Of a DNA stretch of 64,000 nt, positions 1 to 64,000 are shown one piece after another. Both the position numbers and the translations under genes were made by a program. The DNA is taken from the IMG/VR virus record IMGVR_UViG_3300049793_000366, positions 124,001-188,000 of that record; one strand, written 5' to 3'. A model generated the notes under the pieces. It did no database searches and was not told where the DNA came from. It was given only the letters and a program-made list of their open reading frames with translations. How positions within the stretch are numbered: position 1 is the first letter of the stretch; the number at the start of each line of letters is the position of its first letter.

Positions 1-609
1 GATTGTTTGTGTCTTAACAAGATTCTGTTGATTTCTTCTAATTTCATTAAAGTCAGCACGAGCGATGATACCACCTCTCATACCCTTATCATTCATATTA
101 TATCCTTCTGGTGGTAAACGGTAGAAAGATCCGGTAAATGTCATTGATAATATACGGTCTGCTCTGAATAAACGCCAGATTTTCTTAATATGTGAGTTCT
201 GTGATACAGACCAACCATTTAAGTGATAACCTCTAAGTAAAAGTTTACCCTTTGATGATTTACCATATACCATAGGATAGATAACCCTCTCGTGACCAGC
301 AAAGTGCTTATCTTTTTCACCCTTATAGTTAATAAGGAAAATCATACCGTATTTAATAGCTCTGATTAATATATCAGGATTGAATTTAATTGGTTCGTTT
401 ACTGGAATATCTTTAAAGATGGCTACATCATTTAATGAGAATCGAGGTACGAAAGATGTATCTTCAATTAAATCATTATAGTTTTCCCTTAATACAAACT
501 CAAGTGGCTTTTTAACAGAATTATACACTGGTGGTTGCCAAGTATCTTCAAGCTTATTAAGAGCTTCGTTTGTTTTCTTTATAAAGGATTCTTTGTTATT
601 ATCAACCAT
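1..609 (-). CDS. WYL-like domain protein (runs off the window start; not in ORF track)
   Basis: Manual translation from ATG 609: MVDNNKESF...INYKGEKDKHFAGHERVIYPMVYG...LLRGYHLNGWS...WRLFRADRILSM, resembling the WYL pattern R-x-[VI]-x-P...R-x-FRxDRI; TATATATT motif at 614-621 upstream. Confidence 0.6.
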   Translation of the reverse strand, partial: MVDNNKESFIKKTNEALNKLEDTWQPPVYNSVKKPLEFVLRENYNDLIEDTSFVPRFSLNDVAIFKDIPVNEPIKFNPDILIRAIKYGMIFLINYKGEKDKHFAGHERVIYPMVYGKSSKGKLLLRGYHLNGWSVSQNSHIKKIWRLFRADRILSMTFTGSFYRLPPEGYNMNDKGMRGGIIARADFNEIRRNQQNLVKTQTI

Positions 610-646
610 GTGTTATATATTAATTTCACCATGACCAAAAACAAAA

Positions 647-670
647 AAAGAGACCCATAAGGTCTCTTTT
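647..670. terminator. Intrinsic terminator hairpin, likely ending the small lipoprotein transcript
   Basis: AAAAGAGACC-cata-AGGTCTCTTTT inverted repeat flanked by A/T runs. Confidence 0.75.
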
Positions 671-692
671 CTGTAAGTATCGCGATTAACGA

Positions 693-866
693 TTACTTTG
701 TAGTGTCAACTGCTGTTGTAGTTGAACAAGCTGCTGTTGTGTCAACGGCAACTACTGCTGAATCAACTGCTGTTGAATCAGTCTTTGGAGCTTCAGCTTC
801 CGTAGTGCTACCACCACAAGATGCAAGAACTACTACAAAGCCAAGTGCTAAGAATAAATTTTTCAT
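693..866 (-). CDS. Small lipoprotein, 57 aa (not in ORF track)
   Basis: MKNLFLALGFVVVLASC|GGSTTEAEAPKTDSTAVDSAVVAVDTTAACSTTTAVDTTK*: signal peptide II with lipobox LASC and A-rich initiation region. Confidence 0.8.
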   Translation of the reverse strand: MKNLFLALGFVVVLASCGGSTTEAEAPKTDSTAVDSAVVAVDTTAACSTTTAVDTTK

Positions 867-975
867 AATTTGTTTTGTTTTATTGTTTTTTAATTATTGT
901 TTGAGTAGTATATATAAAGATGAACATCTTTAGTTTAGTGTGTTTTTGAAAAAAATTAAAATAATATATACATTT

Positions 976-1701
976 ATGAAGCAGAAGATTGAAAACCGAA
1001 AACAGCTAAATGACTTTTTCAAAAAAGTAAACGAAGAAGTTGATAAGTATCTTATTGAACATCAAATCAAACCAAGTAGACTTGCTAAGTATATTATCAG
1101 TAATGGTGGGATAGATAAGTTTGTTGAAGAGATTGGACTATCTGAAATTGATGGTATAAATAAAGTTGTTGACCAGGTTCTTAAATCAAGAGTTCATATG
1201 GAAAGGGATGGTATTATGAAGTTTGAGTCATTCAGACTAAATGAAGATGCTGTTGTAACTGGACCCAGCCTATTGACAGTAGATGTATTATTTGATACAA
1301 TCGGTAAGGCTACTATTGAACACGAGAAGATATTAGGGGATTACTTTGATACATCACTTGGTCACATAGAAGAATTTAATGCTTTAAAACATCTTTATAT
1401 CGTTGATTCAACAGAAGGTAAGTATTATGCTTATGCCTTCACTGATAGTGATATGGACACAATGTTCAATAACATTAAAGAGTTCGTATATAACAACATA
1501 CCACTTGAGGTAGAAGTTAAACTAACCGCTAATAAGTCAATTAGTATTCCGGTAACAGAAGCGAACGTAGAAGCTAAAGTAAATTCTTTGGATGTTACTT
1601 CAATATTGGAAGAATTATTTAGTGATTACACGATAGAGAAATTCGATACATCAAGTGATAATCACAACGAAGCTATCGTAATCTATAAGAAGAGTAACTA
1701 A
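976..1701 (+). CDS. Hypothetical protein, possibly a virion internal protein
   Basis: ORF 940..1701; ATG 976 follows AATATATA (963-970); internal IMKFESFRLNE motif. Confidence 0.6.
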   Translation: MKQKIENRKQLNDFFKKVNEEVDKYLIEHQIKPSRLAKYIISNGGIDKFVEEIGLSEIDGINKVVDQVLKSRVHMERDGIMKFESFRLNEDAVVTGPSLLTVDVLFDTIGKATIEHEKILGDYFDTSLGHIEEFNALKHLYIVDSTEGKYYAYAFTDSDMDTMFNNIKEFVYNNIPLEVEVKLTANKSISIPVTEANVEAKVNSLDVTSILEELFSDYTIEKFDTSSDNHNEAIVIYKKSN

Positions 1702-2513
1702 TTTTTAGTCACAAACTTAACGTAATTCTTAGTCTCTTTAATGTTTGGAACATTTTCATTTGCTTCCAATACATTAACTATACCAGCATTATATTCAGAT
1801 AGTGCTAATTCCCACGCTTTGTCTTCATCGTATTTCTTATTCCACTTATCATACAGAACGTGTAATAGATACACGCCTACTTTTATATTATTTTCAGGTG
1901 TATGTCCACCAGTCAAATTTAGCTTTTTATAATTTGACGAGAATGTACCAGGCATTATTTGCATATAACCCTTGGCACCAGCAGAGCTTATAGCTTTTGA
2001 TTTGAACCTATTCTCTTTCCATGCTACGCGAAATAGTATCTTATATGGTACTTCATACTTATCTGCTTCTTCGAGCATGAGTTCTAAGTGTTCAGTTGGA
2101 AACCACTCTGGTATCAATATATTTGACTCATTATAGACTTTATACTTCATATACTCTCGCGTAGAGAAGAAAGCTGATAAATCCTCAATCGTATTTGTTT
2201 TGTTGTAGATGTCAGAGTTTAATGCGTGTATATGGTCATATGAACCAGTTAGCTTAAACTTTAGATACTCAATAACTGAGAACGATTGCTTCTGACCGGC
2301 TCTATATGATAACCCGATAGATAGCGTGAAAATCAGAAAGCACGTAAGTACAAATCTGTTCTTGAAGAATAATTTACTGAACTTAGTCAGAGCAAATGGT
2401 TCGTTGGCTAAGAATAAAAGAAGATTAGTGAGTGGTTGTGTTACATACCGCTCCACCAAAGGATGTCTTTGTCTCATCACCAGTGTATTTATTACTACGT
2501 TTAGTTTTTTCAT
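1698..2513 (-). CDS. Membrane-anchored lytic transglycosylase (SLT domain)
   Basis: Catalytic E in WKENRF, GAKGYMQIMPGT, ENNIKVGVYLL, ALSEYNAG and ETKNYV motifs; N-terminal hydrophobic segment; TAnnTTTG on minus strand at 2540-2547. Confidence 0.85.
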   Translation of the reverse strand: MKKLNVVINTLVMRQRHPLVERYVTQPLTNLLLFLANEPFALTKFSKLFFKNRFVLTCFLIFTLSIGLSYRAGQKQSFSVIEYLKFKLTGSYDHIHALNSDIYNKTNTIEDLSAFFSTREYMKYKVYNESNILIPEWFPTEHLELMLEEADKYEVPYKILFRVAWKENRFKSKAISSAGAKGYMQIMPGTFSSNYKKLNLTGGHTPENNIKVGVYLLHVLYDKWNKKYDEDKAWELALSEYNAGIVNVLEANENVPNIKETKNYVKFVTKN

Positions 2514-2575
2514 ATTTAATATTCAAAATCTAATATATACAAATATAATATAAAAAACTATATATCCAATAAAAT

Positions 2576-3205
2576 ATGAAAAAATTTTCCACAATTACCG
2601 GAGTAAAAGTAGGTCAACTACCTGAAAGTAAGCAAGATAATGATGTCCAAGATAATTCGGACAATCTTAGATTTATCATAGATTCTATGATAAATAGCTA
2701 CTTAAAAATCGAGTTTAATGGACCTTATACAACTGAACACTTCCAACAAACTTCTAAAATAGAAGGTAGAGAGACATTTATTGATGCTCTTATCGGTCTT
2801 CTTAAAGAAAAAGAAGTTCAACAACAGATTAAGGTTTTAGAATCATTAAAATCTGATGTTCGTGATTGGAAAGCAATTGATGAGAAGATTGATGGATTGA
2901 ATTTACTATTAGAAAAGCAAACAGCGGGTGATACTGCTAAACATAAGAAAAGAATTGAAGACCTTTTGAAAAAAGAGGATCCAATTGAAATGGCTAAAAT
3001 ACAAGCATCAAGAATGACAGACGGTGAAAAAGCTCACTATCGTTATCTTATGGCTAAATCTATGAAAGATTTATCTTCAATGGAAGGACTTTTAAAGAGA
3101 CTTAAGAAGGATAAAGTTGAACGTACAAAAACTCAAGTGGTTAAATTACTTGAAGAAATCGCGAACATCTTTAAATTCAAAGCTGACCAATTAGGATATA
3201 AATAA
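2576..3205 (+). CDS. Hypothetical helical protein, late-motif gene
   Basis: 209-aa ORF; AATATATA at 2532-2539; MKKFS N-terminus. Confidence 0.6.
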   Translation: MKKFSTITGVKVGQLPESKQDNDVQDNSDNLRFIIDSMINSYLKIEFNGPYTTEHFQQTSKIEGRETFIDALIGLLKEKEVQQQIKVLESLKSDVRDWKAIDEKIDGLNLLLEKQTAGDTAKHKKRIEDLLKKEDPIEMAKIQASRMTDGEKAHYRYLMAKSMKDLSSMEGLLKRLKKDKVERTKTQVVKLLEEIANIFKFKADQLGYK

Positions 3206-3216
3206 TATTTAATACT

Positions 3217-3462
3217 ATGATTAAGAAATTTAGCGACTTCGATAAGATAAATGAATCAGCGCCTATTGCTGAGTTAGAATCAGCATTTCAACACACTAGT
3301 GCGTATGCTGATGCAAGAGCAAAAGTAAAGGCAATAACAGATGAGTTAGAATTTAAATTTCACGACTTCTGTGAGCAAAACGGTCACCCAGGTGCCGAAG
3401 GTGACAATGACTGTGAGATGACATTCAATAACATCTTAATGGAACTTGTAAGTAGATACTAA
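3217..3462 (+). CDS. Hypothetical protein with capsid-targeting-like N-terminus
   Basis: MIKKFSDFDKINES. Confidence 0.6.
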   Translation: MIKKFSDFDKINESAPIAELESAFQHTSAYADARAKVKAITDELEFKFHDFCEQNGHPGAEGDNDCEMTFNNILMELVSRY

Positions 3463-3464
3463 TT

Positions 3465-3944
3465 ATGAAGCATCTTAAACGTTTTAATGAAGCCATTGAG
3501 AAATTTAAGTATTCAAAAAAGGATATAGAAGACGCATATAAGTTTGTAAATGTTTATGCAAGGTCTGCTAGATTTGAACCAGAGTTCGATGCTGAAACTT
3601 ACTATTACGATAAGATAGGAACACCAAATTCATTTACATATTTAGAAAAGAATCAGAAAACATCGGGTGGTGGTAAGGTTAAATCTGCTAATATAGTGGC
3701 TTATGATAAAAAAGGTAAATTGGTTGGGTTATTAAGTATTTCATTAACTGAACCAGTTGGAGCATTTAAAATCGTAGTAGCCGAAGATTCTGCCCGAAAA
3801 GGATGGGGATTAAAACTATTAGATGAAGCAGAAAAAAGAGGGTTTGATATGGTTAACTATATGAAAAACAATACGTTCACTCACTCCGGAAGACGCTTAT
3901 GCGAAAAATGGTTGGAAATAAAATTAGAAAAATTTGAACTTTAG
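3465..3944 (+). CDS. GNAT-like acetyltransferase with capsid-targeting-like N-terminus
   Basis: MKHLKRFNEA; acetyl-CoA-binding motif A-like IVVAEDSARKGWGLKLL. Confidence 0.55.
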   Translation: MKHLKRFNEAIEKFKYSKKDIEDAYKFVNVYARSARFEPEFDAETYYYDKIGTPNSFTYLEKNQKTSGGGKVKSANIVAYDKKGKLVGLLSISLTEPVGAFKIVVAEDSARKGWGLKLLDEAEKRGFDMVNYMKNNTFTHSGRRLCEKWLEIKLEKFEL

Positions 3945-3964
3945 TAAATTTTTTACTATATTTG
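3933..3964 (+). promoter_or_regulatory. Bacteroidota primary-sigma promoter (-33 TTTG / -7 TATATTTG) of leuS leader
   Basis: TTTG 3933-3936, 20-nt spacer, TATATTTG 3957-3964. Confidence 0.75.
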
Positions 3965-3980
3965 TATTATGATTACAACA

Positions 3981-4016
3981 ATGAACACAAACTTACTCCT
4001 ATTAGCAGACTCATAA
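3981..4016 (+). CDS. Leucine leader peptide MNTNLLLLADS (upstream in-frame ATG at 3969 also possible)
   Basis: Four tandem Leu codons TTA CTC CTA TTA (3993-4004) between promoter and terminator, directly upstream of leuS. Confidence 0.75.
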   Translation: MNTNLLLLADS

Positions 4017-4018
4017 AC

Positions 4019-4082
4019 GTGCCTGACTGATAAACTATTATATCTACCCTTGGCACCAAAAATGTCAAGGGTTTTTTATTTT
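4019..4082 (+). promoter_or_regulatory. Transcription attenuator (antiterminator and terminator)
   Basis: Terminator stem ACCCTTGGCA 4046-4055 / TGTCAAGGGT 4063-4072 plus T-tract; GTGCC 4019-4023 is complementary to GGCAC 4052-4056 in the stem. Confidence 0.75.
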
Positions 4083-4102
4083 AAAAATTAATTATACAAA
4101 CA

Positions 4103-5368
4103 ATGAAAGAAGAAAAATATATCGCAGTAATGTTTCCTTACCCATCTGGTAGCGGATTGCACATAGGTCACTTTTATAACTATGCTATAATCGATTCATA
4201 TTGTCGTTATTGGCGATATAAGGGAGTTAATGTATTTCAGCCATTTGGTTATGATTCATTTGGCTTGCCTGCTGAGAATTACGCGAAGAAAGTAGGTCGA
4301 GATCCTAAAGATGTTACATATGAAAACATCGAGAGGTTCAGAGCGCAAATGGATAAGATGGACACTCAATATGAAGAGAAGTTGATAACATCTGACCCTT
4401 CTTACCAGAAATGGACTCAGTGGTTGTTCACTAAATTGAAAGAACACGGTTTGGTTTATAAAGCTAAAGGGGATGTGAATTACTGCCCTTCTTGTGAGAC
4501 AGTATTGGCTCGTGAACAGGTTAAGAATGATAAGTGTGATAGATGTTCATCTGTTGTTGAAACCAGAAGCTTGGAGCAGTGGTATTTTAAGATAACTGCT
4601 TATAAAGACCGTTTGATTAAAAACTTGGATAAGATTGATTATCCACAAAGTACGATTAATGCTCAAAGAGCTTGGTTGGAGAATTTGCACGATTGGTGTG
4701 TTTCAAGACAACGTAGTTGGGGTTGCCCTATTCCAATAGAGGGTGAAACTGATACATTGGACACATTTGTAGATTCATCATTCTATTATATCAGATATTG
4801 CGACCCATATAATGACAACGAAATTTGTGCTAAAGATAAGTACAAACAAGTTGATGTTTATGTAGGTGGTAATGAACACGCTTGTATGCATTTGATTTAC
4901 GCGAGGTTCATCAATATGTTCTTGTATGATATTGGTGTTGTCTCAGAAGAAGAACCATTTAAAAGAGTAATACATCAAGGTATGATTTTGAACAATGGTG
5001 CTAAAATGGCTAAATCGACTGGTAATGTTATTAATCCAGATGATTATAACTCTGATGAATTGAAATTTTATTTGATGTTCATTGGTCACTATTTCGATGG
5101 TGGTTCTTGGTCTGACCAAAACATATCTGGTATTAAACGCTTTGTCAATAGATTTAAAGAATGGATGTCGAGAGAGGGTGATGAAACGATTGACTTGGTT
5201 AAGTTTAAAGAAACTGTATTTGGTTATACAGAAGCTTTTAAATTCAATAAGGTTGTTAGTGAATTCATGGTGTTGGTAAATCAGAACAGAACTAAAAATA
5301 TCACAAAGGAATGTAAGAAGGAGATTGTTGATATTATTAAGATTTATATGCCATCAATAGAGGTATAA
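4103..5368 (+). CDS. leuS: Minimal leucyl-tRNA synthetase lacking the CP1 editing domain, with reduced C-terminus
   Basis: MFPYPSG..LHIGH, GYDSFGLPAEN, CPSC/CDRC zinc knuckle, QWYFKIT, DWCVSRQRSWGCPIP, DTLDTFVDSSFY, YVGGNEHACMHL, KMAKS. Confidence 0.92.
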   Translation: MKEEKYIAVMFPYPSGSGLHIGHFYNYAIIDSYCRYWRYKGVNVFQPFGYDSFGLPAENYAKKVGRDPKDVTYENIERFRAQMDKMDTQYEEKLITSDPSYQKWTQWLFTKLKEHGLVYKAKGDVNYCPSCETVLAREQVKNDKCDRCSSVVETRSLEQWYFKITAYKDRLIKNLDKIDYPQSTINAQRAWLENLHDWCVSRQRSWGCPIPIEGETDTLDTFVDSSFYYIRYCDPYNDNEICAKDKYKQVDVYVGGNEHACMHLIYARFINMFLYDIGVVSEEEPFKRVIHQGMILNNGAKMAKSTGNVINPDDYNSDELKFYLMFIGHYFDGGSWSDQNISGIKRFVNRFKEWMSREGDETIDLVKFKETVFGYTEAFKFNKVVSEFMVLVNQNRTKNITKECKKEIVDIIKIYMPSIEV

Positions 5369-5370
5369 GA

Positions 5371-5398
5371 AAAAACCCACTCAATTGAGTGGGTTTTT
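5371..5398. terminator. Bidirectional intrinsic terminator
   Basis: AAAAACCCACTC-AATT-GAGTGGGTTTTT between convergent genes. Confidence 0.8.
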
Positions 5399-5400
5399 AA

Positions 5401-5586
5401 TTAAGCTTCAGTTTTCTTAGCCTGTACATCATTTCTAACTTCTTTAAGAAGTTTGATTATGTCTTGAGCTTGTTTCCTTACTCGTGTTCCAGCGGCTTTA
5501 TTACCTTTAATAAAAGTCTTTTCATAGTCTTCTTTTAATGAAGATACAAGTTCAACAAGCTTGTCGTACTTATCTAAGTTATCCAT
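5401..5586 (-). CDS. Histone H1-like (Hc1-family) small DNA-binding protein
   Basis: KGNKAAGTRVRK motif typical of Bacteroidota Hc1-like proteins. Confidence 0.75.
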   Translation of the reverse strand: MDNLDKYDKLVELVSSLKEDYEKTFIKGNKAAGTRVRKQAQDIIKLLKEVRNDVQAKKTEA

Positions 5587-5641
5587 ACTAAATGTTTATT
5601 TTTTGTACAGTATATATTAAAACTACTGCCCTCTAAACACT

Positions 5642-6481
5642 TTAATAGTAATTAACAACTAAAATTTCTTGCGAATCACCAACGTTTTTGCGTCTTGCTA
5701 CTTTTTCGTAGTCATAACTAAGGTTCATTACAGTGTATTTCGATAATCTTTCCATAAAAGGATTTGGTACACCTTTGTGTATTGAAACACCACTAAAGGC
5801 GAATCTGATACCTCGTGCGTCTAAATCATCAATTGTGTCGTATAGTTGATTCTCTAATTCCTTTGACCAGAAAGCATTATAACCAGCTTCCGTTCCAATA
5901 TAAGGTGGGTCAAAATAAACAAAGTCATTCTTTTTTGGCGGGTTTATAGCCAAGAGGTCAACAAATGATAAATTGGTGAATTCAATATTTTTAGTGCTAA
6001 GTGCGTGACAGTATTTACGAATTTTTTGTATAGTGCTTTCATTGATGGCTCTTTTCCCCCATGTCTGGTTGAATTCAAATTTTTTATTAAATCGCATAAG
6101 ATTATTTGTACAAGAAGAAACCAACGAGAAAAATTGATACGGATCTTTAGTCTGATTGAATTCTGCCCTTAATTTAACGAATTCTTCTTGTGAGTCTTTA
6201 TCGATTTTAGATTCTAATATTTTCAATATTTCATCTTCAACAGTTTTTGTTTGTCCTGCCCTTTGTAGATTAATATAGAATTCTATTAGTGGTGTGATGA
6301 TATCATTTGCTATAACCTTGTCGTAGCAACAATTTATACTAACGGCTAAACCACCAGCAAATAAATCATAGAATTTATCAACCCCATTTGGATGAGGAAA
6401 GATAGTTAATAACTGGTTCATAAGTCTATCTTTAGAACCAGTATAATTTGTAGGTGGCTTAAGAAATCCTTGACTTATCAT
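5642..6481 (-). CDS. dam: Dam-like (D12 class) DNA adenine methyltransferase
   Basis: NYTGSK, YDLFAGG (motif I), FVYFDPPY (motif IV), EILVVNY C-terminus. Confidence 0.88.
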   Translation of the reverse strand: MISQGFLKPPTNYTGSKDRLMNQLLTIFPHPNGVDKFYDLFAGGLAVSINCCYDKVIANDIITPLIEFYINLQRAGQTKTVEDEILKILESKIDKDSQEEFVKLRAEFNQTKDPYQFFSLVSSCTNNLMRFNKKFEFNQTWGKRAINESTIQKIRKYCHALSTKNIEFTNLSFVDLLAINPPKKNDFVYFDPPYIGTEAGYNAFWSKELENQLYDTIDDLDARGIRFAFSGVSIHKGVPNPFMERLSKYTVMNLSYDYEKVARRKNVGDSQEILVVNYY

Positions 6482-6899
6482 CTTTTCTCTTTTTAGTCAT
6501 TAATTCATCAAGGTCTTTCACGATTAACATACGTTTCTCATGTTCACAACCTCTTAATTTTCTTTCCATCTCAGTGTCAAATGCTTCACATAGCTCAGAG
6601 CCGGTATTACTTGATACATCAACATCATAGATATTGTGTTTATTACTTTCATCGATAACGGTCATTATATAACCATTGGATGAACTGTAAAGCATTATTA
6701 ATAGCTCACCGTTGCGTATGTGCCTTTTGCTGGTTTTAATAGAGCAGATAAGCTCTGATTCTGAATCTTTTACGTATAATTTGAAAAGTTCATATGCTTT
6801 CTTCTGAAGCATATTCATACCATCTTTCTTTGGTAGGTTCCAGGAAAAGAATCTTCTGGAACTAACCATGAATTTTGATAACTTGTAATTTAAGCTCAT
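6459..6899 (-). CDS. Hypothetical protein
   Basis: ORF in tightly packed minus-strand operon. Confidence 0.6.
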   Translation of the reverse strand: MSLNYKLSKFMVSSRRFFSWNLPKKDGMNMLQKKAYELFKLYVKDSESELICSIKTSKRHIRNGELLIMLYSSSNGYIMTVIDESNKHNIYDVDVSSNTGSELCEAFDTEMERKLRGCEHEKRMLIVKDLDELMTKKRKDDKSRIS

Positions 6900-6900
6900 T

Positions 6901-8031
6901 TTAGTATATGTTAAAGTATGACTTAATGGTTTCTATTGCACTATCTTTGTCCTTCGCGAAGTATCTTGAAGAACCGGACACTCTTAATATCTTCAAAGAG
7001 GTCAAAAGTTTAGTAAATTCTTGAACATCTCTGTTTAAAAGTATAAATCCGTTGGTTCTACACATATCAGAAATAGCCTTATTGGATGGTACTCTGTCAT
7101 TTACCTTAGTTTCGTTCAAGTAAAGAATTTCTAAAATAGCTGAGAATTGACTCCATTTTTGATAATTAGGGTCTCTGTCTAATTTCTGCTTCATATCTGA
7201 ATATGAACGCCATTTATAATATTTGTTAAAATATACACCAACTAAGATAATAATCTCAATCAAAGTAGATATTATGATGAACATGAATGAATTGTTGCTA
7301 TTCTCGGACTTTTTATTATCCGCATCTTTGATAAGATTTGCTTCGTGTGTTGTAATCTTATCAGCTAATTCTTTCTTAACATCATTTTCTTTACCTTCAC
7401 TTTTTGTTACCTCAGTGCGTAAATCATCCTTTTCCTTCTTAAGGTCACGTATTCTTTGTCGCTGTTGATAAGTTAATGGGCTTGATGCTTCTAAATCTGT
7501 TTGTTCTTTATCTTTTACTTCAATCTTAGATTTATATCCTTTAATTTCTTTTTCGATATCATCAATCTTAACATTATATACAGTAGTTAATGAATCTTTA
7601 AATTGTGTGATGTTGCTTTTTGCTTGCTCTTCAATAAGAGCAGATTTTGATGAGAATTCTTTTGCTCCGTTTAGTGAGCAGTAAAAAGAGAATGATATTA
7701 CCAGTAAACTAAATAATACAAGGTTTAGCACTTCTTTTTTCAGAAGATTTTTAAATCTTAAATACTCCATTGAAAACTTATCGAATATATCACGTTTTAG
7801 TAGTTCTAAGCCACCAAGTAATATTACTGATATAATCATCACTATTGTTTGGTTCGACTCGGAAACAGCGTTTGTGATGATTTTGGATATGAAAAAGAAA
7901 GCAAGAAATATAGAAGCAACATTTCCAAATATTGATAGAAATAATAAGACGCGATTAATCATCTTATATGACTTGTTAAAGTCTTGCTTCTTTATCTGAG
8001 TTTCTAAATCCTTAAATTCGTTAATGTTCAT
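6901..8031 (-). CDS. Membrane protein with about 4 TM segments and a long coiled coil
   Basis: Three N-terminal hydrophobic helices, K/E-rich coiled coil, a further TM (FMFIIISTLIEIIILVGVYF). Confidence 0.7.
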   Translation of the reverse strand: MNINEFKDLETQIKKQDFNKSYKMINRVLLFLSIFGNVASIFLAFFFISKIITNAVSESNQTIVMIISVILLGGLELLKRDIFDKFSMEYLRFKNLLKKEVLNLVLFSLLVISFSFYCSLNGAKEFSSKSALIEEQAKSNITQFKDSLTTVYNVKIDDIEKEIKGYKSKIEVKDKEQTDLEASSPLTYQQRQRIRDLKKEKDDLRTEVTKSEGKENDVKKELADKITTHEANLIKDADNKKSENSNNSFMFIIISTLIEIIILVGVYFNKYYKWRSYSDMKQKLDRDPNYQKWSQFSAILEILYLNETKVNDRVPSNKAISDMCRTNGFILLNRDVQEFTKLLTSLKILRVSGSSRYFAKDKDSAIETIKSYFNIY

Positions 8032-8366
8032 TATTTATCTTTCTTTTTTGGGATAATTAACTTACCCATAAGTCTTTCTCTGAAAGTTAGCTTTCTACTA
8101 ACTACTTCGTTATTTTCTTTTTTCAAATCCTCTATTTCGGTATTCTTTTCCGTCAAAATCCTATCGATATATTCTTTAAGATTTTTCAATTCATCCTTCA
8201 CTGTGTCAGAGTCGTGTTTTAAACTTTGTTGTTTGGCATTCAATAGCCTGTAAAAAAATCTAAACTTATGAAGTAAATACTTATATTCTTCTGCGGTAAA
8301 AATGTCTTCAAACTCTGATGTTAAAAAGAAGTTCATTAATTCCTCGTCTGTTAATTCTGTATTCAT
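8031..8366 (-). CDS. Hypothetical coiled-coil protein
   Basis: ORF; TATATATT at 8373-8380 upstream. Confidence 0.6.
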   Translation of the reverse strand: MNTELTDEELMNFFLTSEFEDIFTAEEYKYLLHKFRFFYRLLNAKQQSLKHDSDTVKDELKNLKEYIDRILTEKNTEIEDLKKENNEVVSRKLTFRERLMGKLIIPKKKDK

Positions 8367-8387
8367 AGTCGATATATATTTGTTTTA

Positions 8388-9491
8388 CTAGTACCCAATC
8401 TCGTTATCTGGTGCTTGTTCTTTTAAGCCCTTTACAACATCGACAACTCTTGCTGGATTCTTGTATGTTTTATTTTTACCTAAGAATTTACTCAATTCAT
8501 TAGCCTTTTCAACATCCAATTCTTCAAACTGAATGTCTGCTACAATTGAGTTACAATCCATGTATTCATTTGTTATATCGTCTGAATCCTCAGTATTTGT
8601 TATCAATATGATATGTACATTTAAATGGTCTGATAGTATACCATCAACCAACTGTTTAATATTATTGATAGACATACTAAGTCTATAATGTTGATGTTCA
8701 GTAAACATATCACAATCATCCAATAATATTATTGAATTATTATTTCTTTCTAAGAAAGTTAGAAACTCAGGACTATTGATGGTAGCATCAATCATCACTG
8801 ATGGTACGTATATTACTTGTTTTTCAACCTGAGTAGTGATATAGCTTGCGAAATTGGTTTTACCAGTTCCTCTTTCTCCCCATAATACAGTCAGTCCACG
8901 AGGTAACTTATTGATTTGTTTAATTAGCTTATTAGCTTGTGTTATAACATCATCATTATAGTAATACTCAATGTTCTCTTTATCGGTCTGTGTTTTAAAA
9001 GGACTTAGTTCATAACCGTTCGCACCTATTCTTAGGTAGAAGTTTTTCTCTTGTGAACCACTCTCTGGTGCCAAGATAGCACTATCGAATTTATGTATAA
9101 GTTTAGTAAGTTCTTCACTATTAACCTTTGTGTGATTATAGAATACCGTAAAATTTGTTATCACTCTTTCATCTTCTTCTGCTGAATCTAATTCAAGGAA
9201 AGAAAGATATAAATCATCGCTTAATTTAACGCAATATTTATTATTGAATATAAATCTATCACCATCAGGTATAATCTCTGATGTTTTGTTTATATTTTTA
9301 TCAGTTGATTCAAATTCATCTGTTATAATACCCCATACGGCAGGGGCATCAAATTGAGAGTAAAATACCAATTTACTTGGTCGTAAACCAAACTCATGTG
9401 TAATAAAGAGGAAATCATTCACGTCAACATCATCCTTTGTGACATTGATGTTTAGATTGTATTCTTTATTTGTGTTCTGTTGAGACTTCAT
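8388..9491 (-). CDS. AAA+ family ATPase
   Basis: Walker A GERGTGKT, Walker B IILLDDCD, sensor-1-like ILITN. Confidence 0.8.
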   Translation of the reverse strand: MKSQQNTNKEYNLNINVTKDDVDVNDFLFITHEFGLRPSKLVFYSQFDAPAVWGIITDEFESTDKNINKTSEIIPDGDRFIFNNKYCVKLSDDLYLSFLELDSAEEDERVITNFTVFYNHTKVNSEELTKLIHKFDSAILAPESGSQEKNFYLRIGANGYELSPFKTQTDKENIEYYYNDDVITQANKLIKQINKLPRGLTVLWGERGTGKTNFASYITTQVEKQVIYVPSVMIDATINSPEFLTFLERNNNSIILLDDCDMFTEHQHYRLSMSINNIKQLVDGILSDHLNVHIILITNTEDSDDITNEYMDCNSIVADIQFEELDVEKANELSKFLGKNKTYKNPARVVDVVKGLKEQAPDNEIGY

Positions 9492-9543
9492 CTAAAAATG
9501 AGTTTATTTTTTAATATATACATAAAAATGTACATTTCTACAA

Positions 9544-9711
9544 ATGGAAAAACACATTAGTGGAATATTAATTGCCAATAACTACTTAACTAAGTGTAAG
9601 TTGGAGGATTCTAATATAGAATTGGCGAGAAGGCTTCTATCGTTTAAGATAAAAGAAGCTTTGGCGGCTCTACATTCGAATACTCAACAAAGTAAGAAGG
9701 CAAAAAGTTAG
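9544..9711 (+). CDS. Possible small protein, 55 aa (not in ORF track)
   Basis: MEKHISGILIANNYL...KKAKS* fills an otherwise empty gap; AATATATA about 30 nt upstream. Confidence 0.4.
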   Translation: MEKHISGILIANNYLTKCKLEDSNIELARRLLSFKIKEALAALHSNTQQSKKAKS

Positions 9712-9920
9712 ATTTGAGGACCCTCAATCACTTGTGGACCGTCAACTCCTGGAATGCCTGGGATTGTTGTTGGGTTGTCAAACTTACCACTTTCCTTTTC
9801 TCTTCTAATTAGTTCTTCAATAAAATTCTTTTGCGCTTTCATGTAAGCGTTTTTCTCTTGCTTTAAACGTTCATTACGTTTAGCAACTTTCTTTCTGTGT
9901 TCTTTTCTATTTTTTCCCAT
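9708..9920 (-). CDS. Small basic hypothetical protein
   Basis: MGKNRKEHRKKVAKRN, K/R-rich. Confidence 0.6.
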   Translation of the reverse strand: MGKNRKEHRKKVAKRNERLKQEKNAYMKAQKNFIEELIRREKESGKFDNPTTIPGIPGVDGPQVIEGPQI

Positions 9921-9974
9921 ACACTTTTATGTATTTTTATAGGGTTATATAACAAAGAAAGTTAGAAGTTGAAG

Positions 9975-12900
9975 TTAGTAGTTGAAAATAAAATCATAAC
10001 CACCATTATCTTCGAGCCATTGTTCCAGCTCTTCTCGATTCAAGTCTCTGAGCTGTCTACCATCGGACGTTTTAATCTCAAATATAAAGTCATAATTTGA
10101 TCCGAGTGAATTATTCTCACCCTCGTCACCAGTAAGCACTAATTTATCAAAGTCAATATCAGCGATGTTACTGCTTTCTGGACCAGTATCAGTCATACCA
10201 CCACTCAATACTTGCATAATTTCCTCTAATGTCATGTCATCCTGGTGTTTCTTACACAATTTTATATGTGGTGCTTTTAATATAGCAGCTAATCCCAGTA
10301 ATGCCCATACAAAGTCAATAAATCCGTTAATTATGGCTTCAATTAAACATAATATGGCATTCAAGAAGTATAGTGGTTGTTTTAACAACGTTTTAAACTG
10401 TGCTTTATTCACTTTGAATAGCTTAGGTATAAACACGATGTCAATAACTTCACTCAAGTCGAAAATATAATCATCTGGTAAGTTCTTAAGGTCTTTAACC
10501 CATCCTGTAAATTTAGGAATATCGAATTTAATACCAATAAGAGCCAATAGATTCATAGGGTCGAAAAATTCCATAATCCATTTAAAGCTTAAGAATTCTT
10601 TTAATTTACTGACTAAGTTACCAGGATTAAGCTCCTTAAAGAAGTTCATTATATACTCAATAATACCAAAGATAATTTTCAATGGTGTTGTAATTAAGCT
10701 TAATAATAAATTAAATAATGGGTGTGGATAGATAGAGAATTTCTTTCTAAGTTTATCGATTTTATCTCTTATTAATTTATTACCTCTATCTTTCTTTTGT
10801 GCTTCTTCATATAAATCAAGAGCTTGTTGAGCCATATTAGGGTCATCTGGATTGTTGTTTATTAAATCATCAGCTTGTTTAACCATTGTAGCTATTTCCT
10901 CTGATAGATAAGTATATTCATAGTCAATACCATCAACAAATTTACCAGTTGAATACCATTCGGTTATAACGTCATCGTAGTGTAAACCATTTATGTCAGC
11001 ACTATATTGTTGTGAACCATTTATACTAGTAGCTTGAGCATTATTATTTGCGTTTGTACCCGCTTCTTTTATACCGGCTAAATCTTTTAGGTTATCATTT
11101 ATGAATTTATCAAAAGCGTCCACATCTGGATCTTTTAGTAGTTTAAATATCAAAGTCAACGGTGGTTTTTTATCGAATAACGCGAATAATTCCCACTTAA
11201 TACCAAATACAACAGATAAGAATTTAACAGCCGCAGAACCATCCCAAATGAATTTTGGAACACCAGTTTCAGGATGTATATGAATCCAGTTACTTGCTGG
11301 TGTACTCTTAATTTTATTAGTTAAGTCTTTGATATATTTCTCTTTCTGCTTAATATTACCAGCTAAGTCAGCTTGTTTTATTTTAGCAACATATGTTGGT
11401 ATCGCTTTAACAGCTTTCTTAAATTCTGGTCCAAATATTTCAAAGTTTTCACCCAATTTCTCTGTTAGAATATCAAATAAGAAACTAGCGGGATTCTTTA
11501 TTAAATCCATTAACTGCTTAATCTTAGGAATAAGCTTAGTCATTATATCTGATAAAATAGATAAGAAAACCTTAACGCCACCAATAGCGTGTGGTCTTTT
11601 ATACCACATTGGACTTCCACCGCCTCCACCGCCACCTTGATTACCACCACCTGTACTTGGTTCACCAGGATTAGCTTCCGGTAAAACTGCTTCTATTAAA
11701 TAGATTGTTTCTAAGTCATCTTCGTTTGTAGGATATCTGAATATTTGAAATGGGTTTGGTTCTCCATACCCAGGTGTTTTTAATTCGGATGGTGCGGATG
11801 GTATCGCAAACTTAGAAGTAGCATAAGGATCCCCAACTTTAAGAAAGTTATTTGTAACTTGATTACCAGCTATAATTTGACCAGAAGGAATATCTGCTGT
11901 TACTCTTATTGCATTAACTGGTAAATCACTAATATTTGTTGTTATCGTGGGTGTTTGTATATTATTTATACTGACAACTTTTCTCTTATTCATAAGAGGT
12001 GATATTGGCCCCTTGTATGATTGCCATTTGACGATAGTATTAGAATCGGTGTAGAATGTGAATCCATTTGCTGTGTGATTCATATTAGGAACACCAACTT
12101 CACTTAATGTAGTTGTTACATATGTTTTCTTAACAGTATCACCTTGTGTTAATTTATAGTTGTTGAGTGTTACTGAATTGTTTTGATTTAAAGTAGCAAC
12201 AGTCCAATTAGCTGATACAGTACCCCATGTTGATGGTTTTGTGTTAGTAGTTGTTCCATCATCAAAATAATATGTGATGACTTTACCGATACTTGAACCA
12301 GAACCAACTTTAATAGTTGTAACAGTTTTACCGCTAACTAGTGGTGTTGATAATTGTGCAACTGAATATGTACCACCAGATACATCTTGTTCTGCTGATG
12401 GTGAACCACCAGTTAAGTCATACTTTCTATATTCCCAGTTATCACCGATTTTTTTAATTTCATTAAATCTTAATCCATCATAGAAACTAAATTGTGTAAA
12501 GTCTGATGGTGCTGTTCTTGCCCATACATCAATATTAAAGGTTTTGTCATAATCAAGATTTCTCTGAAAGTTTAACCCAATATTATCATAAGATACGGAA
12601 GTAACATTATACGATGATTGTGTTGCTACTTCTGGGAATGTTTTATATTTTTCAAATAACGTTATATCAAATGGTTTGTTATCAGACATTGATATATCAT
12701 GTGAGTTATGTACAAATCTTAATATTGTAGCTGATTTCTCTGGTGTATTTTGTAAAGTATCATAAGTAATATTAAATGTAGTATCTACTTTTATAATTCT
12801 CATCTCATAATCACCTTCTGGGTCAATCAATAGTGGTTTACCGCCTATTACTTTTTCAACTGGCATGAATGGTTGCTTAGGTACTTTTCCTAAGTTGTAT

Positions 12901-14348
12901 TGTGATATTATATTACCAGGAATCCCAGGTAAAAACCCACCAGTTGATATAGCATCTAATTGTTTTTCAGATTCAGATGCATCAAATTTAGATAGTACAA
13001 AAGACCTTGCTTCTGCCTTTCTTGAAGGGAAATCGCTCACTACTTTGTTTCTAACTAACTTATCAAAATTAGTATCAGGCTTCGCCGCATCTACTTTTAG
13101 ATTAACGAATTTATGTATGAAGTTTTTATACTCAACGATTTGACTACCTGTGAAATATTTCTCATAGTTACCACCTGGATTCTCTGGGTCATCAGGCATA
13201 TCATCACCATTGTCATCTTTCTTCTTTACTCTCTCCCAAGAACGAGGGTCATTTTCATATTTAGGTCCAGGATAATTTATACTAGATTCTCTATCACCCC
13301 AGTTTGATTTCCACCACCACACTGTTGGTCCCACAAAGCCGAATTGCCCGTACCATTTACCACTTTGTTCTAACCAAGATGGAGCCGCCATTGGCGAACC
13401 GTTAGAGTCAAATACTGCTAATACAATATTTTCAGGAAAGTCTTCTGTTGGATTGTCTTCATCTAATCCTAAGTCACCGTCTCCTACAACACCATCTAAA
13501 TCTTCGAGACTTATACCACCTAAAAATTGAACAATATCATGATATGTTGTTTCATAATCTATACCGTTTAATTTCTTACCAGTGGAATATACCTCTGATA
13601 TAGTTTCATACTCCGCTTCATAGCCAGTGGTATCTACTGCACCATTTTGTGTTGATGGTAATTCGTCATTTAGTGATTCATCACCACCAGTTCCGGTATT
13701 GTTAGTGTTATTAGCATTACCAGCAGAGCTTGGAATACCACCCTTGACTTGTAAGTTTGATAACTTACTTAATTTCTCTTGTAATAGAGATTTATCATAG
13801 TTAATCGCTCTTGGGTTTTTCTTTGGTCTAAGTCCTTTTGGTTTTGCTGGGTTTGTATAATCCAATGGCACCGAAAGTCTTGCCGCACAATCTTCTAATT
13901 TAGCAAGAATACCAACGAAAATTTTAACAATTTCCATATATGGTTTTTGCGATTCAAATATGGCTTTAATAGCTGTCTTCTCAAGAGCTTTTAACCCCAT
14001 GAAGTTATCAGCAGAAGTAAGAGAAATATCTCCTTCTGGTACAGAAATTTTACCGTTTGATTTAACGTAAGATTTAGGATCCTTAGCCATCTTAGAGTTA
14101 CTAACACTTTCGAAAATCTTAAGTGATTCTAAGCTTGGTGGTTTAGCCATACCTCTGGCTACCATTTGCTTCTTAAGTGTATCAGCGATTCCAAGTTCAC
14201 CGTTTGCGAACTTAACCAAATATGAAATATCTGGAATTAATAGAATAGGCTTACTTTTATCCTTACCATCTGATGGCGGACCTGTAATTGCTTGTGTAAG
14301 CGGTAATGGTATTTTCGGTTGTAACGGTAAGTGAAATTCTATTGGCAT
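9975..14348 (-). CDS. Large (1457 aa) probable virion protein
   Basis: Long ORF, beta-rich T/S/G centre, amphipathic helical ends, duplicated YSTGK..GIDYE.TY motif; TATATATT upstream. Confidence 0.6.
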   Translation of the reverse strand: MPIEFHLPLQPKIPLPLTQAITGPPSDGKDKSKPILLIPDISYLVKFANGELGIADTLKKQMVARGMAKPPSLESLKIFESVSNSKMAKDPKSYVKSNGKISVPEGDISLTSADNFMGLKALEKTAIKAIFESQKPYMEIVKIFVGILAKLEDCAARLSVPLDYTNPAKPKGLRPKKNPRAINYDKSLLQEKLSKLSNLQVKGGIPSSAGNANNTNNTGTGGDESLNDELPSTQNGAVDTTGYEAEYETISEVYSTGKKLNGIDYETTYHDIVQFLGGISLEDLDGVVGDGDLGLDEDNPTEDFPENIVLAVFDSNGSPMAAPSWLEQSGKWYGQFGFVGPTVWWWKSNWGDRESSINYPGPKYENDPRSWERVKKKDDNGDDMPDDPENPGGNYEKYFTGSQIVEYKNFIHKFVNLKVDAAKPDTNFDKLVRNKVVSDFPSRKAEARSFVLSKFDASESEKQLDAISTGGFLPGIPGNIISQYNLGKVPKQPFMPVEKVIGGKPLLIDPEGDYEMRIIKVDTTFNITYDTLQNTPEKSATILRFVHNSHDISMSDNKPFDITLFEKYKTFPEVATQSSYNVTSVSYDNIGLNFQRNLDYDKTFNIDVWARTAPSDFTQFSFYDGLRFNEIKKIGDNWEYRKYDLTGGSPSAEQDVSGGTYSVAQLSTPLVSGKTVTTIKVGSGSSIGKVITYYFDDGTTTNTKPSTWGTVSANWTVATLNQNNSVTLNNYKLTQGDTVKKTYVTTTLSEVGVPNMNHTANGFTFYTDSNTIVKWQSYKGPISPLMNKRKVVSINNIQTPTITTNISDLPVNAIRVTADIPSGQIIAGNQVTNNFLKVGDPYATSKFAIPSAPSELKTPGYGEPNPFQIFRYPTNEDDLETIYLIEAVLPEANPGEPSTGGGNQGGGGGGGSPMWYKRPHAIGGVKVFLSILSDIMTKLIPKIKQLMDLIKNPASFLFDILTEKLGENFEIFGPEFKKAVKAIPTYVAKIKQADLAGNIKQKEKYIKDLTNKIKSTPASNWIHIHPETGVPKFIWDGSAAVKFLSVVFGIKWELFALFDKKPPLTLIFKLLKDPDVDAFDKFINDNLKDLAGIKEAGTNANNNAQATSINGSQQYSADINGLHYDDVITEWYSTGKFVDGIDYEYTYLSEEIATMVKQADDLINNNPDDPNMAQQALDLYEEAQKKDRGNKLIRDKIDKLRKKFSIYPHPLFNLLLSLITTPLKIIFGIIEYIMNFFKELNPGNLVSKLKEFLSFKWIMEFFDPMNLLALIGIKFDIPKFTGWVKDLKNLPDDYIFDLSEVIDIVFIPKLFKVNKAQFKTLLKQPLYFLNAILCLIEAIINGFIDFVWALLGLAAILKAPHIKLCKKHQDDMTLEEIMQVLSGGMTDTGPESSNIADIDFDKLVLTGDEGENNSLGSNYDFIFEIKTSDGRQLRDLNREELEQWLEDNGGYDFIFNY

Positions 14349-14370
14349 TCAATATATATTCCAAAAGAAC

Positions 14371-15750
14371 TTACTCCTGAGGTTTAGACATCTCGGAAAT
14401 TGTAAAGTTAAAATCATCCGCTAAAGTAAATTTATACTTAGCTGATAACTTACCAGACATCTCACCACCAGTGAACATAACGTGAATATCTAAAGTAATA
14501 AATTGTTTATTATCCAATTCTAATATAATATTGAATTTGAAATCATTGTTATCCTCTTCAACAGTGTCAACCGTTAATTTAACGTGATAGTCAAACTTAG
14601 CAGTAATTCTATCATAGTTATCTCTGAAAAATTTACGAGATGGTAATCTATAAAATACGTTACCGTTGTTACCTGAATAATAGATATCTCTATCTAAACA
14701 ACCAAGTTTATTTACAACAGTTTTAACTAACTTCATTTTAATTCTACCGTCTGCTAATTTAAGACCATCTTCAAGTCTTGTAATATCCTCTGATGAATCT
14801 TTTTTAAGAGTTTCAGTAAGAGCGTGTTCTAATATCTTAGAGTTAAGAATTAATATCTTTCTTTCTGTCCATTCCTTTTCAGTAGTAGCAGCGTCTTTTA
14901 AAAATTTATCCTTTTCTTTCCAAATTTCTGTAAGTAAATCTGAAAACTGTAATATGTTCTGGTCAAGTGAACGGAAAAATTCACCTAAATGTTGAAATTG
15001 TCTATCTCTGTGTTTGATTGCGAATAACCCAAAGTAGGTCATTGAATCAATTCTCTGTGGGTCAATAAATTTCTCAATCATTTGACGAGCCTCTGAGTTA
15101 CCACCTTCATAAATTAATTTAACCCATTCCTGTGCTAACTTATCCCATTTAGGCATATATGTCTCGTGAAATAATATTTCCATTGGTTGTGCTAATAAAT
15201 CTTCTGCGAAATTAGCGAATGATGCAGACTTAGATAGGTTTAAATTCTTATTTACGAAAACTGAATATTGTCTACCATCATGTGTTTCGATGATGATATC
15301 TTCATTATTCTCTTTTGTCTTATTTGGTCCCAACCAGTAAACAGCTTTAACCATTTCTTCTCTTAGCTTCTCATCTAATAATAATTTATCATAGATATTA
15401 CGAGCGGTAATACGAGCATTTATTAATTTATTCCAGTCTCTTTCAACATTAAAGTCAACTGAGCTAAATTCTCCATTTATTTTACCTAAGTTATCATCTT
15501 CAACACATTTACCATCTACAACGGCACCTAGCATTAGTCTATTTTTAGCATATACTAAGTTTTTTAAATCGTTTAAGAATACAGAAGAATCCTCTGTATA
15601 GCGACCTTTAATACCCTTGTCGAGTAGATTGTCAAGAAAGTTAGGATTGATAATAAGCATAGCTACGCAAAGTTCAGTAACTATATTAGAGTTATTGTAT
15701 TTGTATTCTTTAGCTTCTTTAAATAGGGAGTATTGCTTTAACCATTTCAT
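14371..15750 (-). CDS. Hypothetical protein with capsid-targeting-like N-terminus
   Basis: MKWLKQYSLFKEA. Confidence 0.65.
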   Translation of the reverse strand: MKWLKQYSLFKEAKEYKYNNSNIVTELCVAMLIINPNFLDNLLDKGIKGRYTEDSSVFLNDLKNLVYAKNRLMLGAVVDGKCVEDDNLGKINGEFSSVDFNVERDWNKLINARITARNIYDKLLLDEKLREEMVKAVYWLGPNKTKENNEDIIIETHDGRQYSVFVNKNLNLSKSASFANFAEDLLAQPMEILFHETYMPKWDKLAQEWVKLIYEGGNSEARQMIEKFIDPQRIDSMTYFGLFAIKHRDRQFQHLGEFFRSLDQNILQFSDLLTEIWKEKDKFLKDAATTEKEWTERKILILNSKILEHALTETLKKDSSEDITRLEDGLKLADGRIKMKLVKTVVNKLGCLDRDIYYSGNNGNVFYRLPSRKFFRDNYDRITAKFDYHVKLTVDTVEEDNNDFKFNIILELDNKQFITLDIHVMFTGGEMSGKLSAKYKFTLADDFNFTISEMSKPQE

Positions 15751-15774
15751 GCTACTATATATAAATTATTTGAT

Positions 15775-16296
15775 TTATAATATCTCTTGTGCGTGTTTTT
15801 GTAGATTATCAATTAAATTCTGTAAATCCACATCACTCATAGTAAATGGACCATTTTTAATGATGTATTTCATTTCACTTTTACTTTCAACAACTTCGAA
15901 GTCAAAGTTTTCCAACCTTAGTTTCTGCTCAACCTTGTCAAATAGTTTCGGCTCTTTCTTATAGATAGACCATTCCTGATTAGTTAAGTTTTTCATAACC
16001 TCTTCGATATCATTGTTTCCAATTGATATAACAACACCTCTTTTAAATAATGGAAGTCTTACGATAGTTTGTTCAGTATCAAACTTACTTGTGAACATCA
16101 GCTTATAATCCTTCCGAAAACCACGCATATGTAGTGTATTAAGTGGATTACCTCTTTCATACATTATATCATCAACTATTACATCATAACCTAAATCGAT
16201 GACCTCTTGGAAGATGTCTTTTATCACATCAGTTGTTAAGTCATTACTGCGGTTAACTATTGATTCATATAACCTAAATGGTTTCAAGTATTTCAT
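15775..16296 (-). CDS. Hypothetical protein with capsid-targeting-like N-terminus
   Basis: MKYLKPFRLYES. Confidence 0.65.
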   Translation of the reverse strand: MKYLKPFRLYESIVNRSNDLTTDVIKDIFQEVIDLGYDVIVDDIMYERGNPLNTLHMRGFRKDYKLMFTSKFDTEQTIVRLPLFKRGVVISIGNNDIEEVMKNLTNQEWSIYKKEPKLFDKVEQKLRLENFDFEVVESKSEMKYIIKNGPFTMSDVDLQNLIDNLQKHAQEIL

Positions 16297-16300
16297 ATTT

Positions 16301-16310
16301 AATATATATT
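16301..16310. promoter_or_regulatory. Palindromic putative late-promoter motif serving divergent genes
   Basis: AATATATATT between the 16296(-) and 16330(+) starts; the motif recurs before many virion-type genes. Confidence 0.5.
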
Positions 16311-16329
16311 AAAGACTTAATCTAACAAT

Positions 16330-16953
16330 ATGAAATATATAAAAAGGTACAATAATTACAAGGAGTCAATACAAATAGATACGTCTATGTTTGACTGGAA
16401 TATCAAGGAATCTTTGTCAATTTGGCAAGATTCTCTTCTTAATTCTATTAATGCTGAAAAGGTAGATTTTCATGATGCTTTGAAGCTTGATAGACAATTG
16501 AAGCTTGACTTAGATTATCTGTCGGATAGTAATTCATTTATAAATTCATTATCCAGTTTAGGGTTAAAGAAGTCAACAGTTCAAAATACTGATGACTATG
16601 AAACCTTACTTAACAAGTCTTGTAAATTCATGCCAATATACACGATTGAATCTAATGAGTTAGAGAATCCTATGTATATAGCAATTCAGTTTTGGATTGA
16701 TTCACTATCGAGATGGGATGAAGCGGCTTTGTATCGCGTTAAAGAAGATATGAGAAAGTTTTACGATAAGTTGACATCAAAGACTATTGAAATAGTTGAT
16801 GGTGATAAGAAATACTTATATAAAACTGGTAATGGTGGTAATGATTGGACTCTACAAGGTGGTGAAGCTACCGAAGAGTTTATGAAGAATCTTAGACAAG
16901 AGGAACTACAAGCATTGGTTTCTAATAAAAATATTAGAATTAATATTATATAA
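16330..16953 (+). CDS. Hypothetical protein with capsid-targeting-like N-terminus
   Basis: MKYIKRYNNYKES. Confidence 0.65.
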   Translation: MKYIKRYNNYKESIQIDTSMFDWNIKESLSIWQDSLLNSINAEKVDFHDALKLDRQLKLDLDYLSDSNSFINSLSSLGLKKSTVQNTDDYETLLNKSCKFMPIYTIESNELENPMYIAIQFWIDSLSRWDEAALYRVKEDMRKFYDKLTSKTIEIVDGDKKYLYKTGNGGNDWTLQGGEATEEFMKNLRQEELQALVSNKNIRINII

Positions 16954-17789
16954 TGGGTTTTGAGAAAAAGATATACATAGATTATAATCTCAATAAGAAC
17001 CAATTAAAACAGGTTCTATTGGAGAACAATACCTATGATGTTATACCAACTCCGAATTCTGGTGAAGATAAGGGTCTTATATACTTTGATACCAATTTAA
17101 ATAGAATTTTAGTTTGGGATGGTGATAACTGGAAGATAGTTCAATACTTAGATGATAGGGATTTATCTAACACACAAGATGTTATTGTTGAAAATATATG
17201 GGTTGAATCTGATTTAATCCCAACAGTATTAGCAACAGCAAGTTCATCTGATATAGTTGAAGAGATAATTGGAACAACTATGTCTTATGTTAGTAATTCC
17301 TATTCATTCAGATATAGCATCTCGGAAGATGTTGTACCATCGTCTTATGGTTCATTTTATGAGCCTGTATTAAAAACATATAATGATATAACTGTTCCCG
17401 TTGGGTTTAAAAACTGGACAGTTGAATATGGTTCGGATTTTATACAAGTGACTTTATACGGTGGGTTTTCAACATCTGGCTCGTATATTATCACACCAAC
17501 AAACCCACCTAAGCTTGACTATTGGAGATATACTGGTAGAAAAGGTTCGTTCAAATTTATAGGTGGTTTCACAAACATAATGGAGATTACACCATTATCA
17601 ATTCCTTATAACTTATTATCACTACCTACTTATGTTAGAAGAGATAATATCGTTTCTCTAACTGTTAATGGTGTTGTTATATACGAATGGACTTATGATG
17701 AGAATACACAAATTATTACAATAGATGAATTTTTACTTGGGTACGCTATAGATGGTACTGATACTCTACGAATAGAGTTAAATGTGTAA
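16953..17789 (+). CDS. Probable virion structural protein
   Basis: GLIYFDTNLNRILVWDGDNW motif common in tail-fibre/structural proteins; adjacent to fibre gene. Confidence 0.55.
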   Translation: MGFEKKIYIDYNLNKNQLKQVLLENNTYDVIPTPNSGEDKGLIYFDTNLNRILVWDGDNWKIVQYLDDRDLSNTQDVIVENIWVESDLIPTVLATASSSDIVEEIIGTTMSYVSNSYSFRYSISEDVVPSSYGSFYEPVLKTYNDITVPVGFKNWTVEYGSDFIQVTLYGGFSTSGSYIITPTNPPKLDYWRYTGRKGSFKFIGGFTNIMEITPLSIPYNLLSLPTYVRRDNIVSLTVNGVVIYEWTYDENTQIITIDEFLLGYAIDGTDTLRIELNV

Positions 17790-17838
17790 AAGATTATTCT
17801 TAATAATAATATATAGCTTATAAAAACAAATTTAAAAG

Positions 17839-19719
17839 ATGGCATCAAAAATACATGGTAAGCAAATTAAAGATACCAGTATCTCGTTAGCTAAAATTAG
17901 TCCAATTACTGGTCAAGTTTTAACATTAGCAGGTACAACAAAAATTCAACAAAATGCATTACCAACGATTGCAACTGATTTAACCAACAAGCAATATGTT
18001 GATTCTGTTGCTGCTGGTTTTGATCCGAAAGCATCTGTAAGAGTTGCCACAACTGGTAATATAAACTTAGCGAGTGCGCCTGCTACTATTGATGGTGTTT
18101 CGTTATCAAATGGTGATAGAGTTTTAGTTTGGCAACAATCATCTAATACTGAAAATGGTATTTATGATTACAATGGTTCTGGTTCAGCGATGACAAGGTC
18201 AACTGATATGGATGGTGCGCCAACCTCTGAGGTTTCTACTGGTAATAATACTTTCGTTACAGAAGGTCCAACTTATCAAGGTAATGGATATGTTGTTATA
18301 GCATCTGGTACTTGGTCTGGAAATTTAACTGTTGGTGTTGCTCCGATTGTTTGGACGCAATTTTCTGGTGCTGGTTCTTTTGTTTGGGGTGATGGTATCT
18401 CAAATACTGGTAATAATATTTTTGTGGATTTAGCTGGTGCATCTGGCTTAACATTCTCTGCTAATAAGTTGACTGTTGATTCAAATATCGCTGGTAGTGG
18501 ATTATCATTTTTATCTGGTGTTTTAAACGTAAATACAGGTAGTGGTTTAACTATCACTGCTGATAATGTTGTCGTTGATTATAGTACTGTTGGGAATATA
18601 ATGGGTGGTGCTGGTTTAACAGTATCGGGTAATACTTTAGGTGTTGGTGCTGGTTCTGGTATATCTGTTGGTGCTGATTCTGTTGCGGTTGATTATAACA
18701 CTGTTGGAAATGTGATGGGTGGTGCTGGTTTAACCGTATCAGGAAATACATTAGGTGTTGGATCTGGAAATACTGGTATATTAGTAACTGCTGATGGTGT
18801 TGGTTTATCAATGTCTGTTACAACTGACTCGTCATTATCTTTAATAGCTGATGGTTTAAAATTAAACAGAACTACATTAGCTAACAATATGTTAGGTTTA
18901 GGTACTTCTTCATCTTTAACTGCTTCTGCTGGTAACTTACAAGTTTTAGTAGATGGTACAACAATAACAAGAAATGTAAATGGTCAATTAGTAGCGAATG
19001 TTACTGATGCTTCAACTCTTGCTGGTGCTGGTTTAACATCATCTGGTAATGTGTTAAATATATTATCTGGTAACACTGGTATCTTAGTAACGGCTGATGC
19101 TGTTGGTTTATCGATGTCAGCGACAACAGATTCATCATTATCTTTAGTCGGTGATGGTTTAAACTTAAATATAACTACATTAGCTACTAACTTAGAGGGT
19201 ACTGGTTTAACATCAAGTGCTGGTAAGTTAAACGTAGTCACTGGTACTGGTATTACAATATCTGGTGATGCTATCACAACAAATGCGGCTCTTATTAATA
19301 CTACTGCTTATTTAAATACAACTAACGTAGCTACTGGTTCATCTGTTCAAGCGGCTTTAAGTGCTATTGACACTGCATTAGCAATGTTGAGTGGTACAAT
19401 AGAAACAATTTCTGTTAGTAGTAATCCTACTGGCACATTCTTAGCATCTGTTACAACGCCTGTTGCTATTAATACGGGTGTTACATACTCAAGATTATCA
19501 AGTGGTGAAGCATTTGTTTTTGTAAATGGTGTTAGTTACGGAGTTGGTAATTCTGGTACAGCATCAGATTTCTTCTTCGCTGCTACTACATCATATTCTG
19601 GTTCATTAACTGCGTCATCTACTGTATATGTGGGTTCATATTTATGGTCTACTGTATCAGCATTAGGTTTCGACTTAGATACGACAGATGAAGTTCTCGT
19701 AAAATATAACGCTTATTAA
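17839..19719 (+). CDS. Tail-fibre/whisker-like structural protein with internal repeats
   Basis: TNKQYVD, IDGVSLSNGDRVLVWQQ..ENGIY head domain, many GxGL-T-x-SG repeats. Confidence 0.75.
   Translation: MASKIHGKQIKDTSISLAKISPITGQVLTLAGTTKIQQNALPTIATDLTNKQYVDSVAAGFDPKASVRVATTGNINLASAPATIDGVSLSNGDRVLVWQQSSNTENGIYDYNGSGSAMTRSTDMDGAPTSEVSTGNNTFVTEGPTYQGNGYVVIASGTWSGNLTVGVAPIVWTQFSGAGSFVWGDGISNTGNNIFVDLAGASGLTFSANKLTVDSNIAGSGLSFLSGVLNVNTGSGLTITADNVVVDYSTVGNIMGGAGLTVSGNTLGVGAGSGISVGADSVAVDYNTVGNVMGGAGLTVSGNTLGVGSGNTGILVTADGVGLSMSVTTDSSLSLIADGLKLNRTTLANNMLGLGTSSSLTASAGNLQVLVDGTTITRNVNGQLVANVTDASTLAGAGLTSSGNVLNILSGNTGILVTADAVGLSMSATTDSSLSLVGDGLNLNITTLATNLEGTGLTSSAGKLNVVTGTGITISGDAITTNAALINTTAYLNTTNVATGSSVQAALSAIDTALAMLSGTIETISVSSNPTGTFLASVTTPVAINTGVTYSRLSSGEAFVFVNGVSYGVGNSGTASDFFFAATTSYSGSLTASSTVYVGSYLWSTVSALGFDLDTTDEVLVKYNAY
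18574..19190 (+). repeat. Intragenic duplications in the fibre gene
   Basis: VDY[SN]TVGN[IV]MGGAGLTVSGNTLGVG occurs twice; GNTGILVTAD[GA]VGLSMS[VA]TTDSSLSL..DGL.LN occurs twice. Confidence 0.75.
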
Positions 19720-19723
19720 AAAC

Positions 19724-19752
19724 AAAGCCCTCTTAACTAAGAGGGCTTTTTT
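19724..19752. terminator. Bidirectional intrinsic terminator
   Basis: AAAGCCCTCTTA-ac-TAAGAGGGCTTTTTT between convergent genes. Confidence 0.8.
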
Positions 19753-19753
19753 A

Positions 19754-20386
19754 TTAGCTTATTTGTCTTCTTATAAATTCAACTATTAATGAATTCTTAA
19801 GTGCATCAGTTGGTGAGTGATACCATTTCCATGTATATGTACTTTCGGTAAATGTAACCTTATCCTTTAGCTCTACTATTTTTGACTCAAGCTTTTCTAT
19901 TTCGGTTTCTTCCATCTCATATTGGATGTTTAATTGGTCACATATTCTATAAAGATTGTGTATGTCTAATTTCTCATAATATTTAGTTGCTTGTATATAC
20001 AATTCATTCAATCTTTTATCATTGATTTTATCTGGGTGAGTTAACTTAACTATGGCTCTATATAATATTTTAAGTCTACCGTCAACTGGTGCTTTTTCTT
20101 CCTCTTCAAGTACTTCATCTATTTGTTCATCTATAACAGAAATTTCTTCTGTTTCGGATAATTCTTGTTTTTTCTTAATTTGGTCAAATATAATATCGAT
20201 TTTTTGCTGAGTCTTCTTCTCATACAATTCTTTAAGGTCTGGGAATTTAACTAAGAACTCATTTACACTTTTAATAAAATCTACATCAATCTCGGATATC
20301 AACTCTTGTCGATATTCGCATTCTGATTGTAAATACTCAAACTCCTTAAATGCCTTTTTAAGTTTAAGCTGTTTTATCTTATCCAT
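19754..20386 (-). CDS. J-domain-like (DnaJ/HscB-like) co-chaperone
   Basis: LKILYRAIVKLTHPDK with HPD motif. Confidence 0.65.
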   Translation of the reverse strand: MDKIKQLKLKKAFKEFEYLQSECEYRQELISEIDVDFIKSVNEFLVKFPDLKELYEKKTQQKIDIIFDQIKKKQELSETEEISVIDEQIDEVLEEEEKAPVDGRLKILYRAIVKLTHPDKINDKRLNELYIQATKYYEKLDIHNLYRICDQLNIQYEMEETEIEKLESKIVELKDKVTFTESTYTWKWYHSPTDALKNSLIVEFIRRQIS

Positions 20387-20450
20387 ACAGTTTATATATA
20401 AATCGCTTCAATCTTTGATGAAATAATATTTAAAATTTAATATATACTTT

Positions 20451-21347
20451 ATGGTAAATAGACTAGCAGAACCGATTAGAATAATGAATGATTATAGGAA
20501 TGACTATGAAAAGATGAAAGAAGAATTTTCTAAGTTAGATAATATTACATTATTTAGATTTAAGAACTACCTTACGAATGGTGGTGATAATCACGTTTTT
20601 AGAGATGTTGTGAATAATCTTAAAGAGGTTATTGATGCTAAAATCATCAAGGTTGTAGAGGGTTTACTTAATGAAGATGATGGTGGTGCTGGTTCTACTG
20701 GTACTGCAATGGTTGGTCAAGGTTCTGTATCTGGAATGGGTAATGTTGTTTCAGCACAACCTGGTGTAGTACCAGGTACATTTGGAACTGATGGTTCTGG
20801 TGATATTGGTGTTCCATTCAATGCGATTGGTGGTTCTAAATTAGCACAGAAAATTCCATCTGCTAAATTTATTCGCGATAGAAGAACTAAAAAGGGTATG
20901 TCACATGGTCCAAGAACTGGAAAGCCATCGAGATTAAAACCACCAGTTACAGATTTAAAATATCTTAAACCAGCTAAAACAACTAAAATAGACGATATGA
21001 AACCAAAAAAGGTGATGAGTTATAATGACTTTCAAGTTGATACAATCAGTACTGTAACAAATGTAAGAGAATCAATAAATGAAGGAGCTGTTAAACACGT
21101 AATGATGAATTTACAAGAAATGACAAATGATATCGCTCTATCTAAATTGAAGTCTGTTGAACTTGGTTTAAAAGATTCTGATTTGCAAACATTATCACAA
21201 TTTATATCGGATAAAGCATCTGAGATGGTCGAAGATGGTAGTCTTGAACCAGTATTTTCAAAAGATATGCCAATTGATATTCTTAGTAAGTCAAAACTTG
21301 ATACAGTTACGAACTTAGTAAACGATATCTTATTCGGCAGAAAGTAA
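20451..21347 (+). CDS. Hypothetical protein, probable head-internal/scaffold protein
   Basis: AATATATA 20439-20446; LLNED and SINEG cleavage-like sites; Gly-rich linker. Confidence 0.55.
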   Translation: MVNRLAEPIRIMNDYRNDYEKMKEEFSKLDNITLFRFKNYLTNGGDNHVFRDVVNNLKEVIDAKIIKVVEGLLNEDDGGAGSTGTAMVGQGSVSGMGNVVSAQPGVVPGTFGTDGSGDIGVPFNAIGGSKLAQKIPSAKFIRDRRTKKGMSHGPRTGKPSRLKPPVTDLKYLKPAKTTKIDDMKPKKVMSYNDFQVDTISTVTNVRESINEGAVKHVMMNLQEMTNDIALSKLKSVELGLKDSDLQTLSQFISDKASEMVEDGSLEPVFSKDMPIDILSKSKLDTVTNLVNDILFGRK

Positions 21348-21412
21348 TCATAATATTTTGAATATTCAAACATTTTGCTTATATTTACGTATAAGAAGAA
21401 AAAGTGAGTTGA

Positions 21413-21979
21413 ATGACTGAAACTGATTTATCACAAAAGTCTGAAAAAATTATCATCGTTGGTCCTGCCGCTTCTGGTAAAGACTATCTTATACAATATT
21501 GCATTGAACACGGATTAAAGCGCGGAATGAAATGGACAACACGACCATCACGAAAGGGTGAAGTGGAAGGTGTTGATTATCATTTTGTTAACGACTCCAA
21601 ATTTGAAAATATGATTACTGAATGTAGATTTCACGAGTGGCAAACTTTTGAAGTTACTGAAAGAGGTCATAAGAAGACTTGGTACTATGGTTCTACTTGG
21701 GAAGATTTCGATGAAGGGCAAGTTTTTATAAAAACACCAGCCGCCGTAGAAAAATTAACCGATGAACAACGAAAAAGATGCTTTATCGTTTATTTAGATA
21801 TACCATTAGAGGTTAGGAGAAATAGGTTAATTGAACGTTTAAACACATTGGATGATACTGATTCATTCGAAAGAAGAATAAGCGGTGATAATAAAGACTT
21901 TGAAGATTTTAAAGATTATGATATGCGAATACAGGATCCGGATTTTGATGCTGATATGATATTAGGATTTCTTAACTAA
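21413..21979 (+). CDS. gmk: Guanylate kinase
   Basis: GPAASGKD P-loop, TTRPSRKGEVEGVDYHFV, WYYGS; upstream TTTG-N19-TATATTTA promoter variant. Confidence 0.88.
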   Translation: MTETDLSQKSEKIIIVGPAASGKDYLIQYCIEHGLKRGMKWTTRPSRKGEVEGVDYHFVNDSKFENMITECRFHEWQTFEVTERGHKKTWYYGSTWEDFDEGQVFIKTPAAVEKLTDEQRKRCFIVYLDIPLEVRRNRLIERLNTLDDTDSFERRISGDNKDFEDFKDYDMRIQDPDFDADMILGFLN

Positions 21980-21983
21980 AACA

Positions 21984-22007
21984 AAAGCCCTCACTGAGGG
22001 CTTTTTT
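21984..22007. terminator. Bidirectional intrinsic terminator
   Basis: AAAGCCCTC-act-GAGGGCTTTTTT. Confidence 0.75.
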
Positions 22008-22009
22008 AA

Positions 22010-22291
22010 TTATTTCTTATTTCGTTTACTTTCCACTACTTCATCACCAATTACGGGTCTTCTTAATGTATCAGAAGTCGGTGGTGCTGTATTTCTTCTT
22101 CTATAAGCGTTTGTATTTACTGGAATTGTTTCTTCCTGTGAACAACAAACATCACAACATTCACCCTTACCACATTCCTCACAATCGCAATTTTTACAAG
22201 AGCTTTCAGCTCCCTCTGGTTGTTCATCGTCTACCGGAATTCTATCCGCATCGATGAAAAAGAATTCGTTAAACGATTTGAGTTTTTTCAT
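22010..22291 (-). CDS. Small Cys-rich protein with capsid-targeting-like N-terminus
   Basis: MKKLKSFNEF; CKNCDCEECGKGECCDVCC metallothionein-like cluster. Confidence 0.6.
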   Translation of the reverse strand: MKKLKSFNEFFFIDADRIPVDDEQPEGAESSCKNCDCEECGKGECCDVCCSQEETIPVNTNAYRRRNTAPPTSDTLRRPVIGDEVVESKRNKK

Positions 22292-22347
22292 AGTGGTGTT
22301 TTATTTCTTTTATATATTAAAGATTTATGAAAGAAAATCCTTTTTCC

Positions 22348-23043
22348 TTACTGATTCCGGCGCATTATTTCTTTTTTTATAAAAGTTAATATCATTTTTC
22401 TACTTTTGCGTTCTATGTGTTGTTTAAAAATAAATTTAACTCTATCATTGTTGTTATACCAACCATACCAGTTATCATTTATCTTATCAATGTGTTTATT
22501 GAGTGTGATTAACTGACCACGCGAAAGTGATGAAACATCAATTATCAATCCAGTATTTGTCTTAACGATATTTAGCATTTCTGCTCTAATTGATGAATTA
22601 TAGATGCTTGTAGCGTTCCTATGTACACGAGACTGAAAGGAAATTAAATCCTCATTAACATCAGATGCATCTTCTATATCAATGTGTATGACATCTACGG
22701 TAATATTATCCAATTTAAAATCAACATACGTTTTTCCTAAATCCGCTTGTAATCTTTTACTACATGATTTAACAACTGTTACTAATTCGGTAATCTCATC
22801 AAGTTCATTAACGGACAGCCCTCGATAATCATCTTTTATTCGTCTGAATTCCAGCCTATAACAGGGTTTATATCCGTTTTTAGGGTTGCATTCGTGTTCT
22901 ATTCTATATCCCAAGTCTCGCCCGTAGTATTTATAGACATCTTCTGATAATTCGAAGCCGCTATCGATTAATGAGTAGAATATTTCCTCAAAATATGAGT
23001 TATTTTTGATATGGTCTTTTGTCCATAAGTCTATTGTGTCCAT
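22348..23043 (-). CDS. Hypothetical protein
   Basis: 231-aa ORF. Confidence 0.55.
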   Translation of the reverse strand: MDTIDLWTKDHIKNNSYFEEIFYSLIDSGFELSEDVYKYYGRDLGYRIEHECNPKNGYKPCYRLEFRRIKDDYRGLSVNELDEITELVTVVKSCSKRLQADLGKTYVDFKLDNITVDVIHIDIEDASDVNEDLISFQSRVHRNATSIYNSSIRAEMLNIVKTNTGLIIDVSSLSRGQLITLNKHIDKINDNWYGWYNNNDRVKFIFKQHIERKSRKMILTFIKKEIMRRNQ

Positions 23044-23110
23044 GATTCGTTGTATGAAATTTGGTAGTTAATGTTTTTTATAGTATATTTGTGTACTAAA
23101 AGTTCTAAGA

Positions 23111-23737
23111 ATGATAAAAGTTGGATTAACTGGTAATAGATATTCTGGTAAAAAAACAGTAGCTAAGTATTTTAAATCGCTTGGTGTGCCTGTGTTTGAC
23201 GCTGATGTGGTGATGAAATTCATCATAAATTATAATACTCAAATATTTAAAAAAATTAAACAAGAGTTCGGGGAAAATATTTCGAATTTGGGTTTAATTG
23301 ATACTCAGAGGTTTGATAGCGATGTTAAAATGAATAAGCTAATTGACCTGATTGAGTTTGATATGTGGGAATCGTACAGTAGATGGTTGGTGAAAAATAG
23401 CGATGCGCCTTATACGATTTTTAAATCATCAATTTTATTTGAGAGAAATCTGAAAAGAAGTTTCGATAAGACGATAAATGTCTTCTGTCCTGCGAAGGTT
23501 CGCTCTGAGAGATATGCGAATGACTCGATAGCAGGGATTAGTAAGTGGACTGTACTTGAGATTATGAAGCAAGAAATGGATGAATATGAGAAAAACGTAT
23601 TGTCAGACTTCATTATACACAATTATGATGCTATATCACCAATTGATAATCAGGTTAATTTTATCCACAAAGATTTAATTGAACTGGATGGGTCAAGTAA
23701 AAAGAAGTCAGACGAATTTGAAACTATTTTACCTTAA
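23111..23737 (+). CDS. coaE: Dephospho-CoA kinase
   Basis: MIKVGLTGNRYSGKKTV, GVPVFDAD, SDFIIHN; promoter TTTG 23060-23063 / TATATTTG 23084-23091. Confidence 0.82.
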   Translation: MIKVGLTGNRYSGKKTVAKYFKSLGVPVFDADVVMKFIINYNTQIFKKIKQEFGENISNLGLIDTQRFDSDVKMNKLIDLIEFDMWESYSRWLVKNSDAPYTIFKSSILFERNLKRSFDKTINVFCPAKVRSERYANDSIAGISKWTVLEIMKQEMDEYEKNVLSDFIIHNYDAISPIDNQVNFIHKDLIELDGSSKKKSDEFETILP

Positions 23738-23939
23738 TCATGAAGTTTTTACCCTCTTCAACTTTACCCTTAAGTGTGTTCAATGCCTTGCTAATCATGG
23801 CTTTATCCACCTCTGTGTATATGTCTGGGTTAGCACAAGCGATGTCTATCGCGCTAATTAATATGTTAACTGCTGTAGTTGGAGTAATATCCTTGTCTAA
23901 AATCTCAACTATTGCTTCTTGTTTAGTTACTGCGTCCAT
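23724..23939 (-). CDS. Hypothetical protein
   Basis: ATG ORF with TATATA motif upstream. Confidence 0.5.
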   Translation of the reverse strand: MDAVTKQEAIVEILDKDITPTTAVNILISAIDIACANPDIYTEVDKAMISKALNTLKGKVEEGKNFMIKVK

Positions 23940-24027
23940 AATAAATTTAAAATTTTCAGTATATATAATTTTTAGTGCAATTCATGCAACATCATGATAT
24001 ACTTAATACTCTTATAATTAGTTAAAA

Positions 24028-24669
24028 ATGGTTGGATATATTTTAATAGGCTTAGTTGTTGTCGGACTGACAATCGGACTTTGTAAGTATTGTGGTTATA
24101 ATCCCTTTGCTAAGAAGAAAACTCAAACTAAATTAGTCTCTGTTACCAATGAACAAGGTGAAGAGGTTATAGTTAAAGTTGAAGTAAAAGAAGAAGTGAA
24201 GAAGTATATGAAAATAGAAGAGTTTGATGTGAAGAAAGAAACTGCTCAGTTATTTTCAAACACATTCTATTCGATAATGAATGAAGCGGGTTGGAAAATG
24301 TCTCATTGGTACGACAGTATTAAATTTGAGAAAGAAGACAAGACTCGTCCGATAAGAAAATGGTGTACTTATACTAAAACCCATGTTAATGAGTTTTTAA
24401 AATTATGTGTTGAGGTAAATTACGAATTTAACCACAAGACTGGTCTAATGAGTATGAAGAAGACCGAGTTAGAGTGTGATACTAAATACACATTCGAGGG
24501 TGAATATGATGAAGAATTTGTCGATTATATTTATAATTGCTATTATGCTCATAAAACCGCTGAAAACAAGCAGAAACAAGACGCATTTGATAATTCATGT
24601 AGAACCATAAACAGCATTTTAGGGAAAACTGTTGAACGTGGTAGTAAACTTAATGAACTTTTGAAATAA
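24028..24669 (+). CDS. Membrane-anchored hypothetical protein with C-terminal RxxKLxxLL tag
   Basis: N-terminal TM; ends VERGSKLNELLK. Confidence 0.65.
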   Translation: MVGYILIGLVVVGLTIGLCKYCGYNPFAKKKTQTKLVSVTNEQGEEVIVKVEVKEEVKKYMKIEEFDVKKETAQLFSNTFYSIMNEAGWKMSHWYDSIKFEKEDKTRPIRKWCTYTKTHVNEFLKLCVEVNYEFNHKTGLMSMKKTELECDTKYTFEGEYDEEFVDYIYNCYYAHKTAENKQKQDAFDNSCRTINSILGKTVERGSKLNELLK

Positions 24670-24677
24670 AATAAGTA

Positions 24678-25007
24678 ATGTATTTATTAGTGCTAATACT
24701 GGGTAGTATTTTAGGGATAATTCTCTATAAGAAAGTCCCTGTATGGTTACATCACTACAAACCAGTTTTTTTCCCACCGAGAAAAACATATGAAATTCAA
24801 TTCAGACTTACTTGGTTATCACAGCCAAGTATATTCACCACTGATTTAAATGGTGATTTAGTTAAAACGAAGCCAATTACTGTTAGAATTACTGCTGACT
24901 CAGAACATGACGCATTGATGTATTTAAACGAATTGATTTTACAAGAAACTAAACCTGACTTGATAGCAATTAAAGAAGCAGATGAACAGGTTCAAGTTAA
25001 TAATTGA
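24678..25007 (+). CDS. Membrane-anchored hypothetical protein
   Basis: N-terminal TM helix. Confidence 0.55.
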   Translation: MYLLVLILGSILGIILYKKVPVWLHHYKPVFFPPRKTYEIQFRLTWLSQPSIFTTDLNGDLVKTKPITVRITADSEHDALMYLNELILQETKPDLIAIKEADEQVQVNN

Positions 25008-25182
25008 TGCTTTATCAAGTCTCATTATCCCAAATGATGAAATAAGAAAATTAGCGCATAATCGTGCCGCTAAATGCTCAGAATGTCCTTTCAATAAACA
25101 TAATTTCTGTACAGAATGTAAATGTTTTATTCCATTAAAAATACTCTCAAAAAGAGATAGATGTCCTATTGACAAATGGTAA
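24982..25182 (+). CDS. Small Cys-rich zinc-binding-like protein
   Basis: CSEC...CTECKC...CPIDKW. Confidence 0.6.
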   Translation: MNRFKLIIDALSSLIIPNDEIRKLAHNRAAKCSECPFNKHNFCTECKCFIPLKILSKRDRCPIDKW

Positions 25183-25508
25183 AAATTCGTGATGCGTTTA
25201 ATATAACGGGTAGAGGTATAGTCATTGTCGTTGATTCATTTGTTAAATGGGTACACGGTGATGAATTAGTAATCATATTGGAGGACAGATACTTACATTA
25301 TAAATTAACTGGTATAGAAAGCTTTACTCGAATGTCTGGTGTAAATGATGATTCAACCAAGAATGGATTTTTATTAAAACCAATTGATGCTAATTTTTAT
25401 TTAGGTCTGAATTCAATTGAAAAGAAGAAATACACTACTTCGCTTATTGGTAAAGAGATTATAGCAAAAGCCGAGTTAAGAAATCATAAATTAAATAATT
25501 TGCTATAA
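25176..25508 (+). CDS. Hypothetical protein with C-terminal RxxKLxxLL tag
   Basis: N-terminus resembles EF-Tu domain II start (DAFNITGRGIV); ends ELRNHKLNNLL. Confidence 0.55.
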   Translation: MVKIRDAFNITGRGIVIVVDSFVKWVHGDELVIILEDRYLHYKLTGIESFTRMSGVNDDSTKNGFLLKPIDANFYLGLNSIEKKKYTTSLIGKEIIAKAELRNHKLNNLL

Positions 25509-25544
25509 ACTTGCAAATTAGATATAATGTCCGTATATTTGTAT

Positions 25545-26165
25545 ATGGAAAAACATAATAAACTTCAGATTTCGCTTCGCTATTGGTTATTGGGTATAGC
25601 TCAAGAAAACCCAGAATACTACAAATGTATTGAAGCGATGGAATTTGCTTCTAAATTCCATAGTGGTAAAAGAAAAGATGGTGTAACTCCTGAGTTTACA
25701 CATCAGTTGACAATCGCGCATTATATCCGAACAATCAAAAACTCTTTGATGTTTCCTGCTGACACAATTACAACGGTTTTCTTACACGATGTACCAGAAG
25801 ATTATGATGTTGCCATTCCAGAAATACAAAATCTTTTCGGTGAAAGAGTAGCACACTCTACGTGGTTACTTACAAAATTTCACAAAGGAGTTAAGAAAAC
25901 TGATGAAGTCTACTTCGGTGATATGGCTAAAGATCCAATCGCATCAATTGGTAAAGGTGGTGATAGAATGCACAATCTTCAAAGTATGGTTGGAGTGTTT
26001 ACTATACCTAAGCAAAAAGACTATGTGAAAGAAGCAGAGGATAAAATTAAACCTATGATGAAAGAAGCACGTAGATTGTTTCCTCAGCAAGAATTAGCGT
26101 ATGAAAATACTAAACTAATTATCAATTCACAGATTGAATTAATCAAAGCTACCTGGGTTAAATAA
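25545..26165 (+). CDS. Small alarmone hydrolase-like (RelA/SpoT HD domain, Mesh1-like)
   Basis: FASKFHSGKRKDGVTPEFTH, LHDVPED, FGERVA, KGGDRMHNL; promoter TATATTTG 25534-25541 implies start at ATG 25545. Confidence 0.8.
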   Translation: MEKHNKLQISLRYWLLGIAQENPEYYKCIEAMEFASKFHSGKRKDGVTPEFTHQLTIAHYIRTIKNSLMFPADTITTVFLHDVPEDYDVAIPEIQNLFGERVAHSTWLLTKFHKGVKKTDEVYFGDMAKDPIASIGKGGDRMHNLQSMVGVFTIPKQKDYVKEAEDKIKPMMKEARRLFPQQELAYENTKLIINSQIELIKATWVK

Positions 26166-26704
26166 TGAAGCCGAATTTAAATACAATCTCAATAGAGATA
26201 CTTAAATCATTAGAACCTACCATAAAGGAGTTAGTGAAGCAACCTGAGATTTGGAATACACTTGATGTAGATTATTTCCCACCTCGTGTTGAAAGACTCT
26301 ATACTGACTATGATGGGTATCGTATCTATTTACACTATATCCACCCAACAGATAAGCCTTGTCTATTTCACAAACACAGATGGCCTGCCGCATTTAAGCA
26401 AGTAGCTGGTGCGTATGAAATGGGTATCTCATATAGCGAAAAAGAAATTACATCAGATGAAGCATATGACTTACCAATTTTAGCAAGATTCATTATTGGT
26501 ATCAACTCTTACTATGAAATGACACAGACTGATTGTTTACATTTTGTTAGTCCTAAGGGTGAGTATTCAGCGAGTATTATGATTACACCAAAGGATAAAT
26601 ATCCGGAGGCTGAATTCAGAAAAGAAGTTTTGGATAGAAAATTAGAAACATTTAGTGAACTTCGTAAGGTTACTTTACTACAATTCTTTAGTAAGGCAAT
26701 TTAA
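26165..26704 (+). CDS. Cupin-like hypothetical protein
   Basis: LHYIHP...FHKHRWP...GAYE...DCLHFV His-rich cupin-like pattern. Confidence 0.45.
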   Translation: MKPNLNTISIEILKSLEPTIKELVKQPEIWNTLDVDYFPPRVERLYTDYDGYRIYLHYIHPTDKPCLFHKHRWPAAFKQVAGAYEMGISYSEKEITSDEAYDLPILARFIIGINSYYEMTQTDCLHFVSPKGEYSASIMITPKDKYPEAEFRKEVLDRKLETFSELRKVTLLQFFSKAI

Positions 26705-26708
26705 TTAA

Positions 26709-26939
26709 GTGGAGTTAACTGAGAAACAATTCGAAATACTATACGAAGCGACAGATTGGCATTTGAAATTCTATAAGACTTATTCAAATGACCCACCAAC
26801 CTATGCTGAATTACTTAGATTGAATCATCAGAAAATTACAGACATTATTGAGGATGATATGAGTGAAGATGATATCACTTACTATCTCAATAAGATGAAG
26901 GATAATTATACAAATTTATACAATAGTTACAATACATGA
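26709..26939 (+). CDS. Hypothetical protein
   Basis: ORF in operon. Confidence 0.5.
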   Translation: MELTEKQFEILYEATDWHLKFYKTYSNDPPTYAELLRLNHQKITDIIEDDMSEDDITYYLNKMKDNYTNLYNSYNT

Positions 26940-27364
26940 TTTTAAAACTAATATATTATTTAATCTCACTACCTGTTCTGCTACACGAACATAATAGATT
27001 ATTGTCCGGTAAATCTGACACCAAGCAATTGAAATCGGAAGTAGAATTGCTATCTGATATGAATAAAAAGGGTGGTACTCTTGGTTCGATGAATGGTGCT
27101 GAGAAATCGATAGCAAAATCAATACTATATAAAATTTTATTTCAAATAACCTATATTATATGGGTTGTCGTTGGTCTAATGACCTTTAATTGGTGGATAT
27201 TTACTATCATACTTCTTATGTCTCAAATACCTAAGAAGAGTACTGTGGCTGTACGTTTGGATGCCGCGCTGACTATAATTATGGTCGTTTTTGCTATATT
27301 GAATACCTATGTTTATAAAATAGATGTAACTTTTTACATAAAAACATGGCTCGGACTTTTTTAA
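26936..27364 (+). CDS. Membrane protein
   Basis: Multiple hydrophobic helices. Confidence 0.6.
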   Translation: MILKLIYYLISLPVLLHEHNRLLSGKSDTKQLKSEVELLSDMNKKGGTLGSMNGAEKSIAKSILYKILFQITYIIWVVVGLMTFNWWIFTIILLMSQIPKKSTVAVRLDAALTIIMVVFAILNTYVYKIDVTFYIKTWLGLF

Positions 27365-27391
27365 TTAGAATTAAATACATATCTTTGTAGT

Positions 27392-27880
27392 ATGAATACG
27401 TTTAAATTTAAAGAACCGTTTGTTGGAATTTTAGTGGGTCCACCGCTATCAGGTAAGTCCACATGGCTTCGCGAGAATTTTGACGCTTCTGAAATAGTTA
27501 TTATTTCTCGTGACCAAATTGTTTTGGACGTATATGGTTCTAACAATTACTCCGATGCTTTTAATAATGTAAATCAGAAAGATGTAGATAGACAACTAAT
27601 TGAAAATATCACTGATGCATCTAAAGGCACAAAAAACGTTATCATTGATATGACTCATATGTCCTCTAAAAGACGTAGATATAACCTCTCACATTTTCCG
27701 AATCACTATAAAGTAGCTTTCCTTTTCCCTATCTTGGATGAAGTTGAATATGCTCGTAGAAATGAAATGCGTAGACTTGAAGAGAATAAATGGATACCTG
27801 AACACGTAATCAAGAATATGATTTCTAGCTATCAACCAATTAAAGAAGAAGAAGGATTTAATAAAGTTATTTCAATATGA
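27392..27880 (+). CDS. Polynucleotide kinase-like P-loop kinase (AAA_33)
   Basis: GPPLSGKSTW, ISRD, VIIDMT..S.KRR, RN..R....IPEHVI; TATCTTTG promoter 27380-27387. Confidence 0.8.
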   Translation: MNTFKFKEPFVGILVGPPLSGKSTWLRENFDASEIVIISRDQIVLDVYGSNNYSDAFNNVNQKDVDRQLIENITDASKGTKNVIIDMTHMSSKRRRYNLSHFPNHYKVAFLFPILDEVEYARRNEMRRLEENKWIPEHVIKNMISSYQPIKEEEGFNKVISI

Positions 27881-28326
27881 AGAAGAAAAGAATATACATA
27901 GACATGGATGGTGTTTTGTGTGATTTCTATGGTGCTGCACGAAAAGCATTAAAAGAAAACCCAAAACAACCATTTCCTCAAGCACAGTGGGGATTTTTCC
28001 TTAAGCTTAAACCAATTGATGGTGCGCTTGAAGCATTTAATTACTTATTCGAAAATTATGATGTTTGGATCTTAACCAGACCATCTACACGTAATGTTAA
28101 TTGCTATACAGAAAAAGCACAATGGGTTTGGGACCACTTAGGTGAGAAAGCAGTTGATAAGCTTATTCTATCATGTGATAAGAATTTATTAAAGGGTGAT
28201 TATTTGATTGATGATAATCACTGGGATTTTGAAGGGGAGCATATTCATTTCAATACTGAAAAATTTCCTAACTGGGAAACAGTAGTTAAGTATATAGATT
28301 CTTCTTGTAAACAACAATTAAATTAA
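27877..28326 (+). CDS. HAD-family 5'(3')-deoxyribonucleotidase (NT5C-like)
   Basis: IYIDMDGVLCDF, EKAQWV, GDYLIDD. Confidence 0.85.
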   Translation: MKKKRIYIDMDGVLCDFYGAARKALKENPKQPFPQAQWGFFLKLKPIDGALEAFNYLFENYDVWILTRPSTRNVNCYTEKAQWVWDHLGEKAVDKLILSCDKNLLKGDYLIDDNHWDFEGEHIHFNTEKFPNWETVVKYIDSSCKQQLN

Positions 28327-28333
28327 TTAACCT

Positions 28334-28519
28334 GGCGAGGTGGTGAAAGTAGACACTGGTGTTATCTGTTAACCAATTGTAGAGAGCCGAAAGATGGGAA
28401 GCATTGACTTACTATTCGGGTAGCTTTAATAAACAGACGGAAAGACATTGGTCTTTTATTATCGAAAGATAGTTGCGAAGGAAACAACACAAATGCGGGT
28501 TCAAGCCCTGCTCTCGTCA
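28334..28519 (+). ncRNA. tRNA-like RNA with a large branched insertion replacing the anticodon loop
   Basis: Acceptor GGCGAGG/TCTCGTC plus A73; D-arm GTG-AAAGTAGA-CAC; T-arm GCGGG-TTCAAGC-CCTGC; stem GTGTT 28359-63 / AACAC 28486-90 encloses about 120 nt with further hairpins. Confidence 0.75.
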
Positions 28520-28533
28520 CAAAAAATAACAAC

Positions 28534-28935
28534 ATGGCAAACGCATGGATTCATTCAGTATCATCAGTTAGAAAGTTTGGCGGTAAGCCAGAAGATTATT
28601 TAGAAATTCATCGTAAAATGGATTGTTCTAAATCGTATATTTCTGATAATCGACACAGAGCATTAACACATACAATGTTTTGGGTTAATGAGGTAATGGT
28701 TCCTCTATTTGGTTATACAATGACTAATAGTGATAACCGCGTAATTGCTGTCAAGGATATATGTGAAAGACATATACTCGAAGATTTCCATATGAAATTT
28801 ATTCCCACCGCACAAGATTATCTTGAACACATGGAGTTCAAAGATTGGATGCAAAATGGTGTTAAAGGACACCCATCTTCTTATAATAAGCTTGCTGAAA
28901 AGAATGCTGAAAAAGAGAAAGAGACAACCGATTAA
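28534..28935 (+). CDS. Conserved phage protein (DUF6915-like)
   Basis: HSVSSVRKFGG..EDY..IH..MD.SK....DNRHRALTH pattern. Confidence 0.6.
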   Translation: MANAWIHSVSSVRKFGGKPEDYLEIHRKMDCSKSYISDNRHRALTHTMFWVNEVMVPLFGYTMTNSDNRVIAVKDICERHILEDFHMKFIPTAQDYLEHMEFKDWMQNGVKGHPSSYNKLAEKNAEKEKETTD

Positions 28936-28937
28936 TT

Positions 28938-29387
28938 GTGCATAAAGAACTACAGACCCTACTACAAACCGATACTATACTTGTACGTAGGTTATCATAC
29001 CGTAAAGTATTAATAGAGTATTCCGTGCCTGTTTTAGTAGAGGGTTCATCCGAACCTATTGAACAGGTTTATATAAAACTTCGCTATCAGATAGCTCCTG
29101 AGTTTTTAGATTCAGAGAGTCAGTCTATTCTTCCCGTATCTCAAATCAGATGCTTGATAAAGGATAAGTCCTATGACTATCCAATGCGTAATATTAATGG
29201 ACGCTGGGGTGTCAAAAGAACAACAGTTAAATGTATTCAAACTTTGAATAAAACAATAAGTTTAGGAAATGTCCTTTATGTTCTAAACTTTTTTCCAACT
29301 GAATATCAAATAGTTACGCAAGAGTCGGTCAATCGAGTGACAACTAAGTTAAGAGAAATTCATTTAAGTAGATTATTAACCTCTTAA
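28938..29387 (+). CDS. Hypothetical protein with C-terminal tag variant
   Basis: Ends KLREIHLSRLLTS. Confidence 0.5.
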   Translation: MHKELQTLLQTDTILVRRLSYRKVLIEYSVPVLVEGSSEPIEQVYIKLRYQIAPEFLDSESQSILPVSQIRCLIKDKSYDYPMRNINGRWGVKRTTVKCIQTLNKTISLGNVLYVLNFFPTEYQIVTQESVNRVTTKLREIHLSRLLTS

Positions 29388-29397
29388 CAAATCTAAC

Positions 29398-29847
29398 ATG
29401 AACGTAACAGACGAATTAAAAAAGCTGAATGAAGAATTTGTGCAACAGAAAAAAGAGTTAATGCTTCGAACAAGAGTTTTATTCGATAAGGCATTAATTG
29501 AAGTATTTGATAAGCACGAAGGACTTGAATCATTTGGTTGGACACAGTACACTCCGTATTTCAATGATGGTGATGAATGTACTTTCAGCGCACATACAGA
29601 TTATCTCTACATCAATGGTGTAAACGAAGATGATATGGACGACATCAGTGAGAAAACATATGACTACACAAGTGGTAAGAGATTACCGAATGAAAAATAT
29701 AATAGCGCGAAAGCCGCTATGATTAGTGAAATTAAATCTATCCTTAATACTGTTGATGAGGAATTCTTAAAAGAGACGTATAATGACCATGTTAAGGTCA
29801 CTATTACTCGTGAGGGTTCATCTGTTACGAATTATAGACATGATTAG
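29398..29847 (+). CDS. Conserved phage hypothetical protein
   Basis: WTQYTPYFNDGDECTF motif. Confidence 0.6.
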   Translation: MNVTDELKKLNEEFVQQKKELMLRTRVLFDKALIEVFDKHEGLESFGWTQYTPYFNDGDECTFSAHTDYLYINGVNEDDMDDISEKTYDYTSGKRLPNEKYNSAKAAMISEIKSILNTVDEEFLKETYNDHVKVTITREGSSVTNYRHD

Positions 29848-29910
29848 TGGTGTAACCGAAAAACCGAAGAGTAGGAAATTAACAATTAAACAATTTAAAA
29901 CAAAAACAAA

Positions 29911-31833
29911 ATGCACAGTATCTTAGATTTTATGAGCAATTATTGGTGGATTGGAGCTATTTTATTAGCACTGGTTGCCTACAAATTAATTTTCCGTTTA
30001 TTCGGTATCGTTATGATACCTGAGGATAAAATTGGATTAGTTACAAAGAAGTTTGTTTTACTTGGCGCGGATAAATCATTACCCGATGGTAGGATTATCG
30101 CAACTAAAGGTGAAGCAGGTTTTCAAGCAAAAGCAATGGCACCGGGTATTTATTTCTGGATGTGGCCATGGCAATATGAAATCGATATGCAAGGTTTCGT
30201 ATTAATTCCTGAGGGTAAAATTGGTTTAGTGGCTGCGAGAGACGGTGTTGTACCTCAAAATGGTAGAATACTTGGTCGTAAAGTATCTTGTGATAACTTC
30301 CAAGATAGTGAGCAGTTCTTAACTAATGGTGGACAGAAAGGTCGTCAGTCGGCATATCTTGTTGCTGGTTCTTACCGTATCAATACACACTTATTTGAAG
30401 TGTCTGTTGTTGACCAGGTTAAGATTAATGAGAACATGGTGGGTATTGTTACTACTCTTGATGGTGAGCCTCTTGATGATGGACAAATCGCTGCTAAAGT
30501 AAATGAAGCAGGGCATAATAAGTTCCAAAACTTTGATGTGTTTCTTGAGAATGGTGGACAAAGAGGTTTACAACAAGACGTAATTCTTGCTGGTACTTAT
30601 AACATCAATCCTTGGGCTGTTCAGATTGAAGAAGTTCCAATGACAAGTATCGCAATTGGATTTGTTGGTGTTGTTATCTCTTATGTAGGTAGCGAAGGAC
30701 AAGATGTATCTGGTACTGCTTTCAAACATGGTAACATCGTTAGTAAAGGACAGAAGGGTGTTTGGAATGAACCATTAGGTCCAGGAAAATATCCTATCAA
30801 TACATATGCTTATCGCATTGAAGTTGTTCCAACAACAAACCTTGTATTAAACTGGGCAAGCGCGAGAACTGAATCACACAACTTAGATAAGAACTTAAGT
30901 ACTATCACAGTACGTTCTAAAGATGGTTTCCCATTCAATTTAGATGTGTCTCAAATTATTCACATTCCAATGACAGAAGCACCTAAAGTAATTGCGCGAT
31001 TTGGTGCTATGCAAAACTTAGTTTCTCAAGTACTTGAGCCAACTATTGGTAACTATTTCCGTAACTCTGCTCAAGATTCAGATGTAATCTCTTTCTTAAG
31101 CTCTCGTAAAGAGCGTCAGGAGTCTGCTAAACAGCATATCTCTAAAGTTCTTGAAGAGTATAACGTTCACGCTGTTGATACGCTTATAGGTGATATTACA
31201 CCTCCTGAGTCACTTATGAAAACTCTTACTGACCGTAAGATTGCTGAAGAGCAAAAAGTAACATATGAAACTCAGCGTAAAGCACAAATCGAGCGTCAAT
31301 CTTACGAGAAAGAAAATGCTGTTGCTGATATGCAAAAGGATGTAGTTAAAGCTGACCAGTCAGTATTAATTGCTGATAAAACTGCTCAAGCTTCTATTAA
31401 GCAAGCAGAAGGTAATGCTAAGTCAGTAGAGCTTAACGCTAATGCTGATGCGAATGCTACTAAATTACGTGCTGGTGCCGAAGCAGAAAGAATTACCTTA
31501 ACTGGTAATGCCGAAGCAGAAAGAACATTAGCGATTGGTAAGTCTAACGCAGAAGCTTATAAACTTGCTGTTGAAGCAATGGGTGAAGAAAACTTTACTC
31601 GCCTTAAAGTAACAGAAGCTATTGGTATTAATAAAGTACAGGTAATTCCTAACGTACTTATCAATGGTGGTGGTAACGGAAGCGGTTCATTAGAAGGTAT
31701 GATGAGCCTTCAAATGATGGAAATGATGAGCGAAAAGGGTTACTTAAATAAAAAAGACATCAAGGATGTCAAAGAAGTAACATCTAAAGCTGTTGTTGAA
31801 GAGAAAGCAGAAGACGACAAGAAGAAGAAGTAA
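29911..31833 (+). CDS. SPFH/band-7 flotillin-like membrane protein
   Basis: N-terminal TM, repeated GxxGxQ..L.PGxY units, ITVRSKDGFPFNLDV SPFH core, AEA-rich flotillin coil. Confidence 0.85.
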   Translation: MHSILDFMSNYWWIGAILLALVAYKLIFRLFGIVMIPEDKIGLVTKKFVLLGADKSLPDGRIIATKGEAGFQAKAMAPGIYFWMWPWQYEIDMQGFVLIPEGKIGLVAARDGVVPQNGRILGRKVSCDNFQDSEQFLTNGGQKGRQSAYLVAGSYRINTHLFEVSVVDQVKINENMVGIVTTLDGEPLDDGQIAAKVNEAGHNKFQNFDVFLENGGQRGLQQDVILAGTYNINPWAVQIEEVPMTSIAIGFVGVVISYVGSEGQDVSGTAFKHGNIVSKGQKGVWNEPLGPGKYPINTYAYRIEVVPTTNLVLNWASARTESHNLDKNLSTITVRSKDGFPFNLDVSQIIHIPMTEAPKVIARFGAMQNLVSQVLEPTIGNYFRNSAQDSDVISFLSSRKERQESAKQHISKVLEEYNVHAVDTLIGDITPPESLMKTLTDRKIAEEQKVTYETQRKAQIERQSYEKENAVADMQKDVVKADQSVLIADKTAQASIKQAEGNAKSVELNANADANATKLRAGAEAERITLTGNAEAERTLAIGKSNAEAYKLAVEAMGEENFTRLKVTEAIGINKVQVIPNVLINGGGNGSGSLEGMMSLQMMEMMSEKGYLNKKDIKDVKEVTSKAVVEEKAEDDKKKK

Positions 31834-31854
31834 TAAACTTCAATAATTATATTA

Positions 31855-31887
31855 AAACCCTTAGATAGAAATATCTAAGGGTTTTTT
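31855..31887 (+). terminator. Intrinsic terminator
   Basis: AAACCCTTAGATA-gaaa-TATCTAAGGGTTTTTT. Confidence 0.8.
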
Positions 31888-31902
31888 ATTTATATATACA
31901 TC

Positions 31903-32268
31903 ATGGCATTTATTAACTTCACAGCAGGACCAATCGTTGTACTACCTAACTTGAGACCATTCGTATCTAAATTGAGTAGTATACCAGTATTAATTGATGA
32001 TGCTGTTAACTATACTGACGCAGAAAAGAACAGAATAGGAGAGATTGTAACTAGATTAGCATCACTTGATGAATACGTAAGTGGTAGTGATGTTATATTT
32101 GATTTAGAGAATATTGCTGTACTGAGTGTAGATCCAAACGAGCTTTATAATCCAACTAGGGAAACAGTATTGTTACTATTTGAATCTATATGTGATACTT
32201 CTGGTTATCCTTATAAGGATGAAGTTATGGATGGCGTTAATGATTTATATACAATATTAACACAATAA
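31903..32268 (+). CDS. Hypothetical acidic protein
   Basis: ORF after TATATA motif. Confidence 0.55.
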   Translation: MAFINFTAGPIVVLPNLRPFVSKLSSIPVLIDDAVNYTDAEKNRIGEIVTRLASLDEYVSGSDVIFDLENIAVLSVDPNELYNPTRETVLLLFESICDTSGYPYKDEVMDGVNDLYTILTQ

Positions 32269-32300
32269 AAAAACCCTCAAGTATTTCTACTGAGGGTTTT
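32269..32300. terminator. Bidirectional intrinsic terminator
   Basis: AAAACCCTCA...TGAGGGTTTT between convergent genes. Confidence 0.7.
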
Positions 32301-32322
32301 AATTTTTAATCTTAATGGAATT

Positions 32323-33426
32323 TTATCCCATTGTTAAGAAGATTTTTCTGTTTAATCTATCAACAGCAAGTACTTTAACTTGGATGTCTTGACCAGCAGA
32401 GAATTGTTTGGTGTTACTGAACTTTTCAACTTCTGATGTGTGAATTAAACCGATTGTCTCTTCGTCAAGGTTAACAAGAACACCAAATGCTTTGTTATCT
32501 TTAACTTTACCTTTGAACTTCTGTCCAACTTTGATACCATCCCAAAGTGATTCTTTTAGAATCTGGGTAAGAATAATCTTATCCTTGATGATTTCTTTTA
32601 CGTAGAAGTCAACTGCTGTTCCAGCTTGAATTTGGTCAATTTTATCAGCCCATTCAGGATTGATGTTTGATTTGTGAATCATACCAGTTAAACATTCGTT
32701 GAATTCGACGAACACACCGAATGGAGTAGTTCCAGTTACGTGTCCTGTGTAAACAGACTCAGCATCTAACTTCTTAATCTCTTTTGGTATTAAAGATTGT
32801 AAGTATTTTTTGCGAGATACTATATACGTTCCTTTCTCGTCTGAAAAAGACTCCACCATAACGTTGAATGTTTTACCAACAATAACGCTTGGGTCATGTA
32901 GCTTGTTAACACCAGCTAAAGTGTTTGGCATGAATGCCGGGATTGTAACACCGTTGTATAGAATATCTAAATCATATCCAGCTGGGTTAAGTTCTTTAAC
33001 TTTTGCTTCAACGAAGTCAGTAGATTCTAACGATTGTAACCCTAAGTGAATCGCTTGTTCATAAATAGCTGAAATGCTACCTTTAATGAAGAATGGATTT
33101 TCTTGTTGGTCTGTTACTAACACGTCAATGTATTGACCATGTTTTAAATTTTGAGTATAAGAAAGTTCTTTCTTATTTGATTCAACACGAAGATAATCTT
33201 TATATCCAATATCGAATACTAAATATTCGTTGGTTGTTTCGATAAACTTTGCGTTGGTAATTTCACCAGTCTTCGGCAAAACAAATTTGCCCAATTGGTA
33301 GAGCTTTAACATTTGCTCTGCATAAGGTTCAGTACAATAAAGTACATAACCGTCTTTTGTTTTTCTTGGTTTCTTAGACCACTCAAAAACATCTTTAAAT
33401 TCTGCGTTTCCGTAGGTTTCTGTCAT
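32323..33426 (-). CDS. rpsA: Ribosomal protein bS1-like protein (tandem S1 domains)
   Basis: IVSRKK, YTGHVTGTTPFGVFVEF..GMIHKS, GKVKDNKAFGVLV..GLIHTSE, VKVLAVDRLNRKIFLT. Confidence 0.8.
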   Translation of the reverse strand: MTETYGNAEFKDVFEWSKKPRKTKDGYVLYCTEPYAEQMLKLYQLGKFVLPKTGEITNAKFIETTNEYLVFDIGYKDYLRVESNKKELSYTQNLKHGQYIDVLVTDQQENPFFIKGSISAIYEQAIHLGLQSLESTDFVEAKVKELNPAGYDLDILYNGVTIPAFMPNTLAGVNKLHDPSVIVGKTFNVMVESFSDEKGTYIVSRKKYLQSLIPKEIKKLDAESVYTGHVTGTTPFGVFVEFNECLTGMIHKSNINPEWADKIDQIQAGTAVDFYVKEIIKDKIILTQILKESLWDGIKVGQKFKGKVKDNKAFGVLVNLDEETIGLIHTSEVEKFSNTKQFSAGQDIQVKVLAVDRLNRKIFLTMG

Positions 33427-33479
33427 TTATTTAATTTTTAAAAGGTTATAAATGTTATAATGAATGTGATGTTGAAAGT

Positions 33480-33881
33480 TTAGAGTTTTTTTATATTATG
33501 TTTCATCATGTAGTCTCTTATGCGAACAGCATCTTCATACCTCTCATCGCTAAGAGCCTTTGATAGCTTATCATTCAGCTCTTTTTCGAGTTGTTCAATA
33601 GATAGTTTATTATTTTTTTCATTAACTATAATTGATTGATAATGTTCATTGATACCAGTGATATCATATAAAGTTTGGTTCTCAAATTCTTCTGCTATCT
33701 TATCGAGTTCCTTCTGGTCAAGCTCATTCAGCTTGGTGGAACTTAAAATTTTATCCAGGAATTTTTTATTAAATGAATTATTATCTAATAAAAATTTAGC
33801 TAAATGATTGGGTCTATTTCTAAACATCTTTAATAGCAAAACTAAATTTCGATATACTTTATCGTTTCTGTCTCCGTCCAT
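33480..33881 (-). CDS. Protein with C-terminal UvrB/UvrC (UVR) motif
   Basis: LSKALSDERYEDAVRIRD. Confidence 0.65.
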   Translation of the reverse strand: MDGDRNDKVYRNLVLLLKMFRNRPNHLAKFLLDNNSFNKKFLDKILSSTKLNELDQKELDKIAEEFENQTLYDITGINEHYQSIIVNEKNNKLSIEQLEKELNDKLSKALSDERYEDAVRIRDYMMKHNIKKL

Positions 33882-33917
33882 AATATTTATATCAAAAATT
33901 TATACTTGGTTTACTAC

Positions 33918-34607
33918 TTATGCTCTTTCAAAATATACGTTGTAATAATAACTGAATGTAAACTCGCTACTCGGTTTCTCTTGTTGGAATCTAAGTGTCA
34001 ACTTTTTCTTATCATAAGTTATCTCAGATTCCATTTTTTGTAAAACTAATCCTGGGTCTTCTGCACCAGCATCATATTGAATTTGAAATCTTCTTATATT
34101 CTGTGATTTTAAATCCGTGTATTTAACGAATAACTCTACTGATTTGAATACATATCTTGACCACAGATTATATTCGATGTAGTCATTTATAGAAATGTTT
34201 ACATTATTATTAATGGTCTGATTGTTTGGTATTCCTTCGAAAGTTCTTGCTTCTTTTAATTTAGCAAAGATGTATTCAAATAGCAATGATTTTAAATCTA
34301 TATCAATTATCCATTTAGTGAATTTATCCTTATCTGATGGTGATTGTGTTGGATTTAACTGAATAACGTGTCTATCCTTTTTAGATATTGGTTCACTATA
34401 TACAATAGGGTCTAAGGCAGATTCGACTACCGCATCCATCTGTTCGCCATTTGCGTTTTGATAGTAAATTACGTTACTGTTTTTAATACCAATAACATCT
34501 TCAACGTCAACCATTTTAGAACCAAAGAATGAACGTAGCTCAATCATGTTGTAAGTACCGTTTGTTTCGGTATATGTAAACTCTGGTGATATATAATTTC
34601 TTCTCAT
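33918..34607 (-). CDS. Hypothetical protein, probably structural
   Basis: Last gene of the large-protein operon. Confidence 0.55.
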   Translation of the reverse strand: MRRNYISPEFTYTETNGTYNMIELRSFFGSKMVDVEDVIGIKNSNVIYYQNANGEQMDAVVESALDPIVYSEPISKKDRHVIQLNPTQSPSDKDKFTKWIIDIDLKSLLFEYIFAKLKEARTFEGIPNNQTINNNVNISINDYIEYNLWSRYVFKSVELFVKYTDLKSQNIRRFQIQYDAGAEDPGLVLQKMESEITYDKKKLTLRFQQEKPSSEFTFSYYYNVYFERA

Positions 34608-34608
34608 G

Positions 34609-37600
34609 TTATAAACTTTGATTAGTGTTGCTATTTGATTGTGCTATTTGATTGACAACACTTTTTTGTGTCGGATCAGCTTCATCACATTCTATATAGT
34701 ATTTATTATCCCATGTGCTTTTGAATATAAAATAGTGTTTGAAGCCATAGCCATATTCATCAATCATTGGATAGATAGATTTTAAATCCTTAGCATCCTT
34801 TAGTTTAAGTATATTCTTCTTTCTGTTTATTTTTGAGAATTTTCTCTCTTTCATAATACCGAAATTAGATAAGCTTGTATCAAATTTGCAATTGTGGTTA
34901 TCTACCTTATTGAATAGTTCGATATCATAGAATATAGGCATATAATATCCACTGAATCTATATAGACTCGTAGTTGTTAGATTTTTAAGCCCGTGAATAT
35001 TATCAACTACTAAATTATCACCTTTGTGTTGGATTATATTTGTAGCTAATGGTATATCATTATAGTAGTTTAATTCATTAGTAGATTTAACTGTACCTTT
35101 GTCTAATAAGAATTTTGCTTTAATTAAATTTTTATTTGGTGATACGGGTTCAACCTTATATGAGTTCAACTTCGTGGTTACTTGGTCTGGTGCTTCTGCT
35201 AATAATATAACAGGTAAATTAGTCCAATTGTATGATTGTGTTGCACCATCGATGTAGTATTTAATCGTATCGCTGAATCCATACTTCTCACTCACATTAT
35301 TCATATAGTTGATGAAGTTATTAGCAGTAAGTTTTGAGAATAATTCATTATATAAATCATCCCTCTCCTTATTCTTAATAGAAGTATAGGTGTTGTCATT
35401 TATGTAGATATGAAGAAGAATTTCCTTATTCTTGTTGTTTATATACATATTGATACCATTCTCTAATGTTGAGTTAGAAGTAGGTGATGTACAATAGTAA
35501 TATCTACTATTGAATTTAATAATATTATTATTCGTTATACTATATGGTAGTGTTGTATCATCAACCAATGAGTATTCACGAGTCCAAGATGCATTAGTTC
35601 CTGGTTCATCAAGATACGAACCAACTAACCTCCATAATATATCATTATGAACAGCGTATTTACCATTCAATGCTACAATTGCTGGTGGTGTTATTTTACT
35701 CCATAATATTACCTTGTTCCATTTAAGTGTAGATGTCGGTAATGTATTATCTACTCTCCAAGATTTAGATGTGAGTGGATAAGAACGGTTTGTCGATTTA
35801 AGTGACCTATAATATTCACCATTGAATATAATATATTCATTAGCATTGTAGTTTTGCTTTGGATTCCAGAAGCTAACTGTACCAGCACTATATGAATAGT
35901 AATCACCGTGGTGATATACTGCGCTATCATAAACCACTGTTGGTGATAATGTATAAGTCTTGGTTGGATTCCATAATATAGATGTTATACCACTTATAGT
36001 TCCCCAAGATACCGTACCATTTGTATATCCAACATCTGTTGTTAATAGTGGTGTGAATAATGATTGTGGTCCAACGGTTGTAGTAAGTGTTGAATTATTA
36101 AGTGTTGGGCTACCTGGATATACAGACATATTTGTTAGTGTATATGGTGTAGAACCTACGTAGACGAATACAATGTCATTAAATATAAACTTCTCACCGA
36201 ATGTGTATTCTTCTTCTTGATTAAACTGTGAGAATGTTTCCCATGTTAATTCATTCTTTATTGGAAATACAGACCCAGTTGCCGAATCAGCCATTAGTAC
36301 GGAGAATTTATATCCTTCGTAATCATTTGTTGATTTAGTTATGATTGAATCAATAGACCCATTTTTAATAATTAGCTTATCAACATCATATAGATAAAAC
36401 TTAATACCCTTAAATACTGTGTGATTAGTTATGACTGAATCCTTTGCGTTAAATCTTGAATACTTTTTAGTATTTCTAATAGTAGAACCACTATCTAATA
36501 TTTCCTTCTTATCAAATAGAGAAGCGAAATAAGATATCGTACCAGAGTATGTACCTTGATATGCCCATGTAGCCGCAGTAGCAGCTATTCCAGTGAAGAA
36601 TAAATCAGGATTAAATGTAAAAGAATCTATGTTTTTATTACTATCTAATATCTGTACGTGTAAACTTTGCTCAACATAAGATGTTGTTGATGAATTTATT
36701 GTATAGAAATAATCTAAATTATTTTCCATACGTATAGGTCTTGTTTCATATACATTAGCAACCCTATTAAAGTCATCAGCTATAAATGAATTATTCAAAC
36801 GATATTCCTCATCAAAATGAGAGTTTGAATGTTGATATCCCCATTTTGTTGACGTGATATTCTTTCTCCATAGTGAGTTAAGTTCATTATTGTGAACTTC
36901 AAATAACTCACCAGTAGCGATGTATTCAGATGATGTTGGTATATGTACTAATTCTTTATTAAATACATACTCACTAAGTCTTTGTGGGTACTCAAGTGAA
37001 TCTATATCCTTAGAATATAATTTTAATTGTTGTGTATCGGTAAGTGAATCTGATTTTTCATATTCAAATTTCGAAAAGTTTGTATCAATGATAGATGTTT
37101 CAAAATCCTTAATATCAGAAAAGTAAACCTTGTATATTTTAAATACTGGTGGTTGATGGTCTTTATCGATAATTAATGGTATAACCGTTTTATAAGCTGG
37201 GTCACCCTCGTTTATATAATATTCGAATGTTAATTCAGTAGATTTGAATCCATAATCAGATTGTATGTGTAGAGATCCATTACTATCAACTCTTATTACG
37301 TGCCATTTATCATCTATCTCAATGACAAATAAATCACAGTTCTTAGCTTCGTTTATAAATTTATTATAACTAGCTTGATTATTAACGAAAGTTAGTATGT
37401 TGCTTGAATCAACATTTATAATATTAGCATCTATTATACCTTCTAATCCAGATAAATCTAAATCAGATATAATTCTGTAATTTACAACGTTTAATAGTTG
37501 TAATTCATCAGTAGCTAAACCTTTTCTTGACTTAGTTCTTTTGTTTAATCTACGTGTATTTGTGAATTTCTCTACCTTATAAAAGATACCATTTATTTCA

Positions 37601-38571
37601 ACATATGTATTCTCTGTCCACCCACCTACGAATGGATCTCCACCCTCTGACTCACTTATTATATTACCCGCCGTGATAACTGTACCAGTTACTAATTTCT
37701 GAGCTTTATATGGTGACACTGAAAGAAATTCTTCTAATTTTTCAATATAAAATCCGAAGTATCTGTTTATTGACCATTTTCTTAAAGCCTTTGGTGTAGC
37801 TGGTGTATCATTGAATAAGAAACTAAAGTTTACTATATTTGGAAATACAACTTTATTGTTTCTATAACCATCTGTGATAAGCGACTCGAATGAATGAAAT
37901 GTTTGCTCAGTAGATATAGTCTCATCTAAGAAAAAAGACTTAGAACAATATCCACCTGATTCATATTCAATACCATTCCACTTAGAGAATTCTAAAGTTC
38001 TCCAATCTATTTCAAATGGTGCTGTTGGAAATGATGCATCGTCAACGAAGTTTCTTTTAATCCATTCACCAACATTTGTTTTAGGAGTTAAGTCGAAAAC
38101 AGTGACACATTTAAACTTATCTAATATCTCTGTCTTGAAATTATCCTTAGTTAAGTTTATAATACCAGGACCATCTACTCTGAAAATAATGAAATTTTCC
38201 GGAATAGAAGACGGGTCTATATACAAAGGCGCAAAGCATTCAAATTCTTCTTGATAGAATGTATCAGAGATATACTTACATCCCATTTGATATATGTCAT
38301 CAAACTGATGCTCGAACGTGTTAAACATTTTATCGGCATCGTCTTCATATTTAACTTTGAAGGCAACATCAGCGGGTGTGTTCTTGTAAAAAAACGGAAC
38401 CAATTCATTAAAGAAGTTATCCTTATTGAATAGTACGTGTTTATATTTAGAAGCACATAGTTCAGGACTTGATTCAATTGATTCTAAGTATAATGAATAA
38501 CTTGCTGTTACTATTACTTTAGCATTTGTTGAAAGTGCTGGGTTTGCTCTAATTACCGAAAATGATTTCAT
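34609..38571 (-). CDS. Large (1320 aa) probable baseplate/tail protein with CBM-like W-N-P..Y repeats
   Basis: WNPTKTY, WNPKQNYNANEYIIFNGEYY, FNQEEEYTFGEKFIFNDIVF repeats. Confidence 0.55.
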   Translation of the reverse strand: MKSFSVIRANPALSTNAKVIVTASYSLYLESIESSPELCASKYKHVLFNKDNFFNELVPFFYKNTPADVAFKVKYEDDADKMFNTFEHQFDDIYQMGCKYISDTFYQEEFECFAPLYIDPSSIPENFIIFRVDGPGIINLTKDNFKTEILDKFKCVTVFDLTPKTNVGEWIKRNFVDDASFPTAPFEIDWRTLEFSKWNGIEYESGGYCSKSFFLDETISTEQTFHSFESLITDGYRNNKVVFPNIVNFSFLFNDTPATPKALRKWSINRYFGFYIEKLEEFLSVSPYKAQKLVTGTVITAGNIISESEGGDPFVGGWTENTYVEINGIFYKVEKFTNTRRLNKRTKSRKGLATDELQLLNVVNYRIISDLDLSGLEGIIDANIINVDSSNILTFVNNQASYNKFINEAKNCDLFVIEIDDKWHVIRVDSNGSLHIQSDYGFKSTELTFEYYINEGDPAYKTVIPLIIDKDHQPPVFKIYKVYFSDIKDFETSIIDTNFSKFEYEKSDSLTDTQQLKLYSKDIDSLEYPQRLSEYVFNKELVHIPTSSEYIATGELFEVHNNELNSLWRKNITSTKWGYQHSNSHFDEEYRLNNSFIADDFNRVANVYETRPIRMENNLDYFYTINSSTTSYVEQSLHVQILDSNKNIDSFTFNPDLFFTGIAATAATWAYQGTYSGTISYFASLFDKKEILDSGSTIRNTKKYSRFNAKDSVITNHTVFKGIKFYLYDVDKLIIKNGSIDSIITKSTNDYEGYKFSVLMADSATGSVFPIKNELTWETFSQFNQEEEYTFGEKFIFNDIVFVYVGSTPYTLTNMSVYPGSPTLNNSTLTTTVGPQSLFTPLLTTDVGYTNGTVSWGTISGITSILWNPTKTYTLSPTVVYDSAVYHHGDYYSYSAGTVSFWNPKQNYNANEYIIFNGEYYRSLKSTNRSYPLTSKSWRVDNTLPTSTLKWNKVILWSKITPPAIVALNGKYAVHNDILWRLVGSYLDEPGTNASWTREYSLVDDTTLPYSITNNNIIKFNSRYYYCTSPTSNSTLENGINMYINNKNKEILLHIYINDNTYTSIKNKERDDLYNELFSKLTANNFINYMNNVSEKYGFSDTIKYYIDGATQSYNWTNLPVILLAEAPDQVTTKLNSYKVEPVSPNKNLIKAKFLLDKGTVKSTNELNYYNDIPLATNIIQHKGDNLVVDNIHGLKNLTTTSLYRFSGYYMPIFYDIELFNKVDNHNCKFDTSLSNFGIMKERKFSKINRKKNILKLKDAKDLKSIYPMIDEYGYGFKHYFIFKSTWDNKYYIECDEADPTQKSVVNQIAQSNSNTNQSL

Positions 38572-38574
38572 TTA

Positions 38575-41500
38575 TTATAATGATATGTTTTGTCCTGTTG
38601 GTAGGTTCGAAAGATTCTTTTGAACAGCTACTTTATTTCTACTTAAATTGAACTTAATTGTAAACGTGAATGGTCTATTTTCAGCTTCATTTTCTAAGAA
38701 GAACTTTAACTTTTTAATATGTTTAACTGTTTGTGTAACGTTATTTAATACGATATACTTGTAGTTATTACCAGTTCCAGCATTCGGATCCAATGAATTC
38801 ATCTTGAAATAGATATTGATTGGAATATTGATTGCGTTATTAGGACCACCTGGTACTGTGTGTACTTTATCTGAATTAGTTTCAACTAATTTATCTAAGT
38901 CTTGAACTACTGGATGAATTGTTGTTAGTAATTTAGTTGTACTTGATACTGACACTGAATTCTCAACCCATTTACTTGTTTCAAGTAATGATGTATTTGA
39001 ATTATTAAATGATAGTAAAGTAGTTTCAGAATAACCAATATTATATTCAGTAGATGCTAATGCTGGTACAATTGAATTGTTAGCATTTGTAGTAAATGCA
39101 TTTCCAATATTATCAGCCAATTTAGTAACTGTTGATGTATCTTCGATTGTAGAGTAATTAACTGACCAAGCAAACTGATTGTTCTTCTGTGTTAATGTTT
39201 TACCAGTTGTATTTGAAAACAATAGCTGATTTAATTCATTTACCCAGAAGATTTGAGGAGCCGCTGTGTTATATAACTCAGTACTTGTATTGTATATTCT
39301 ACTTGATAATAATCCAAGTGGTGATTCAACTGATTTATTCTCAATCTTTAATAGGAAATCTTTAATTACATAAATGTTGTTTTGATAAACACGTCCTGTT
39401 GGTACACCAGTATCACTGAATGTATCTAAGTAGTCTTCACACTCAACGTTGAATGTTATTTCAGAGTTATTCTTGATAACAAATGGTTGGTTATTTCTAA
39501 ACATAGTTATTACAAGCTCACCCTTAGCACGTTTAATCTTCTCTTCTAAAGCGATTACTCTGTCTTGAAGAGATTTTAAATATCCGTGTAAGTCAATAGC
39601 AGTACCGTTATCATCTTTGAAACCAGATAAAATACTATCAGAACTTGTTACATATGTTTTATTTCCAACAACAGTGATACCATCTAATATTGTTGATAAA
39701 CCTCTCGCATCAAGCTCAGATTGCATTCTAACTTTAAGCTCTTCTTGTGTAGCTTCTTTTAAAATGAATTGGTCATCAGCCATAACATCATTTAAATCAT
39801 CTGGGAAATCCAGTGATATGATTTGTGACCAATCAGATTCTACCGGAGATTCTGGCCAACCAACTTCTGAAATTGATTTAATTCTTATTTCAACTCTTTC
39901 ATTTGGTGAAATAGGAATATCTAACTGATTGATATTTGGAGTATCAGCATCAGAAACATCCTCTATTGTCCATGAGTATTGTTTAGTTTTAGGATCCTGA
40001 ATTCTTTTTCTAGCATCCGTTTTAATTTCTTTCCAATTTGAAAAGGCACCAGTTTTAATATTCTCACCATTTTTTACTGGCTTAAGTTTGAATGTTGTAG
40101 TAGTTGGCTCCTTACCATCTTTTGTTGTGTATTTATATTGTATTCTAAACTGAACAATTTCTTGAGGCTTAGTACCACGAGTTATAATTGCATCAGGAAT
40201 AGTCCAGAATCCTCTTATGGAGAACTTCGGAGATTGCTTGCCTATACTTGTAGTCTTAGATATATCTAATATATCCTTTACTAACGATGATTGTAAAGAA
40301 AGCTTTGATTCCTTTTGCTTTTGTAATTTATCTACTTCTAATTCGAATTGTTTTCTTTGTGCATCAGATGTGAATCGAGTAACCTTTATTTGCTTATTCT
40401 TAGCAATTAATGAATCCGAAATTTGTTGAATTTCAGACTTTAAGTTTTTCTGTTCATTGTGCTTTGTCTTAATTAGATTACCATTTGGTGTATCTGTTAA
40501 GTGTTTATTTATTTGAACTACTTTAAAGTTATCAGCATTTAATGTTGGTGCTGGTGGCGTACCCGCTAATTGATTTGGTATCTTCTTAGCAACTAAGTCT
40601 TTTAATACTTCACCATAGTCATATACATTTTCAGTATAGAATTGTTCCATTGACTTACCATTGTTTGGGTCTTCTGAATTCAATCTAAGGTCATTAGTCC
40701 AATATCCAGTACCAAGACTCCAATCCTTAGCCAATAAGTGATTATCAGCATTTAGTGGCTTAACGAAAACCACATTTCTCTCATCATATCCTACTGATAT
40801 TTTAACGTTTTTATTAAAAACAACAGGTGAATATACTTTAAGCGTACCGATACCTACTGCAATCGGTTGTAAACCTTCAACTCTTTCAAATCTAACTCTG
40901 AAATTAGAAGCAAGTGTTGATACTTCAACCACTTTATATCTTGTTGTAGATATGTCTACATTAACGATAACTTCGTCACCGTGTGCTAATTGTCTGATTT
41001 CATTTGTACCAGTAACTAAGTAGTCAATAGTATCTAAGTGATACCATAACTTTCTATTAAGTGTATCTTGTTCTACTTTTATAACAGTGAATAAACCGTT
41101 GTATAATAATTCATTTGGGTCTAAGTCGAAGATTTGCTCATCGTAATTAGGTTCATTTGGACTTGTGATACCAGGTGTTGTTCTGTGCCAACGGTCAAAC
41201 TCGTCTATTTTAATAGCAGTCTGCCCTCTGAATAATGTATTGAATGAATTTAAAGCAGATTGTCCTAAGTTGGTAAGATTACCCGCGTCATCCTTAGCGA
41301 ATTCAACAATATATCTTCTAACTTGACACTTTCTAACATTATTTTCTATTTTACCATTTAAATCAATGATTATATTTAGCATTGGGTTTAGTAAACCATC
41401 AAAAATCCAGTTTTTGTTGGTAACAAAGGAACTTACTACGTTTAGTGAACCGATAGTAGCAGGCTCTCGGTTTAAATCAGCAGTAATTATCTTCTTAAAT

Positions 41501-41775
41501 TTATTATTAGCTGGTTGTATAATAGATCCAGCAGAATCGATAGAATATAGGGTATTGATATTGTTGTTTAATCTATCAATTTCGGACTTTAAAAATCCAA
41601 TGGTTGGTAGGTTAAATTGTCTCAAAACGCCATTCTCATCAGTTATTTTTACACTGATTGAGTTTTCTGTTGTTGTTACTAAATCGTTTAGTTTAGATAG
41701 TAATTCTACCGCATTGCGGTTATAACTTATGATTTGTTCTGCTACGGTTGTAAAGGAATTTCTTATTGTTGACAT
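38575..41775 (-). CDS. Large (1066 aa) probable virion structural protein
   Basis: Coiled coil plus FnIII-like VEIRIKSISEVGWPESPVESDWS segment; TATATA motif upstream. Confidence 0.55.
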   Translation of the reverse strand: MSTIRNSFTTVAEQIISYNRNAVELLSKLNDLVTTTENSISVKITDENGVLRQFNLPTIGFLKSEIDRLNNNINTLYSIDSAGSIIQPANNKFKKIITADLNREPATIGSLNVVSSFVTNKNWIFDGLLNPMLNIIIDLNGKIENNVRKCQVRRYIVEFAKDDAGNLTNLGQSALNSFNTLFRGQTAIKIDEFDRWHRTTPGITSPNEPNYDEQIFDLDPNELLYNGLFTVIKVEQDTLNRKLWYHLDTIDYLVTGTNEIRQLAHGDEVIVNVDISTTRYKVVEVSTLASNFRVRFERVEGLQPIAVGIGTLKVYSPVVFNKNVKISVGYDERNVVFVKPLNADNHLLAKDWSLGTGYWTNDLRLNSEDPNNGKSMEQFYTENVYDYGEVLKDLVAKKIPNQLAGTPPAPTLNADNFKVVQINKHLTDTPNGNLIKTKHNEQKNLKSEIQQISDSLIAKNKQIKVTRFTSDAQRKQFELEVDKLQKQKESKLSLQSSLVKDILDISKTTSIGKQSPKFSIRGFWTIPDAIITRGTKPQEIVQFRIQYKYTTKDGKEPTTTTFKLKPVKNGENIKTGAFSNWKEIKTDARKRIQDPKTKQYSWTIEDVSDADTPNINQLDIPISPNERVEIRIKSISEVGWPESPVESDWSQIISLDFPDDLNDVMADDQFILKEATQEELKVRMQSELDARGLSTILDGITVVGNKTYVTSSDSILSGFKDDNGTAIDLHGYLKSLQDRVIALEEKIKRAKGELVITMFRNNQPFVIKNNSEITFNVECEDYLDTFSDTGVPTGRVYQNNIYVIKDFLLKIENKSVESPLGLLSSRIYNTSTELYNTAAPQIFWVNELNQLLFSNTTGKTLTQKNNQFAWSVNYSTIEDTSTVTKLADNIGNAFTTNANNSIVPALASTEYNIGYSETTLLSFNNSNTSLLETSKWVENSVSVSSTTKLLTTIHPVVQDLDKLVETNSDKVHTVPGGPNNAINIPINIYFKMNSLDPNAGTGNNYKYIVLNNVTQTVKHIKKLKFFLENEAENRPFTFTIKFNLSRNKVAVQKNLSNLPTGQNISL

Positions 41776-41888
41776 TTCTTCCTGCTAATTTTTTATTATA
41801 TATAAAAAAAATATGGTTATGTACCATAGTTGGAATCGCTATTTGTGTGGATTTCGCCATTTGGATTTTTTTGCTTATATTTGTAATT

Positions 41889-42206
41889 ATGGACAAATCT
41901 TGGTCATTAAAGAATAAGCGTGATATTGAAAATTTATTCAGTAAGGGTAAATCATATACATCTGGTTGCATTGTAGCCAGATATGTGGACTCGACTGAAA
42001 CTAAGTTTCTATTCGCTGTTAGTACCCGTCTGTATAAGCGCGCCAATAAGAGAAATAGAGTTAAGAGGTTGATGCGTGTTGCTGTTGCTGAGATAAAGAA
42101 TACGGTAGTCAACAAACACGTTGCTTTTATCTATATAGATACTGATATTAAATCATTAAGTGATATAAAAAATAGCATAGCTGGTCTTAAATGTCTGAAC
42201 CCTTAG
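41889..42206 (+). CDS. rnpA: Ribonuclease P protein component
   Basis: SLKNKRDIENLFSKGK, FAVSTRLYKRANKRNRVKRLMR (RNR motif); TATATTTG 41876-41883 points to ATG 41889. Confidence 0.85.
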   Translation: MDKSWSLKNKRDIENLFSKGKSYTSGCIVARYVDSTETKFLFAVSTRLYKRANKRNRVKRLMRVAVAEIKNTVVNKHVAFIYIDTDIKSLSDIKNSIAGLKCLNP

Positions 42207-42514
42207 AGCGGATTAAATATGATATATTGTCGGATATGCTGATTGATATGCTGTCCATCGAAGAGTCATTTTATACCAAACATAAAGATAAACCATCGGT
42301 TAATTATGAGATAGTTAAACAATCTTGTAGGTTCAATATTGATGATAATGGAAAGAAGTCATTTGTTACATCCCTTAGTTCGTTGTATAAACACACTAAA
42401 AACTATGGGGCTAAACTACATAATCGAGGATTATATCATTTAAATGAAGAAGAGATAGAAATTGATATTGATAAAAGAATAAATAGAGCTTACAATCTCA
42501 ATAGATTATTATGA
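42191..42514 (+). CDS. Hypothetical protein with C-terminal tag variant
   Basis: Ends INRAYNLNRLL. Confidence 0.55.
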   Translation: MSEPLERIKYDILSDMLIDMLSIEESFYTKHKDKPSVNYEIVKQSCRFNIDDNGKKSFVTSLSSLYKHTKNYGAKLHNRGLYHLNEEEIEIDIDKRINRAYNLNRLL

Positions 42515-42861
42515 TAAAGATAGCATTAAATATTGGATATAGTAGCCCTAATTTTGGTGGCTCGATACTGAATACCTTCCCATTTATGTGGGAATTTAAT
42601 TCGGTTAGAGAGTGCTTTGACTGGATTAGAACACAAGCATTCAATTTTCTTACTTGGTCATATCATCAACACGTACCTAAATCCTCTATGTGCTTATATT
42701 TATACATGGAAGATGAAGAGAATTTCTGGGAATATAAAATAATGTGTGCTAATATCAGAGAGTATAAAGCTATTATGTCATACACCAGAGAAGACATTGA
42801 GGTTAAAATGAGGGAATCTACAATTGATAGTATTTTAATTGAAGAGAAAACAAATGATTAA
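42511..42861 (+). CDS. Hypothetical protein with C-terminal tag variant
   Basis: KMRESTIDSIL near C-terminus. Confidence 0.55.
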   Translation: MIKIALNIGYSSPNFGGSILNTFPFMWEFNSVRECFDWIRTQAFNFLTWSYHQHVPKSSMCLYLYMEDEENFWEYKIMCANIREYKAIMSYTREDIEVKMRESTIDSILIEEKTND

Positions 42862-42881
42862 TAAAAATATATAACAATCCG

Positions 42882-43238
42882 ATGATAAGAAGTAAAATAC
42901 TAAACTCTACATCACCAAAAGACTTAACGACTGATGGTAAACAGGTTGAATTAGTAACAATAGGACTTTTTAGTACTACGACACAATTGTGGAAGTACTA
43001 TGTTTGTTCAGTTGTTGGTAGTAACAATAATTATAAAATGACTACTGATTTACATACGTTTGCTTCCACTGCTACGAATGATAACGTTGAGAGCTATGGT
43101 AAGCAATTTAAAACAGTAGATGAAGCTAAGAAGTTTATAGATAACTTCAGAGATAAGTGGGAAACAGGTTCGAATGAACCAAAGCAAGAAGTCCGAGACG
43201 CTAAGATTAAGGATATTCTACAAGAAACAGAAAATTAA
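42882..43238 (+). CDS. Hypothetical protein with C-terminal tag
   Basis: EVRDAKIKDILQETEN. Confidence 0.6.
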   Translation: MIRSKILNSTSPKDLTTDGKQVELVTIGLFSTTTQLWKYYVCSVVGSNNNYKMTTDLHTFASTATNDNVESYGKQFKTVDEAKKFIDNFRDKWETGSNEPKQEVRDAKIKDILQETEN

Positions 43239-43240
43239 AT

Positions 43241-43582
43241 ATGTCAGAATCAAGAAAAGCATTTGAAAACACAATATCAGTTATACCTGATGGATTAGTA
43301 GATAAAAAAGCATTAATGGAAAAGACTTCCGTTTTTTGGGATTTCCAGGATTATGTAATGGCTAAATACAGCCTTACTGAAAAGGAATCAGAAGAAAAAT
43401 TTAAATCTTATATTTTTACAAAGATGGCGGCTACACCAGAAAAGATGTCTGACCCATCTGCTTATCTTGAGCATTTGCGTTTATACGCAGTAGAGTGTGG
43501 ATTTACCAGTCCAGATAAGCTAGTAGAAGGTTTTCAGTATATGACTGACCTAAATGCTAAGATTAAAATGAGCGAAGATTAA
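43241..43582 (+). CDS. Hypothetical protein
   Basis: ORF in operon. Confidence 0.55.
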   Translation: MSESRKAFENTISVIPDGLVDKKALMEKTSVFWDFQDYVMAKYSLTEKESEEKFKSYIFTKMAATPEKMSDPSAYLEHLRLYAVECGFTSPDKLVEGFQYMTDLNAKIKMSED

Positions 43583-43600
43583 CATTTTTTTAGAAAAATA

Positions 43601-43632
43601 TTTGCACAATCAAAAAAAGTGTTTTATATTTG
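43601..43632 (+). promoter_or_regulatory. Bacteroidota-type promoter of the Pth2/HD operon
   Basis: TTTG 43601-43604, 20-nt spacer, TATATTTG 43625-43632. Confidence 0.75.
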
Positions 43633-43682
43633 CAGAGTAAACAATTATTAATATATAAACTATAAACAAAAAACAAAACAAC

Positions 43683-44048
43683 ATGAAGTAGATTAACAAC
43701 AAAAACGAAACCAAGCTGGTAACTGTAACCAGAGCTGATATAGCTCCTGGGTATCAAGTGGTTCAATCAGCACATTCAATTGCCGATTTCGCGGCTGAAT
43801 TTCCACAAATTTTCTCCCAGTGGAAGATGGAGTCAAACTCTATCATTTGTCTTTCTGTGAAAGATGAACAAGAATTACTAAAACTGTACGATAAGTTAAG
43901 AACGCAAGGTGTCTCTGTGGTCAAATTTTTTGAACCCGATATTGACGCTGATACTTCTATTTGCCTATATGGCACCCCAGAAGTTAGAAAGAAATTATCT
44001 AGCCTTCCATTGTCTTTGCGTACAAAAGAATCAGTATTAACAAACTAA
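43683..44048 (+). CDS. Peptidyl-tRNA hydrolase type 2 (PTH2)-like protein with in-frame TAG at codon 3
   Basis: ATG AAG TAG ATT...: MK*INNKNETKLVTVTRADIAPGYQVVQSAHS...; the PTH2 N-terminal motif (KLVxVxRxD..G...Q.AH) lies upstream of the ORF-track GTG start 43758; FFEPD...TSIC. Confidence 0.7.
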
Positions 44049-44060
44049 AAATCAAACAAC

Positions 44061-44660
44061 ATGAAAACAACTCACGATTTGTAGATTACATTCAAAGAAT
44101 TGCTCAGTGATATGAAGAACTGTGAGCAGACCAAAGGTCAGTCAGTTCTACAACATGGTATTTCTGTAAAGAACTACTTCTTTGATTTAATCAATCATTT
44201 AAAACATGGTACACCACTTAAATATACGTGGAAGTTACCGGATTGGGTCTATGAAAACAAAGACCAATTATTATCGAGTCTACCTAATGATAGGACTCTA
44301 AAACTCTACACCATTCTACATGATTGTGGTAAGCCATATTCTCGTGTAGTTGATAGTGATGGAAAAGTACACTTCCCTAATCACGCTGAGATATCCTATC
44401 AAACATTCAAAAATCTTTATGATGATCCTATTGCCTCTTTTTTAATTAAAAGTGACATGGATATACACACCCTAAAATCTGATGGTGTTGAAGAATTTTC
44501 TAAAAATCCATATGCCTTAACGTTATTGTTGAGTGGCTTAGCCGAAATTCATTCAAATGCTCAGATGTTTGGTGGTATAGATTCCACGTCCTTTAAAATT
44601 AAGTGGAAATGCATCAATCAAAGAGGTAAGCAAATTATTAATCAATTAAACAAAAAATAA
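44061..44660 (+). CDS. HD-domain phosphohydrolase with in-frame TAG at codon 8
   Basis: ATG 44061 MKTTHDL*ITFKELLSDMK in frame with ORF 44100; QHG..V, LHDCGKP, HFPNHAEIS. Confidence 0.7.
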
Positions 44661-44671
44661 AAACAGAAATC

Positions 44672-45028
44672 ATGAAAACAACAGAACAAATCAAAACAGA
44701 AGTAGTTAATTATTTAACAAGAACATCACAACACTTATTTACTGATACGAAAGGTAGCTTTTATAAAGTATTCGTTGACGGTGATAACTTCATTGTTATC
44801 AAAGACGATAAGACAACCGTGTATGACATTAATAAGTACATCCAGTGGTACGCACAGCATACTGAGTGTGTAGTGAAGCATTTATTATTTTTAATCCCAT
44901 CATATTCATATGTTGGATCTTTAAAAGATAATAATACAAACAAGTTAAAGTCAATTCCATATTTCAAAGCTATGCGAGAAAAGCATACTGAAATTTTAGC
45001 AGAAATGAAAAAACAAACAGCTAAGTAA
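44672..45028 (+). CDS. Hypothetical protein
   Basis: ORF with A-rich initiation region. Confidence 0.6.
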   Translation: MKTTEQIKTEVVNYLTRTSQHLFTDTKGSFYKVFVDGDNFIVIKDDKTTVYDINKYIQWYAQHTECVVKHLLFLIPSYSYVGSLKDNNTNKLKSIPYFKAMREKHTEILAEMKKQTAK

Positions 45029-45029
45029 T

Positions 45030-45557
45030 ATGAAGTTACAAGAGTGGCAATCGAAAATGCTTACCAATCCAAATGTGCGAGTGAAGGAATTCCTCGCACA
45101 CTATGGGATTGATAAAATAAGCAAGATGGATGAATTTACCTTTAAGCACAGCTTATCTCATCATACTAAATTTTCATATGATGAACAGTGTCAATTTTGG
45201 ATGGATAAAGTATTTGAGTGTGTTTATTATGTAGATTATTCAAATCCTGATTTACTGAGTCATTTTCTAATCTATGATGATGGTGAATATTGGGTATTCG
45301 AAAATAAAATGGGAAGAGCCAGTTATTGTGTATATCGACTAGACCATAGACATATTGAATATGATGATAGGGTTGATAAATACACATTTATTGCTAATTG
45401 GAAACGTCAAATAGAGACGACATTTTATATCAGATTATATGATGTTGAGTTTGCACATCAGTTTCTTGAAAATATACTTGATAGAAGAGTAGAGTTTAAA
45501 AAAGACTACGTGCGTTCACTTAAAAGAAATGAAAAACTTAAAAATATTTTAAAATGA
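45030..45557 (+). CDS. Hypothetical protein with C-terminal tag
   Basis: Ends LKRNEKLKNILK. Confidence 0.6.
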   Translation: MKLQEWQSKMLTNPNVRVKEFLAHYGIDKISKMDEFTFKHSLSHHTKFSYDEQCQFWMDKVFECVYYVDYSNPDLLSHFLIYDDGEYWVFENKMGRASYCVYRLDHRHIEYDDRVDKYTFIANWKRQIETTFYIRLYDVEFAHQFLENILDRRVEFKKDYVRSLKRNEKLKNILK

Positions 45558-45979
45558 GAGAATTGATAAGAGACTATAAACTGAATAGGGATAACTATAA
45601 ACAAATGGAGGGTAAATATAAAAGGGCTAAGAGCAATTTATCCGATAGAATATTGAGTGTTATAAAAATAATGCACGATATTGAATATAAAGAAATTAAA
45701 AAATTAGAATCAGATAAGAAAACATATCTGAATGCTTTTCCTCGATGGAGTGGAAATCCAAATTTAATTGACCTTGATTCGGTTAGTATTAAGGATGATA
45801 TGATGAAGGTTAGATATGGATTTCACTACTCGTATAGTTGTGGCGATGAAGAATCTTGGCATTCGATTAAAATTCCGATTAGTTATTTCAATCTTAATTA
45901 TAAGGAACTAAATAGCATACACACTGAATTTTCAATAGCAAGAGTATTGAAAATCTACAATGATAAAAATAAAATTTAA
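45554..45979 (+). CDS. Hypothetical protein
   Basis: Overlapping start/stop in operon. Confidence 0.55.
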   Translation: MRELIRDYKLNRDNYKQMEGKYKRAKSNLSDRILSVIKIMHDIEYKEIKKLESDKKTYLNAFPRWSGNPNLIDLDSVSIKDDMMKVRYGFHYSYSCGDEESWHSIKIPISYFNLNYKELNSIHTEFSIARVLKIYNDKNKI

Positions 45980-45981
45980 TA

Positions 45982-46827
45982 ATGAGATATATTGATAACC
46001 GATACTGTATAGGTAAAGTAAGAAGACTATTTAAAGAAGCTCCTGAGTCACTGAAAGACTGTGTTGTAGAGTTTTGTAGAATATTAGAAGAAGTGAAAGC
46101 TAGTTGTGGCGAACCAAGTTATAGTATTAAAGAAGACTTCTTTAAAATATGGTCTGGGTACTATAATAGAAAAACTGAATTTATGATTCTTAGACATAAA
46201 ACAATATTCACAAAAGAATCATTTGAGTTAAAGGTCGAGTTTAAATTCAACAAAGAGGTTGGTTATAAAAAATATAGTTGGGAGGATAGATACCAAGCGG
46301 CTAAGGATATTTCGGAGTGGCAAAACAAACCAGATGCCTTACCACCAGATGAATCTTTCAGGGAGACGATTAGAGGATATAATGAGTATGGTACGGATTG
46401 GAGTAGTTACTGTTGTAATGAAGTTTCAAAGAAATGTATAGAGAAAGCACTAACATTATACGATGAGTTTTGTTTTTTACGTGAGTATGGATTTTCAATA
46501 TCAACGTATGCGGTTGCTGATGGTGGTCACGCATACAAGAGACCGCCTGATACATCTCGTTCTGGTGTTACTATGACTATTTCATATCAAAATAAAGATT
46601 TGGAAATTGAATTATCTGAATATAATGGTGTAATGACAGTTGAGACTATGCTTATAACTGAGGGTTGGAATGAAGAGAAGAATCAACACGAGAATGAGTA
46701 CTACCAGCACTATGACAGCGAAGGTGGTGAAAATATCAATTCATATTCGGACATTAAACCATATATTGATATTATGGCACCTGGTGTATTACGAGGCCAG
46801 AAATTAGAGGACATTTTAGGTAATTAA
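45982..46827 (+). CDS. Hypothetical protein with C-terminal tag
   Basis: Ends VLRGQKLEDILGN. Confidence 0.6.
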   Translation: MRYIDNRYCIGKVRRLFKEAPESLKDCVVEFCRILEEVKASCGEPSYSIKEDFFKIWSGYYNRKTEFMILRHKTIFTKESFELKVEFKFNKEVGYKKYSWEDRYQAAKDISEWQNKPDALPPDESFRETIRGYNEYGTDWSSYCCNEVSKKCIEKALTLYDEFCFLREYGFSISTYAVADGGHAYKRPPDTSRSGVTMTISYQNKDLEIELSEYNGVMTVETMLITEGWNEEKNQHENEYYQHYDSEGGENINSYSDIKPYIDIMAPGVLRGQKLEDILGN

Positions 46828-46895
46828 CATCCGAATGTTTATAATTATTGGATTATGATAAACTGTGACATACAATTTTGATATATATTTACATA

Positions 46896-47084
46896 ATGAG
46901 ACTTTTTAGACTAAAGAAAAAATTTAAAAAAGAAGACAAGACTTCCGTGTACTGTTTACAGGAGCGTAAGTTTTTTGTCTGGGTAACTATTGAGGAAATT
47001 GCTGATAAAGAGCAAGCTAAGAGAGCCATCGCTGAAACCAGAGAAGGTGCTTTTTATAGCTGGTTGCTAAAGAGTCCAAAATAG
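46896..47084 (+). CDS. Small basic hypothetical protein
   Basis: MRLFRLKKK... (ATG inside ORF 46878..47084). Confidence 0.45.
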   Translation: MRLFRLKKKFKKEDKTSVYCLQERKFFVWVTIEEIADKEQAKRAIAETREGAFYSWLLKSPK

Positions 47085-47146
47085 TTAAGTCCGTATTTGC
47101 ACAATACGTTAAAAGTCCGTATATTTACGTCAAATTGTAAATTCAT

Positions 47147-48346
47147 ATGATAATTCAGTCACTTCTCGATTTAGACTATTACAAACTAACAATGGGTCAA
47201 TTAGCTTTCTTAAGCTTCCCTGATGTTGAAATTGAAGCCGCCTTTAAAAACAGAAAATCAAATATTCGATTAGCGGATATTATCCCGGTTGACCGATTGA
47301 TATCCGAACTCAATCATGTTAGAACTCTGGTTCTTAGTAAAGAACAGTTAAAGTTCGTTGAAAAACAGGGCATATTTAAGCCAGAATACCGAGAGTATCT
47401 ATATCAGATAAACCGTAGCAATCCTCTATCCGAAGTACGAGTAGAGGTTGTTGATGGTCAATTTGATGTGAGAACAAAGGGTAAATGGCCTAATGCCATT
47501 TTGTGGGAAACAATAGTATTAGCTGTTATTAACGAGCTATATTATGAGTATAAATACCCAAATCTCTCTTATGATGAGGGTCTTACTAGACTTGCGAATA
47601 AGATTAAAATTCTTAAAAAGCATCCACAAATTAAATTCTCTGACTTCGGTACTCGAAGAAGAGCATCAAGAACATGGCAAGCACTTGTTGTTAATAAATT
47701 AAGACAAGCATTACCTAATCAGTTTCTTGGAACATCGAATGTTCAGTTGGCTATGGATTATAACATAACTCCAATTGGAACATTCGCACATGAAATGCCA
47801 ATGGTTGCTTCTGGTGTTTGGTATGATACTGATGTTGAATTAAAAGCATCACATGGTAGAGTACTTGATATGTGGTATGAGTTATATGATGTTAAATTAT
47901 CAATTGCTCTTACTGATACATTTGGAACCAAATTCTTCTTTGAAGACTTCGTAGACCGCGCACCAGTTTGGAATGGTTTACGACACGATTCTGGTGATCC
48001 ATTTGAATTTGGTCATAAAGTATTAGCTTACTACGCATCACTGGGTATTGATTCTAAAACAAAAACTATTGTGTTTAGTGATGGTTTGGATTTAGATATC
48101 ATCATCCGACTCGAAGCAATATTTGGTAAATTAATTAAATGCGTTTTCGGTTGGGGTACGACTCTGACAAATGACATTGGGTATGAAACATTATCTATTG
48201 TTATGAAAGCCATCCGTGCTAATGGTAATGAATTGGTTAAGCTTTCTGATAACTTAAATAAAGCTACTGGTTCCGATGCTACTAAATCTCGATACATTAG
48301 TGTATTTGGGTATGACAATCAAAAGCGTGAAGAGTGTGTAGTCTAA
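47147..48346 (+). CDS. pncB: Nicotinate phosphoribosyltransferase
   Basis: DLDYYKLTM, DFGTRRR, GTSNV, PIGTFAHE (phospho-His), LTDTFG, LRHDSGDP, IVFSDGL, FGWGT, VKLSDN..KATG. Confidence 0.93.
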   Translation: MIIQSLLDLDYYKLTMGQLAFLSFPDVEIEAAFKNRKSNIRLADIIPVDRLISELNHVRTLVLSKEQLKFVEKQGIFKPEYREYLYQINRSNPLSEVRVEVVDGQFDVRTKGKWPNAILWETIVLAVINELYYEYKYPNLSYDEGLTRLANKIKILKKHPQIKFSDFGTRRRASRTWQALVVNKLRQALPNQFLGTSNVQLAMDYNITPIGTFAHEMPMVASGVWYDTDVELKASHGRVLDMWYELYDVKLSIALTDTFGTKFFFEDFVDRAPVWNGLRHDSGDPFEFGHKVLAYYASLGIDSKTKTIVFSDGLDLDIIIRLEAIFGKLIKCVFGWGTTLTNDIGYETLSIVMKAIRANGNELVKLSDNLNKATGSDATKSRYISVFGYDNQKREECVV

Positions 48347-48372
48347 TAAGTAAAACCTAAAAACAAAAACAC

Positions 48373-48672
48373 ATGGAATATAACGGTCAAACAAAAAAGG
48401 AATACGAGAAAAACTTCACACGTATTCGTGATATTATCACTAAGGCTGATGGTGATAAGGAAAAAGCTCTTCGACTTGCTAAAACACAAGCAGACAGAAT
48501 AGAAGATGAATATAAAGCAATCAATCGTTCAAATGCCGCAGTAAAGCTTGGACATGAGTGGTTAGCTGACCCTTTCTTCGAAAGAGCTTATGAGCTTGGT
48601 GCTGTGGGTAAAATGGAGTACCGCGAATACAAGCTTAAGAAATTATTTGAAATGCAAGAAGAAGGAGCCTAA
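48373..48672 (+). CDS. Hypothetical protein with C-terminal tag
   Basis: EYREYKLKKLF. Confidence 0.6.
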   Translation: MEYNGQTKKEYEKNFTRIRDIITKADGDKEKALRLAKTQADRIEDEYKAINRSNAAVKLGHEWLADPFFERAYELGAVGKMEYREYKLKKLFEMQEEGA

Positions 48673-48875
48673 TGAGACAGCAGATTCTTAAATACTTACC
48701 TATTAAAATTGCAATATTATTCTCTTTTATTACTGTGCCTCTTATCGCAGCAATATTCGTTAATAGTGTTGTAATTTCTTACTTAATTGGTGCTATTTTT
48801 TTCGGTTTGCTACTGTTAGTTTACTATATAGTGAAGGGAAGGAAATCTCACCCAGAATTAAAAAATAAAATTTGA
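48672..48875 (+). CDS. Small 2-TM membrane protein
   Basis: Two hydrophobic helices. Confidence 0.55.
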   Translation: MRQQILKYLPIKIAILFSFITVPLIAAIFVNSVVISYLIGAIFFGLLLLVYYIVKGRKSHPELKNKI

Positions 48876-48876
48876 A

Positions 48877-49134
48877 ATGAAAGAAGTAAGAATTCTATTA
48901 ACGGAAGAAACATTCACACTTTTGTGTAAGCAGGGCTATGTTGCATATAAGAATAATATGTTTAGCGTATCTCAGATAAACATCACAAAAGCCGACTTGG
49001 AGAAGTTGATAAGCGGTGATATCATCGATAAACCACAGGATGGTGTTGACTTTAAAATTGCGTTAATGGATATCGGTTATGATAGGATTTTACCAATAAT
49101 TAAACGTTCACCATTCTATGGTAATTCTATATAA
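48877..49134 (+). CDS. Hypothetical protein
   Basis: ORF in operon. Confidence 0.55.
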   Translation: MKEVRILLTEETFTLLCKQGYVAYKNNMFSVSQINITKADLEKLISGDIIDKPQDGVDFKIALMDIGYDRILPIIKRSPFYGNSI

Positions 49135-49399
49135 AAATTTAGTATTTTGTTCAAGTATATATGGTACTAAACTGACTGGTAGAAAGGATGTGAAATTTTT
49201 AGAAGTACATTATGGTAGCGATAAAGATTTTATTGAAAAGTATCAGAAAATTTACCCAAATCATCGAAAGGGAATATTCTTAGATGCTAGAAAACCTGTA
49301 CCGAGAGATTTCAGACTCGATGTTGAACATATGATTAAGTCAGACCCACTGTTAATTCAAACAATTCGTGATTTAAAGCTTGAAGAGTTATGTCAATAG
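49118..49399 (+). CDS. Hypothetical protein with C-terminal tag
   Basis: Ends TIRDLKLEELCQ. Confidence 0.55.
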   Translation: MVILYKNLVFCSSIYGTKLTGRKDVKFLEVHYGSDKDFIEKYQKIYPNHRKGIFLDARKPVPRDFRLDVEHMIKSDPLLIQTIRDLKLEELCQ

Positions 49400-49770
49400 A
49401 AGAGAAAATATTCATATATGGGTTTATGTTTATTATGCTTGGTGTTCTATACTTCATCGGATTTTTTATACGTGACTATAAACAAAAGTATCTACGTAAT
49501 AAAAGAATGCAGAGGTTGAATTGGAATAAGGTATTGAAAATATTCGCGTGTGTTACTGGATTTTGTTTACTTGGTTCTATCAACAATAAAATGTTTACTT
49601 GGTATGAAGCTCCGATAATGGGATTTACTATCACTGCTGTGATTTTGTTTGCTGGTATATTTAGACCAGAGAATGATACAAATGAGTATAAACAATTCGA
49701 TAATCCTGAGTTTAAGGTATATGAGAAAGCACATCAGAGAGATAGAAAAATTAAAGATATTTTAAAATGA
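49390..49770 (+). CDS. 3-TM membrane protein with C-terminal tag
   Basis: Ends HQRDRKIKDILK. Confidence 0.6.
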   Translation: MSIEEKIFIYGFMFIMLGVLYFIGFFIRDYKQKYLRNKRMQRLNWNKVLKIFACVTGFCLLGSINNKMFTWYEAPIMGFTITAVILFAGIFRPENDTNEYKQFDNPEFKVYEKAHQRDRKIKDILK

Positions 49771-50321
49771 AGGTAGGATTATTCTTTGGGTCATTTAACC
49801 CAATACACTTAGGTCACTTAGAGATTGCTGAGAAATCAGCTAAATATGTAGATGAAGTTTGGTTCATTGTTTCACCTCACAATCCATTTAAGGATCCGAG
49901 TATGTTGATAAACCAAACTTCTCGATTAGAAATGGTTAAGTTAGCCGTTGAGTCTACACCGCATTATAAAGTTAGTGATGTTGAATTTAATTTACCAACA
50001 CCTACGAGAACTCATGTTACTTTAGAAAAATTAATCGAAGAACACGAGCATGAATTTTTATTGATATTTGGTTCTGATTGTGTGAATACATTACACACAT
50101 GGGAAAGAGGTGATTGGATTTTAGAAACATTTCCTATCATCGCATTTAAGAGAGAATCTGAGGATGTAAATCCTGAAATTTATAAAAAGTTAATATCAGA
50201 AACTCATATATCATCTACGATAATACGAAATAATATTATAAATGGTTTGCCGGTTGATAGTCTTCTACCAACTTTAGTTGAGCAATACATATATAATAAT
50301 GGATTATGGTCACACAAGTAA
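49767..50321 (+). CDS. nadD: Nicotinate-nucleotide adenylyltransferase
   Basis: GLFFGSFNPIHLGH, VSPHNPFK, RLEMV, IFGSD, W, ISSTIIR. Confidence 0.92.
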   Translation: MKVGLFFGSFNPIHLGHLEIAEKSAKYVDEVWFIVSPHNPFKDPSMLINQTSRLEMVKLAVESTPHYKVSDVEFNLPTPTRTHVTLEKLIEEHEHEFLLIFGSDCVNTLHTWERGDWILETFPIIAFKRESEDVNPEIYKKLISETHISSTIIRNNIINGLPVDSLLPTLVEQYIYNNGLWSHK

Positions 50322-50575
50322 ATAAAGTACTACACTTTGATAATTCGAGAATAGAACTATCGCAAACTGGTCTTTGTTTTACTGCCTTTTTCTACACGAA
50401 TGATAGCGAGAAACCTTGTTTTCATTTTAAATTTTATTCGGATGGAAAGTCGATAATTGAGGATTTTAAGAAGGAAGCTCGTAACTATATGTCAACCAGT
50501 ATATTGACTGATTTTATCAACAAAAACCCTGATGTATTACGGACAATTAATTTTGATAATTTAATTGTTAATTGA
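50306..50575 (+). CDS. Hypothetical protein with C-terminal tag variant
   Basis: Ends VLRTINFDNLIVN. Confidence 0.5.
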   Translation: MVTQVNKVLHFDNSRIELSQTGLCFTAFFYTNDSEKPCFHFKFYSDGKSIIEDFKKEARNYMSTSILTDFINKNPDVLRTINFDNLIVN

Positions 50576-50629
50576 GAAAAAGTTTGTATATTTGTAATTG
50601 ATTAATGGACACTAAAAACCAAAACATAT

Positions 50630-51247
50630 ATGTTTAAATTAAAACCAAATACTCGTTCATTGTTCTGGAATGTTGACACTCAAGTTGACTTCATGAATTC
50701 AGAAGGTAAGTTATACGTTACTGACGCAGAACAAATCAAAGACACTTTAGCAAAAATAACCAAGTTCGCTAAAGACAACAATGTTCAGGTTGTTAATACT
50801 GCTGATTGGCATTATGCTGATTCTGCTGAGTTATCCGAAACACCTGATTTTATAAATACCTTCCCACCACACTGTATGGCTAATACGCCTGGTGCTGAGT
50901 TGATACCGGAAACAAAACCAGAAAAGTATGATTCTATCATTGATTGGAAAAATCCAAAATGTGATATTAAAACTGACTCTACAAACTTTTTAGTCTTGAA
51001 AGATAAGTTTGATGTCTTCACTGGAAATCAGTTCACTAAAAGATTAATTGATGCTTTAAACCCAGATGTTGTTTACGTCTATGGTGTAGCTACAAATGTC
51101 TGTGTTGACTGTGCTGTTAACGGTTTACTTGATAACGGTTATAAAGTGGTTGTGTTTGAAGATGCTATTAAAGAGCTTCCAAATATACCATCACCAATAC
51201 AAAATTGGATAGACAAAGGAGCAGAAATTATTAAATTCACAAACTAA
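50630..51247 (+). CDS. pncA: Nicotinamidase (isochorismatase family)
   Basis: VDTQVDF, TADWH, FPPHCM..TPGAEL, K, GVATNVCV; promoter TATATTTG 50587-50594. Confidence 0.88.
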   Translation: MFKLKPNTRSLFWNVDTQVDFMNSEGKLYVTDAEQIKDTLAKITKFAKDNNVQVVNTADWHYADSAELSETPDFINTFPPHCMANTPGAELIPETKPEKYDSIIDWKNPKCDIKTDSTNFLVLKDKFDVFTGNQFTKRLIDALNPDVVYVYGVATNVCVDCAVNGLLDNGYKVVVFEDAIKELPNIPSPIQNWIDKGAEIIKFTN

Positions 51248-51259
51248 AATATAAATACT

Positions 51260-52114
51260 ATGAATACGAAAAAAGTATCAAATCACATCACCAATTGGTT
51301 AAAAGATTTTGCATTAAATACTAAACAAAACGGTTACGTTATCGGAGTATCTGGTGGAATTGACTCCGCAGTTGTTTCGACACTATGCGCCCGTACTGGA
51401 TTACCACTTATTGTTGTGAGTATGCCTATTCATCAAGAAGCTAATCAAGTTTCTCGCGCACAAGAGCATATGGATTGGTTGAAAAAAAATTATCCAAATG
51501 TAACACAGTTTGAATTTGACTTAACATCAGTTTATGATTCATTCGTAACTAAGTTAGATGGTAAAACACATTTTATTTCAAAGCCTGAGCATGATACACA
51601 GGTTGCTGATAAAATGTTCTTAACACTTGCGAATACTCGCTCTCGTTTGAGAATGACAACACTTTATTCACTTGCCGGATTAAACAATATGCTTGTTGCT
51701 GGTACTGGTAATAAAGTAGAAGACTTTGGTGTAGGATTCTTCACTAAGTATGGTGATGGTGGAATTGATGTATCACCAATCGGTGAGTTGATGAAATCTG
51801 AGGTATACATATTGGGTGCTGAATTAGGTATAAACCAAGCAATACTTTCAGCAAGACCTACTGATGGTCTTTGGGATGATGGTAGAACAGATGAAGACCA
51901 AATTGGTGCTACTTATGATGAACTTGAGTGGGCTATGGGTGTTCAAGAAGAATTGGGAAATAATCCTGAGACTTTATACGAAATGAACGAAAGACAAACG
52001 ATAGTGTGGAATATTTATTTGTCTCGACACACCGCTAACTCACATAAAATGCAAATGCCACCAGTTTGCTCATTAAAAGGAATTAAATATGATGAAGAAG
52101 TTGTTGCACAGTAA
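51260..52114 (+). CDS. nadE: NH3-dependent NAD+ synthetase
   Basis: IGVSGGIDSA, NTRSRLRM, GTGNKVE, GFFTKYGDGG, PTDGLW, DEDQIGATYDELE, NSHK; no glutaminase domain. Confidence 0.93.
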   Translation: MNTKKVSNHITNWLKDFALNTKQNGYVIGVSGGIDSAVVSTLCARTGLPLIVVSMPIHQEANQVSRAQEHMDWLKKNYPNVTQFEFDLTSVYDSFVTKLDGKTHFISKPEHDTQVADKMFLTLANTRSRLRMTTLYSLAGLNNMLVAGTGNKVEDFGVGFFTKYGDGGIDVSPIGELMKSEVYILGAELGINQAILSARPTDGLWDDGRTDEDQIGATYDELEWAMGVQEELGNNPETLYEMNERQTIVWNIYLSRHTANSHKMQMPPVCSLKGIKYDEEVVAQ

Positions 52115-52460
52115 TCTATCTGGTGTTGAGAACACCAGTGATTTAAATTATGTTTTTTCTTTAATTAGAAAGGCATCAAATTCAATCGAAAGAACTGCTT
52201 TAATAAAAAAAGCATTGAAACTTAATGAAGAGGTTGGTGAATTATCAGCAGAAGTTTTAAGAGAAGATGGTTATAAAGACAGCACTTATACGAAAGAAGA
52301 AATTCGTAGAAGAATAATCGAAGAGGCAGTTGATTCATTAGTTATGATTGGTGATATTCTAAACGATGTTAAAGCAACCGATTCTGAAATAATTGACTGC
52401 ACCGAAGATGCTGTTACGAAATGGTTGACTAAACTCGATGAGAAGAAGAATAAAGTCTGA
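52089..52460 (+). CDS. MazG-like NTP pyrophosphohydrolase
   Basis: KLNEEVGELSAE...IIEEAVD. Confidence 0.75.
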   Translation: MMKKLLHSNLSGVENTSDLNYVFSLIRKASNSIERTALIKKALKLNEEVGELSAEVLREDGYKDSTYTKEEIRRRIIEEAVDSLVMIGDILNDVKATDSEIIDCTEDAVTKWLTKLDEKKNKV

Positions 52461-52686
52461 GTGGCGTAGTGAGACTAAAAATCTCACAGAGATTGGATAT
52501 CTTCAACACACCATCAATACGGTGAATGATATGATAGCAGAGACAGAGGTGTTGGTTGATAGATTGCTCGATAAGGGTGAATTAACTGACGTTGACCGTC
52601 TTATGCTTAGAGAATTGGAAGAATATAAAGTAGGATTAAGAGAGTTAAAAGCTCAAGGAATAAAAAATTTAAAAGAAGCACTATGA
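52438..52686 (+). CDS. Hypothetical protein
   Basis: ORF in operon. Confidence 0.5.
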   Translation: MRRRIKSEWRSETKNLTEIGYLQHTINTVNDMIAETEVLVDRLLDKGELTDVDRLMLRELEEYKVGLRELKAQGIKNLKEAL

Positions 52687-53090
52687 AAAAATTAACAGCT
52701 TATGTTGTATTCGAAAAGGGGTACGAGTACAATGACGAAATTTATCACTTACCTGATGTAAGCGGTGGTGATCCAAAGAGAGTAACATTCTCAAAAGAAG
52801 ATGCTAAGAATCTTATTACTGTGTTGAGCAGAGATTCATTCAGAGGATTGGATATTGGTAATTATACATATGACCTAAAAGATGTAGTTGATGAAATATC
52901 TCTAAAAGAGATATTCAAAATCAATAAGTGGAAATGGGATGAAGATAATTTAACTGTTCCTGAGAAAGCAACCGATGAACAAATCGATGAGGTTATGAAA
53001 TTTATTGATTTACAGTTTTATGACTTTCAGGAAGTTGAAATGGATATTGCATCAATGCGTAATGCAAAAATAGAAATAGTAGAAAGCTAA
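52683..53090 (+). CDS. Hypothetical protein with C-terminal tag variant
   Basis: Ends SMRNAKIEIVES. Confidence 0.55.
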   Translation: MKKLTAYVVFEKGYEYNDEIYHLPDVSGGDPKRVTFSKEDAKNLITVLSRDSFRGLDIGNYTYDLKDVVDEISLKEIFKINKWKWDEDNLTVPEKATDEQIDEVMKFIDLQFYDFQEVEMDIASMRNAKIEIVES

Positions 53091-53626
53091 TGAATTTTAA
53101 AAATAAACCGAACCATTGTATTAGTACTGAGAATGGTCAAGTGTGGGTGTCTCGTTCGGTAGCAGTAGTGGTTACTACCTTACTACGATGTAATGATGAA
53201 TTATATGCGCTTATGATTAAGCGTGGTGAGAGCGTTCATGCTTCGGGTAAATGGTGTATGCCTTGTGGTTACTTAGATTGGGATGAAACCGCGTCTGAGT
53301 GTGCTGTTAGAGAGATTTGGGAAGAATCTGGATTAGATGTTCTGGGTCTATCTAAATCTGAAATTGAACATAATGGTTTACATAATGTGTGGGATTTAAA
53401 TACTAATCCTGACTTAAATGATAGTCAAGATGTAGCTCTTCATTATTCAATAATAATATCTTCTGATAACTTTCCTAAGCTTAGTGATGAAAATGCCGAA
53501 GAGAATGAGGTAGTTGGCCTTGCGTGGGTTAAACTTTCTGAACTTGGTGAATATAACTTAGCATTCCGTCACGACGAAAGAATAAAAAAGTTTTTGGATT
53601 ACTATGAGAAGATTAAAGTTAAATAA
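53090..53626 (+). CDS. Nudix hydrolase (candidate ADP-ribose pyrophosphatase)
   Basis: GKWCMPCGYLDWDETASECAVREIWEESGL Nudix box; LAFRH C-terminal motif. Confidence 0.85.
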   Translation: MNFKNKPNHCISTENGQVWVSRSVAVVVTTLLRCNDELYALMIKRGESVHASGKWCMPCGYLDWDETASECAVREIWEESGLDVLGLSKSEIEHNGLHNVWDLNTNPDLNDSQDVALHYSIIISSDNFPKLSDENAEENEVVGLAWVKLSELGEYNLAFRHDERIKKFLDYYEKIKVK

Positions 53627-53780
53627 TGAGAATGCAAGAGTAGGCGGTGTATGCGCTGGTCTTGGTGAATACTTCAATATTGATCCTGTTTGGTTTAGAT
53701 TGCTTTTTGTAATTGGTTTTTTTACACCAATGATTCCTGCCGTGTTGACTTATATAATAATATTGATAGTTTTAGATTAA
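53604..53780 (+). CDS. pspC: PspC-domain membrane protein, 58 aa (not in ORF track)
   Basis: MRRLKLNNENARVGGVCAGLGEYFNIDPVWFRLLFV...LTYIIILIVLD*. Confidence 0.85.
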   Translation: MRRLKLNNENARVGGVCAGLGEYFNIDPVWFRLLFVIGFFTPMIPAVLTYIIILIVLD

Positions 53781-53781
53781 C

Positions 53782-54219
53782 ATGGAAATTTTAAATAGAA
53801 GAGCATATTACGATTATAGCATCATAGAACATTATGAAGCGGGTATTATGTTGACTGGTTCGGAGATAAAGTCAATACGAGGTGGTGAAGCAAACTTAAA
53901 TGAAGCATATGTATTCATCAATAACGGCGAGGTATTCGTTAAGAATATGTACATTTCTAAATTTGAACAATCTTCATATTTGAACCATGAAGAAAAGCGT
54001 GATAGAAAATTATTACTTTCTAAAACTCAAATTTTAAAAATTGAAAAATATCTACAAACAAAAGGTACTGTGATTATACCGATAAAAGTATTTTTCAGCA
54101 AACGCTGGGCAAAACTAAAAATCGGAGTTGGTCGTGGTAAGAAAACCTACGATAAGAGAGAATCGATAAAAGAAAGAGAATCAAAAAGAGAATTGTCTCG
54201 ACTGAACTCGAAAGTATAG
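53782..54219 (+). CDS. smpB: SsrA-binding protein SmpB
   Basis: NRRAYYDY, EAGIMLTGSEIKSIR, RDRKLLL, GRGKKTYDKRESIK. Confidence 0.93.
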   Translation: MEILNRRAYYDYSIIEHYEAGIMLTGSEIKSIRGGEANLNEAYVFINNGEVFVKNMYISKFEQSSYLNHEEKRDRKLLLSKTQILKIEKYLQTKGTVIIPIKVFFSKRWAKLKIGVGRGKKTYDKRESIKERESKRELSRLNSKV

Positions 54220-54330
54220 TAAATATTTAGTTTTTTATATGTGAAACCGATGTCTAAAGCATCGGTTTTTTCTTTATTGGATAAAATAAATAATATATAC
54301 TCCATATATAAAAACAAGACCCATAGCACT

Positions 54331-55056
54331 ATGCCGAATTTAGAAGAGATACTTAATATGATCCAAAATCATGGAATTTTTACCACAATTTTATTTTTAG
54401 TTGGTATTGGATTTTGGGGTTTAATGAAAACAGCTTGGTTTAGTGATTTGGTTTCTAAATTTGGAGATGCACTTATTGGAAAACTTTTTAAGAAAAAAAA
54501 GCACAATGATTTAGTTGCGATTACTGAAGTGGAAATAATTAACCACGATATATTTAACTATATTGACTTGTGGCAATTCTCTATAATTCCAACTCTTAAC
54601 TTTTCAACTGACTACAGAACCGTAGTATTTAGAAAGTATCTTAAAATATACTTACAGAAGCATAAAGAAAACTTAAGCAAGTTCATTACTGATGCTAAGT
54701 ATAAAGATATGCCCGAATCTGAGCTTTGGAAGAGCTTTCTTCAATTGATTAATGATATTATTCATGATTATGAGAAAGAGATGTCACACCAAGGAATTCC
54801 AGATGTAATCATCGAGAAGATGAAAGTTAAGAATAATGATACATTATCTCTTACTATTGATTTGATTGAGGGTATTTGTAACTCACAATTCTATGGTTCT
54901 GAGAATAACTTACTAAAAGTCTATTCTATATTGAATATTATGTTATCTATACTTGAGAATACTGTCTCTGGTTCAGCCAATGTTTGTAACTCTATTAATG
55001 GTCAATTAGCAGGGTTGGAGATGGATGGACGAAAAGAACCGGATTCAAATCACTAA
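54331..55056 (+). CDS. Membrane-anchored hypothetical protein
   Basis: ATG 54331 (MPNLEE) after AATATATA motif; N-terminal TM. Confidence 0.55.
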   Translation: MPNLEEILNMIQNHGIFTTILFLVGIGFWGLMKTAWFSDLVSKFGDALIGKLFKKKKHNDLVAITEVEIINHDIFNYIDLWQFSIIPTLNFSTDYRTVVFRKYLKIYLQKHKENLSKFITDAKYKDMPESELWKSFLQLINDIIHDYEKEMSHQGIPDVIIEKMKVKNNDTLSLTIDLIEGICNSQFYGSENNLLKVYSILNIMLSILENTVSGSANVCNSINGQLAGLEMDGRKEPDSNH

Positions 55057-55100
55057 GACAGGGTGCTATTTAATATATAAAAAATAAACAACAAACAGCT

Positions 55101-55439
55101 ATGATTAAAGAAAACATTAATAAAATCGACCACGAACTAAAAGGTTTATTCGAAAACGTTACGATTGAAGAAAAATCTGATAGAAATAGATTCTATTTTG
55201 AAATTAAGGTTTCTGGTTGTAAGCTGGATGAATCCCTGAGTGCTTGTGAAGTATCATTTCAAATCGATAAAGGTGATTTGACTGGTAAAGAAATTAAGTG
55301 GAATTATTGGGCTAACCCTAAAACACAAGAATATCAAGTACCTCGCTTATCTCACGTTGACTATATCACAAAGGATATATCAGATGTTGTAATGAAGGGT
55401 AGATTAGATGCTGACTATTTGAGCGGCTTAAAAAAATAA
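55101..55439 (+). CDS. Hypothetical protein, late-motif gene
   Basis: AATATATA 55072-55079. Confidence 0.6.
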   Translation: MIKENINKIDHELKGLFENVTIEEKSDRNRFYFEIKVSGCKLDESLSACEVSFQIDKGDLTGKEIKWNYWANPKTQEYQVPRLSHVDYITKDISDVVMKGRLDADYLSGLKK

Positions 55440-55448
55440 CTATAAATA

Positions 55449-57167
55449 GTGAATCTTAGTGAAATTACATATAGTAAAGTTAGAGCGGAAATAGAAACGT
55501 ACTTAAAAGACACCTATAATAAGGCTGGTGTTTTATTTTCACCTGCTTCGCCGTATGGTCAAATATTGAATGTGATGGAGAGTTTATATCAATATTCATT
55601 CCTTTACTTAAAGAACTCTATTAATCAATTCGACCTTAGCTTACCAAACTCTAATAATAAAAAGATTATTAGAAATGCTGCTATTTTCGCAGGACACATA
55701 CCTGGTCGCTCTATATCTGCTACTGGAACACTTAGATTTCACTTAAAGTCTGATATTGATATTGAAAAAGAAATACCTGGAAATAGAATAACATTATTTG
55801 ATAAGACAGCTATTAAGAATAAACAAAATGGTTTAGAATATATCATTAATCTTGGTGCTGAGAAAATATCATATAAAGTATCACCGGGATTTCAATTCTT
55901 CGCGAGTCTTACACAAGGTAAGTGGGACACCCAGATTTTAACTGGTAGTGGTCAACAAAATCAAACATTCCAGATTAATAATCCTGGTGGTCAAAAGGAG
56001 ATTGAGAATTTCAATATCACTGTGACTGTAAATGGTGACTTATGGGTGGTTAAAAAGCATCTATATGATATGTTACCAGATGAGAACGCTTGTGTTGTTA
56101 GAACAGGGTTTAATGGTGGTATAGACGTTATATTTGGTAATGGTGGCTTCGGTGCTATTCCAACTTTAGGAGCTGAAATAAAAGTGTCGTATATTATAAC
56201 TGATGGTTCGAGAGGATCTATTTTCAGAAGAACATTAAATGATTGGAAGATATTGGATAATGTTATGGATGGATTTGGAAACACTATCGACTTAGCTAAG
56301 ATATTTGACATCTATATACACACTGACATTAACTTTGGTGCTGATTCAGAGTCAATTCAATTTACAAAAAATGTATTACCAATCGTAAGTAATAACTTCG
56401 TACTTGGTTTACCTCAGCAATATGCTTATGAAATTAAGAAGCTGGGAGTATTCTCACATATAAATGCATATGAAAAAGATGGTGTAATACACGTTGTTGC
56501 TACACCGAATATTAAAGTATTTAAAAATCAGAATGCTAATTACTTTACAGTTGATAAGAGAGCATTTGAATTAGATACTTATGAGAAGATTAAGATTGAT
56601 AAGTATCTTAGAACTGCTGGTAATATACAATTAACAAGAAAGTATAAGATAGTAGCACCAGTTTTATCATATTATATTATGAACGTATTTGTTATAACAT
56701 ATTCTGATTCAATTGATGATAATGTTAATAATCAAATCTATGATAAGGTATCTGAATACTTCTTAAATTTAAGTCGTTTGAATAGAATACCAAAACTTGA
56801 TTTAATAAAAGAGTTATCATCGATTGATGATATACACTCTGTTGATATTCAATTTGTATCGAAGAAGAATGAAGATTATCACAAGTCTAATAAGATAAAT
56901 GATGCCAATAGACGTAATCAATTCGCTGCTAAAGGCGCATTGCGTTTAAGCAGACCTTTCATTGGATATGATAAGAGTAAAGTTCTTGGTATAGATCCAG
57001 TCATGGGTGATATTATGTATGATAGTGAAGAGCTACCAATTATCAGAGGTGGTTGGTATGATAGAAACAATATTTATTACTCAGATAACGTAACATCAAG
57101 TGGATTCAGCTCAGTTAATATTATTAAAAAGGGAGTGGTTGATGCTAAACAAAGACCTAAATTCTAA
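55449..57167 (+). CDS. Baseplate wedge subunit (T4 gp6/baseplate J-like)
   Basis: ITYSKVRAEIETYLK, NAAIFAGHIPGRSISATG, VIFGNGGFGAIP..GAEIKVSY..TDG..G, GADSES. Confidence 0.72.
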   Translation: MNLSEITYSKVRAEIETYLKDTYNKAGVLFSPASPYGQILNVMESLYQYSFLYLKNSINQFDLSLPNSNNKKIIRNAAIFAGHIPGRSISATGTLRFHLKSDIDIEKEIPGNRITLFDKTAIKNKQNGLEYIINLGAEKISYKVSPGFQFFASLTQGKWDTQILTGSGQQNQTFQINNPGGQKEIENFNITVTVNGDLWVVKKHLYDMLPDENACVVRTGFNGGIDVIFGNGGFGAIPTLGAEIKVSYIITDGSRGSIFRRTLNDWKILDNVMDGFGNTIDLAKIFDIYIHTDINFGADSESIQFTKNVLPIVSNNFVLGLPQQYAYEIKKLGVFSHINAYEKDGVIHVVATPNIKVFKNQNANYFTVDKRAFELDTYEKIKIDKYLRTAGNIQLTRKYKIVAPVLSYYIMNVFVITYSDSIDDNVNNQIYDKVSEYFLNLSRLNRIPKLDLIKELSSIDDIHSVDIQFVSKKNEDYHKSNKINDANRRNQFAAKGALRLSRPFIGYDKSKVLGIDPVMGDIMYDSEELPIIRGGWYDRNNIYYSDNVTSSGFSSVNIIKKGVVDAKQRPKF

Positions 57168-57169
57168 AT

Positions 57170-57424
57170 ATGCTATACGAAGATAAAGACATACCAGAGC
57201 TTCATTATATGAAGCACAGACATGATAACGTTAAGGGTACGCATAATTGGTGGGACACTATTTTAAGAAAGAACATCTCATCTTATATGTATAACAATAG
57301 TTTGATGGAGAAATATTTGGATAAATTGCAAAAACCTTTGACATTATTCTTCGACCAACACAATATTATAAAGAATTTTAAGAATTATATAGTAGATAAG
57401 TATCATTATAAGCATCCCGACTAA
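57170..57424 (+). CDS. Hypothetical protein, baseplate-associated candidate
   Basis: Directly follows the wedge gene. Confidence 0.5.
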   Translation: MLYEDKDIPELHYMKHRHDNVKGTHNWWDTILRKNISSYMYNNSLMEKYLDKLQKPLTLFFDQHNIIKNFKNYIVDKYHYKHPD

Positions 57425-57502
57425 ACATAAGTCGAAAAAGTAATAAAATAGAGGTATACATTTTAATATATAATTAATAATAAAAAATAAGATAAATCGA
57501 AG

Positions 57503-58189
57503 ATGCTTAGAAAACCAAGCGAGGGAAATAGAAAAATTGATGGGTTTAAGAAATTTACCGAGTTGAAAGGCGGTAAAGCTAAATCTTCTAAAGAGGCTGA
57601 TGAATTTGAAGCTGAAATGGAAGAGCAACCTCTTGATGGTAGTGAGCTTCCTGGTAATCCAAACTTACCAGAAGAAACTTCATACACTCAAGGTAAGAAA
57701 CCTTCTACTAAGAGTCCTAAGAGTATGTCTACTAAGCCAATCCAACCTGAGGAATTCGAAGGTGAAGATGATGACGATGATGACGATGAAGAGTTAAACG
57801 AAGATACCAAAGTTAGAATGATTGGTAAAGTTGCTAAATTCCCTAAAAAGGTAAAAGCATCTAAAGCGTATAACTTCCTTGAGAACGTAAAGATTTCTAA
57901 AAATTCTATTTGGTACATTATGGTTGAGAAACAAGATAATGAACTTCAAATGGTTAAGTATAATTATAAAAAAGGTGTTGATTTAGTTAAGTTTGTTAAC
58001 GAATTAAAGGGCTTTTATATTAGTAAATATGGTAAAATGAATAAAGATTTACCTAAGATACTTGAGAAAATAGAAGTTGATGGTACAGATAAGTATTCAA
58101 CAATTAAAAATATCCCTTTAATCGAGTTGGGTGGTCGAAAGCTTATCGGCATCATCACTGAAGACTTAATTAAGTTATTAAGTAAATAA
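57503..58189 (+). CDS. Acidic low-complexity protein, probable head-internal/scaffold protein
   Basis: FKKFTE, poly-D tract, ELNED; AATATATA 57465-57472. Confidence 0.55.
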   Translation: MLRKPSEGNRKIDGFKKFTELKGGKAKSSKEADEFEAEMEEQPLDGSELPGNPNLPEETSYTQGKKPSTKSPKSMSTKPIQPEEFEGEDDDDDDDEELNEDTKVRMIGKVAKFPKKVKASKAYNFLENVKISKNSIWYIMVEKQDNELQMVKYNYKKGVDLVKFVNELKGFYISKYGKMNKDLPKILEKIEVDGTDKYSTIKNIPLIELGGRKLIGIITEDLIKLLSK

Positions 58190-58193
58190 TTTT

Positions 58194-58218
58194 AAAACCC
58201 TCTATTGAGGGTTTTTTT
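58194..58218 (+). terminator. Intrinsic terminator
   Basis: AAAACCCTC-tatt-GAGGGTTTTTTT. Confidence 0.75.
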
Positions 58219-58239
58219 ATGAAATAAAAGTAACAGAAA

Positions 58240-58503
58240 ATGCAAGAAGTATTAGAGAAAGTAGCAGAAGAAATTAAAAGACCTAAGAGTAGGAGAAGAA
58301 AAAAGGTAGTAAGGCTCATCACACCGGAGTTGATATCTGATATTGAGTCTGAGATAATAAAGATTGATTATTACTTAACTGGTAAATGCATACAGTTGCG
58401 TGGTAAGGGTTATCGTCCAAACGATGCTGATGAAGACCAACCAAAAAGACTCAGGTTAGAATATTTAAGGGAGTTGAGGTTGAGGCTAATGCAATTGTCG
58501 TAA
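58240..58503 (+). CDS. Hypothetical basic protein
   Basis: ORF. Confidence 0.5.
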   Translation: MQEVLEKVAEEIKRPKSRRRKKVVRLITPELISDIESEIIKIDYYLTGKCIQLRGKGYRPNDADEDQPKRLRLEYLRELRLRLMQLS

Positions 58504-58857
58504 TTTATAATCACGTATATTGTCTAATCCAACTATCAATTCATTACCACTATACGTGACACCGTTTGATAGTACAAATGTTGCGTTATCATTATTTGAA
58601 TCTTCATTTAGTGTAAGCTTTGAGTGGCTTATTCGATGGTCAAGTAAACCCTTATCATTATAGAACATTTCAACGGATACCTTGTTGTTACAATTTATAT
58701 TGGTTGCTGACGGGTCAATCATACTTTGTGCAATTTTATCAAAACCATCTGGTAGAGTTAATTCAATTGACATCATGAGGCGTTTGTTTTCTATCGTGAA
58801 TACTTCGCCAGTTTCTTTAACTAAAGCCTGTTCTTTATTTTCCATCGATATAAACAA
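58486..58857 (-). CDS. Hypothetical protein with C-terminal tag
   Basis: Ends NIRDYKLRQLH. Confidence 0.55.
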   Translation of the reverse strand: MFISMENKEQALVKETGEVFTIENKRLMMSIELTLPDGFDKIAQSMIDPSATNINCNNKVSVEMFYNDKGLLDHRISHSKLTLNEDSNNDNATFVLSNGVTYSGNELIVGLDNIRDYKLRQLH

Positions 58858-59059
58858 TTTCTGGGTTATCTTGTGGTTTCCATCTACGTAGTGATACTAT
58901 CTTGTCTGGTTCGTTAAATACACGAGCATCTGAGACTTTATCTGTCCAAATTGGACCATCTGATTTTAGCCCAGCAAAATACATAGCATCTTTATTCATA
59001 ATCCAAAAGTCTCGTTTTGGTTCTGATACTATATTAACTTTTAATTTATACTTAGACAC
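58835..59059 (-). CDS. Hypothetical protein
   Basis: ORF in operon. Confidence 0.5.
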   Translation of the reverse strand: MSKYKLKVNIVSEPKRDFWIMNKDAMYFAGLKSDGPIWTDKVSDARVFNEPDKIVSLRRWKPQDNPEIVYIDGK

Positions 59060-60037
59060 TTATTCAGCGAATGAAAGGTTAAGCTGTTCGATTGATTGTT
59101 TCTCTTCAAGACTAATAATAGCCCTTGCTATCATTTTGTCGCATGATATAACGTGTAACTTGTCGGATTGTTTATTAACAGCTATTGTGTCTGATATAAT
59201 CAATTCAGTTAATACAGAAGAGTTAAGATTCTCGATAGCATTTCCGGATAGAATACCATGTGTAGCAATAGCACGTACTGACCTAGCACCATTTTCCATT
59301 ACCAACTCACTTGCTTTCTTTAAAGTACCTAATGTATCAGCCATATCATCTATGATAACAACATTGCGGTCTTTTACATCAGCACCCATTAATTCCATTG
59401 AATGAATTTCATTTGGTTTAACTCGGCGTTTATTTATCTGAGCGAAGTGTGCTTCTGGGAAATATTTAGCAAAGTCTAATGCTCTTTTTACACCACCTTG
59501 GTCTGGTGACATTATTGTTAGATTTTCAAGAGCAAGTGACTTGATGTAGTTTGTGAAAATTTTACCACCATTTAAGTGAATAACTGGTATGTTGAAGAAT
59601 CCTTGAATTGCAGATGCGTGTAAATCAATTGTGATGATTCGTGTTGCTCCACCTCTTTCATAGGCATCAGCCATAACCCTTGCTCCAATTGATGAACGAA
59701 GGTGGTCTACCTTATCTTGACGTGAGTAACCATAATATGGTGTCACGAGTGTTATTTCTTTAGCACCAGCTCTTTTAGCAGCATCTAATATCAACATAGT
59801 TTCCACGATAGAATCAGAAGAACTTGTTGTTTGTATAATATAGATATCTTTACCACGCACAGACTCATTGAAAGTTGGGAATATCTCACCATCTTTGAAT
59901 TTCTCAATCTTTAAATCACCAAGACCCGTACTTTGTGGTGTCAGTAGACTTGTAGCTTGTTGCGACAATACGATTTTATTAATACTATCAGCGAGTGATT
60001 CGCTTGATGTTCCAGAAAAAATAGTGAATGTGTTCAT
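59060..60037 (-). CDS. prs: Ribose-phosphate pyrophosphokinase (PRPP synthetase)
   Basis: KFKDGE, ESVRG, PYYGYSRQDK, IDLHASAIQGFF, SPDQGG, KRR, VIIDDMADTLGT, ATHGILSG; likely start MNTFTIFSG (60037). Confidence 0.93.
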   Translation of the reverse strand: MNTFTIFSGTSSESLADSINKIVLSQQATSLLTPQSTGLGDLKIEKFKDGEIFPTFNESVRGKDIYIIQTTSSSDSIVETMLILDAAKRAGAKEITLVTPYYGYSRQDKVDHLRSSIGARVMADAYERGGATRIITIDLHASAIQGFFNIPVIHLNGGKIFTNYIKSLALENLTIMSPDQGGVKRALDFAKYFPEAHFAQINKRRVKPNEIHSMELMGADVKDRNVVIIDDMADTLGTLKKASELVMENGARSVRAIATHGILSGNAIENLNSSVLTELIISDTIAVNKQSDKLHVISCDKMIARAIISLEEKQSIEQLNLSFAE

Positions 60038-60047
60038 AATAGTGGTA

Positions 60048-60569
60048 TTAATTTTTTGATGAAATGTTTTCATTTAATAAAGAATTAAGTGTTATATCTC
60101 TATATACAGCTTGTAGTGTTGATTCATATACTTCATCATCATAAATGAATGTATCTGGTTTTATAAATTGTGCTAGCTTTAATCCTCTGTACATAAACCC
60201 ATTTGTAGTTAATTCCGGGTCTTCTTCTGTCAATACGAATGGTATGCTAATTGTGAATGATTCTATGGTTATGTCAGATGGGTATATTGCTGGTAGTGAT
60301 GGAAATCCTGTATTTGAACTGAAAAAGAAATATGATGCTTCTGTGCTTTTTGGTGTTGAAAATATTGTATTGGTGTGTATTGGTGTGTTGTTGAAGCTTA
60401 GTGTGATACTCAGCGGATAACCTTCTGGTGTTTTTATAAATTTAGATTTGAAGTTCTTATCTATTTCTTTAAAAATACCATCTTTGATTACAAGTTCAGT
60501 TAGGTCGATTTCCTCACTGGTTCTGTAAACGTCAATACTTACTGTTTTATAATTATATTTTCTCGTCAC
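60048..60569 (-). CDS. Hypothetical protein with C-terminal tag variant
   Basis: VYRDITLNSLLNE. Confidence 0.55.
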   Translation of the reverse strand: MTRKYNYKTVSIDVYRTSEEIDLTELVIKDGIFKEIDKNFKSKFIKTPEGYPLSITLSFNNTPIHTNTIFSTPKSTEASYFFFSSNTGFPSLPAIYPSDITIESFTISIPFVLTEEDPELTTNGFMYRGLKLAQFIKPDTFIYDDEVYESTLQAVYRDITLNSLLNENISSKN

Positions 60570-60918
60570 TTAGAACTTCATTAAGTTTGTTTCCTCTGTA
60601 AATTGACTTATTTGGTTTAGTCGTTTTATATATCTTATTAAGCCAAGTACCTAAGTCTAAAGCTTGTCTTGAATTATAATAATGTGAAGACCTCTCGCTA
60701 TAAAATTTGCTATGAATATCTTCTTGTTCATGTTCCTCGAAAGAGTCCCACCATACAGGATCTATTAGCATTTTAACCTGAGTACCAAATGTTTTTAATT
60801 GCCTTTTCTTCTCACGTCTTCTCGCTCTATCATTATGATATTGAGAATCTTCGTTGTCTTGCTTTTCTCTCCAACGTTGTACTTGAGGTTCATTTAAATA
60901 TCTGTTATTTTTCATCAT
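60553..60918 (-). CDS. Hypothetical protein with C-terminal tag
   Basis: IYRGNKLNEVLSDEKI. Confidence 0.55.
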   Translation of the reverse strand: MMKNNRYLNEPQVQRWREKQDNEDSQYHNDRARRREKKRQLKTFGTQVKMLIDPVWWDSFEEHEQEDIHSKFYSERSSHYYNSRQALDLGTWLNKIYKTTKPNKSIYRGNKLNEVLSDEKI

Positions 60919-61549
60919 TCAGTTTTGCTTTTTTCCAATTTTTAGTCCAGTGAACATCTGTTTGTACGTGTCCTTTTCTTACCCACTTCATAACACTTGT
61001 TGAAAAATCATCGTTGTGAAATGCGTCAGCTTTTCTTATAACAATACCTTCTCTTTTTCCACCAAGTATAGACTCTTTTTGTGATAACTCTTCTACGGTG
61101 CTTCTGAGTTCTTTCTCATTGGTGATAATACCATTGAAGAGTACGGGTGTTGTCGGAAGGTCTAAAAGAAATGAATATTCTTCAACAGTAGACCATGGTA
61201 CCCATATTTCACCATCGCGTACACCGAACATATAAAAATATGATTTTAGATTTGAATATTCGATAGAGTGTATACCATACATATTCTCACCGAAGATGTA
61301 AGTATCTAAATCTATTGAAAGTTTTATGCGTTGCCATATATCCCACATTGGTCTATCCCAAGCATTTTCGGAGTGAGCGGCATGAGAACGTCCGAATACA
61401 CCGTATCTTTCAAGTGTTGTGTTGGAGCCATCAAGTTTTTCAGTTATGATAACTGGTATATTCAATAGTGAATCTACTGAATGTGAAATACGGTCATCCG
61501 ATGTAGCACCGGGTGAGAACGGTAAGTGGTATGTTCTTGCGTATTTCAT
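60905..61549 (-). CDS. ATP-dependent RNA ligase-family protein
   Basis: KYARTYHLPFSPG, motif I TEKLDGSN, FGEN, FYMFGV, EGIVIR, KWVRKGH; minus-strand TATATTTG 61554-61561. Confidence 0.85.
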   Translation of the reverse strand: MKYARTYHLPFSPGATSDDRISHSVDSLLNIPVIITEKLDGSNTTLERYGVFGRSHAAHSENAWDRPMWDIWQRIKLSIDLDTYIFGENMYGIHSIEYSNLKSYFYMFGVRDGEIWVPWSTVEEYSFLLDLPTTPVLFNGIITNEKELRSTVEELSQKESILGGKREGIVIRKADAFHNDDFSTSVMKWVRKGHVQTDVHWTKNWKKAKLNDEK

Positions 61550-61600
61550 AGAACAAATATACGGAAAAACTATTAATTAACCAAGAATTATGGACAATAA

Positions 61601-61626
61601 AAAAAGACGCAATTAAGCGTCTTTTT
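61601..61626 (-). terminator. Intrinsic terminator
   Basis: AAAAAGACGC-aattaa-GCGTCTTTTT. Confidence 0.65.
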
Positions 61627-61846
61627 CTAATATTTCTGATAATCTTCTATCTCTATCTTCAAGTCTCTCTTCTATTATCCGTAACCTATCCGCTGCATTT
61701 CTATCCATAATTTCATACCAAGTGCCTGATTTATAGCTCATTACACGCTCTGATTTTATATCAAAGTAACAATCACCGTCCACTGGATTCGTGGGTTGTG
61801 ATTGGTGGAATGTAACATCCACGAGTGTATAATCACTAATAGACAT
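61613..61846 (-). CDS. Hypothetical protein with C-terminal tag
   Basis: Ends EDRDRRLSEILEKDA. Confidence 0.55.
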   Translation of the reverse strand: MSISDYTLVDVTFHQSQPTNPVDGDCYFDIKSERVMSYKSGTWYEIMDRNAADRLRIIEERLEDRDRRLSEILEKDA

Positions 61847-62495
61847 TTCCTAATCCACCGCTTTGTGGACCTCCTGTTTGCTTTGGTGTGTCCATTTGAA
61901 TTACAGCACGAGGTTCTGGTTTAAGTTCAACTGTGCCTGTTTCTTCATCCCATTTAACATCAGCCTTGTAGTCATTTATGATGGTTTGAACATCATCAGT
62001 TTGTGTGCTTTCATCAGTGCTTTCATTATTGTAGATGATTTCACCTAATGATGCTGGTGAATAGTTTATAGACTTTAATACTTTGTTGTCTTTGGTTCTG
62101 AATACAATGAATCTACCTTCTGATTCTTCTATGTGTGCTTCAGTGTTATCCTTCTGTTTATAAAACTCAACTGTTTTTTGTGCTTCTTCTCGTGTCTCAC
62201 AAGATTTGCTCATGTTGCTTCTGTGTACTTCATCGGATAATGCTGGGAATTTATTACCTAATCCAAATTCTAATACAGCACCGCTTAAAACATATTGTAA
62301 GTCAGCTAAGGCATCTGCAATTTCGATGATGTTGTAGTTATTAATTGCTTCTTTTAACTCATCTAATTCTTCTTGTAAAAGACTAACACGTAAGTCACAT
62401 CTGTCCTGTGGTGGTATTTGTGGTGTATCTAAGATTGGAGCCTTGTTCGTCTTATGAAACTCAGCTACCTGATTGAGTGTGTCTAATTTATCCAT
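61836..62495 (-). CDS. MazG-like/PRA-PH-family NTP pyrophosphohydrolase
   Basis: VAEFH, LRVSLLQEELDEL, EIADALADLQYV, EVHRSNMSK, KVLKS..Y. Confidence 0.85.
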   Translation of the reverse strand: MDKLDTLNQVAEFHKTNKAPILDTPQIPPQDRCDLRVSLLQEELDELKEAINNYNIIEIADALADLQYVLSGAVLEFGLGNKFPALSDEVHRSNMSKSCETREEAQKTVEFYKQKDNTEAHIEESEGRFIVFRTKDNKVLKSINYSPASLGEIIYNNESTDESTQTDDVQTIINDYKADVKWDEETGTVELKPEPRAVIQMDTPKQTGGPQSGGLGNVY

Positions 62496-62549
62496 TTCTA
62501 TTTATTGATTTTAATATATAATATCACAAAAATTCAATAAAGTTTACTT

Positions 62550-63638
62550 ATGTCTAAATATATCAGAAGCTTCGAAAACCACAGACTTTCTTCAATAGAA
62601 GATAGAGCTATTGATAAATTTATCAATGAAGGTTGGTTAGATGACCAAATGAAAACAGCATCAGCAGCTATAAAAGGATATTTGGGACAAATTACTGCTC
62701 CTTTCAAGAGTGTTATTAAAGATATTAGAAAGGGTATGGATAATGAGAAGATAAAAACTTCATTATCAAACTCACTTGACAACGCATTTAAGAATGCTAA
62801 TAAGTCAGTGGATGCTATTAAAGACGAAGCAGATTTAGCTAAGATTGTACCAGACTTTCAGGGTGTTGTTTCTCAATTAGCACAACAATTGGAGAAAGAG
62901 ATAGCAACAGTAAAAGAATCTAAATTATTTGAAGCAAATGCTCAGGATTCATTAATTGGCGCGAAGGTTATACTTAATATGGTTACTGATAAAATGACCA
63001 AGTTGAAGCAAAATTTTGACCAGCAAGTTGCAAAGGCTAAAGATTTAGCTACTAAGAAAGCGGCTGTTAAGAAAGAGCTTAATAATATGTACACTCAATT
63101 ACAAAATGATATTAAGTCGATTGATATTGATGCACTGGTTAAGGAATATAAAGAGAAGAATAAGATAGAAGGAAATAAGAATGGTATAATTTTGGACTGG
63201 GGTGATGTTGAGATTACATTACAAAGTATGGAAGGTGAAACTAATCCATCTGGTCAGAAATTTGAAATTGGTTATTATAAAGTAGTTAAAACGGGGTCTA
63301 AGAAAATATTAGAAAATGACGTTGTTAAGATAACTGGTATTGTTAAGAAGGGTGATAAAGCTAAGTTTACCGAAGTACTAAGAGGTAACAAGCCATTTAA
63401 GATTGATAATAAAGACTTCTATGAAACTGGTAATATTGAAAGACTTGTAGTTGATGATAAAGAAGTTACGGAACATAACTTTGGTGGTGAGAATCAAGAT
63501 CCAAACTCTGACTTGAAATCTAAATTAGCGAAGATTAAAGGTGATGCTGATAAAATGGATGTAGTTAATAATTTAGTTGATAATCTTGACAATCCTGATA
63601 AGATGAAACAAGTCGCAGAAATTTTAGATAAAGGATAA
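62550..63638 (+). CDS. Hypothetical protein with capsid-targeting-like N-terminus
   Basis: MSKYIRSFEN...FINEG, KLFEA; AATATATA 62513-62520. Confidence 0.65.
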   Translation: MSKYIRSFENHRLSSIEDRAIDKFINEGWLDDQMKTASAAIKGYLGQITAPFKSVIKDIRKGMDNEKIKTSLSNSLDNAFKNANKSVDAIKDEADLAKIVPDFQGVVSQLAQQLEKEIATVKESKLFEANAQDSLIGAKVILNMVTDKMTKLKQNFDQQVAKAKDLATKKAAVKKELNNMYTQLQNDIKSIDIDALVKEYKEKNKIEGNKNGIILDWGDVEITLQSMEGETNPSGQKFEIGYYKVVKTGSKKILENDVVKITGIVKKGDKAKFTEVLRGNKPFKIDNKDFYETGNIERLVVDDKEVTEHNFGGENQDPNSDLKSKLAKIKGDADKMDVVNNLVDNLDNPDKMKQVAEILDKG

Positions 63639-63898
63639 TGATTAAGCAAATTAAAAAAGTAATTAGTGAGCTTGAATTGAAATCAAATGAAAGCTTTAGT
63701 GCCTTTTCTGACTACATTGAGAATATGAGAGAGAAGGGTAATTTTGAATTACTTAACAACGCTGTTTCGCGTAAGTTTGGATTTGACTATTATAGTTATA
63801 AAGGTATAACTATTGCTGACTATAAGAAAATTGTTTATAATGGATTTAAGAATAATGGTAGACTTGGTATAGAATCCGTTATTAGAAAAGCTATTTAA
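63638..63898 (+). CDS. Hypothetical protein
   Basis: Coupled start/stop. Confidence 0.5.
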   Translation: MIKQIKKVISELELKSNESFSAFSDYIENMREKGNFELLNNAVSRKFGFDYYSYKGITIADYKKIVYNGFKNNGRLGIESVIRKAI

Positions 63899-64000
63899 TA
63901 CCAAGAGTGTTCCGGATTCTCTTCGAATATAGAATCTAAATAATTCTCAATAACACTACTCATATCTTTTGTTTTATACATTTCAGCAGGACCTTCTGGT
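63895..64000 (-). CDS. 3' end of a gene entering from beyond the window
   Basis: ...PEGPAEMYKTKDMSSVIENYLDSIFEENPEHSWY* open frame. Confidence 0.45.
   Translation of the reverse strand, partial: PEGPAEMYKTKDMSSVIENYLDSIFEENPEHSWY

Follow-up and report, generated by a model that had tools for sequence, protein, structure and literature searches.

A putative leader-peptide attenuator in front of a minimal leucyl-tRNA synthetase gene in a huge phage

Organization of the locus

A short leader region precedes a gene for a minimal leucyl-tRNA synthetase (LeuRS) in the 64-kb stretch of DNA that was analysed, referred to here as the window. A promoter box, a short leader open reading frame (ORF), the motif GTGCC, an intrinsic terminator, and the LeuRS gene follow one another on the plus strand (Table 1). 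A co-directional upstream gene ends at 3944. The DNA is that of a huge phage, and the host is probably a member of the Bacteroidota. A sequence-only reading of the window had named the leader ORF, its Leu codons, GTGCC, GGCAC, the terminator, and a leuS start at ATG 4103, and all of these were confirmed at the same positions. Two of its assignments held only in part. The gene that it called leuS encodes a minimal LeuRS and not a full LeuS, and the promoter that it proposed appears instead to be a Bacteroidota-type box, with no support for the sigma-70-like hexamers.

Table 1. Features of the leader region and of the LeuRS gene, with positions in the window.
Feature	Position	Strand	Description
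TTTG, possible -33 element of a Bacteroidota-type promoter	3933-3936	+	20 nt upstream of the -7 box; read from sequence; tentative
Promoter box TATATTTGTA	3957-3966	+	Enriched in the window; recurs before homologous leaders
Leader ORF	3969-4016	+	MITTMNTNLLLLADS from ATG 3969 or MNTNLLLLADS from ATG 3981; stop TAA 4014-4016
Regulatory Leu codons TTA CTC CTA TTA	3993-4004	+	Read from sequence
Region 1	4000-4014	+	Last Leu codon and distal leader codons; pairs with region 2 in the minimum-free-energy fold
Region 2	4019-4032	+	Core GTGCC 4019-4023; alternative partners are region 1 or the terminator 5' arm GGCAC 4052-4056
Intrinsic terminator	4046-4082	+	Stem ACCCTTGGCA / TGTCAAGGGT, loop CCAAAAA, T-tract 4073-4082
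Minimal leucyl-tRNA synthetase	4103-5368	+	421 aa; HIGH and KMAKS motifs; all 20 Leu codons TTG

The minimal leucyl-tRNA synthetase

The encoded protein is a LeuRS of the catalytic Rossmann-core type. It was matched by TIGR00396 (leuS_bact) with E = 2.9e-117 and 392.9 bits, which is under the cutoff of 548.4, and LeuRS was the best match by a wide margin (ValRS, 4.8e-44). The LeuRS of T. thermophilus (1h3n in PDB) was aligned with E = 4.6e-87. The HIGH motif is visible in this alignment, and KMAKS was read from it by eye. The architecture of a full-length LeuRS is not met, as the protein has 421 aa vs ~860 and the CP1 editing, leucine-specific, and C-terminal tRNA-binding domains are missing. 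There is no counterpart for T. thermophilus residues ~225-417, 437-486, and 579-635, or for those beyond ~700. While the Leu identity of the enzyme family is shown, tRNA charging by the mini-LeuRS is inferred. That the gene appears to be regulated implies that its product raises Leu-tRNA levels.

The comparison also revealed a widespread, phage-specific LeuRS core of 421 aa without editing or C-terminal domains. The LeuRS gene of distant relatives sits within clusters of phage tRNA-Leu genes.

The promoter region

The box TATATTTGTA matches TAnnTTTG, which is taken to be the Bacteroidota -7 consensus. Seven copies were found in the window vs 1.5 expected, and none of 100 shuffles reached seven. 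At least four copies are closely followed by a gene start in the correct orientation. The box also precedes the leader in five related loci (L040, L002, L034, L050, and L038), and TAnnTTTG variants are found there in two more (L046 and L053). Only the longer TATATTTGYA box is enriched; the generic TAnnTTTG motif showed no enrichment upstream of genes (6 vs 4.0 expected). The -33 element is tentative because its spacing from the -7 box is not conserved in L002 or L034. The aatTTGaac sequence around 3933 is also present in L040.

A sigma-70 promoter, TTGAAC-17-TATATT, was rejected as being no better than chance (10 promoter-like sites vs 13.2 expected). The sigma-70-like hexamers overlap the TATATTTGTA box. 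No promoter box was found between the terminator and the leuS ATG, a gap of 20 nt of A/T-rich sequence. Therefore, all LeuRS transcription must cross the terminator.

The leader ORF

Two in-frame ATG codons could begin the leader ORF. The first is located 4 nt after the promoter box and is possibly a 5'-terminal AUG, so the peptide may be MITTMNTNLLLLADS. The leader has no Shine-Dalgarno (SD) sequence, which is normal here because an SD was found in only 2 of the 71 window genes. Four consecutive Leu residues occur in 13 of the 1166 short ORFs of the window. Since such runs are not rare, the Leu run alone is weak evidence. Translation of the leader is inferred. The last Leu codon starts 17 nt before region 2.

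Recoding of TAG was considered since four leaders end in TAG and two window ORFs carry an early in-frame TAG. It was not supported in the window, where coding density went from 0.867 to 0.875 with TAG read as sense.

The terminator and its alternative pairings

The 5' and 3' arms of the terminator are designated regions 3 and 4. A terminator scan of 3000-6000 identified it as the only convincing terminator on the plus strand. The stem-loop (4046-4072) has 10 pairs, five of them G-C, and the stem alone has an energy of -13.7 kcal/mol. Compensatory changes were seen in 5 of 11 terminator pairs in the RNAalifold consensus of 12 sequences.

Region 2 can pair in either of two ways. When 3969-4082 is folded, a hairpin at 4000-4032 forms together with the terminator (-21.1 kcal/mol, z = -3.2), and equivalent 1:2 hairpins occur in other leaders. 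When the segment 4017-4062 is folded, 4019-4023 pairs with 4052-4056 instead (-9.0 kcal/mol, z = -4.1), with 0/200 shuffles as good. The 5-bp GTGCC:GGCAC helix alone is modest, with a duplex energy of -9.2 kcal/mol that 4% of shuffles equal, and with only 5 bp the antiterminator of the window is the weakest of its family.

These pairing potentials were explored through constrained folding in 11 complete leaders. A ribosome covers ~12-13 nt downstream of its A site. With the ribosome on the first Leu codon, the 2:3 helix formed in all 11 nascent leaders (-9 to -14 kcal/mol), and with the ribosome on the last Leu codon it formed in 10 of 11 (-5 to -9). The exception is L040, in which the last Leu codon is directly before the stop and a ribosome there leaves no antiterminator. 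With the ribosome at the stop, nothing formed (0 to -2.2). The full leader RNA folded as the 1:2 hairpin plus the terminator. Region 2 begins 0-6 nt after the stop in all leaders. Thus, as judged by the masked folds, region 2 is hidden by a ribosome that has reached the stop but stays accessible while one sits on the Leu codons. The nascent RNA of the window, when free of ribosomes, favours the antiterminator over the 1:2 hairpin. It is possible that untranslated transcripts of the window read through, unlike those of the classical trp case.

Conservation in related huge phages

The decisive evidence is comparative, as the whole arrangement is conserved in 12 further loci. No match was found by megablast of 3400-5400 against GenBank phages, and the relatives were identified through the protein. 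In total, 13 loci of related huge phages (11-12 of them distinct) possess the promoter, the Leu-rich short ORF, the antiterminator after the stop, the terminator, and LeuRS in this order. These sequences are akin, and the conservation counts represent fewer independent events than loci.

The leader peptides of the relatives, MNININLLLLSTL, MTQNLSLTLLCNRT, MNFSKVNILLLSLTK, MKNFTKNTLLLSLTK, MINNNVNILLLPLT, MKQNAKSLLLLLL, and MKQIFVNTLLLLSLF, can be set beside MNTNLLLLADS of the window. They are 11-15 aa in length and have in common only 4-6 Leu codons; start and stop are kept. Since region 1 includes part of the Leu block, an RNA-level constraint contributes to the conservation of the block.

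Antiterminator pairing is kept in all homologues. The mean duplex energy of region 2 with its own region 3 is -11.4 kcal/mol, vs -6.6 for non-cognate classes. In two loci, L039 and L045, the terminator stem is a different one (CCCGGA) and region 2 (TCCGG) matches it, with energies of -9.5 vs -2.8. A pairing register common to 10 of 12 homologues has 81.5% of its cells paired vs 33-52% in slid registers. One antiterminator pair switches from G-C to A-U. Column-wise covariation of the antiterminator was not significant in a column-shuffle test of the MAFFT alignment, in which only one pair changes on both sides and the shuffles were not exceeded. Support for the antiterminator relies on the slid-register control, the cognate vs non-cognate energies, and the changed-stem class.

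The leader travels with the LeuRS gene and not with the upstream gene. This was shown by comparing neighbours, which vary among loci and are divergent in L002 and L053. All leader-bearing genes are located in one LeuRS clade of 17 (SH-aLRT 96), and 0/500 label shuffles were as clustered. The tree is a quick tree and not the product of a careful maximum-likelihood search. Six members of the clade, L003, L006, L042, L043, L052, and L044, show no leader, although the upstream DNA of L044 is too short to judge. The leader is therefore dispensable.

A search with a covariance model returned a single copy for the 64-kb window (91 bits) and no copy elsewhere. A loose pattern, CTGAG...AACCCTCRGYA, was also searched in viral contigs. 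Its hits L119-L200 were unrecognised by the covariance model and are chance matches. The hits L201-L237 lay outside the covariance-model search, and the pattern scan is uninformative on leaders before other genes.

A plain leaky terminator could possibly account for this arrangement. It would insulate LeuRS from upstream transcripts, LeuRS would be made by constitutive read-through, and the short ORF would be incidental. The frequency of four-Leu ORFs in an AT-rich window, the co-directional gene that ends just upstream, and the chance-level sigma-70-type match favour this explanation. However, L002 and L053 retain the leader and terminator even though their upstream neighbour is encoded on the opposite strand. 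In addition, a conserved promoter box precedes the terminator and no other follows it before the ATG, and an in-frame Leu block with region 2:3 complementarity occurs in 11-12 distinct sequences, including the changed-stem class. A leaky terminator is thus considered very unlikely.

An independent small gene that adjoins LeuRS is another explanation. The unit would encode an sRNA of ~110 nt or a small hydrophobic peptide. A promoter and a terminator do define a short transcript, terminated attenuator RNAs can act in trans (PMC6614838), and the peptides are hydrophobic at their C-terminal ends. However, these peptides of 11-15 aa have only Leu in common. The unit invariably sits right before LeuRS, or before a coupled Leu-free ORF, in the same orientation, and is found nowhere else; LeuRS itself has no separate promoter. 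There is very little to recommend this explanation as a replacement for attenuation, although a function in trans could conceivably coexist with attenuation and would not exclude it.

Codon partition between the leader and the gene

Attenuation is also consistent with the choice of Leu codons. The LeuRS gene uses TTG for 20/20 Leu vs a background of 11% (P about 4e-20), its other amino acids are normal, and no other gene by amino-acid pair in the window deviates as strongly as its Leu usage. The TTG bias is 83-100% in the leader clade. The 10 distinct leaders contain TTG in 0/44 Leu codons and have TTA (18), CTC (10), CTA (8), CTT (5), and CTG (3). TTA, on which the bulk of the demand falls, makes up 52% of Leu codons, and 54/59 in a virion gene. 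An ORF inserted between the leader and LeuRS in L038 and L049 has zero Leu. Another lineage writes its effector message only in CTG.

These codon statistics are shown, and they agree with a prediction of selective-charging theory. According to this theory, the leader of an attenuator is written in those synonymous codons whose tRNAs are the first to lose their charge, and the other isoacceptors remain charged (PMC1183508). Here, TTA and CTN would serve as sensor codons and TTG would serve the gene. The literature searched yielded no all-or-none partition (20/20 vs 0/44) within a single regulatory unit of a virus.

Proposed mechanism

The sequence features meet what is expected of an attenuator: a promoter-proximal ORF with tandem cognate codons, a downstream terminator, a mutually exclusive antiterminator, and suitable geometry. 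The region likely functions as a ribosome-mediated leader-peptide transcription attenuator that ties mini-LeuRS expression to the speed at which Leu codons are read. There are no experimental data. The sequence anatomy and its conservation are shown; the response of termination to Leu-tRNA and the coupling of transcription with translation in the host are inferred.

Transcription would start a few bases past the TATATTTGTA box, and a ribosome would at once begin the leader of 11-15 codons. If charged tRNA-Leu is plentiful, the ribosome would reach the stop and its footprint would lie over GTGCC. With region 2 covered, the terminator would form and transcription would end before the LeuRS gene. 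If Leu-tRNA for TTA or CTN is scarce, the ribosome would stall on the regulatory codons, where it would mask region 1 and free region 2. The free region 2 may then pair with GGCAC while the 3' arm of the terminator is still to be transcribed, and read-through into LeuRS would result. In the absence of a ribosome, the full leader is most stable as the 1:2 pairing plus the terminator. For its leucines, the LeuRS message requires UUG decoding alone and would be translatable while the sensed isoacceptors are depleted. Its product would restore charging and close a negative feedback loop.

The attenuator proposed by the sequence-only reading is thus supported by independent comparative evidence that was not available to it. 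Its geometry argument held: 0-6 nt separate the stop from region 2, and the distance of the upstream Leu codons is enough to free region 2. It had also proposed the folding of alternative conformers and a comparison of homologous loci. The three states were reproduced in 11/11 complete leaders, and the Leu run was kept through synonymous changes as the remaining peptide drifted. Its suggestion of anti-phage tRNA attack as the trigger is speculation only; TTA demand of phage late genes or leucine limitation is equally possible.

A trans-acting switch is an alternative to a ribosome-mediated one. Either uncharged tRNA-Leu would bind the leader, as in a T-box, or the mini-LeuRS would bind its own leader, as is the case for E. 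coli ThrRS. The choice between terminator and antiterminator is real, synthetase genes are often under T-boxes or autoregulation (PMC1262725, PMC2965389), and tRNA-Leu genes are present in many of these phages. However, the transcribed leader is only ~110 nt and has no conserved large structure. Upstream of region 2, it is an ORF with synonymous Leu codons that is conserved and not a fixed RNA sequence, and the short distance held between the stop and region 2 is relevant only if a ribosome is involved. A T-box or known Rfam leader was rejected since a cmscan of 3400-4600 (E up to 10) gave no match to T-box or Rfam leaders (Leu, His, Thr, Trp, and others). The only hits, NsiR1, RsaJ, and SCARNA7, were at chance level and far below gathering scores. 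A trans-acting switch therefore seems very improbable.

Returning to ribosome-mediated attenuation, a bolder reading treats leader and gene as a single designed unit that makes use of selective charging of tRNA-Leu isoacceptors, a self-contained viral Leu-tRNA homeostat. The case for this reading is no stronger than the case against it. Such a homeostat would work while the sensed isoacceptors are depleted by a late-gene burst, leucine limitation, or host anticodon nucleases. If true, this would be the first description in a virus of a leader-peptide attenuator that senses an amino acid, and a natural all-or-none test case of selective-charging theory. The full separation of the sensor codons (TTA and CTN, with no TTG) from the effector codons (TTG alone) offers a clean natural illustration of selective isoacceptor charging.

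Comparison with known systems

Genes for tRNAs and aminoacyl-tRNA synthetases have been described in huge phages (PMC7162821), and their control is essentially unknown. No precedent was found in the literature searched for a leader-peptide attenuator in a phage, for a truncated phage LeuRS, or for cognate-codon restriction in synthetase genes. This is weak evidence, as most subscription journals were not covered. If the attenuator is real, the phage would follow in real time how well a tRNA pool, of the host or of the phage, is charged, and would switch on its own synthetase only when needed. The leader is short, modular, and SD-free and has a Bacteroidota-type box, which could make it a Leu-responsive part for use in such hosts.

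The mechanism itself is already known in bacteria, in leu, pheST, and the predicted Streptomyces leuS attenuators. The leuL leader of E. coli and Salmonella, which belongs to the Rfam Leu leader family, resembles the phage element in having a short ORF, four consecutive Leu codons, and mutually exclusive pairings set by ribosome position. Its codon choice is biased toward starvation-sensitive Leu codons (PMC1183508), and the biosynthetic operons of E. coli are the setting for which selective-charging theory was built (Elf et al., 2003; Elf and Ehrenberg, 2005, PMC1183508). Unlike leuL, the phage element controls a synthetase and not biosynthetic enzymes, has a Bacteroidota-type promoter box, and lacks an SD. 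No sequence or structure homology was found between the two (no Rfam match, E up to 10).

The pheST operon of gamma-proteobacteria, with its pheM leader, also has an attenuator before a synthetase, cognate regulatory codons, and induction by scarce charged tRNA (cited in PMC1262725). It responds to another amino acid, is unrelated in sequence, and belongs to a cellular gene for an enzyme of full size. The predicted leuS attenuators of Streptomyces avermitilis and S. coelicolor combine Leu codons in a leader ORF with an antiterminator and a terminator. Like the phage case, they are a comparative-genomics prediction only (Seliverstov et al., 2005, PMC1262725). However, they are located in GC-rich actinobacterial chromosomes and precede a full-length LeuRS, their sequence is unrelated, and no codon partition between leader and gene has been reported for them. 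The leuS T-boxes of Firmicutes are similar in that a fall in charged tRNA-Leu releases transcription of the synthetase from a terminator. They bind uncharged tRNA through a structured RNA of 200-300 nt and require no translation, whereas the phage leader is ~110 nt and is inferred to be translated. If the proposed mechanism is true, the control logic of the phage would be that of the bacterial amino-acid operons.

Organization of the leader

The sequence-only reading had proposed a leucine-sensing ribosomal attenuator in front of the phage LeuRS gene. All of the elements that it listed (a promoter, a short leader ORF with tandem leucine codons, GTGCC, its GGCAC partner, a terminator with a T-tract and the LeuRS start) were confirmed in position. 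On computational evidence only, it is likely that the leader controls the LeuRS gene by classical ribosome-mediated attenuation. The terminator is the sole convincing one on the plus strand within 3 kb, and no promoter box was found between it and LeuRS. The minimum-free-energy fold shows a hairpin (4000-4032) of region 1, the last leucine codon and distal leader codons, with region 2, the GTGCC-containing segment after the stop (1:2 hairpin). An additional in-frame ATG is present at 3969, 4 nt past the promoter box. Since several genes of the window have an ATG 4-5 nt after a TATATTTGYA-type box, the leader may start at a 5'-terminal AUG.

By itself, the evidence from the window leader is modest. 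LLLL is present in 13 of the window's 1166 short ORFs. A sigma-70-like promoter match before the leader did not rise above chance level and was rejected. The antiterminator, in which region 2 pairs with region 3 (the terminator 5' arm), is a 5-bp duplex that was equalled or bettered by 4% of shuffles. The folded antiterminator segment has a z of -4.1.

Coordinates of the features in the window and in homologous mini-LeuRS loci (L-numbers)
Feature	Locus	Position	Strand	Remark
Leader ORF ATG	window	3981	+	MNTNLLLLADS, then stop
Leu codons TTA CTC CTA TTA	window	3993-4004	+	
Leader stop TAA	window	4014-4016	+	
GTGCC	window	4019-4023	+	partner of GGCAC
GGCAC	window	4052-4056	+	
Terminator stem-loop	window	4046-4072	+	T-tract to 4082
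LeuRS gene	window	4103-5368	+	ATG at 4103
Virion or head-decoration-like gene	window	17839-19719		
TATATTTGYA	window	2538-2547	-	
TATATTTGYA	window	3957-3966, 25534-25543, 35035-35044, 41876-41885, 43625-43634, 50587-50596		
mini-LeuRS/tRNA cluster	L024	949-2979		
mini-LeuRS/tRNA cluster	L027	2354-2976 and 6215-6297		
mini-LeuRS/tRNA cluster	L029	2692-2776 and 4407-5385		
CTG-rich LeuRS gene	L005	3001-4248		
CTG-rich LeuRS gene	L058	887-2092		
Inserted ORF	L038	2852-2995		
Inserted ORF	L049	120-251		

Leader in related loci

The upstream DNA of 118 homologous mini-LeuRS loci was inspected. A common leader layout was found in 13 of these (11-12 distinct sequences), namely the window, L040/L041, L039, L045, L046, L048, L053, L038 (LR745206.1), L002, L034, L050 and the 5'-truncated L049. 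The loci are related and therefore represent fewer independent events than their count. Four elements make up the layout: a promoter box, a short ORF, a post-stop segment that begins 0-6 nt beyond the stop and is complementary to the terminator 5' arm, and a terminator that ends with its T-tract 22-44 nt upstream of the LeuRS ATG. Besides that of the window, the leader peptides are MNININLLLLSTL, MTQNLSLTLLCNRT, MNFSKVNILLLSLTK, MKNFTKNTLLLSLTK, MINNNVNILLLPLT, MKQNAKSLLLLLL and MKQIFVNTLLLLSLF. Only the leucine block is common to the peptides, and its codons change synonymously (e.g., CTT CTG TTA, CTG CTA TTA and CTT CTA TTA), which argues for selection on codon identity and not on peptide or RNA sequence. 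That the terminator is merely leaky and the short ORF incidental is very unlikely. A switch driven by a factor without translation, either T-box-like or through LeuRS autoregulation, is also unlikely, because the leader has no Rfam match and what is conserved is the ORF, not the RNA sequence.

The gene directly upstream of the leader varies by locus, and L002 and L053 carry it on the other strand. Thus, the unit goes with the LeuRS gene rather than serving a neighbour as its terminator. That it is an independent sRNA or peptide gene is very improbable. In L038 and L049, the leader and LeuRS are separated by a conserved ORF of 43-47 codons (MK..ITE.DWIESKYRT.EWE.SV.ITYWEHD...) that runs up to the LeuRS start; in L038 its stop overlaps the LeuRS ATG. 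This ORF contains no leucine codons.

The alignment was turned into a covariance model, which has a single hit in the window (3962-4082, 91 bits) and none in loci without the leader or among the chance pattern-match loci L119-L200. When 96 mini-LeuRS sequences are placed in a quick maximum-likelihood tree, every leader-bearing gene falls inside one clade of 17 (SH-aLRT 96), and this clustering was reached by 0 of 500 label shuffles. A single origin of the leader followed by a few losses via rearrangement fits this tree. One member of the leader clade, L006, lacks the leader and has a TATATTTGTA box 4 nt before the LeuRS ATG (about 2975-2997). Possibly, the attenuator was deleted there and the promoter retained.

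Proposed terminator and antiterminator switch

The 11 complete leaders were each folded under ribosome masks. When the first leucine codon is in the A site, nascent RNA that lacks the 3' arm adopts the 2:3 helix in every one of the 11 leaders (-9 to -14 kcal/mol). When the last leucine codon is in the A site, the helix forms in 10 (-5 to -9), the exception being L040, in which that codon immediately precedes the stop. A ribosome with the stop codon in its A site allows no structure (0 to -2.2), which leaves the terminator free to form. The complete leader RNA folds as the 1:2 hairpin plus the terminator. The antiterminator of the window is the weakest among the leaders, and its nascent RNA without a ribosome favours the antiterminator over the 1:2 hairpin.

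Compensatory changes were found in 5 of 11 terminator pairs. Region 2 varies in step with region 3. Cognate 2:3 duplexes have a mean of -11.4 kcal/mol, compared with -6.6 across classes. Two leaders with an altered terminator stem (CCCGGA/TCCGGG) carry a matching region 2, TCCGG, and their duplex is -9.5 with their own region 2 versus -2.8 with the majority type. In the common antiterminator register, 81.5% of cells are paired versus 33-52% in slid registers, and one pair moves from G-C to A-U via G-U. Covariation in the antiterminator leans in favour of the pairing and is suggestive only, not rigorous, because the column-shuffle control was not significant; the sequences vary little, and the class that deviates is in another register.

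A minimal LeuRS

The 421-aa product is clearly a LeuRS (E = 2.9e-117 to TIGR00396 versus 4.8e-44 to ValRS; E = 4.6e-87 to T. thermophilus LeuRS). That it charges tRNA is inferred. It consists only of the catalytic core and a short helical tail, with HIGH and KMAKS motifs present and no counterpart of the CP1 editing domain, the leucine-specific insertion or the C-terminal tRNA-binding domain. Its TIGR00396 score is under the equivalog cutoff. Mini-LeuRS genes are common in viral, metagenomic and huge-phage contigs, with 37 IMG/VR loci and at least 587 confirmed metagenome stretches.

In distant members (61-64% identity), the gene is within phage tRNA-Leu clusters (anticodons CAA, TAA, TAG, AAG and GAG), an independent tie of the gene to leucine. 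These clusters (L024, L027 and L029) also hold tRNA-Ser, tRNA-Val and tRNA-Cys genes, and no leader was found at these three loci. In L034 (3001-4256), the LeuRS frame is broken; the ORF stops after 263 codons, yet tblastn aligns residues 1-419. The interruption is either a frameshift or an error of assembly.

Leucine codon partition

The LeuRS gene of the window uses TTG for 20 of its 20 leucine codons, while the other long ORFs use 11% TTG and 52% TTA (P about 4e-20 against the window background). Codon usage is ordinary for every other amino acid of the gene, and no other pairing of a gene with an amino acid in the window is as strong an outlier as LeuRS/Leu. Leucine content is 4.8% versus 8.4% in the background. 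Leader-bearing homologues of the leader clade use TTG for 83-100% of leucines and TTA for the remainder, and many non-leader lineages show equal TTG bias. The LeuRS genes of L005 and L058 have CTG in 19-20 of 20-22 leucine codons, that of L024 only TTR (TTA/TTG), that of L029 only CTN (CTT/CTC/CTA), and that of L066 avoids TTG, CTC and CTG. Flanking genes have ordinary codon usage in the TTG-biased lineages and in L005, L058, L024 and L029; L066 has no flanking ORF that is long enough. The bias is gene-specific and conserved, and the favoured codon changes with lineage. As inferred from codon usage, it is possible that each phage makes its LeuRS message depend on certain tRNA-Leu isoacceptors.

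The ten distinct leaders have TTG in 0 of 44 leucine codons. The second strongest codon outlier in the window is a virion or head-decoration-like gene with TTA in 54 of 59 leucine codons, which shows TTA to carry the bulk of leucine demand. High expression of this gene is likely, as inferred from sequence alone. In selective-charging theory, the high-demand isoacceptor loses its charge under limitation while others remain charged, and it is the sensitive codons that attenuator leaders contain (PMC1183508). By analogy with this theory, the leader codons are those expected to be sensitive, and the LeuRS codon would be that of a separate low-demand isoacceptor. This split between sensor and effector supports the attenuation model. 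A TTG-only message would solve a bootstrap problem, the making of LeuRS while Leu-tRNA is short. Anti-phage tRNA attack, which the sequence-only reading had suggested as a trigger, is speculative; the demand of the phage's TTA-rich late genes or leucine limitation would be equally suitable.

Phage genome and probable host

IMGVR_UViG_3300049793_000366 is a 507,910-bp viral contig, and the window encodes homologues of baseplate-wedge, head-decoration/virion and clamp-loader proteins. The closest GenBank relative for the LeuRS gene is LR745206.1, a 634,780-bp uncultured phage. Phage genomes of >634 kb have been placed in the Mahaphage clade, with predicted replication in Bacteroidetes (PMC7162821).

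An SD core was found in only 2 of 71 window genes, versus 5.7% of random positions, and the bases upstream of gene starts are A-rich and G-poor, which fits a Bacteroidota host. TATATTTGYA has 7 copies in the window against 1.5 expected, at least 4 of them just upstream of gene starts and some with no more than 4-5 nt between box and ATG. The sequence agrees with TAnnTTTG, the -7 consensus of Bacteroidota. Inferred from sequence alone, it is likely the -7 box of the phage's (host-type) promoters, and the short distance to the ATG hints at possible leaderless mRNAs. The copy at 43625 has TTTG ~20 nt upstream. Among 185,579 reference genomes, close full-length copies of the LeuRS gene were found only on three small MAG contigs, labelled Bacteroidota, Flavobacterium and 'uncultured bacterium'. 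SD scarcity, box enrichment and MAG labels are all consistent with a Bacteroidetes/Bacteroidota-type host, which is likely.

No tRNA genes were found within the 64-kb window, which covers only part of the 508-kb genome. The adjacent ORFs 43683-44048 and 44061-44660 each start with an ATG, soon meet an in-frame TAG (codon 3 in the first, codon 8 in the second) and are open thereafter. Coding density gives no support for TAG recoding in the window (0.867 vs 0.875). A wrong choice of start is the simpler reading; local recoding is not excluded.

Comparison with known systems

In the literature searched, whose coverage is incomplete, no phage attenuator of this kind, no truncated LeuRS of this form and no single-codon rule in a synthetase gene was found to be reported. 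The attenuation mechanism itself is familiar. Leader-peptide attenuators are textbook cases for leu, his, trp, thr and pheST. Predicted examples exist for Streptomyces leuS and trpS (PMC1262725) and, in bacilli, for hisS paralogues (PMC2965389). The phage leader works like these bacterial leader-peptide attenuators, yet it belongs to no curated family. What is new is that the setting is viral, that initiation is SD-less and possibly leaderless, that the enzyme is minimal and that the codons are partitioned in an all-or-none manner.

What the first reader, a model, noticed from the sequence alone, without database searches (positions are those of the whole stretch)
4103..5368. Naturally minimised 421-aa LeuRS lacking editing (CP1) and other insertion domains
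Seen: AQRAWL runs directly into ENLHDWCVSRQ (the CP1 editing domain is missing), GCPIPI runs directly into EGETDTLDTF (the following insertion is missing), there is no leucine-specific insertion before KMAKS, and the C-terminus is short. It is roughly half the size of bacterial LeuRS but keeps HIGH, KMSKS-like and zinc motifs. Known: CP1-less LeuRS occurs in Mycoplasma mobile and is error-prone. Inference: this could be an error-tolerant emergency synthetase, a specialist for phage tRNAs or tRNA-like RNAs, or an enzyme with a non-canonical product.
Basis: partly seen in the sequence, partly recalled or inferred. Interest (0 to 1): 0.72.

Follow-up and report, generated by a model that had tools for sequence, protein, structure and literature searches.

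The report
Half-size leucyl-tRNA synthetase of huge phages
A 508-kb soil phage encodes an intact, strongly conserved leucyl-tRNA synthetase cut down to 421 residues (no proofreading domain, no C-terminal tRNA-binding domain). It belongs to a large phage-only family often found beside phage tRNA-Leu genes, so it is probably a working but proofreading-free enzyme for phage translation.

Summary
Window 4103..5368 (+) is an intact 421-aa ORF: ATG start, TAA stop, then a hairpin terminator.

- **Identity.** It is clearly a bacterial-type LeuRS (TIGR00396 E 2.9e-117; T. thermophilus LeuRS E 4.6e-87).
- **What is kept.** HIGH, KMAKS, the four-Cys knuckle and the residues aligned to the leucine pocket.
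- **What is missing.** The N-terminal ~30 aa, CP1 editing domain, the ~55-aa insertion after "PIP", the leucine-specific domain, the end of the helical domain and the whole C-terminal domain.
- **Fold.** AlphaFold2 gives pLDDT 93.5. The best PDB match is the CP1-less Mycoplasma mobile LeuRS (TM 0.91).
- **Not a decaying gene.** More than 120 protein clusters and 36 IMG/VR loci keep 408-442 aa. 35 of 36 are intact, and dN/dS is 0.04-0.10.
- **Distribution.** Members lie on phage contigs up to 780 kb. None was found in 185,579 cellular species genomes.
- **Not a split enzyme.** No missing domain is encoded elsewhere in the genome.
- **Link to tRNA-Leu.** In 7 distinct related phage lineages the gene lies next to tRNA-Leu arrays.
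- **Genome context.** The genome carries about 15 synthetase-like genes. ValRS, ThrRS and ProRS also lack editing domains.

Most likely it is an active, proofreading-free LeuRS serving phage translation. The main doubt is the missing C-terminal domain, which E. coli and Thermus LeuRS need for charging. I rate it a new variant of a known kind.

The parts
4103..5368 (+). Complete gene for the 421-aa minimised LeuRS (ATG to TAA)
4130..4171 (+). M10-F-P-Y13 (aligned to the Thermus leucine-pocket residues M40-Y43) through the HIGH signature H20-I-G-H23
   Evidence: Alignment to 1H3N. H20 is invariant and M10, F11, P12, Y13, G22, H23 are at least 90% conserved among 80 sequences that include full-length LeuRS.
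4484..4546 (+). Four-cysteine zinc knuckle (C128, C131, C145, C148), the ZN-1 module of the connective peptide
   Evidence: Aligns to Thermus C159-x2-C ... C176-x2-H. The cysteines are at least 80% conserved in the family.
4679..4684 (+). E193-N194, a two-residue linker at the point where about 190 aa of CP1 editing domain are inserted in canonical LeuRS
   Evidence: Query 193/194 joins Thermus 223 to 418. TIGR00396 positions 222-410 are unmatched. Alignment with full-length LeuRS.
4736..4741 (+). I212-E213, the junction where a ~55-aa insertion is missing (Thermus 437-486, the region with the second Cys cluster; M. mobile 269-314)
4991..5017 (+). N297-N-G-A300 tetrapeptide in place of the leucine-specific domain, followed by the K301-M-A-K-S305 catalytic loop
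   Evidence: Family consensus is N-x-G-E-K-M-S-K-S. M302 and K304 are invariant and K301 at least 90% conserved.
5018..5365 (+). Shortened helical (anticodon-binding-type) domain, residues 306-421. It ends at TIGR00396 position 751 of 843, and there is no C-terminal tRNA-binding domain.
   Evidence: helices 317-326, 341-356, 366-377, 381-395, 402-412; conserved MFIGHYFDGGSWSD and FKFNKVVS.
5370..5399 (.). A-run / 8-bp hairpin / T-run: a two-way terminator shared with the convergent gene at 5401..5586 (-)
   Evidence: Read directly. The consensus scan did not list it.
4046..4082 (+). Terminator-like hairpin plus T-run, 20 nt upstream of the start codon. It separates the gene from the upstream ORFs.

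Best explanation
The gene encodes a catalytically active, proofreading-free leucyl-tRNA synthetase core. A huge (about 0.4-0.8 Mb) phage would make it during infection to activate leucine and load it on tRNA-Leu, chiefly the phage's own tRNA-Leu set. Those tRNAs all carry discriminator base A73, and CCA is added after transcription.

What is shown:
- LeuRS ancestry, and an intact active-site and Zn-knuckle sequence.
- A confident LeuRS-core fold.
- Strong purifying selection and a fixed size across a large phage-only family.
- Absence of the missing domains anywhere else in the genome.
- Repeated position directly beside tRNA-Leu gene arrays.

What is inferred:
- That it still transfers leucine to tRNA using only the catalytic core, the KMSKS loop and the shortened helical domain.
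- That loss of CP1 makes it error-prone (Ile, Met, norvaline).
- That the phage tolerates this, because three other synthetases in the same genome have also lost their editing domains.
For: - Family and fold: TIGR00396 392.9 bits against 150.6 for the next family. Thermus, M. mobile and E. coli LeuRS at E 1e-87 to 1e-75. AF2 pLDDT 93.5 and pTM 0.91. Foldseek: 3ZIU TMq 0.91-0.92, other LeuRS 0.85-0.90, MetRS 0.73.
- Catalytic residues: H20, D51, H259, H263, M302 and K304 are invariant. M10, F11, P12, Y13, G22, H23, E258 and K301 are at least 90% conserved across the mini family plus full-length LeuRS.
- Selection: the 120 best clusters are 407-472 aa at 72-84% identity. There are 36 IMG/VR loci at 57-82% identity; 34 have intact ORFs of 408-442 aa, one has 487 aa, and one is frameshifted. 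Nei-Gojobori dN/dS is 0.04-0.10 for unsaturated pairs.
- tRNA link: tRNA-Leu genes lie within 3 kb in 8 of 36 loci (7 distinct). 31 of 69 flanking tRNAs are Leu, against about 9% genome-wide. A distant 508-aa reduced LeuRS in the 735-kb phage LR756501 also follows five tRNA-Leu genes.
- Genome context: in this genome ProRS, LysRS, SerRS, ThrRS, AsnRS and a Gln-type enzyme each follow their cognate tRNA genes.
- Precedent: M. mobile LeuRS lacks CP1 and the leucine-specific domain yet charges tRNA at kcat about 2 per s. A Gly-containing tetrapeptide can replace the leucine-specific domain in E. coli LeuRS (PMC3643597).
- Not split: no second LeuRS piece, CP1 domain or C-terminal domain in the 508-kb genome.
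Against: - Deleting the C-terminal domain abolishes aminoacylation in E. coli and T. thermophilus LeuRS (PMC3561953). This protein lacks that domain, part of the helical domain and the N-terminal ~30 aa.
- No compensating feature was found. Family median pI is 6.2 against 5.7 for cellular LeuRS, and the C-terminal part has pI 5.4. There is no conserved neighbouring gene.
- The score is below the curated LeuRS cut-off (393 against 548 bits).
- In this particular genome the gene lies 190 kb from the tRNA-Leu cluster.
- No transcript, protein or activity data exist: no RNA run was listed, and the protein-tRNA complex prediction was not run by the tool.
Confidence: 0.6

Rival explanations
1. Orthogonal-pair specialist. 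The mini-LeuRS charges only, or mainly, the phage's own unusual tRNA-Leu species, including the 73-77-nt ones with a 4-5-nt variable loop. The host LeuRS, which reads the elbow and long arm through its C-terminal domain, handles these poorly. Phage leucine decoding is thereby insulated from the host.
For: - Three of five tRNA-Leu genes in this genome have class-I shape. All have A73 and score 52-55 bits on the Rfam tRNA model.
- Such short tRNA-Leu genes recur next to the mini-LeuRS in L019, L021, L040 and L045, and next to the 508-aa form in LR756501.
- The enzyme lacks exactly the domain reported to contact the elbow and long variable arm (PMC3561953 abstract).
Against: - Two complete relatives with the mini-LeuRS (G003, G004) showed only 80-88-nt tRNA-Leu genes in the tRNA-rich regions fetched.
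- From my own recall of the literature, E. coli LeuRS does not need the variable arm, so host LeuRS might charge the short tRNAs anyway.
- No test of charging was possible.
Confidence: 0.2
2. An adenylate-forming enzyme with another acceptor or a required partner. It activates leucine but passes it to something other than free tRNA-Leu (a small molecule, a protein, a modified nucleic acid). Alternatively it needs an unlinked phage or host protein to hold the tRNA.
For: - The tRNA-holding C-terminal domain is absent and the helical domain is shortened.
- C-terminal deletion kills charging in model LeuRSs.
- CP1-less LeuRS-like paralogues also exist in Cyanobacteria and Actinomycetota, where a housekeeping LeuRS is present too.
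Against: - The conserved DW-x2-SRQR-x-WG and KMSKS regions and the stem-contact and helical region are kept under strong selection.
- The position beside tRNA-Leu arrays points to tRNA.
- No conserved neighbour could be a partner or acceptor.
Confidence: 0.12
3. A non-catalytic pseudo-synthetase (a leucine or tRNA-Leu sensor, decoy or regulator), like HisZ or the non-charging LeuRS-I of Sulfolobaceae.
For: - Duplicated and reduced synthetases often take on such roles. LeuRS-I binds tRNA and makes adenylate but does not charge (PMC9437257).
- The score is below the curated LeuRS cut-off.
Against: - All catalytic signatures (HIGH, KMSKS lysines, D51, E258/H259/H263) are invariant or nearly so across the family. 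Pure binders usually lose them.
- The gene belongs to a set of about 15 synthetase-like genes arranged with cognate tRNAs.
Confidence: 0.06

Closest known systems
Mycoplasma mobile LeuRS (PDB 3ZIU), the natural CP1-less 'minimal' LeuRS
   Same: - Best structural match (TMq 0.91-0.92) and E 3.9e-82 by sequence.
- CP1 is replaced by a short linker.
- The leucine-specific domain is replaced by a Gly-containing tetrapeptide just before KMSKS (GKDG there, NNGA here).
- Same PYPSGSGLH-x-GH start.
   Different: - M. mobile keeps the N-terminal ~30 aa, the ~45-aa insertion after the P-x-P motif (269-314), the full helical domain and the C-terminal domain. The PDB chain has 637 residues against 421 here.
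- It is a cell's only LeuRS, whereas this is an auxiliary phage gene.
- The CP1 linker is 9 aa there and 2 aa here.
- The phage family forms its own clade. M. mobile itself was not in the tree.
Canonical bacterial LeuRS (T. thermophilus 1H3N, E. coli 4AQ7; TIGR00396)
   Same: - Rossmann core, HIGH, KMSKS, ZN-1 knuckle, the residues aligned to the leucine pocket, the SRQR-x-WG motif, and the first helices after KMSKS.
- 46-52% identity over the first 190 residues to many bacterial LeuRSs.
   Different: TIGR00396 positions 1-23, 222-410, 429-483, 571-603 and 752-843 are missing. Hence there is no post-transfer editing site and no elbow-binding C-terminal domain. The score of 393 bits is below the 548-bit cut-off.
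508/503-aa reduced LeuRS of the 735-kb phage LR756501 (and P0270)
   Same: - Phage-encoded, CP1-less, no leucine-specific domain (KKDG linker).
- Ends at the same point of the helical domain (profile position about 749).
- Lies directly downstream of five tRNA-Leu genes, two of them short.
   Different: - Only 34% identical.
- Keeps the ~50-aa Cys-containing insertion but has no ZN-1 cysteines, the opposite pattern to this protein.
- Passes the LeuRS cut-off (558 bits).
- Placed elsewhere in the tree. The one-clade test is borderline (AU p 0.048).
Phage aminoacyl-tRNA synthetases reported for huge phages (Al-Shayeb et al. 2020, PMC7162821)
   Same: That paper reports up to 15 synthetases and up to 67 tRNAs per genome in huge phages. 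All five of its genomes over 634 kb fall in the Mahaphage clade and were predicted to infect Bacteroidetes. The closest public relative of this gene (81.7% identity) lies in LR745206.1, an unannotated 634,780-bp 'uncultured phage' record. That this record is one of those genomes is my inference from its length.
   Different: The paper's main text does not describe domain loss, and I did not read its supplements. I found no paper in the searchable library that describes a ~420-aa LeuRS or a general lack of editing domains in phage synthetases.
Designed LeuRS urzyme 'LeuAC' and monomeric minimal MetRS (for example A. aeolicus 2CSX)
   Same: The domain order after reduction matches a minimal MetRS: Rossmann fold, Zn knuckle, KMSKS, short helical domain. 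One unbroken Pfam tRNA-synt_1g (MetRS) match covers residues 6-340. Urzyme work asks how little of a LeuRS still works.
   Different: The urzyme is an engineered ~130-aa excerpt, whereas this is a natural, selected 421-aa protein. MetRS is a different specificity, at 96 bits against 296 for LeuRS.

Membership tests
Bacterial-type leucyl-tRNA synthetase (TIGR00396, EC 6.1.1.4) | Class I Rossmann core with HIGH and KMSKS signatures | tested here: met
   H20-I-G-H23 and K301-M-A-K-S305. H20, M302 and K304 are invariant and G22, H23 and K301 at least 90% conserved.
Bacterial-type leucyl-tRNA synthetase (TIGR00396, EC 6.1.1.4) | Whole-protein score at or above the curated equivalog cut-off | tested here: not met
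   392.9 bits against a cut-off of 548.4, in 4 stretches. It is still the best family by about 240 bits. The shortfall comes from about 400 absent profile positions.
Bacterial-type leucyl-tRNA synthetase (TIGR00396, EC 6.1.1.4) | Leucine-pocket residues (Thermus M40, F41, Y43, D80, F501, S504, Y507, H541, H545; their roles are recalled from the structure literature) | tested here: met
   They align to M10, F11, Y13, D51, F222, S225, Y228, H259, H263. Most are invariant or at least 90% conserved. F222 was not on that list.
Bacterial-type leucyl-tRNA synthetase (TIGR00396, EC 6.1.1.4) | LeuRS core fold | tested here: met
   AF2 pLDDT 93.5. TMq is 0.85-0.92 to solved LeuRS structures, and the first non-LeuRS entry (MetRS, TMq 0.73) appears only at rank 48.
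Bacterial-type leucyl-tRNA synthetase (TIGR00396, EC 6.1.1.4) | CP1 editing domain with the T-rich motif and conserved Asp | tested here: not met
   Replaced by E193-N194. No free-standing PF13603 domain in the genome.
Bacterial-type leucyl-tRNA synthetase (TIGR00396, EC 6.1.1.4) | C-terminal tRNA-elbow-binding domain | tested here: not met
   The match ends at profile position 751 of 843. No separate piece is present in the genome.
Bacterial-type leucyl-tRNA synthetase (TIGR00396, EC 6.1.1.4) | Leucylation of tRNA-Leu | not testable with these tools
   Only indirect evidence: position beside tRNA-Leu arrays. Complex prediction did not fold protein with RNA.
M. mobile-type CP1-less minimal LeuRS | CP1 replaced by a short peptide linker; leucine-specific domain replaced by a flexible Gly-containing tetrapeptide | tested here: met
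   EN linker and NNGA (family consensus N-x-G-E), against KEEIDGKIT and GKDG in M. mobile.
M. mobile-type CP1-less minimal LeuRS | Retains the insertion after the P-x-P motif, the full helical domain and the C-terminal domain | tested here: not met
   M. mobile residues 269-314, and about 170 residues beyond the last aligned position, have no counterpart here.
Huge-phage translation gene set (Al-Shayeb 2020) | Encoded on a phage genome over 200 kb, together with many tRNAs and other synthetases | tested here: met
   508-kb virus record, 97% complete, with 61 tRNAs plus a tmRNA and about 15 synthetase-like genes. Relatives lie on contigs of 369-780 kb.
Pseudo-synthetases (HisZ, Sulfolobaceae LeuRS-I type) | Loss or degeneration of catalytic signatures, or of tRNA charging | tested here: not met
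   The signatures are intact and under purifying selection. Charging itself is untested.

The most novel reading that the evidence does not exclude
Mahaphage-type huge phages run a largely proofreading-free, self-contained decoding system. Stripped synthetase cores (LeuRS 421 aa, ValRS 509, ThrRS 346, ProRS 368) are paired with phage tRNAs whose shapes are uncoupled from the bacterial rules: class-I-shaped tRNA-Leu, and long-armed tRNA-Asn, Thr and Lys. On this reading the mini-LeuRS is the smallest natural LeuRS able to charge a full tRNA without a C-terminal domain. Together with the short tRNA-Leu it would form a natural orthogonal pair.
Probability: 0.2. Interest if true: 0.85.

Novelty: new variant of a known kind. 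Interest (0 to 1): 0.62.

Why it matters
If active, this would be by far the smallest natural LeuRS. It is about 200 residues shorter than the M. mobile enzyme and lacks the C-terminal domain that model LeuRSs need. That would show how little of a class Ia synthetase is required to charge a tRNA, which bears on work on synthetase evolution and minimal 'urzymes'.

It would also offer compact, possibly orthogonal LeuRS/tRNA-Leu pairs for genetic-code engineering. Editing domains are missing from four synthetases in one phage genome, which suggests that huge phages accept lower translational accuracy during infection. That idea is testable.

If it is inactive in charging, a very large, strongly conserved phage family of LeuRS cores would need another function.

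Tried and rejected
- **Split enzyme.** Searched the whole 508-kb genome for the LeuRS editing domain (PF13603), Anticodon_1 and the full LeuRS profile. Only IleRS, ValRS and this gene match. Rejected.
- **Decaying gene.** 35 of 36 IMG/VR copies are intact and dN/dS is 0.04-0.10. One copy (L050) is frameshifted near residue 233. Rejected.
- **Another class Ia enzyme.** ValRS, IleRS and MetRS profiles score at most 151 bits against 393 for LeuRS. Rejected.
- **Read-through of the stop.** The stop is TAA, followed by a terminator and a convergent gene. The genome has a CUA suppressor tRNA, but the gene has no in-frame TAG. Rejected.
- **Conserved partner gene.** No neighbour is shared by more than 9 of 37 loci.
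- **Charge compensation for the lost tRNA-binding domain.** Not seen (pI values).
- **Protein-tRNA complex prediction.** The tool did not fold it, so it gives no evidence either way.
- **Expression.** Only one soil DNA run holds the region, and no RNA run was listed.
- **Bacterial donor.** The mini clade sits on a long stem with weakly supported neighbours (a Peribacteria LeuRS and two CP1-less phage-like proteins). No Bacteroidota sequence was among the 80 closest loci. Donor unresolved.
- **Origin of the short tRNA-Leu genes.** Pairwise identities to other tRNAs in the genome are all about 70% and tell nothing.
- **Nucleotide search.** Megablast of 20 kb of the window against GenBank phages found no match.
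- **RNA genes in the window.** No tRNA or Rfam family was found.
Full report
**What is in the window**

Positions 4103..5368 on the + strand hold a 421-codon ORF that starts with ATG and ends with TAA. An in-frame stop lies six codons before the ATG, giving a 427-aa open frame, so the N-terminus cannot be longer. Directly after the stop comes an A-run, an 8-bp hairpin and a T-run (5370-5399, read). This terminator faces a convergent gene. A terminator-like hairpin also lies 20 nt upstream (4046-4082). The gene is therefore a clean, self-contained unit.

**What it is**

The best family by far is bacterial LeuRS. TIGR00396 gives E 2.9e-117 and 392.9 bits, while ValRS, IleRS and MetRS profiles reach at most 151 bits. 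The score stays under the curated cut-off of 548 bits because large parts of the profile have no counterpart.

Against solved structures the best matches are T. thermophilus LeuRS (E 4.6e-87), M. mobile LeuRS (3.9e-82) and the N. gonorrhoeae and E. coli LeuRSs. Residue-level alignments show five deletions relative to canonical LeuRS:

- The first ~30 residues are absent. Query residue 4 aligns to Thermus residue 34.
- The CP1 editing domain (Thermus 224-417, profile 222-410) is replaced by E193-N194.
- The ~55-aa insertion after the P-I-P motif (Thermus 437-486, profile 429-483) is gone.
- The leucine-specific domain (profile 571-603) is replaced by N297-N-G-A300.
- The protein stops at profile position 751 of 843. 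The end of the helical domain and the entire C-terminal domain are therefore missing.

What remains is the catalytic machinery:

- M10-F-P-Y13, D51, F222, S225, Y228, E258, H259 and H263. These align to the Thermus leucine and adenylate pocket. The residue roles are recalled from the structure literature; the alignment is.
- HIGH (residues 20-23) and KMAKS (301-305).
- A C-x2-C ... C-x2-C knuckle (residues 128-148).

In an 80-sequence alignment that includes full-length LeuRSs, H20, D51, H259, H263, M302 and K304 are invariant, and most of the others are at least 90% conserved.

AlphaFold2 folds the protein with pLDDT 93.5 and pTM 0.91. Foldseek puts M. mobile LeuRS first (TMq 0.91-0.92), then other bacterial LeuRSs (0.85-0.90). 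MetRS reaches 0.73.

**Where it comes from**

The window is bases 124,001-188,000 of a 507,910-bp virus record judged 97% complete. The DNA is held by a soil metagenome run. The genome carries 61 tRNA genes and a tmRNA.

The closest GenBank relative of the protein (81.7% identity, same length) lies in LR745206.1, an uncultured phage of 634,780 bp. Al-Shayeb et al. state that all of their genomes over 634 kb fall in the 'Mahaphage' clade and are predicted to infect Bacteroidetes (PMC7162821). I infer, but did not test, that LR745206.1 is one of those genomes and that this phage has a similar host.

**A large, selected, phage-only family**

- A word-indexed search found thousands of related proteins. 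The 120 best clusters are 72-84% identical and 407-472 aa long, on contigs up to 780 kb.
- IMG/VR holds 36 loci at 57-82% identity. Of these, 34 have intact ORFs of 408-442 aa, one has 487 aa, and one (L050) is frameshifted.
- Pairwise Nei-Gojobori dN/dS is 0.04-0.10 where dS is not saturated.
- In 185,579 species-representative cellular genomes, nothing closer than ordinary full-length LeuRS was found. The best full-coverage hit is a 587-aa CP1-less paralogue in Calothrix at 35% identity.
- ESM Atlas clusters nearest the query are 95-97% viral.
- In a maximum-likelihood tree the mini proteins form one clade (SH-aLRT 100) on a long stem. Their weakly supported neighbours are a Peribacteria LeuRS and two CP1-less proteins of 569 and 580 aa; the one I looked up (P0125) lies on a phage-like marine contig.
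- Other CP1-less forms are scattered over the tree, so CP1 has been lost many times.
- One clade member, P0122 (530 aa), still has a ~110-aa CP1 remnant with both editing motifs, TTKPET and GTG...D-x2-D.

**Not a split enzyme**

The genome has no free-standing LeuRS editing domain, no other LeuRS fragment and no extra helical domain.

**Link to tRNA-Leu**

In 8 of the 36 related loci (7 distinct), tRNA-Leu genes lie within 3 kb of the gene, usually directly upstream on the same strand. Of the 69 flanking tRNAs, 31 are Leu, against about 9% of all tRNAs in five genomes.

The 735-kb phage LR756501 has a distant (34%) 508-aa LeuRS. It is also CP1-less, lacks the leucine-specific domain, and is cut at the same point of the helical domain. 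It sits just downstream of five tRNA-Leu genes. Whether that form shares the truncation by descent is unclear (AU p 0.048 against one clade).

In the present genome the LeuRS gene is 190 kb from the tRNA-Leu cluster. Six other synthetase genes, however, follow their cognate tRNA genes directly: Pro, Lys, Ser, Thr, Asn and a Gln-type enzyme. The cassette logic therefore holds for this genome too.

**A genome-wide pattern**

The phage encodes about 15 synthetase-like genes.

- ValRS (509 aa) lacks CP1.
- ThrRS (346 aa) matches only profile positions 218-562, so it lacks the N-terminal editing region.
- ProRS (368 aa) lacks the inserted editing domain.
- Only IleRS (742 aa) keeps CP1.

The loss of proofreading in LeuRS is thus part of a general trend in this genome.

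**How it most likely works**

I think it is an active LeuRS core that makes Leu-AMP and transfers leucine to A73-bearing tRNA-Leu without proofreading. It would serve phage protein synthesis late in infection.

The M. mobile enzyme shows that neither CP1 nor the leucine-specific domain is needed for charging. A Gly-containing tetrapeptide before KMSKS is enough to replace the leucine-specific domain (PMC3643597).

The weak point is the C-terminal domain. Its deletion abolishes charging in E. coli and Thermus LeuRS (PMC3561953). I found neither extra positive charge nor a conserved partner gene that might compensate. The tool for complexes did not fold the protein with RNA, and no RNA-seq run was listed. 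Activity is therefore inferred, at about 60% confidence.

**Rivals**

- A specialist for the phage's class-I-shaped tRNA-Leu (0.2).
- An adenylate-forming enzyme with another acceptor, or one that needs a partner (0.12).
- A non-catalytic sensor or decoy (0.06).

**Novelty**

Synthetases in huge phages are known, and a CP1-less LeuRS is known from M. mobile. I found no paper in the searchable library describing this ~420-aa architecture, its family, or the general lack of editing domains in a phage synthetase set. I rate it a new variant of a known kind, of real interest to people who study synthetase evolution, translational fidelity and phage takeover of translation.

Noticed in passing
L002:1465-2994 (ValRS), L158:1-1038 (ThrRS), L160:1-1104 (ProRS), L001:1426-3654 (IleRS); all in G000, outside the window: Three more synthetases of the same phage lack their editing domains: ValRS is 509 aa without CP1, ThrRS is 346 aa (profile 218-562 only), and ProRS is 368 aa without the inserted domain. 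IleRS (742 aa) keeps CP1. The genome has about 15 synthetase-like genes in all and no MetRS.
   Followed up: partly
L054:580-1840 (G000:C1:320079-321339); also G000:C1:320589-320678, 321700-321784, 409015-409099: tRNA shapes are 'class-swapped'. Three tRNA-Leu genes (74-77 nt) have only a 4-5-nt variable loop. tRNA-Asn (90 nt), tRNA-Thr (85 nt) and tRNA-Lys (85 nt) have stem-loop variable arms, and tRNA-Met and tRNA-Gly (83 nt) have 11-12-nt variable loops. Short tRNA-Leu genes recur in related phages (L019, L021, L040, L045, L166) but were not seen in G003 or G004. Only 2 of 61 tRNA genes encode CCA.
   Followed up: partly
G000:C1:388279-425260: There is a 'translation island' in which synthetase genes directly follow their cognate tRNA genes: ProRS after tRNA-Pro, LysRS after tRNA-Lys, SerRS after tRNA-Ser, and a Gln-type enzyme after four tRNA-Gln. 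ThrRS and AsnRS follow the 320-kb tRNA cluster.
   Followed up: partly
L156:2488-4080 (protein P0122): A 530-aa member nested inside the mini-LeuRS clade keeps a ~110-aa miniature CP1 with both editing motifs (TTKPET and GTGYVMGVPNDDKRD). It sits next to a GIY-YIG homing-endonuclease gene. It may be an intermediate in the reduction, or a very small editing domain.
   Followed up: partly
L166:1620-4512 (LR756501.1, 735-kb phage): Five tRNA-Leu genes (two of 74-75 nt) are followed, after a 256-aa ORF, by a 508-aa CP1-less, C-terminal-domain-less LeuRS. That protein has no ZN-1 cysteines but keeps the Cys-containing insertion, the opposite pattern to the window's protein.
   Followed up: yes
L075:2829-4770 (Calothrix anomala FACHB-343 contig77): A cyanobacterial genome carries a 587-aa CP1-less LeuRS paralogue. 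ESM Atlas also shows CP1-less LeuRS-like clusters that are mostly cyanobacterial (632 aa) or actinobacterial (510 aa). CP1-less LeuRS is therefore much more widespread than M. mobile.
   Followed up: no
G000:C1:121630-121702 and G000:C1:59956-60348 (-): An amber-suppressor-type tRNA (anticodon CUA) lies 2.3 kb before the window, and there is a phage tmRNA gene (tag AKSKTTATQVEELEIA). I did not test whether TAG is recoded in this genome. The LeuRS gene has no in-frame TAG.
   Followed up: no
window 5642-6481 (-): The 279-aa ORF downstream, on the opposite strand, contains a D-P-P-Y motif typical of N6-adenine DNA methyltransferases. This was judged by eye from the translation only.
   Followed up: no
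L050:3001-4262: One of the 36 IMG/VR copies of the mini-LeuRS gene is frameshifted near residue 233. This could be an assembly error or a rare pseudogene.
   Followed up: partly

What the first reader, a model, noticed from the sequence alone, without database searches (positions are those of the whole stretch)
24028..61846. A shared C-terminal peptide tag R-[DNEG]-x-K-[LI]-x-x-[LI]-L on about 17 otherwise unrelated accessory proteins
Seen at or near C-termini: 24028 RGSKLNELL, 25176 RNHKLNNLL, 28938 REIHLSRLL, 42191 RAYNLNRLL, 42511 RESTIDSIL, 42882 RDAKIKDIL, 45030 RNEKLKNIL, 45982 RGQKLEDIL, 48373 REYKLKKLF, 49118 RDLKLEEL, 49390 RDRKIKDIL, 50306 RTINFDNLI, 52683 RNAKIEIV, 58486 RDYKLRQL, 60048 RDITLNSLL, 60553 RGNKLNEVL, 61613 RDRRLSEIL. 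The Arg uses varied codons (CGT, AGA, CGA, AGG, CGC, CGG), so conservation is at the peptide level, not a DNA repeat. It occurs on soluble and membrane proteins of the accessory blocks, but not on the recognisable enzymes or virion proteins. Inference: a phage-wide docking, localisation or degradation signal (amphipathic helix) read by one receptor, such as a host or phage AAA+ protease/adaptor (an AAA+ ATPase, a UVR-motif protein and a J-domain protein are in this window) or a phage compartment scaffold.
Basis: partly seen in the sequence, partly recalled or inferred. Interest (0 to 1): 0.85.

Follow-up and report, generated by a model that had tools for sequence, protein, structure and literature searches.

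The report
Proteome-wide C-terminal helix tag, megaphages
About one in six proteins of this soil megaphage and its closest relatives, all small, unrelated and of unknown function, end in the same short helix (R-D-x-K-L-x-x-L-L), which looks like a shared address label read by one still unknown partner; no paper I could search describes it.

Summary
All 17 peptides lie 0-8 residues from the stop of a called ORF. The strict pattern occurs 11 times in C-terminal tails, never internally, against 0.11 expected. A scoring matrix trained on another genome confirms 14 of the 17; three are weak (28938, 50306, 52683).

Conservation is at the peptide level: codon positions 1-2 are conserved, Arg and Leu codon families vary, and there is no DNA repeat family.

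The window comes from a Mahaphage-clade megaphage (soil; predicted Bacteroidetes hosts). The tag ends 157 of 963 ORFs in LR745206, and 14-22% of ORFs in samples of four other relatives. LR756504 uses variant versions. It is rare in LR756501 and essentially absent from samples of LR756500 and Lak-A1 (0 and 1 ORF).

Carriers are unrelated by BLAST and HHalign, none of 27 has a Pfam domain, and they diverge and turn over faster than their neighbours, yet keep the tag. In one family the tag is invariant and AlphaFold2 places it as a detached helix.

Best reading: a modular docking helix for one common partner, possibly a cargo-loading signal like the T4 capsid-targeting sequence. The partner is unidentified. 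The degron, membrane, translational and DNA-repeat readings are disfavoured.

The parts
24637..24663 (+). Tag RGSKLNELL, 1 residue before the stop of ORF 24028-24669 (213 aa, N-terminal hydrophobic segment)
   Evidence: Matrix score 16.6 bits. The C-terminal 84 aa match an 84-aa tagged ORF of LR745206. Hydrophobic segment.
25479..25505 (+). Tag RNHKLNNLL, directly before the stop of ORF 25176-25508 (110 aa)
   Evidence: 15.8 bits. No Pfam family.
29352..29378 (+). Weak or doubtful tag REIHLSRLL, near the end of ORF 28938-29387 (149 aa)
   Evidence: Only 4.6 bits with the independent matrix.
42485..42511 (+). Tag RAYNLNRLL, at the end of ORF 42191-42514 (107 aa)
   Evidence: 15.5 bits. The orthologue in L022 ends RSYNISRLL.
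42811..42837 (+). Degenerate tag RESTIDSIL, 7 residues before the stop of ORF 42511-42861 (116 aa)
   Evidence: 11.6 bits. The L022 orthologue carries a canonical RGLKIDEVL followed by D and the stop.
43194..43220 (+). Tag RDAKIKDIL of ORF 42882-43238 (118 aa)
   Evidence: 23.2 bits. The last 24 aa are invariant in 7 homologues whose bodies are about 54% identical. AlphaFold2: body pLDDT mostly 70-90 (a dip to 56-57 over residues 51-70); residues 98-118, which include helix 103-117, have pLDDT below 50.
45525..45551 (+). Tag RNEKLKNIL of ORF 45030-45557 (175 aa)
   Evidence: 20.9 bits. The L022 orthologue has I in place of R (INEKLKNILR), so the Arg is not immutable.
46792..46818 (+). Tag RGQKLEDIL of ORF 45982-46827 (281 aa, the largest carrier)
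   Evidence: 9.6 bits. Identical tag in the L022 orthologue. No Pfam family.
48622..48648 (+). Tag REYKLKKLF of ORF 48373-48672 (99 aa), followed by a 7-residue tail
   Evidence: 21.5 bits. All 25 database homologues keep the tag, and most end KLGI or KLGL. AlphaFold2: pLDDT 94, all-alpha, last helix 80-98 contains the tag.
49367..49390 (+). Tag RDLKLEEL of ORF 49118-49399 (93 aa)
   Evidence: 12.0 bits. The gene is absent from the syntenic relative L022.
49738..49764 (+). Tag RDRKIKDIL of ORF 49390-49770 (126 aa, two hydrophobic segments)
   Evidence: 23.7 bits, the best in the window. The gene is absent from L022. Hydrophobic segments.
50540..50566 (+). Doubtful tag RTINFDNLI of ORF 50306-50575 (89 aa)
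   Evidence: 1.6 bits. The L022 orthologue is truncated here and ends ...VVRAFKL.
53058..53081 (+). Doubtful or decaying tag RNAKIEIV of ORF 52683-53090 (135 aa)
   Evidence: 5.2 bits. The L022 orthologue reads RNAQIERTE.
58492..58515 (-). Tag RDYKLRQL of ORF 58486-58857 (123 aa)
   Evidence: 11.4 bits. Homologues in LR745206 (REYKIKNII) and L022 (RDYKIENIN) keep the core.
60075..60101 (-). Tag RDITLNSLL of ORF 60048-60569 (173 aa), followed by an 8-residue tail
   Evidence: 16.1 bits.
60571..60597 (-). Tag RGNKLNEVL of ORF 60553-60918 (121 aa)
   Evidence: 17.3 bits. The LR745206 homologue ends RERMIDNVLK.
61628..61654 (-). Tag RDRRLSEIL of ORF 61613-61846 (77 aa)
   Evidence: 18.9 bits.

Best explanation
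The motif is the core of a modular alpha-helix of about 14 residues. It is often N-capped, with consensus [ST]-x-x-[ED]-h-R-[DEN]-x-K-[LI]-x-x-[LI]-[L/G/I]-x followed by the stop. It is attached, almost always at the C-terminus, to a very large and fast-evolving set of small, mutually unrelated ORFan proteins in a subclade of the largest Mahaphage megaphages.

It most likely works as a docking peptide. One face of the helix (R0, K3, L/I4, L/I7, L8) would bind a groove on one common partner, so that every tagged protein is brought to the same place or machine while its variable body does something different.

The concrete scenario I rank first (about 0.2-0.25 on its own) is a sorting or cargo-loading signal. 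It would load an arsenal of small effector proteins into a phage-built structure, most plausibly the procapsid, for co-injection. That would make it the functional analogue of the T4 capsid-targeting sequence, which is the only conserved element of otherwise diverse T-even internal proteins.

Shown: the motif is real, acts at the peptide level, is modular, is under purifying selection, is helical, and is detached from the body in one family.

Inferred: that a receptor exists, what it is, and what docking achieves.
For: - Enrichment far beyond chance, replicated in independent genomes. Window: 11 strict hits against 0.11 expected. LR745206: 97 against 1.1. With the position matrix: 14 of 94 window ORFs (>=8 bits), 157 of 963 ORFs in LR745206 (>=14 bits), and at >=10 bits 20% of ORFs in 94 kb of LR756502, 22% in 50 kb of LR756504, and 14-17% in two further contigs of 591-709 kb.
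- Peptide-level selection: codon families vary; 31 of 98 tag codons changed synonymously against L022, and a smaller share of residues changed in the tags than in the bodies (0.27 vs 0.37); no DNA repeat family.
- Modularity: the 98 carrier bodies of LR745206 form 97 BLAST components. No paralogy among window carriers. HHalign of LR756504 families gives body probabilities below 1%, while families F1 and F3 match at 92% over the last 19 residues only. The two AlphaFold2 models have different folds.
- The tag is conserved as well as or better than the body: 92% against 54% identity in family A3, and it is kept in all 25 homologues of family A1.
- Only 4 of 17 window carriers have any homologue in LR745206, against 41 of 77 other ORFs, and all four homologues keep the tag.
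- A conserved helix that is not packed on its own body: residues 98-118 have pLDDT below 50 while the body is mostly 70-90.
- Position flexibility: 26 of 183 high-scoring sites in LR745206 are internal or near the N-terminus.
- Lineage-specific variants keep the same R0/h4/h7 spacing (LR756504: EYRKxIIxxLL and RKxRIxxLNL; LR756501: RTELIDxIL). This fits co-evolution with a phage-encoded partner.
Against: - No receptor was found. Nothing here shows binding, localisation or packaging.
- Against the capsid scenario in particular: about 150-190 different packaged proteins would be unprecedented. Carriers are mildly acidic (median pI 5.4). About 6% carry an N-terminal hydrophobic segment. They sit among metabolic, early-looking genes rather than in a structural module. 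No consistent protease site precedes the tag.
- Lak-A1 and LR756500, which belong to the same clade, essentially lack the tag in the samples read (0 of 134 and 1 of 108 ORFs).
- In family A1 the tag helix is modelled with high confidence, so it may pack on its own body.
- The region just upstream of the tag is generally not linker-like.
Confidence: 0.5

Rival explanations
1. Degron or adaptor tether. The helix is recognised by a host or phage AAA+ protease, unfoldase or chaperone. Either it destroys these proteins on schedule, or it tethers them as adaptors that deliver host targets (compare the SspB XB peptide with ClpX, or the ESCRT-III MIM1 helix with the Vps4 MIT domain).
For: - C-terminal position, with a basic and hydrophobic helix face.
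- Variable bodies joined to a conserved tail fit an adaptor architecture.
- The window encodes an AAA protein, a UVR-motif protein and an HPD-motif protein.
Against: - The last residues and tail length vary (0-9 residues; D, K, N, I or E), so a free C-terminal end is not being read.
- 14% of sites are not C-terminal.
- The AAA protein is only weakly Hda/DnaA-like and has no match in the PDB.
- The HPD protein has no Pfam J-domain hit at E<=0.001.
- The i, i+3/4, i+7 spacing indicates a helix, not the extended peptide that DnaK or ClpX bind (inference from established knowledge).
Confidence: 0.15
2. No common receptor. The helix is a structural or oligomerisation element. Either it is a capping or dimerising helix inherited by an extremely divergent paralogous superfamily, or the tags pair with each other so that carriers assemble together.
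For: - Tandem arrays of similar-sized ORFs and small paralogous families in LR756504.
- Charges flank a hydrophobic stripe and could be self-complementary (inference).
- The tag helix is modelled confidently in family A1.
- Upstream residues are structured rather than linker-like.
Against: - Bodies are unrelated even by profile-profile comparison and have different predicted folds.
- Carrier lengths range from 66 to 731 aa.
- The tag is detached and of low confidence, yet invariant, in family A3.
- Invariant R and K on the same face as the leucines suggest one specific partner surface.
Confidence: 0.15
3. Co-translational signal. The nascent peptide acts inside the ribosome at or near termination, by pausing or by coupling to the overlapping downstream gene. 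Comparable cases are TnaC-type arrest peptides and the T4 gene 60 nascent-peptide signal.
For: - Most tags end 1-2 residues before the stop.
- Carriers overlap the next gene more often than other small ORFs (60% vs 36%) and use TGA more often (30% vs 18%).
Against: - The distance to the stop varies from 0 to 9 residues, and all three stop codons are used.
- Internal and N-terminal copies exist.
- 22% of carriers are the last gene of a same-strand run.
- The higher overlap rate is expected for genes sitting inside dense arrays of small genes.
Confidence: 0.05
4. Membrane-targeting amphipathic helix of the MinD or FtsA type.
For: Short C-terminal helix with basic and hydrophobic residues.
Against: - Hydrophobic moment 0.20, below the random median of 0.30. 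Mean hydrophobicity -0.28.
- An acidic residue is conserved at +1 and polar residues at +5 and +6.
- This degree of sequence conservation is not typical of lipid-binding helices (established knowledge).
Confidence: 0.03
5. Chance, compositional bias at AT-rich gene ends, or a DNA-level repeat read in one frame.
For: - The genome is AT-rich (about 32% G+C), which favours K, I, L and N.
- One pair of tags is 80% identical over 41 nt (family D3).
Against: - Shuffles of the same tails give 0.11 hits against 11 observed.
- Arg and Leu codon families vary.
- 11 of the 12 six-frame hits are in the coding frame at C-termini.
- The enrichment is replicated in independent genomes.
Confidence: 0.01

Closest known systems
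T4 capsid-targeting sequence (CTS) of the T-even internal proteins
   Same: A short conserved terminal peptide is the only element shared by an otherwise diverse, fast-evolving set of small phage proteins (PMC3012670). Here too the carriers are unrelated, turn over between close relatives and keep only the tag.
   Different: The CTS is N-terminal. By my own recollection of the T4 literature, it is removed by the prohead protease at an (L/I)-x-E site and marks a handful of proteins. This tag is C-terminal, has a different sequence, has no consistent cleavage site and marks about 15-22% of all ORFs. Packaging is untested.
Encapsulin cargo-loading peptides and microcompartment encapsulation peptides
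   Same: Short, mostly C-terminal (encapsulin) or terminal helical (microcompartment) peptides that dock unrelated cargo to the inside of a protein shell. Encapsulin shells share the HK97 capsid fold (established knowledge).
   Different: No sequence similarity to the Gly/Ser-Leu-rich encapsulin peptides. Cargo genes are not adjacent to a shell gene. The number of cargo types is orders of magnitude higher. No shell partner was identified.
P22 and herpesvirus scaffolding-protein C-terminal coat-binding helices
   Different: Those occur on one dedicated scaffolding protein. A profile of 83 tags found no such chain in the PDB.
SspB XB peptide with ClpX, and the ESCRT-III MIM1 helix with the Vps4 MIT domain
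   Same: C-terminal tethering peptides that link variable proteins to the N-domain of an AAA+ machine. MIM1 ((D/E)xxLxxRLxxL(K/R)) is a C-terminal basic and leucine-containing helix (established knowledge).
   Different: Different spacing and consensus. The only AAA protein in the window is weakly Hda/DnaA-like. No MIT-like or ClpX-like partner was found.
Poxvirus ankyrin/PRANC (F-box-like) multigene families
   Same: Large, rapidly evolving viral gene families in which a variable body is joined to a short conserved C-terminal element that plugs into one hub (established knowledge).
   Different: PRANC is a domain of about 40-50 residues on homologous ankyrin bodies, and it targets a eukaryotic ubiquitin ligase. 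Here the bodies are unrelated and the element is about 14 residues.
Protein A Z-domain helix 2 (best PDB sequence match)
   Same: An N-capped helix reading ...NEEQRNAKIKSI... resembles the consensus.
   Different: E = 0.9, so not significant. It only shows that the tag looks like an ordinary capped helix.

Membership tests
T4-type capsid-targeting sequence | Shared terminal peptide on otherwise unrelated, variable small phage proteins | tested here: met
   Bodies are unrelated. The tag is conserved.
T4-type capsid-targeting sequence | N-terminal position with a prohead-protease site (L/I-x-E) at its end | tested here: not met
   86% of sites are C-terminal. Upstream columns show no consistent L/I-x-E: E at -2 in 15 of 98, K is the commonest residue at -4.
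T4-type capsid-targeting sequence | Tagged proteins are present inside virions | not testable with these tools
   Needs virion proteomics. Only a DNA run of a soil metagenome holds the sequence.
Encapsulin cargo-loading peptide | C-terminal position on cargo | tested here: met
Encapsulin cargo-loading peptide | Gly/Ser-Leu-rich consensus, and cargo gene next to the shell gene | tested here: not met
   The consensus is R-[DEN]-x-K-[LI]-x-x-[LI]-[LGI]. Carriers are spread over the whole genome.
C-terminal degron of the ssrA / ClpX C-motif type | Fixed final residues read together with the free carboxylate | tested here: not met
   Tails of 0-9 variable residues follow the motif. Internal and N-terminal copies exist.
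Membrane-targeting amphipathic helix (MinD/FtsA type) | High hydrophobic moment, with the basic face separate from the hydrophobic face | tested here: not met
   Hydrophobic moment 0.20 against a random median of 0.30. Mean hydrophobicity -0.28.
Short linear / helical docking motif (SLiM or MoRF) | Short; found on unrelated proteins; conserved more than its surroundings; not packed on its own domain | tested here: inconclusive
   Met in family A3: invariant, pLDDT below 50. Not clearly met in family A1: similar conservation, pLDDT 80-94. Upstream residues are not generally linker-like.
Short linear / helical docking motif (SLiM or MoRF) | A defined binding partner | not testable with these tools
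   No multimer prediction is available. Phyletic checks of two conserved window proteins did not track the tag.
DNA repeat or mobile cassette end | Conservation at the nucleotide level, independent of reading frame | tested here: not met
Any Pfam / PDB family | Significant profile match of the carriers or of the tag | tested here: not met
   0 of 27 C-terminal carriers have a Pfam family. Tag profile against the PDB: best E = 0.87. Foldseek of both models: nothing at E<=0.001, best E about 0.4.

The most novel reading that the evidence does not exclude
A virus-encoded protein sorting code on a proteome scale. In a subclade of the largest known phages, roughly one protein in six carries a C-terminal helical 'zip code' read by a single phage-encoded receptor. 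The receptor gathers more than 150 different, rapidly evolving effector proteins into one structure, such as the procapsid for co-injection or another phage-built compartment. Lineage-specific tag dialects (RDxKIxxIL, EYRKxIIxxLL, RKxRIxxLNL, RTELIDxIL) would be co-evolving with that receptor.
Probability: 0.35. Interest if true: 0.9.

Novelty: new variant of a known kind. Interest (0 to 1): 0.8.

Why it matters
Megaphage genomes are mostly dark matter. Here a simple sequence rule groups about 15-22% of the ORFs of several 0.6-0.7 Mb phages into one functional class, although these proteins share nothing else.

If the tag is a docking or sorting signal, three things follow:
- It gives a direct handle for finding the receptor, by peptide pull-down or a structure-prediction screen.
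- It defines the phage's deployable effector set.
- It could be used to direct foreign proteins to the same destination.

It would also be the first proteome-scale targeting signal described in a bacterial virus, and a clean natural example of a short motif spreading over unrelated, fast-evolving proteins. Even under the rival readings, it is a strong and previously unreported constraint on megaphage gene evolution.

Tried and rejected
- Megablast of the tag block against the phage collection: no match.
- Pfam on all 17 window carriers and on the 10 largest LR745206 carriers: nothing.
- Pfam on proteins with internal strict hits: the hits in SpoVR and two helicases lie in recognised enzymes. 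They may be among the roughly six strict matches my own estimate from residue frequencies expects by chance, although two score above 15 bits.
- ESM Atlas search with the last 27 residues: only generic helices.
- PDB sequence search with the AAA protein: none. NCBIfam: weak Hda-like match only.
- Foldseek of both AlphaFold2 models against the PDB: nothing at E<=0.001, best E about 0.4.
- Profile of 83 tags against the PDB: nothing significant.
- Profile of 22 tags (30 columns) against 1.84 billion representative proteins: only two unrelated long proteins with 7-10 matched stretches. The profile is too short to be useful.
- tmRNA idea (does a phage tmRNA encode a similar tag, given SmpB in the window?): no tmRNA in the window or in LR745206, and no Rfam hit in the window.
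- Stop-codon recoding as an artefact: no suppressor tRNA in LR745206, all three stop codons are used, and coding density is 94% with the standard code.
- Phyletic profiling of two highly conserved unknown proteins inside the tagged block (44100-44660 and 55449-57167): their distributions do not follow the tag.
- Protease-site idea (L/I-x-E before the tag): not consistent.
- Six literature searches (one further query was rejected for a too-short term) and two papers checked: no description of the tag.
- RNA evidence: only one DNA run (soil metagenome) holds the sequence, so no reads were laid.

Full report
**What the window is.** The window has about 32% G+C and is densely coding. Its large ORFs find their best relatives in the curated huge-phage genomes LR756502.1 (642 kb) and LR745206.1 (635 kb). 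Weaker matches follow in LR756504, LR756501/LR756503, LR756500 and the Lak Prevotella megaphages. These are the largest members of the 'Mahaphage' clade, which are predicted to infect Bacteroidetes (PMC7162821).

The source contig is IMGVR_UViG_3300049793_000366 (508 kb). An identical protein also sits on a 711.8-kb contig. The only public run holding the sequence is a soil metagenome.

Recognisable genes in the window are typical megaphage auxiliary genes:
- SLT transglycosylase, GNAT, a MetRS-like enzyme, Dam methylase and an AAA protein
- guanylate and dephospho-CoA kinases, an HD domain protein and NT5C
- an SPFH protein, an S1-domain protein and a UVR-motif protein
- a NAD-salvage set, NUDIX, SmpB, RNA ligase and PRPP synthetase

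**Checking the observation.** All 17 peptides exist. Each lies 0-8 residues before the stop of a called ORF.

The strict pattern R[DNEG].K[LI]..[LIV] occurs 11 times in the last 20 residues of the 94 ORFs and never in 18,540 internal positions. Shuffling each ORF's own last 16 residues, which keeps the local K/I/L/N-rich composition, gives 0.11 +/- 0.33 hits. N-terminal, middle and reversed controls give none. Of 12 strict hits in all six frames, 11 are these C-termini.

For a non-circular test I trained a position matrix on a different genome (LR745206). It scores 14 window ORFs at 8 bits or more at the C-terminus, against 2 of 18,164 internal positions. Two of these (50306 and 52683) are decayed or truncated in a close relative.

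The conservation is on the peptide. Codon positions 1 and 2 are conserved, while position 3 and the Arg and Leu codon families vary. Against the syntenic relative L022, 31 of 98 tag codons changed synonymously, and residues changed less often in the tags than in the bodies (0.27 vs 0.37). No multi-copy DNA repeat covers the tags.

**The phenomenon is far larger than the finding.** I fetched the whole of LR745206.
- 98 of its 963 ORFs carry the strict motif in the last 20 residues, and 21 further hits lie elsewhere.
- The looser core marks 189 ORFs, against 30 in shuffles.
- The matrix finds 157 C-terminal and 26 non-C-terminal sites at 14 bits or more.

At 10 bits or more, the same matrix marks 20% of ORFs in 94 kb of LR756502 and 22% in 50 kb of LR756504. 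It marks 14% and 17% in two 20-kb samples of other giant contigs (709 kb and 591.5 kb). It marks about 1% in 150 kb of LR756501, none of 134 ORFs in 100 kb of LR756500, and 1 of 108 in 100 kb of Lak-A1.

Columns that the regex did not fix are also informative:
- S, T or F at -5; K, I or L at -4; S or Q at -3; I, L or Y at -1
- N, K or D at +5; L, G or I at +8

The whole reads as an S/T-x-x-E-type N-cap followed by a helix of about 14 residues. The helix ends 1-2 residues before the stop in 63 of the 98 strict carriers.

Subtypes coexist in LR745206...KIxxIL[DNK]...KLxxLGI, and RKxKIx[KN]IF on ORFs of 41-83 aa. LR756504 uses two other dialects, FxTxxE[YH]R[KE]xIIxxL[LI] and [ND]RKx[RK]IxxL[NK][LI]. 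These sit in tandem arrays of 70-110-aa ORFs and keep the same R0/h4/h7 spacing. LR756501 has a rare RTELIDx[IV]L form.

**Who carries it.** Carriers are small (median 107 aa against 155 aa for other ORFs). They are mostly soluble (6% have an N-terminal hydrophobic segment) and mildly acidic.

None of 27 scanned C-terminal carriers has a Pfam family. In contrast, 23 of 53 scanned non-carriers in the window have a family.

Their bodies are unrelated:
- no paralogy among window carriers
- 97 BLAST components among the 98 LR745206 carriers
- HHalign probabilities below 1% between bodies of LR756504 families, while two families match at 92% over the last 19 residues only

They are also evolutionarily volatile. 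Only 4 of 17 window carriers have a homologue in LR745206, against 41 of 77 other ORFs. All four homologues keep the tag. Against the close relative L022, carriers are roughly 62% identical against roughly 75% for their neighbours. Two carriers (49118 and 49390) are simply absent, one orthologue has lost the Arg, and one has a more canonical tag than the window copy.

Within families the tag is retained. All 25 homologues of ORF 48373 keep it. In the ORF 42882 family the last 24 residues are invariant while the body is about 54% identical.

**Structure.** AlphaFold2 models the 48373 family as an all-alpha protein whose last helix (residues 80-98) contains the tag (pLDDT 94). It models the 42882 family as a beta-plus-alpha body, mostly at pLDDT 70-90 with a dip to 56-57 over residues 51-70. 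Residues 98-118, a short connector plus helix 103-117 (the tag), have pLDDT below 50. That is a helix not fixed to its own body, although it is the most conserved part of the sequence. Neither body matches a solved fold at E<=0.001.

On a helical wheel R0, K3, L4, L7 and L8 share one face. The hydrophobic moment is therefore low (0.20 against 0.30 for random 10-mers) and the mean hydrophobicity is negative. The conserved surface is mixed basic and hydrophobic. That is typical of a protein-binding face and not of a lipid-binding helix.

**Interpretation.** The simplest account of these facts is a docking helix read by one common partner, with the variable bodies providing diverse activities. 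The facts it has to explain are:
- a short helix on unrelated, rapidly changing proteins
- purifying selection on the peptide
- conservation above the body, and detachment from it, in at least one family
- mostly C-terminal but position-tolerant placement
- lineage-specific dialects

The closest precedent in phages is the T4 capsid-targeting sequence. [quoted passage not shown] Encapsulin and microcompartment targeting peptides and scaffolding-protein C-terminal helices show that terminal helices can load cargo into HK97-type shells (established knowledge).

I therefore rank a cargo-loading or sorting signal first among the concrete scenarios, at only about 0.2-0.25. The reasons for caution are the number of carriers (about 150-190), their acidity, the few with hydrophobic N-termini, their genomic setting among early-looking metabolic genes, and the lack of a cleavage site. 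All of these argue against simple encapsidation.

The other readings:
- The degron or adaptor reading is possible but not favoured. The free end is not being read, and no suitable ATPase is evident.
- A self-association or structural role cannot be excluded.
- A nascent-peptide role is unlikely, given variable spacing to the stop and internal copies. Carriers do overlap the next gene more often (60% vs 36%).
- Membrane targeting, chance and a DNA repeat are rejected by direct tests.

**Limits.**
- The ORF calls are my own greedy longest-ORF calls. They agree with the independent gene calls shown for L022.
- Only LR745206 was read in full. The other relatives were sampled.
- No multimer prediction, proteomics or expression data were available, so the receptor and the purpose of the tag remain inferred.
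- I found no paper describing this tag in the searchable library. That is not proof that none exists.

Noticed in passing
window 47147-52114, 53090-53626, 59060-60073: A NAD+ salvage and synthesis set lies interleaved with tagged ORFs: NAPRTase (47147-48346), a cytidylyltransferase-like, probably NMNAT, enzyme (49767-50321), an isochorismatase/PncA-like enzyme (50630-51247), NadE (51260-52114), NUDIX (53090-53626) and PRPP synthetase (59060-60073, minus strand). It is conserved in synteny in L022. It could be a counter to NAD-depleting host defences.
   Followed up: partly
window 53782-54219: A phage-encoded SmpB (Pfam E = 6e-53). ARAGORN and Rfam find no tmRNA in the window, and ARAGORN finds none in the complete relative LR745206.
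   Followed up: partly
L019 (LR756500.1) 11601-17016: Six adjacent ORFs (198-369 aa) all end in a different shared C-terminal peptide...NADDFGFFDN (acidic plus aromatic). It is reminiscent of SSB-type C-terminal tips. This is a second, unrelated C-terminal 'tag' in a megaphage that lacks the R-x-x-K-L tag.
   Followed up: no
L017 (LR756504.1) 20371-21421: Mini-ORFs of 56-64 aa with hydrophobic, transmembrane-like tails alternate with tagged 85-89-aa ORFs of one family, like a repeated two-gene cassette. In the window, tagged ORF 48373-48672 is likewise followed by a 67-aa hydrophobic ORF (48672-48875) that is absent from L022.
   Followed up: no
L010 (LR745206.1) 38300-38965 and L001 (LR756502.1) 7175-7771: A conserved protein of about 200-220 aa carries the best-scoring tag of the whole genome (28.9 bits, IKQYLRDIKINQIL) internally at residue 56. 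It sits between a short N-terminal part and a C-terminal region that I only guess by eye to be RecA/KaiC-like. Pfam finds nothing.
   Followed up: partly
window 4103-5368: The MetRS-like class I tRNA synthetase is 82% identical to its LR745206 homologue, well above every other homologue pair found between the two genomes (25-75%; most neighbouring genes 30-55%). This suggests strong constraint or recent exchange.
   Followed up: no
window 43647-43679, 55069-55101, 57462-57494: An AT-rich intergenic motif (TTAATATATAAA...) recurs upstream of three same-strand genes. It is a candidate promoter-like element.
   Followed up: no
window 19754-20386 (minus strand): A 210-aa protein with an HPD tripeptide in a J-domain-like context, conserved in LR745206 at 42% identity, but with no Pfam DnaJ hit at E<=0.001.
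   Followed up: partly
window 29911-31833: A 640-aa SPFH/Band 7 protein with no BLAST homologue (E<=1e-4) in the complete relative LR745206, so it is a lineage-specific accessory gene.
   Followed up: no
window 9975-14348, 34609-38571 and 38575-41775 (all minus strand): Three very large ORFs (1457, 1320 and 1066 aa) have no Pfam family but are conserved in LR745206 (28%, 42% and 62% identity). The last two lie in conserved synteny with the S1-domain and UVR-motif genes.
   Followed up: no
whole window (protein P0026): A protein identical to ORF 42882-43238 is recorded on a contig of 711,805 bp. The IMG/VR source contig is 507,910 bp, so the phage genome may be about 0.71 Mb, among the largest known.
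   Followed up: no
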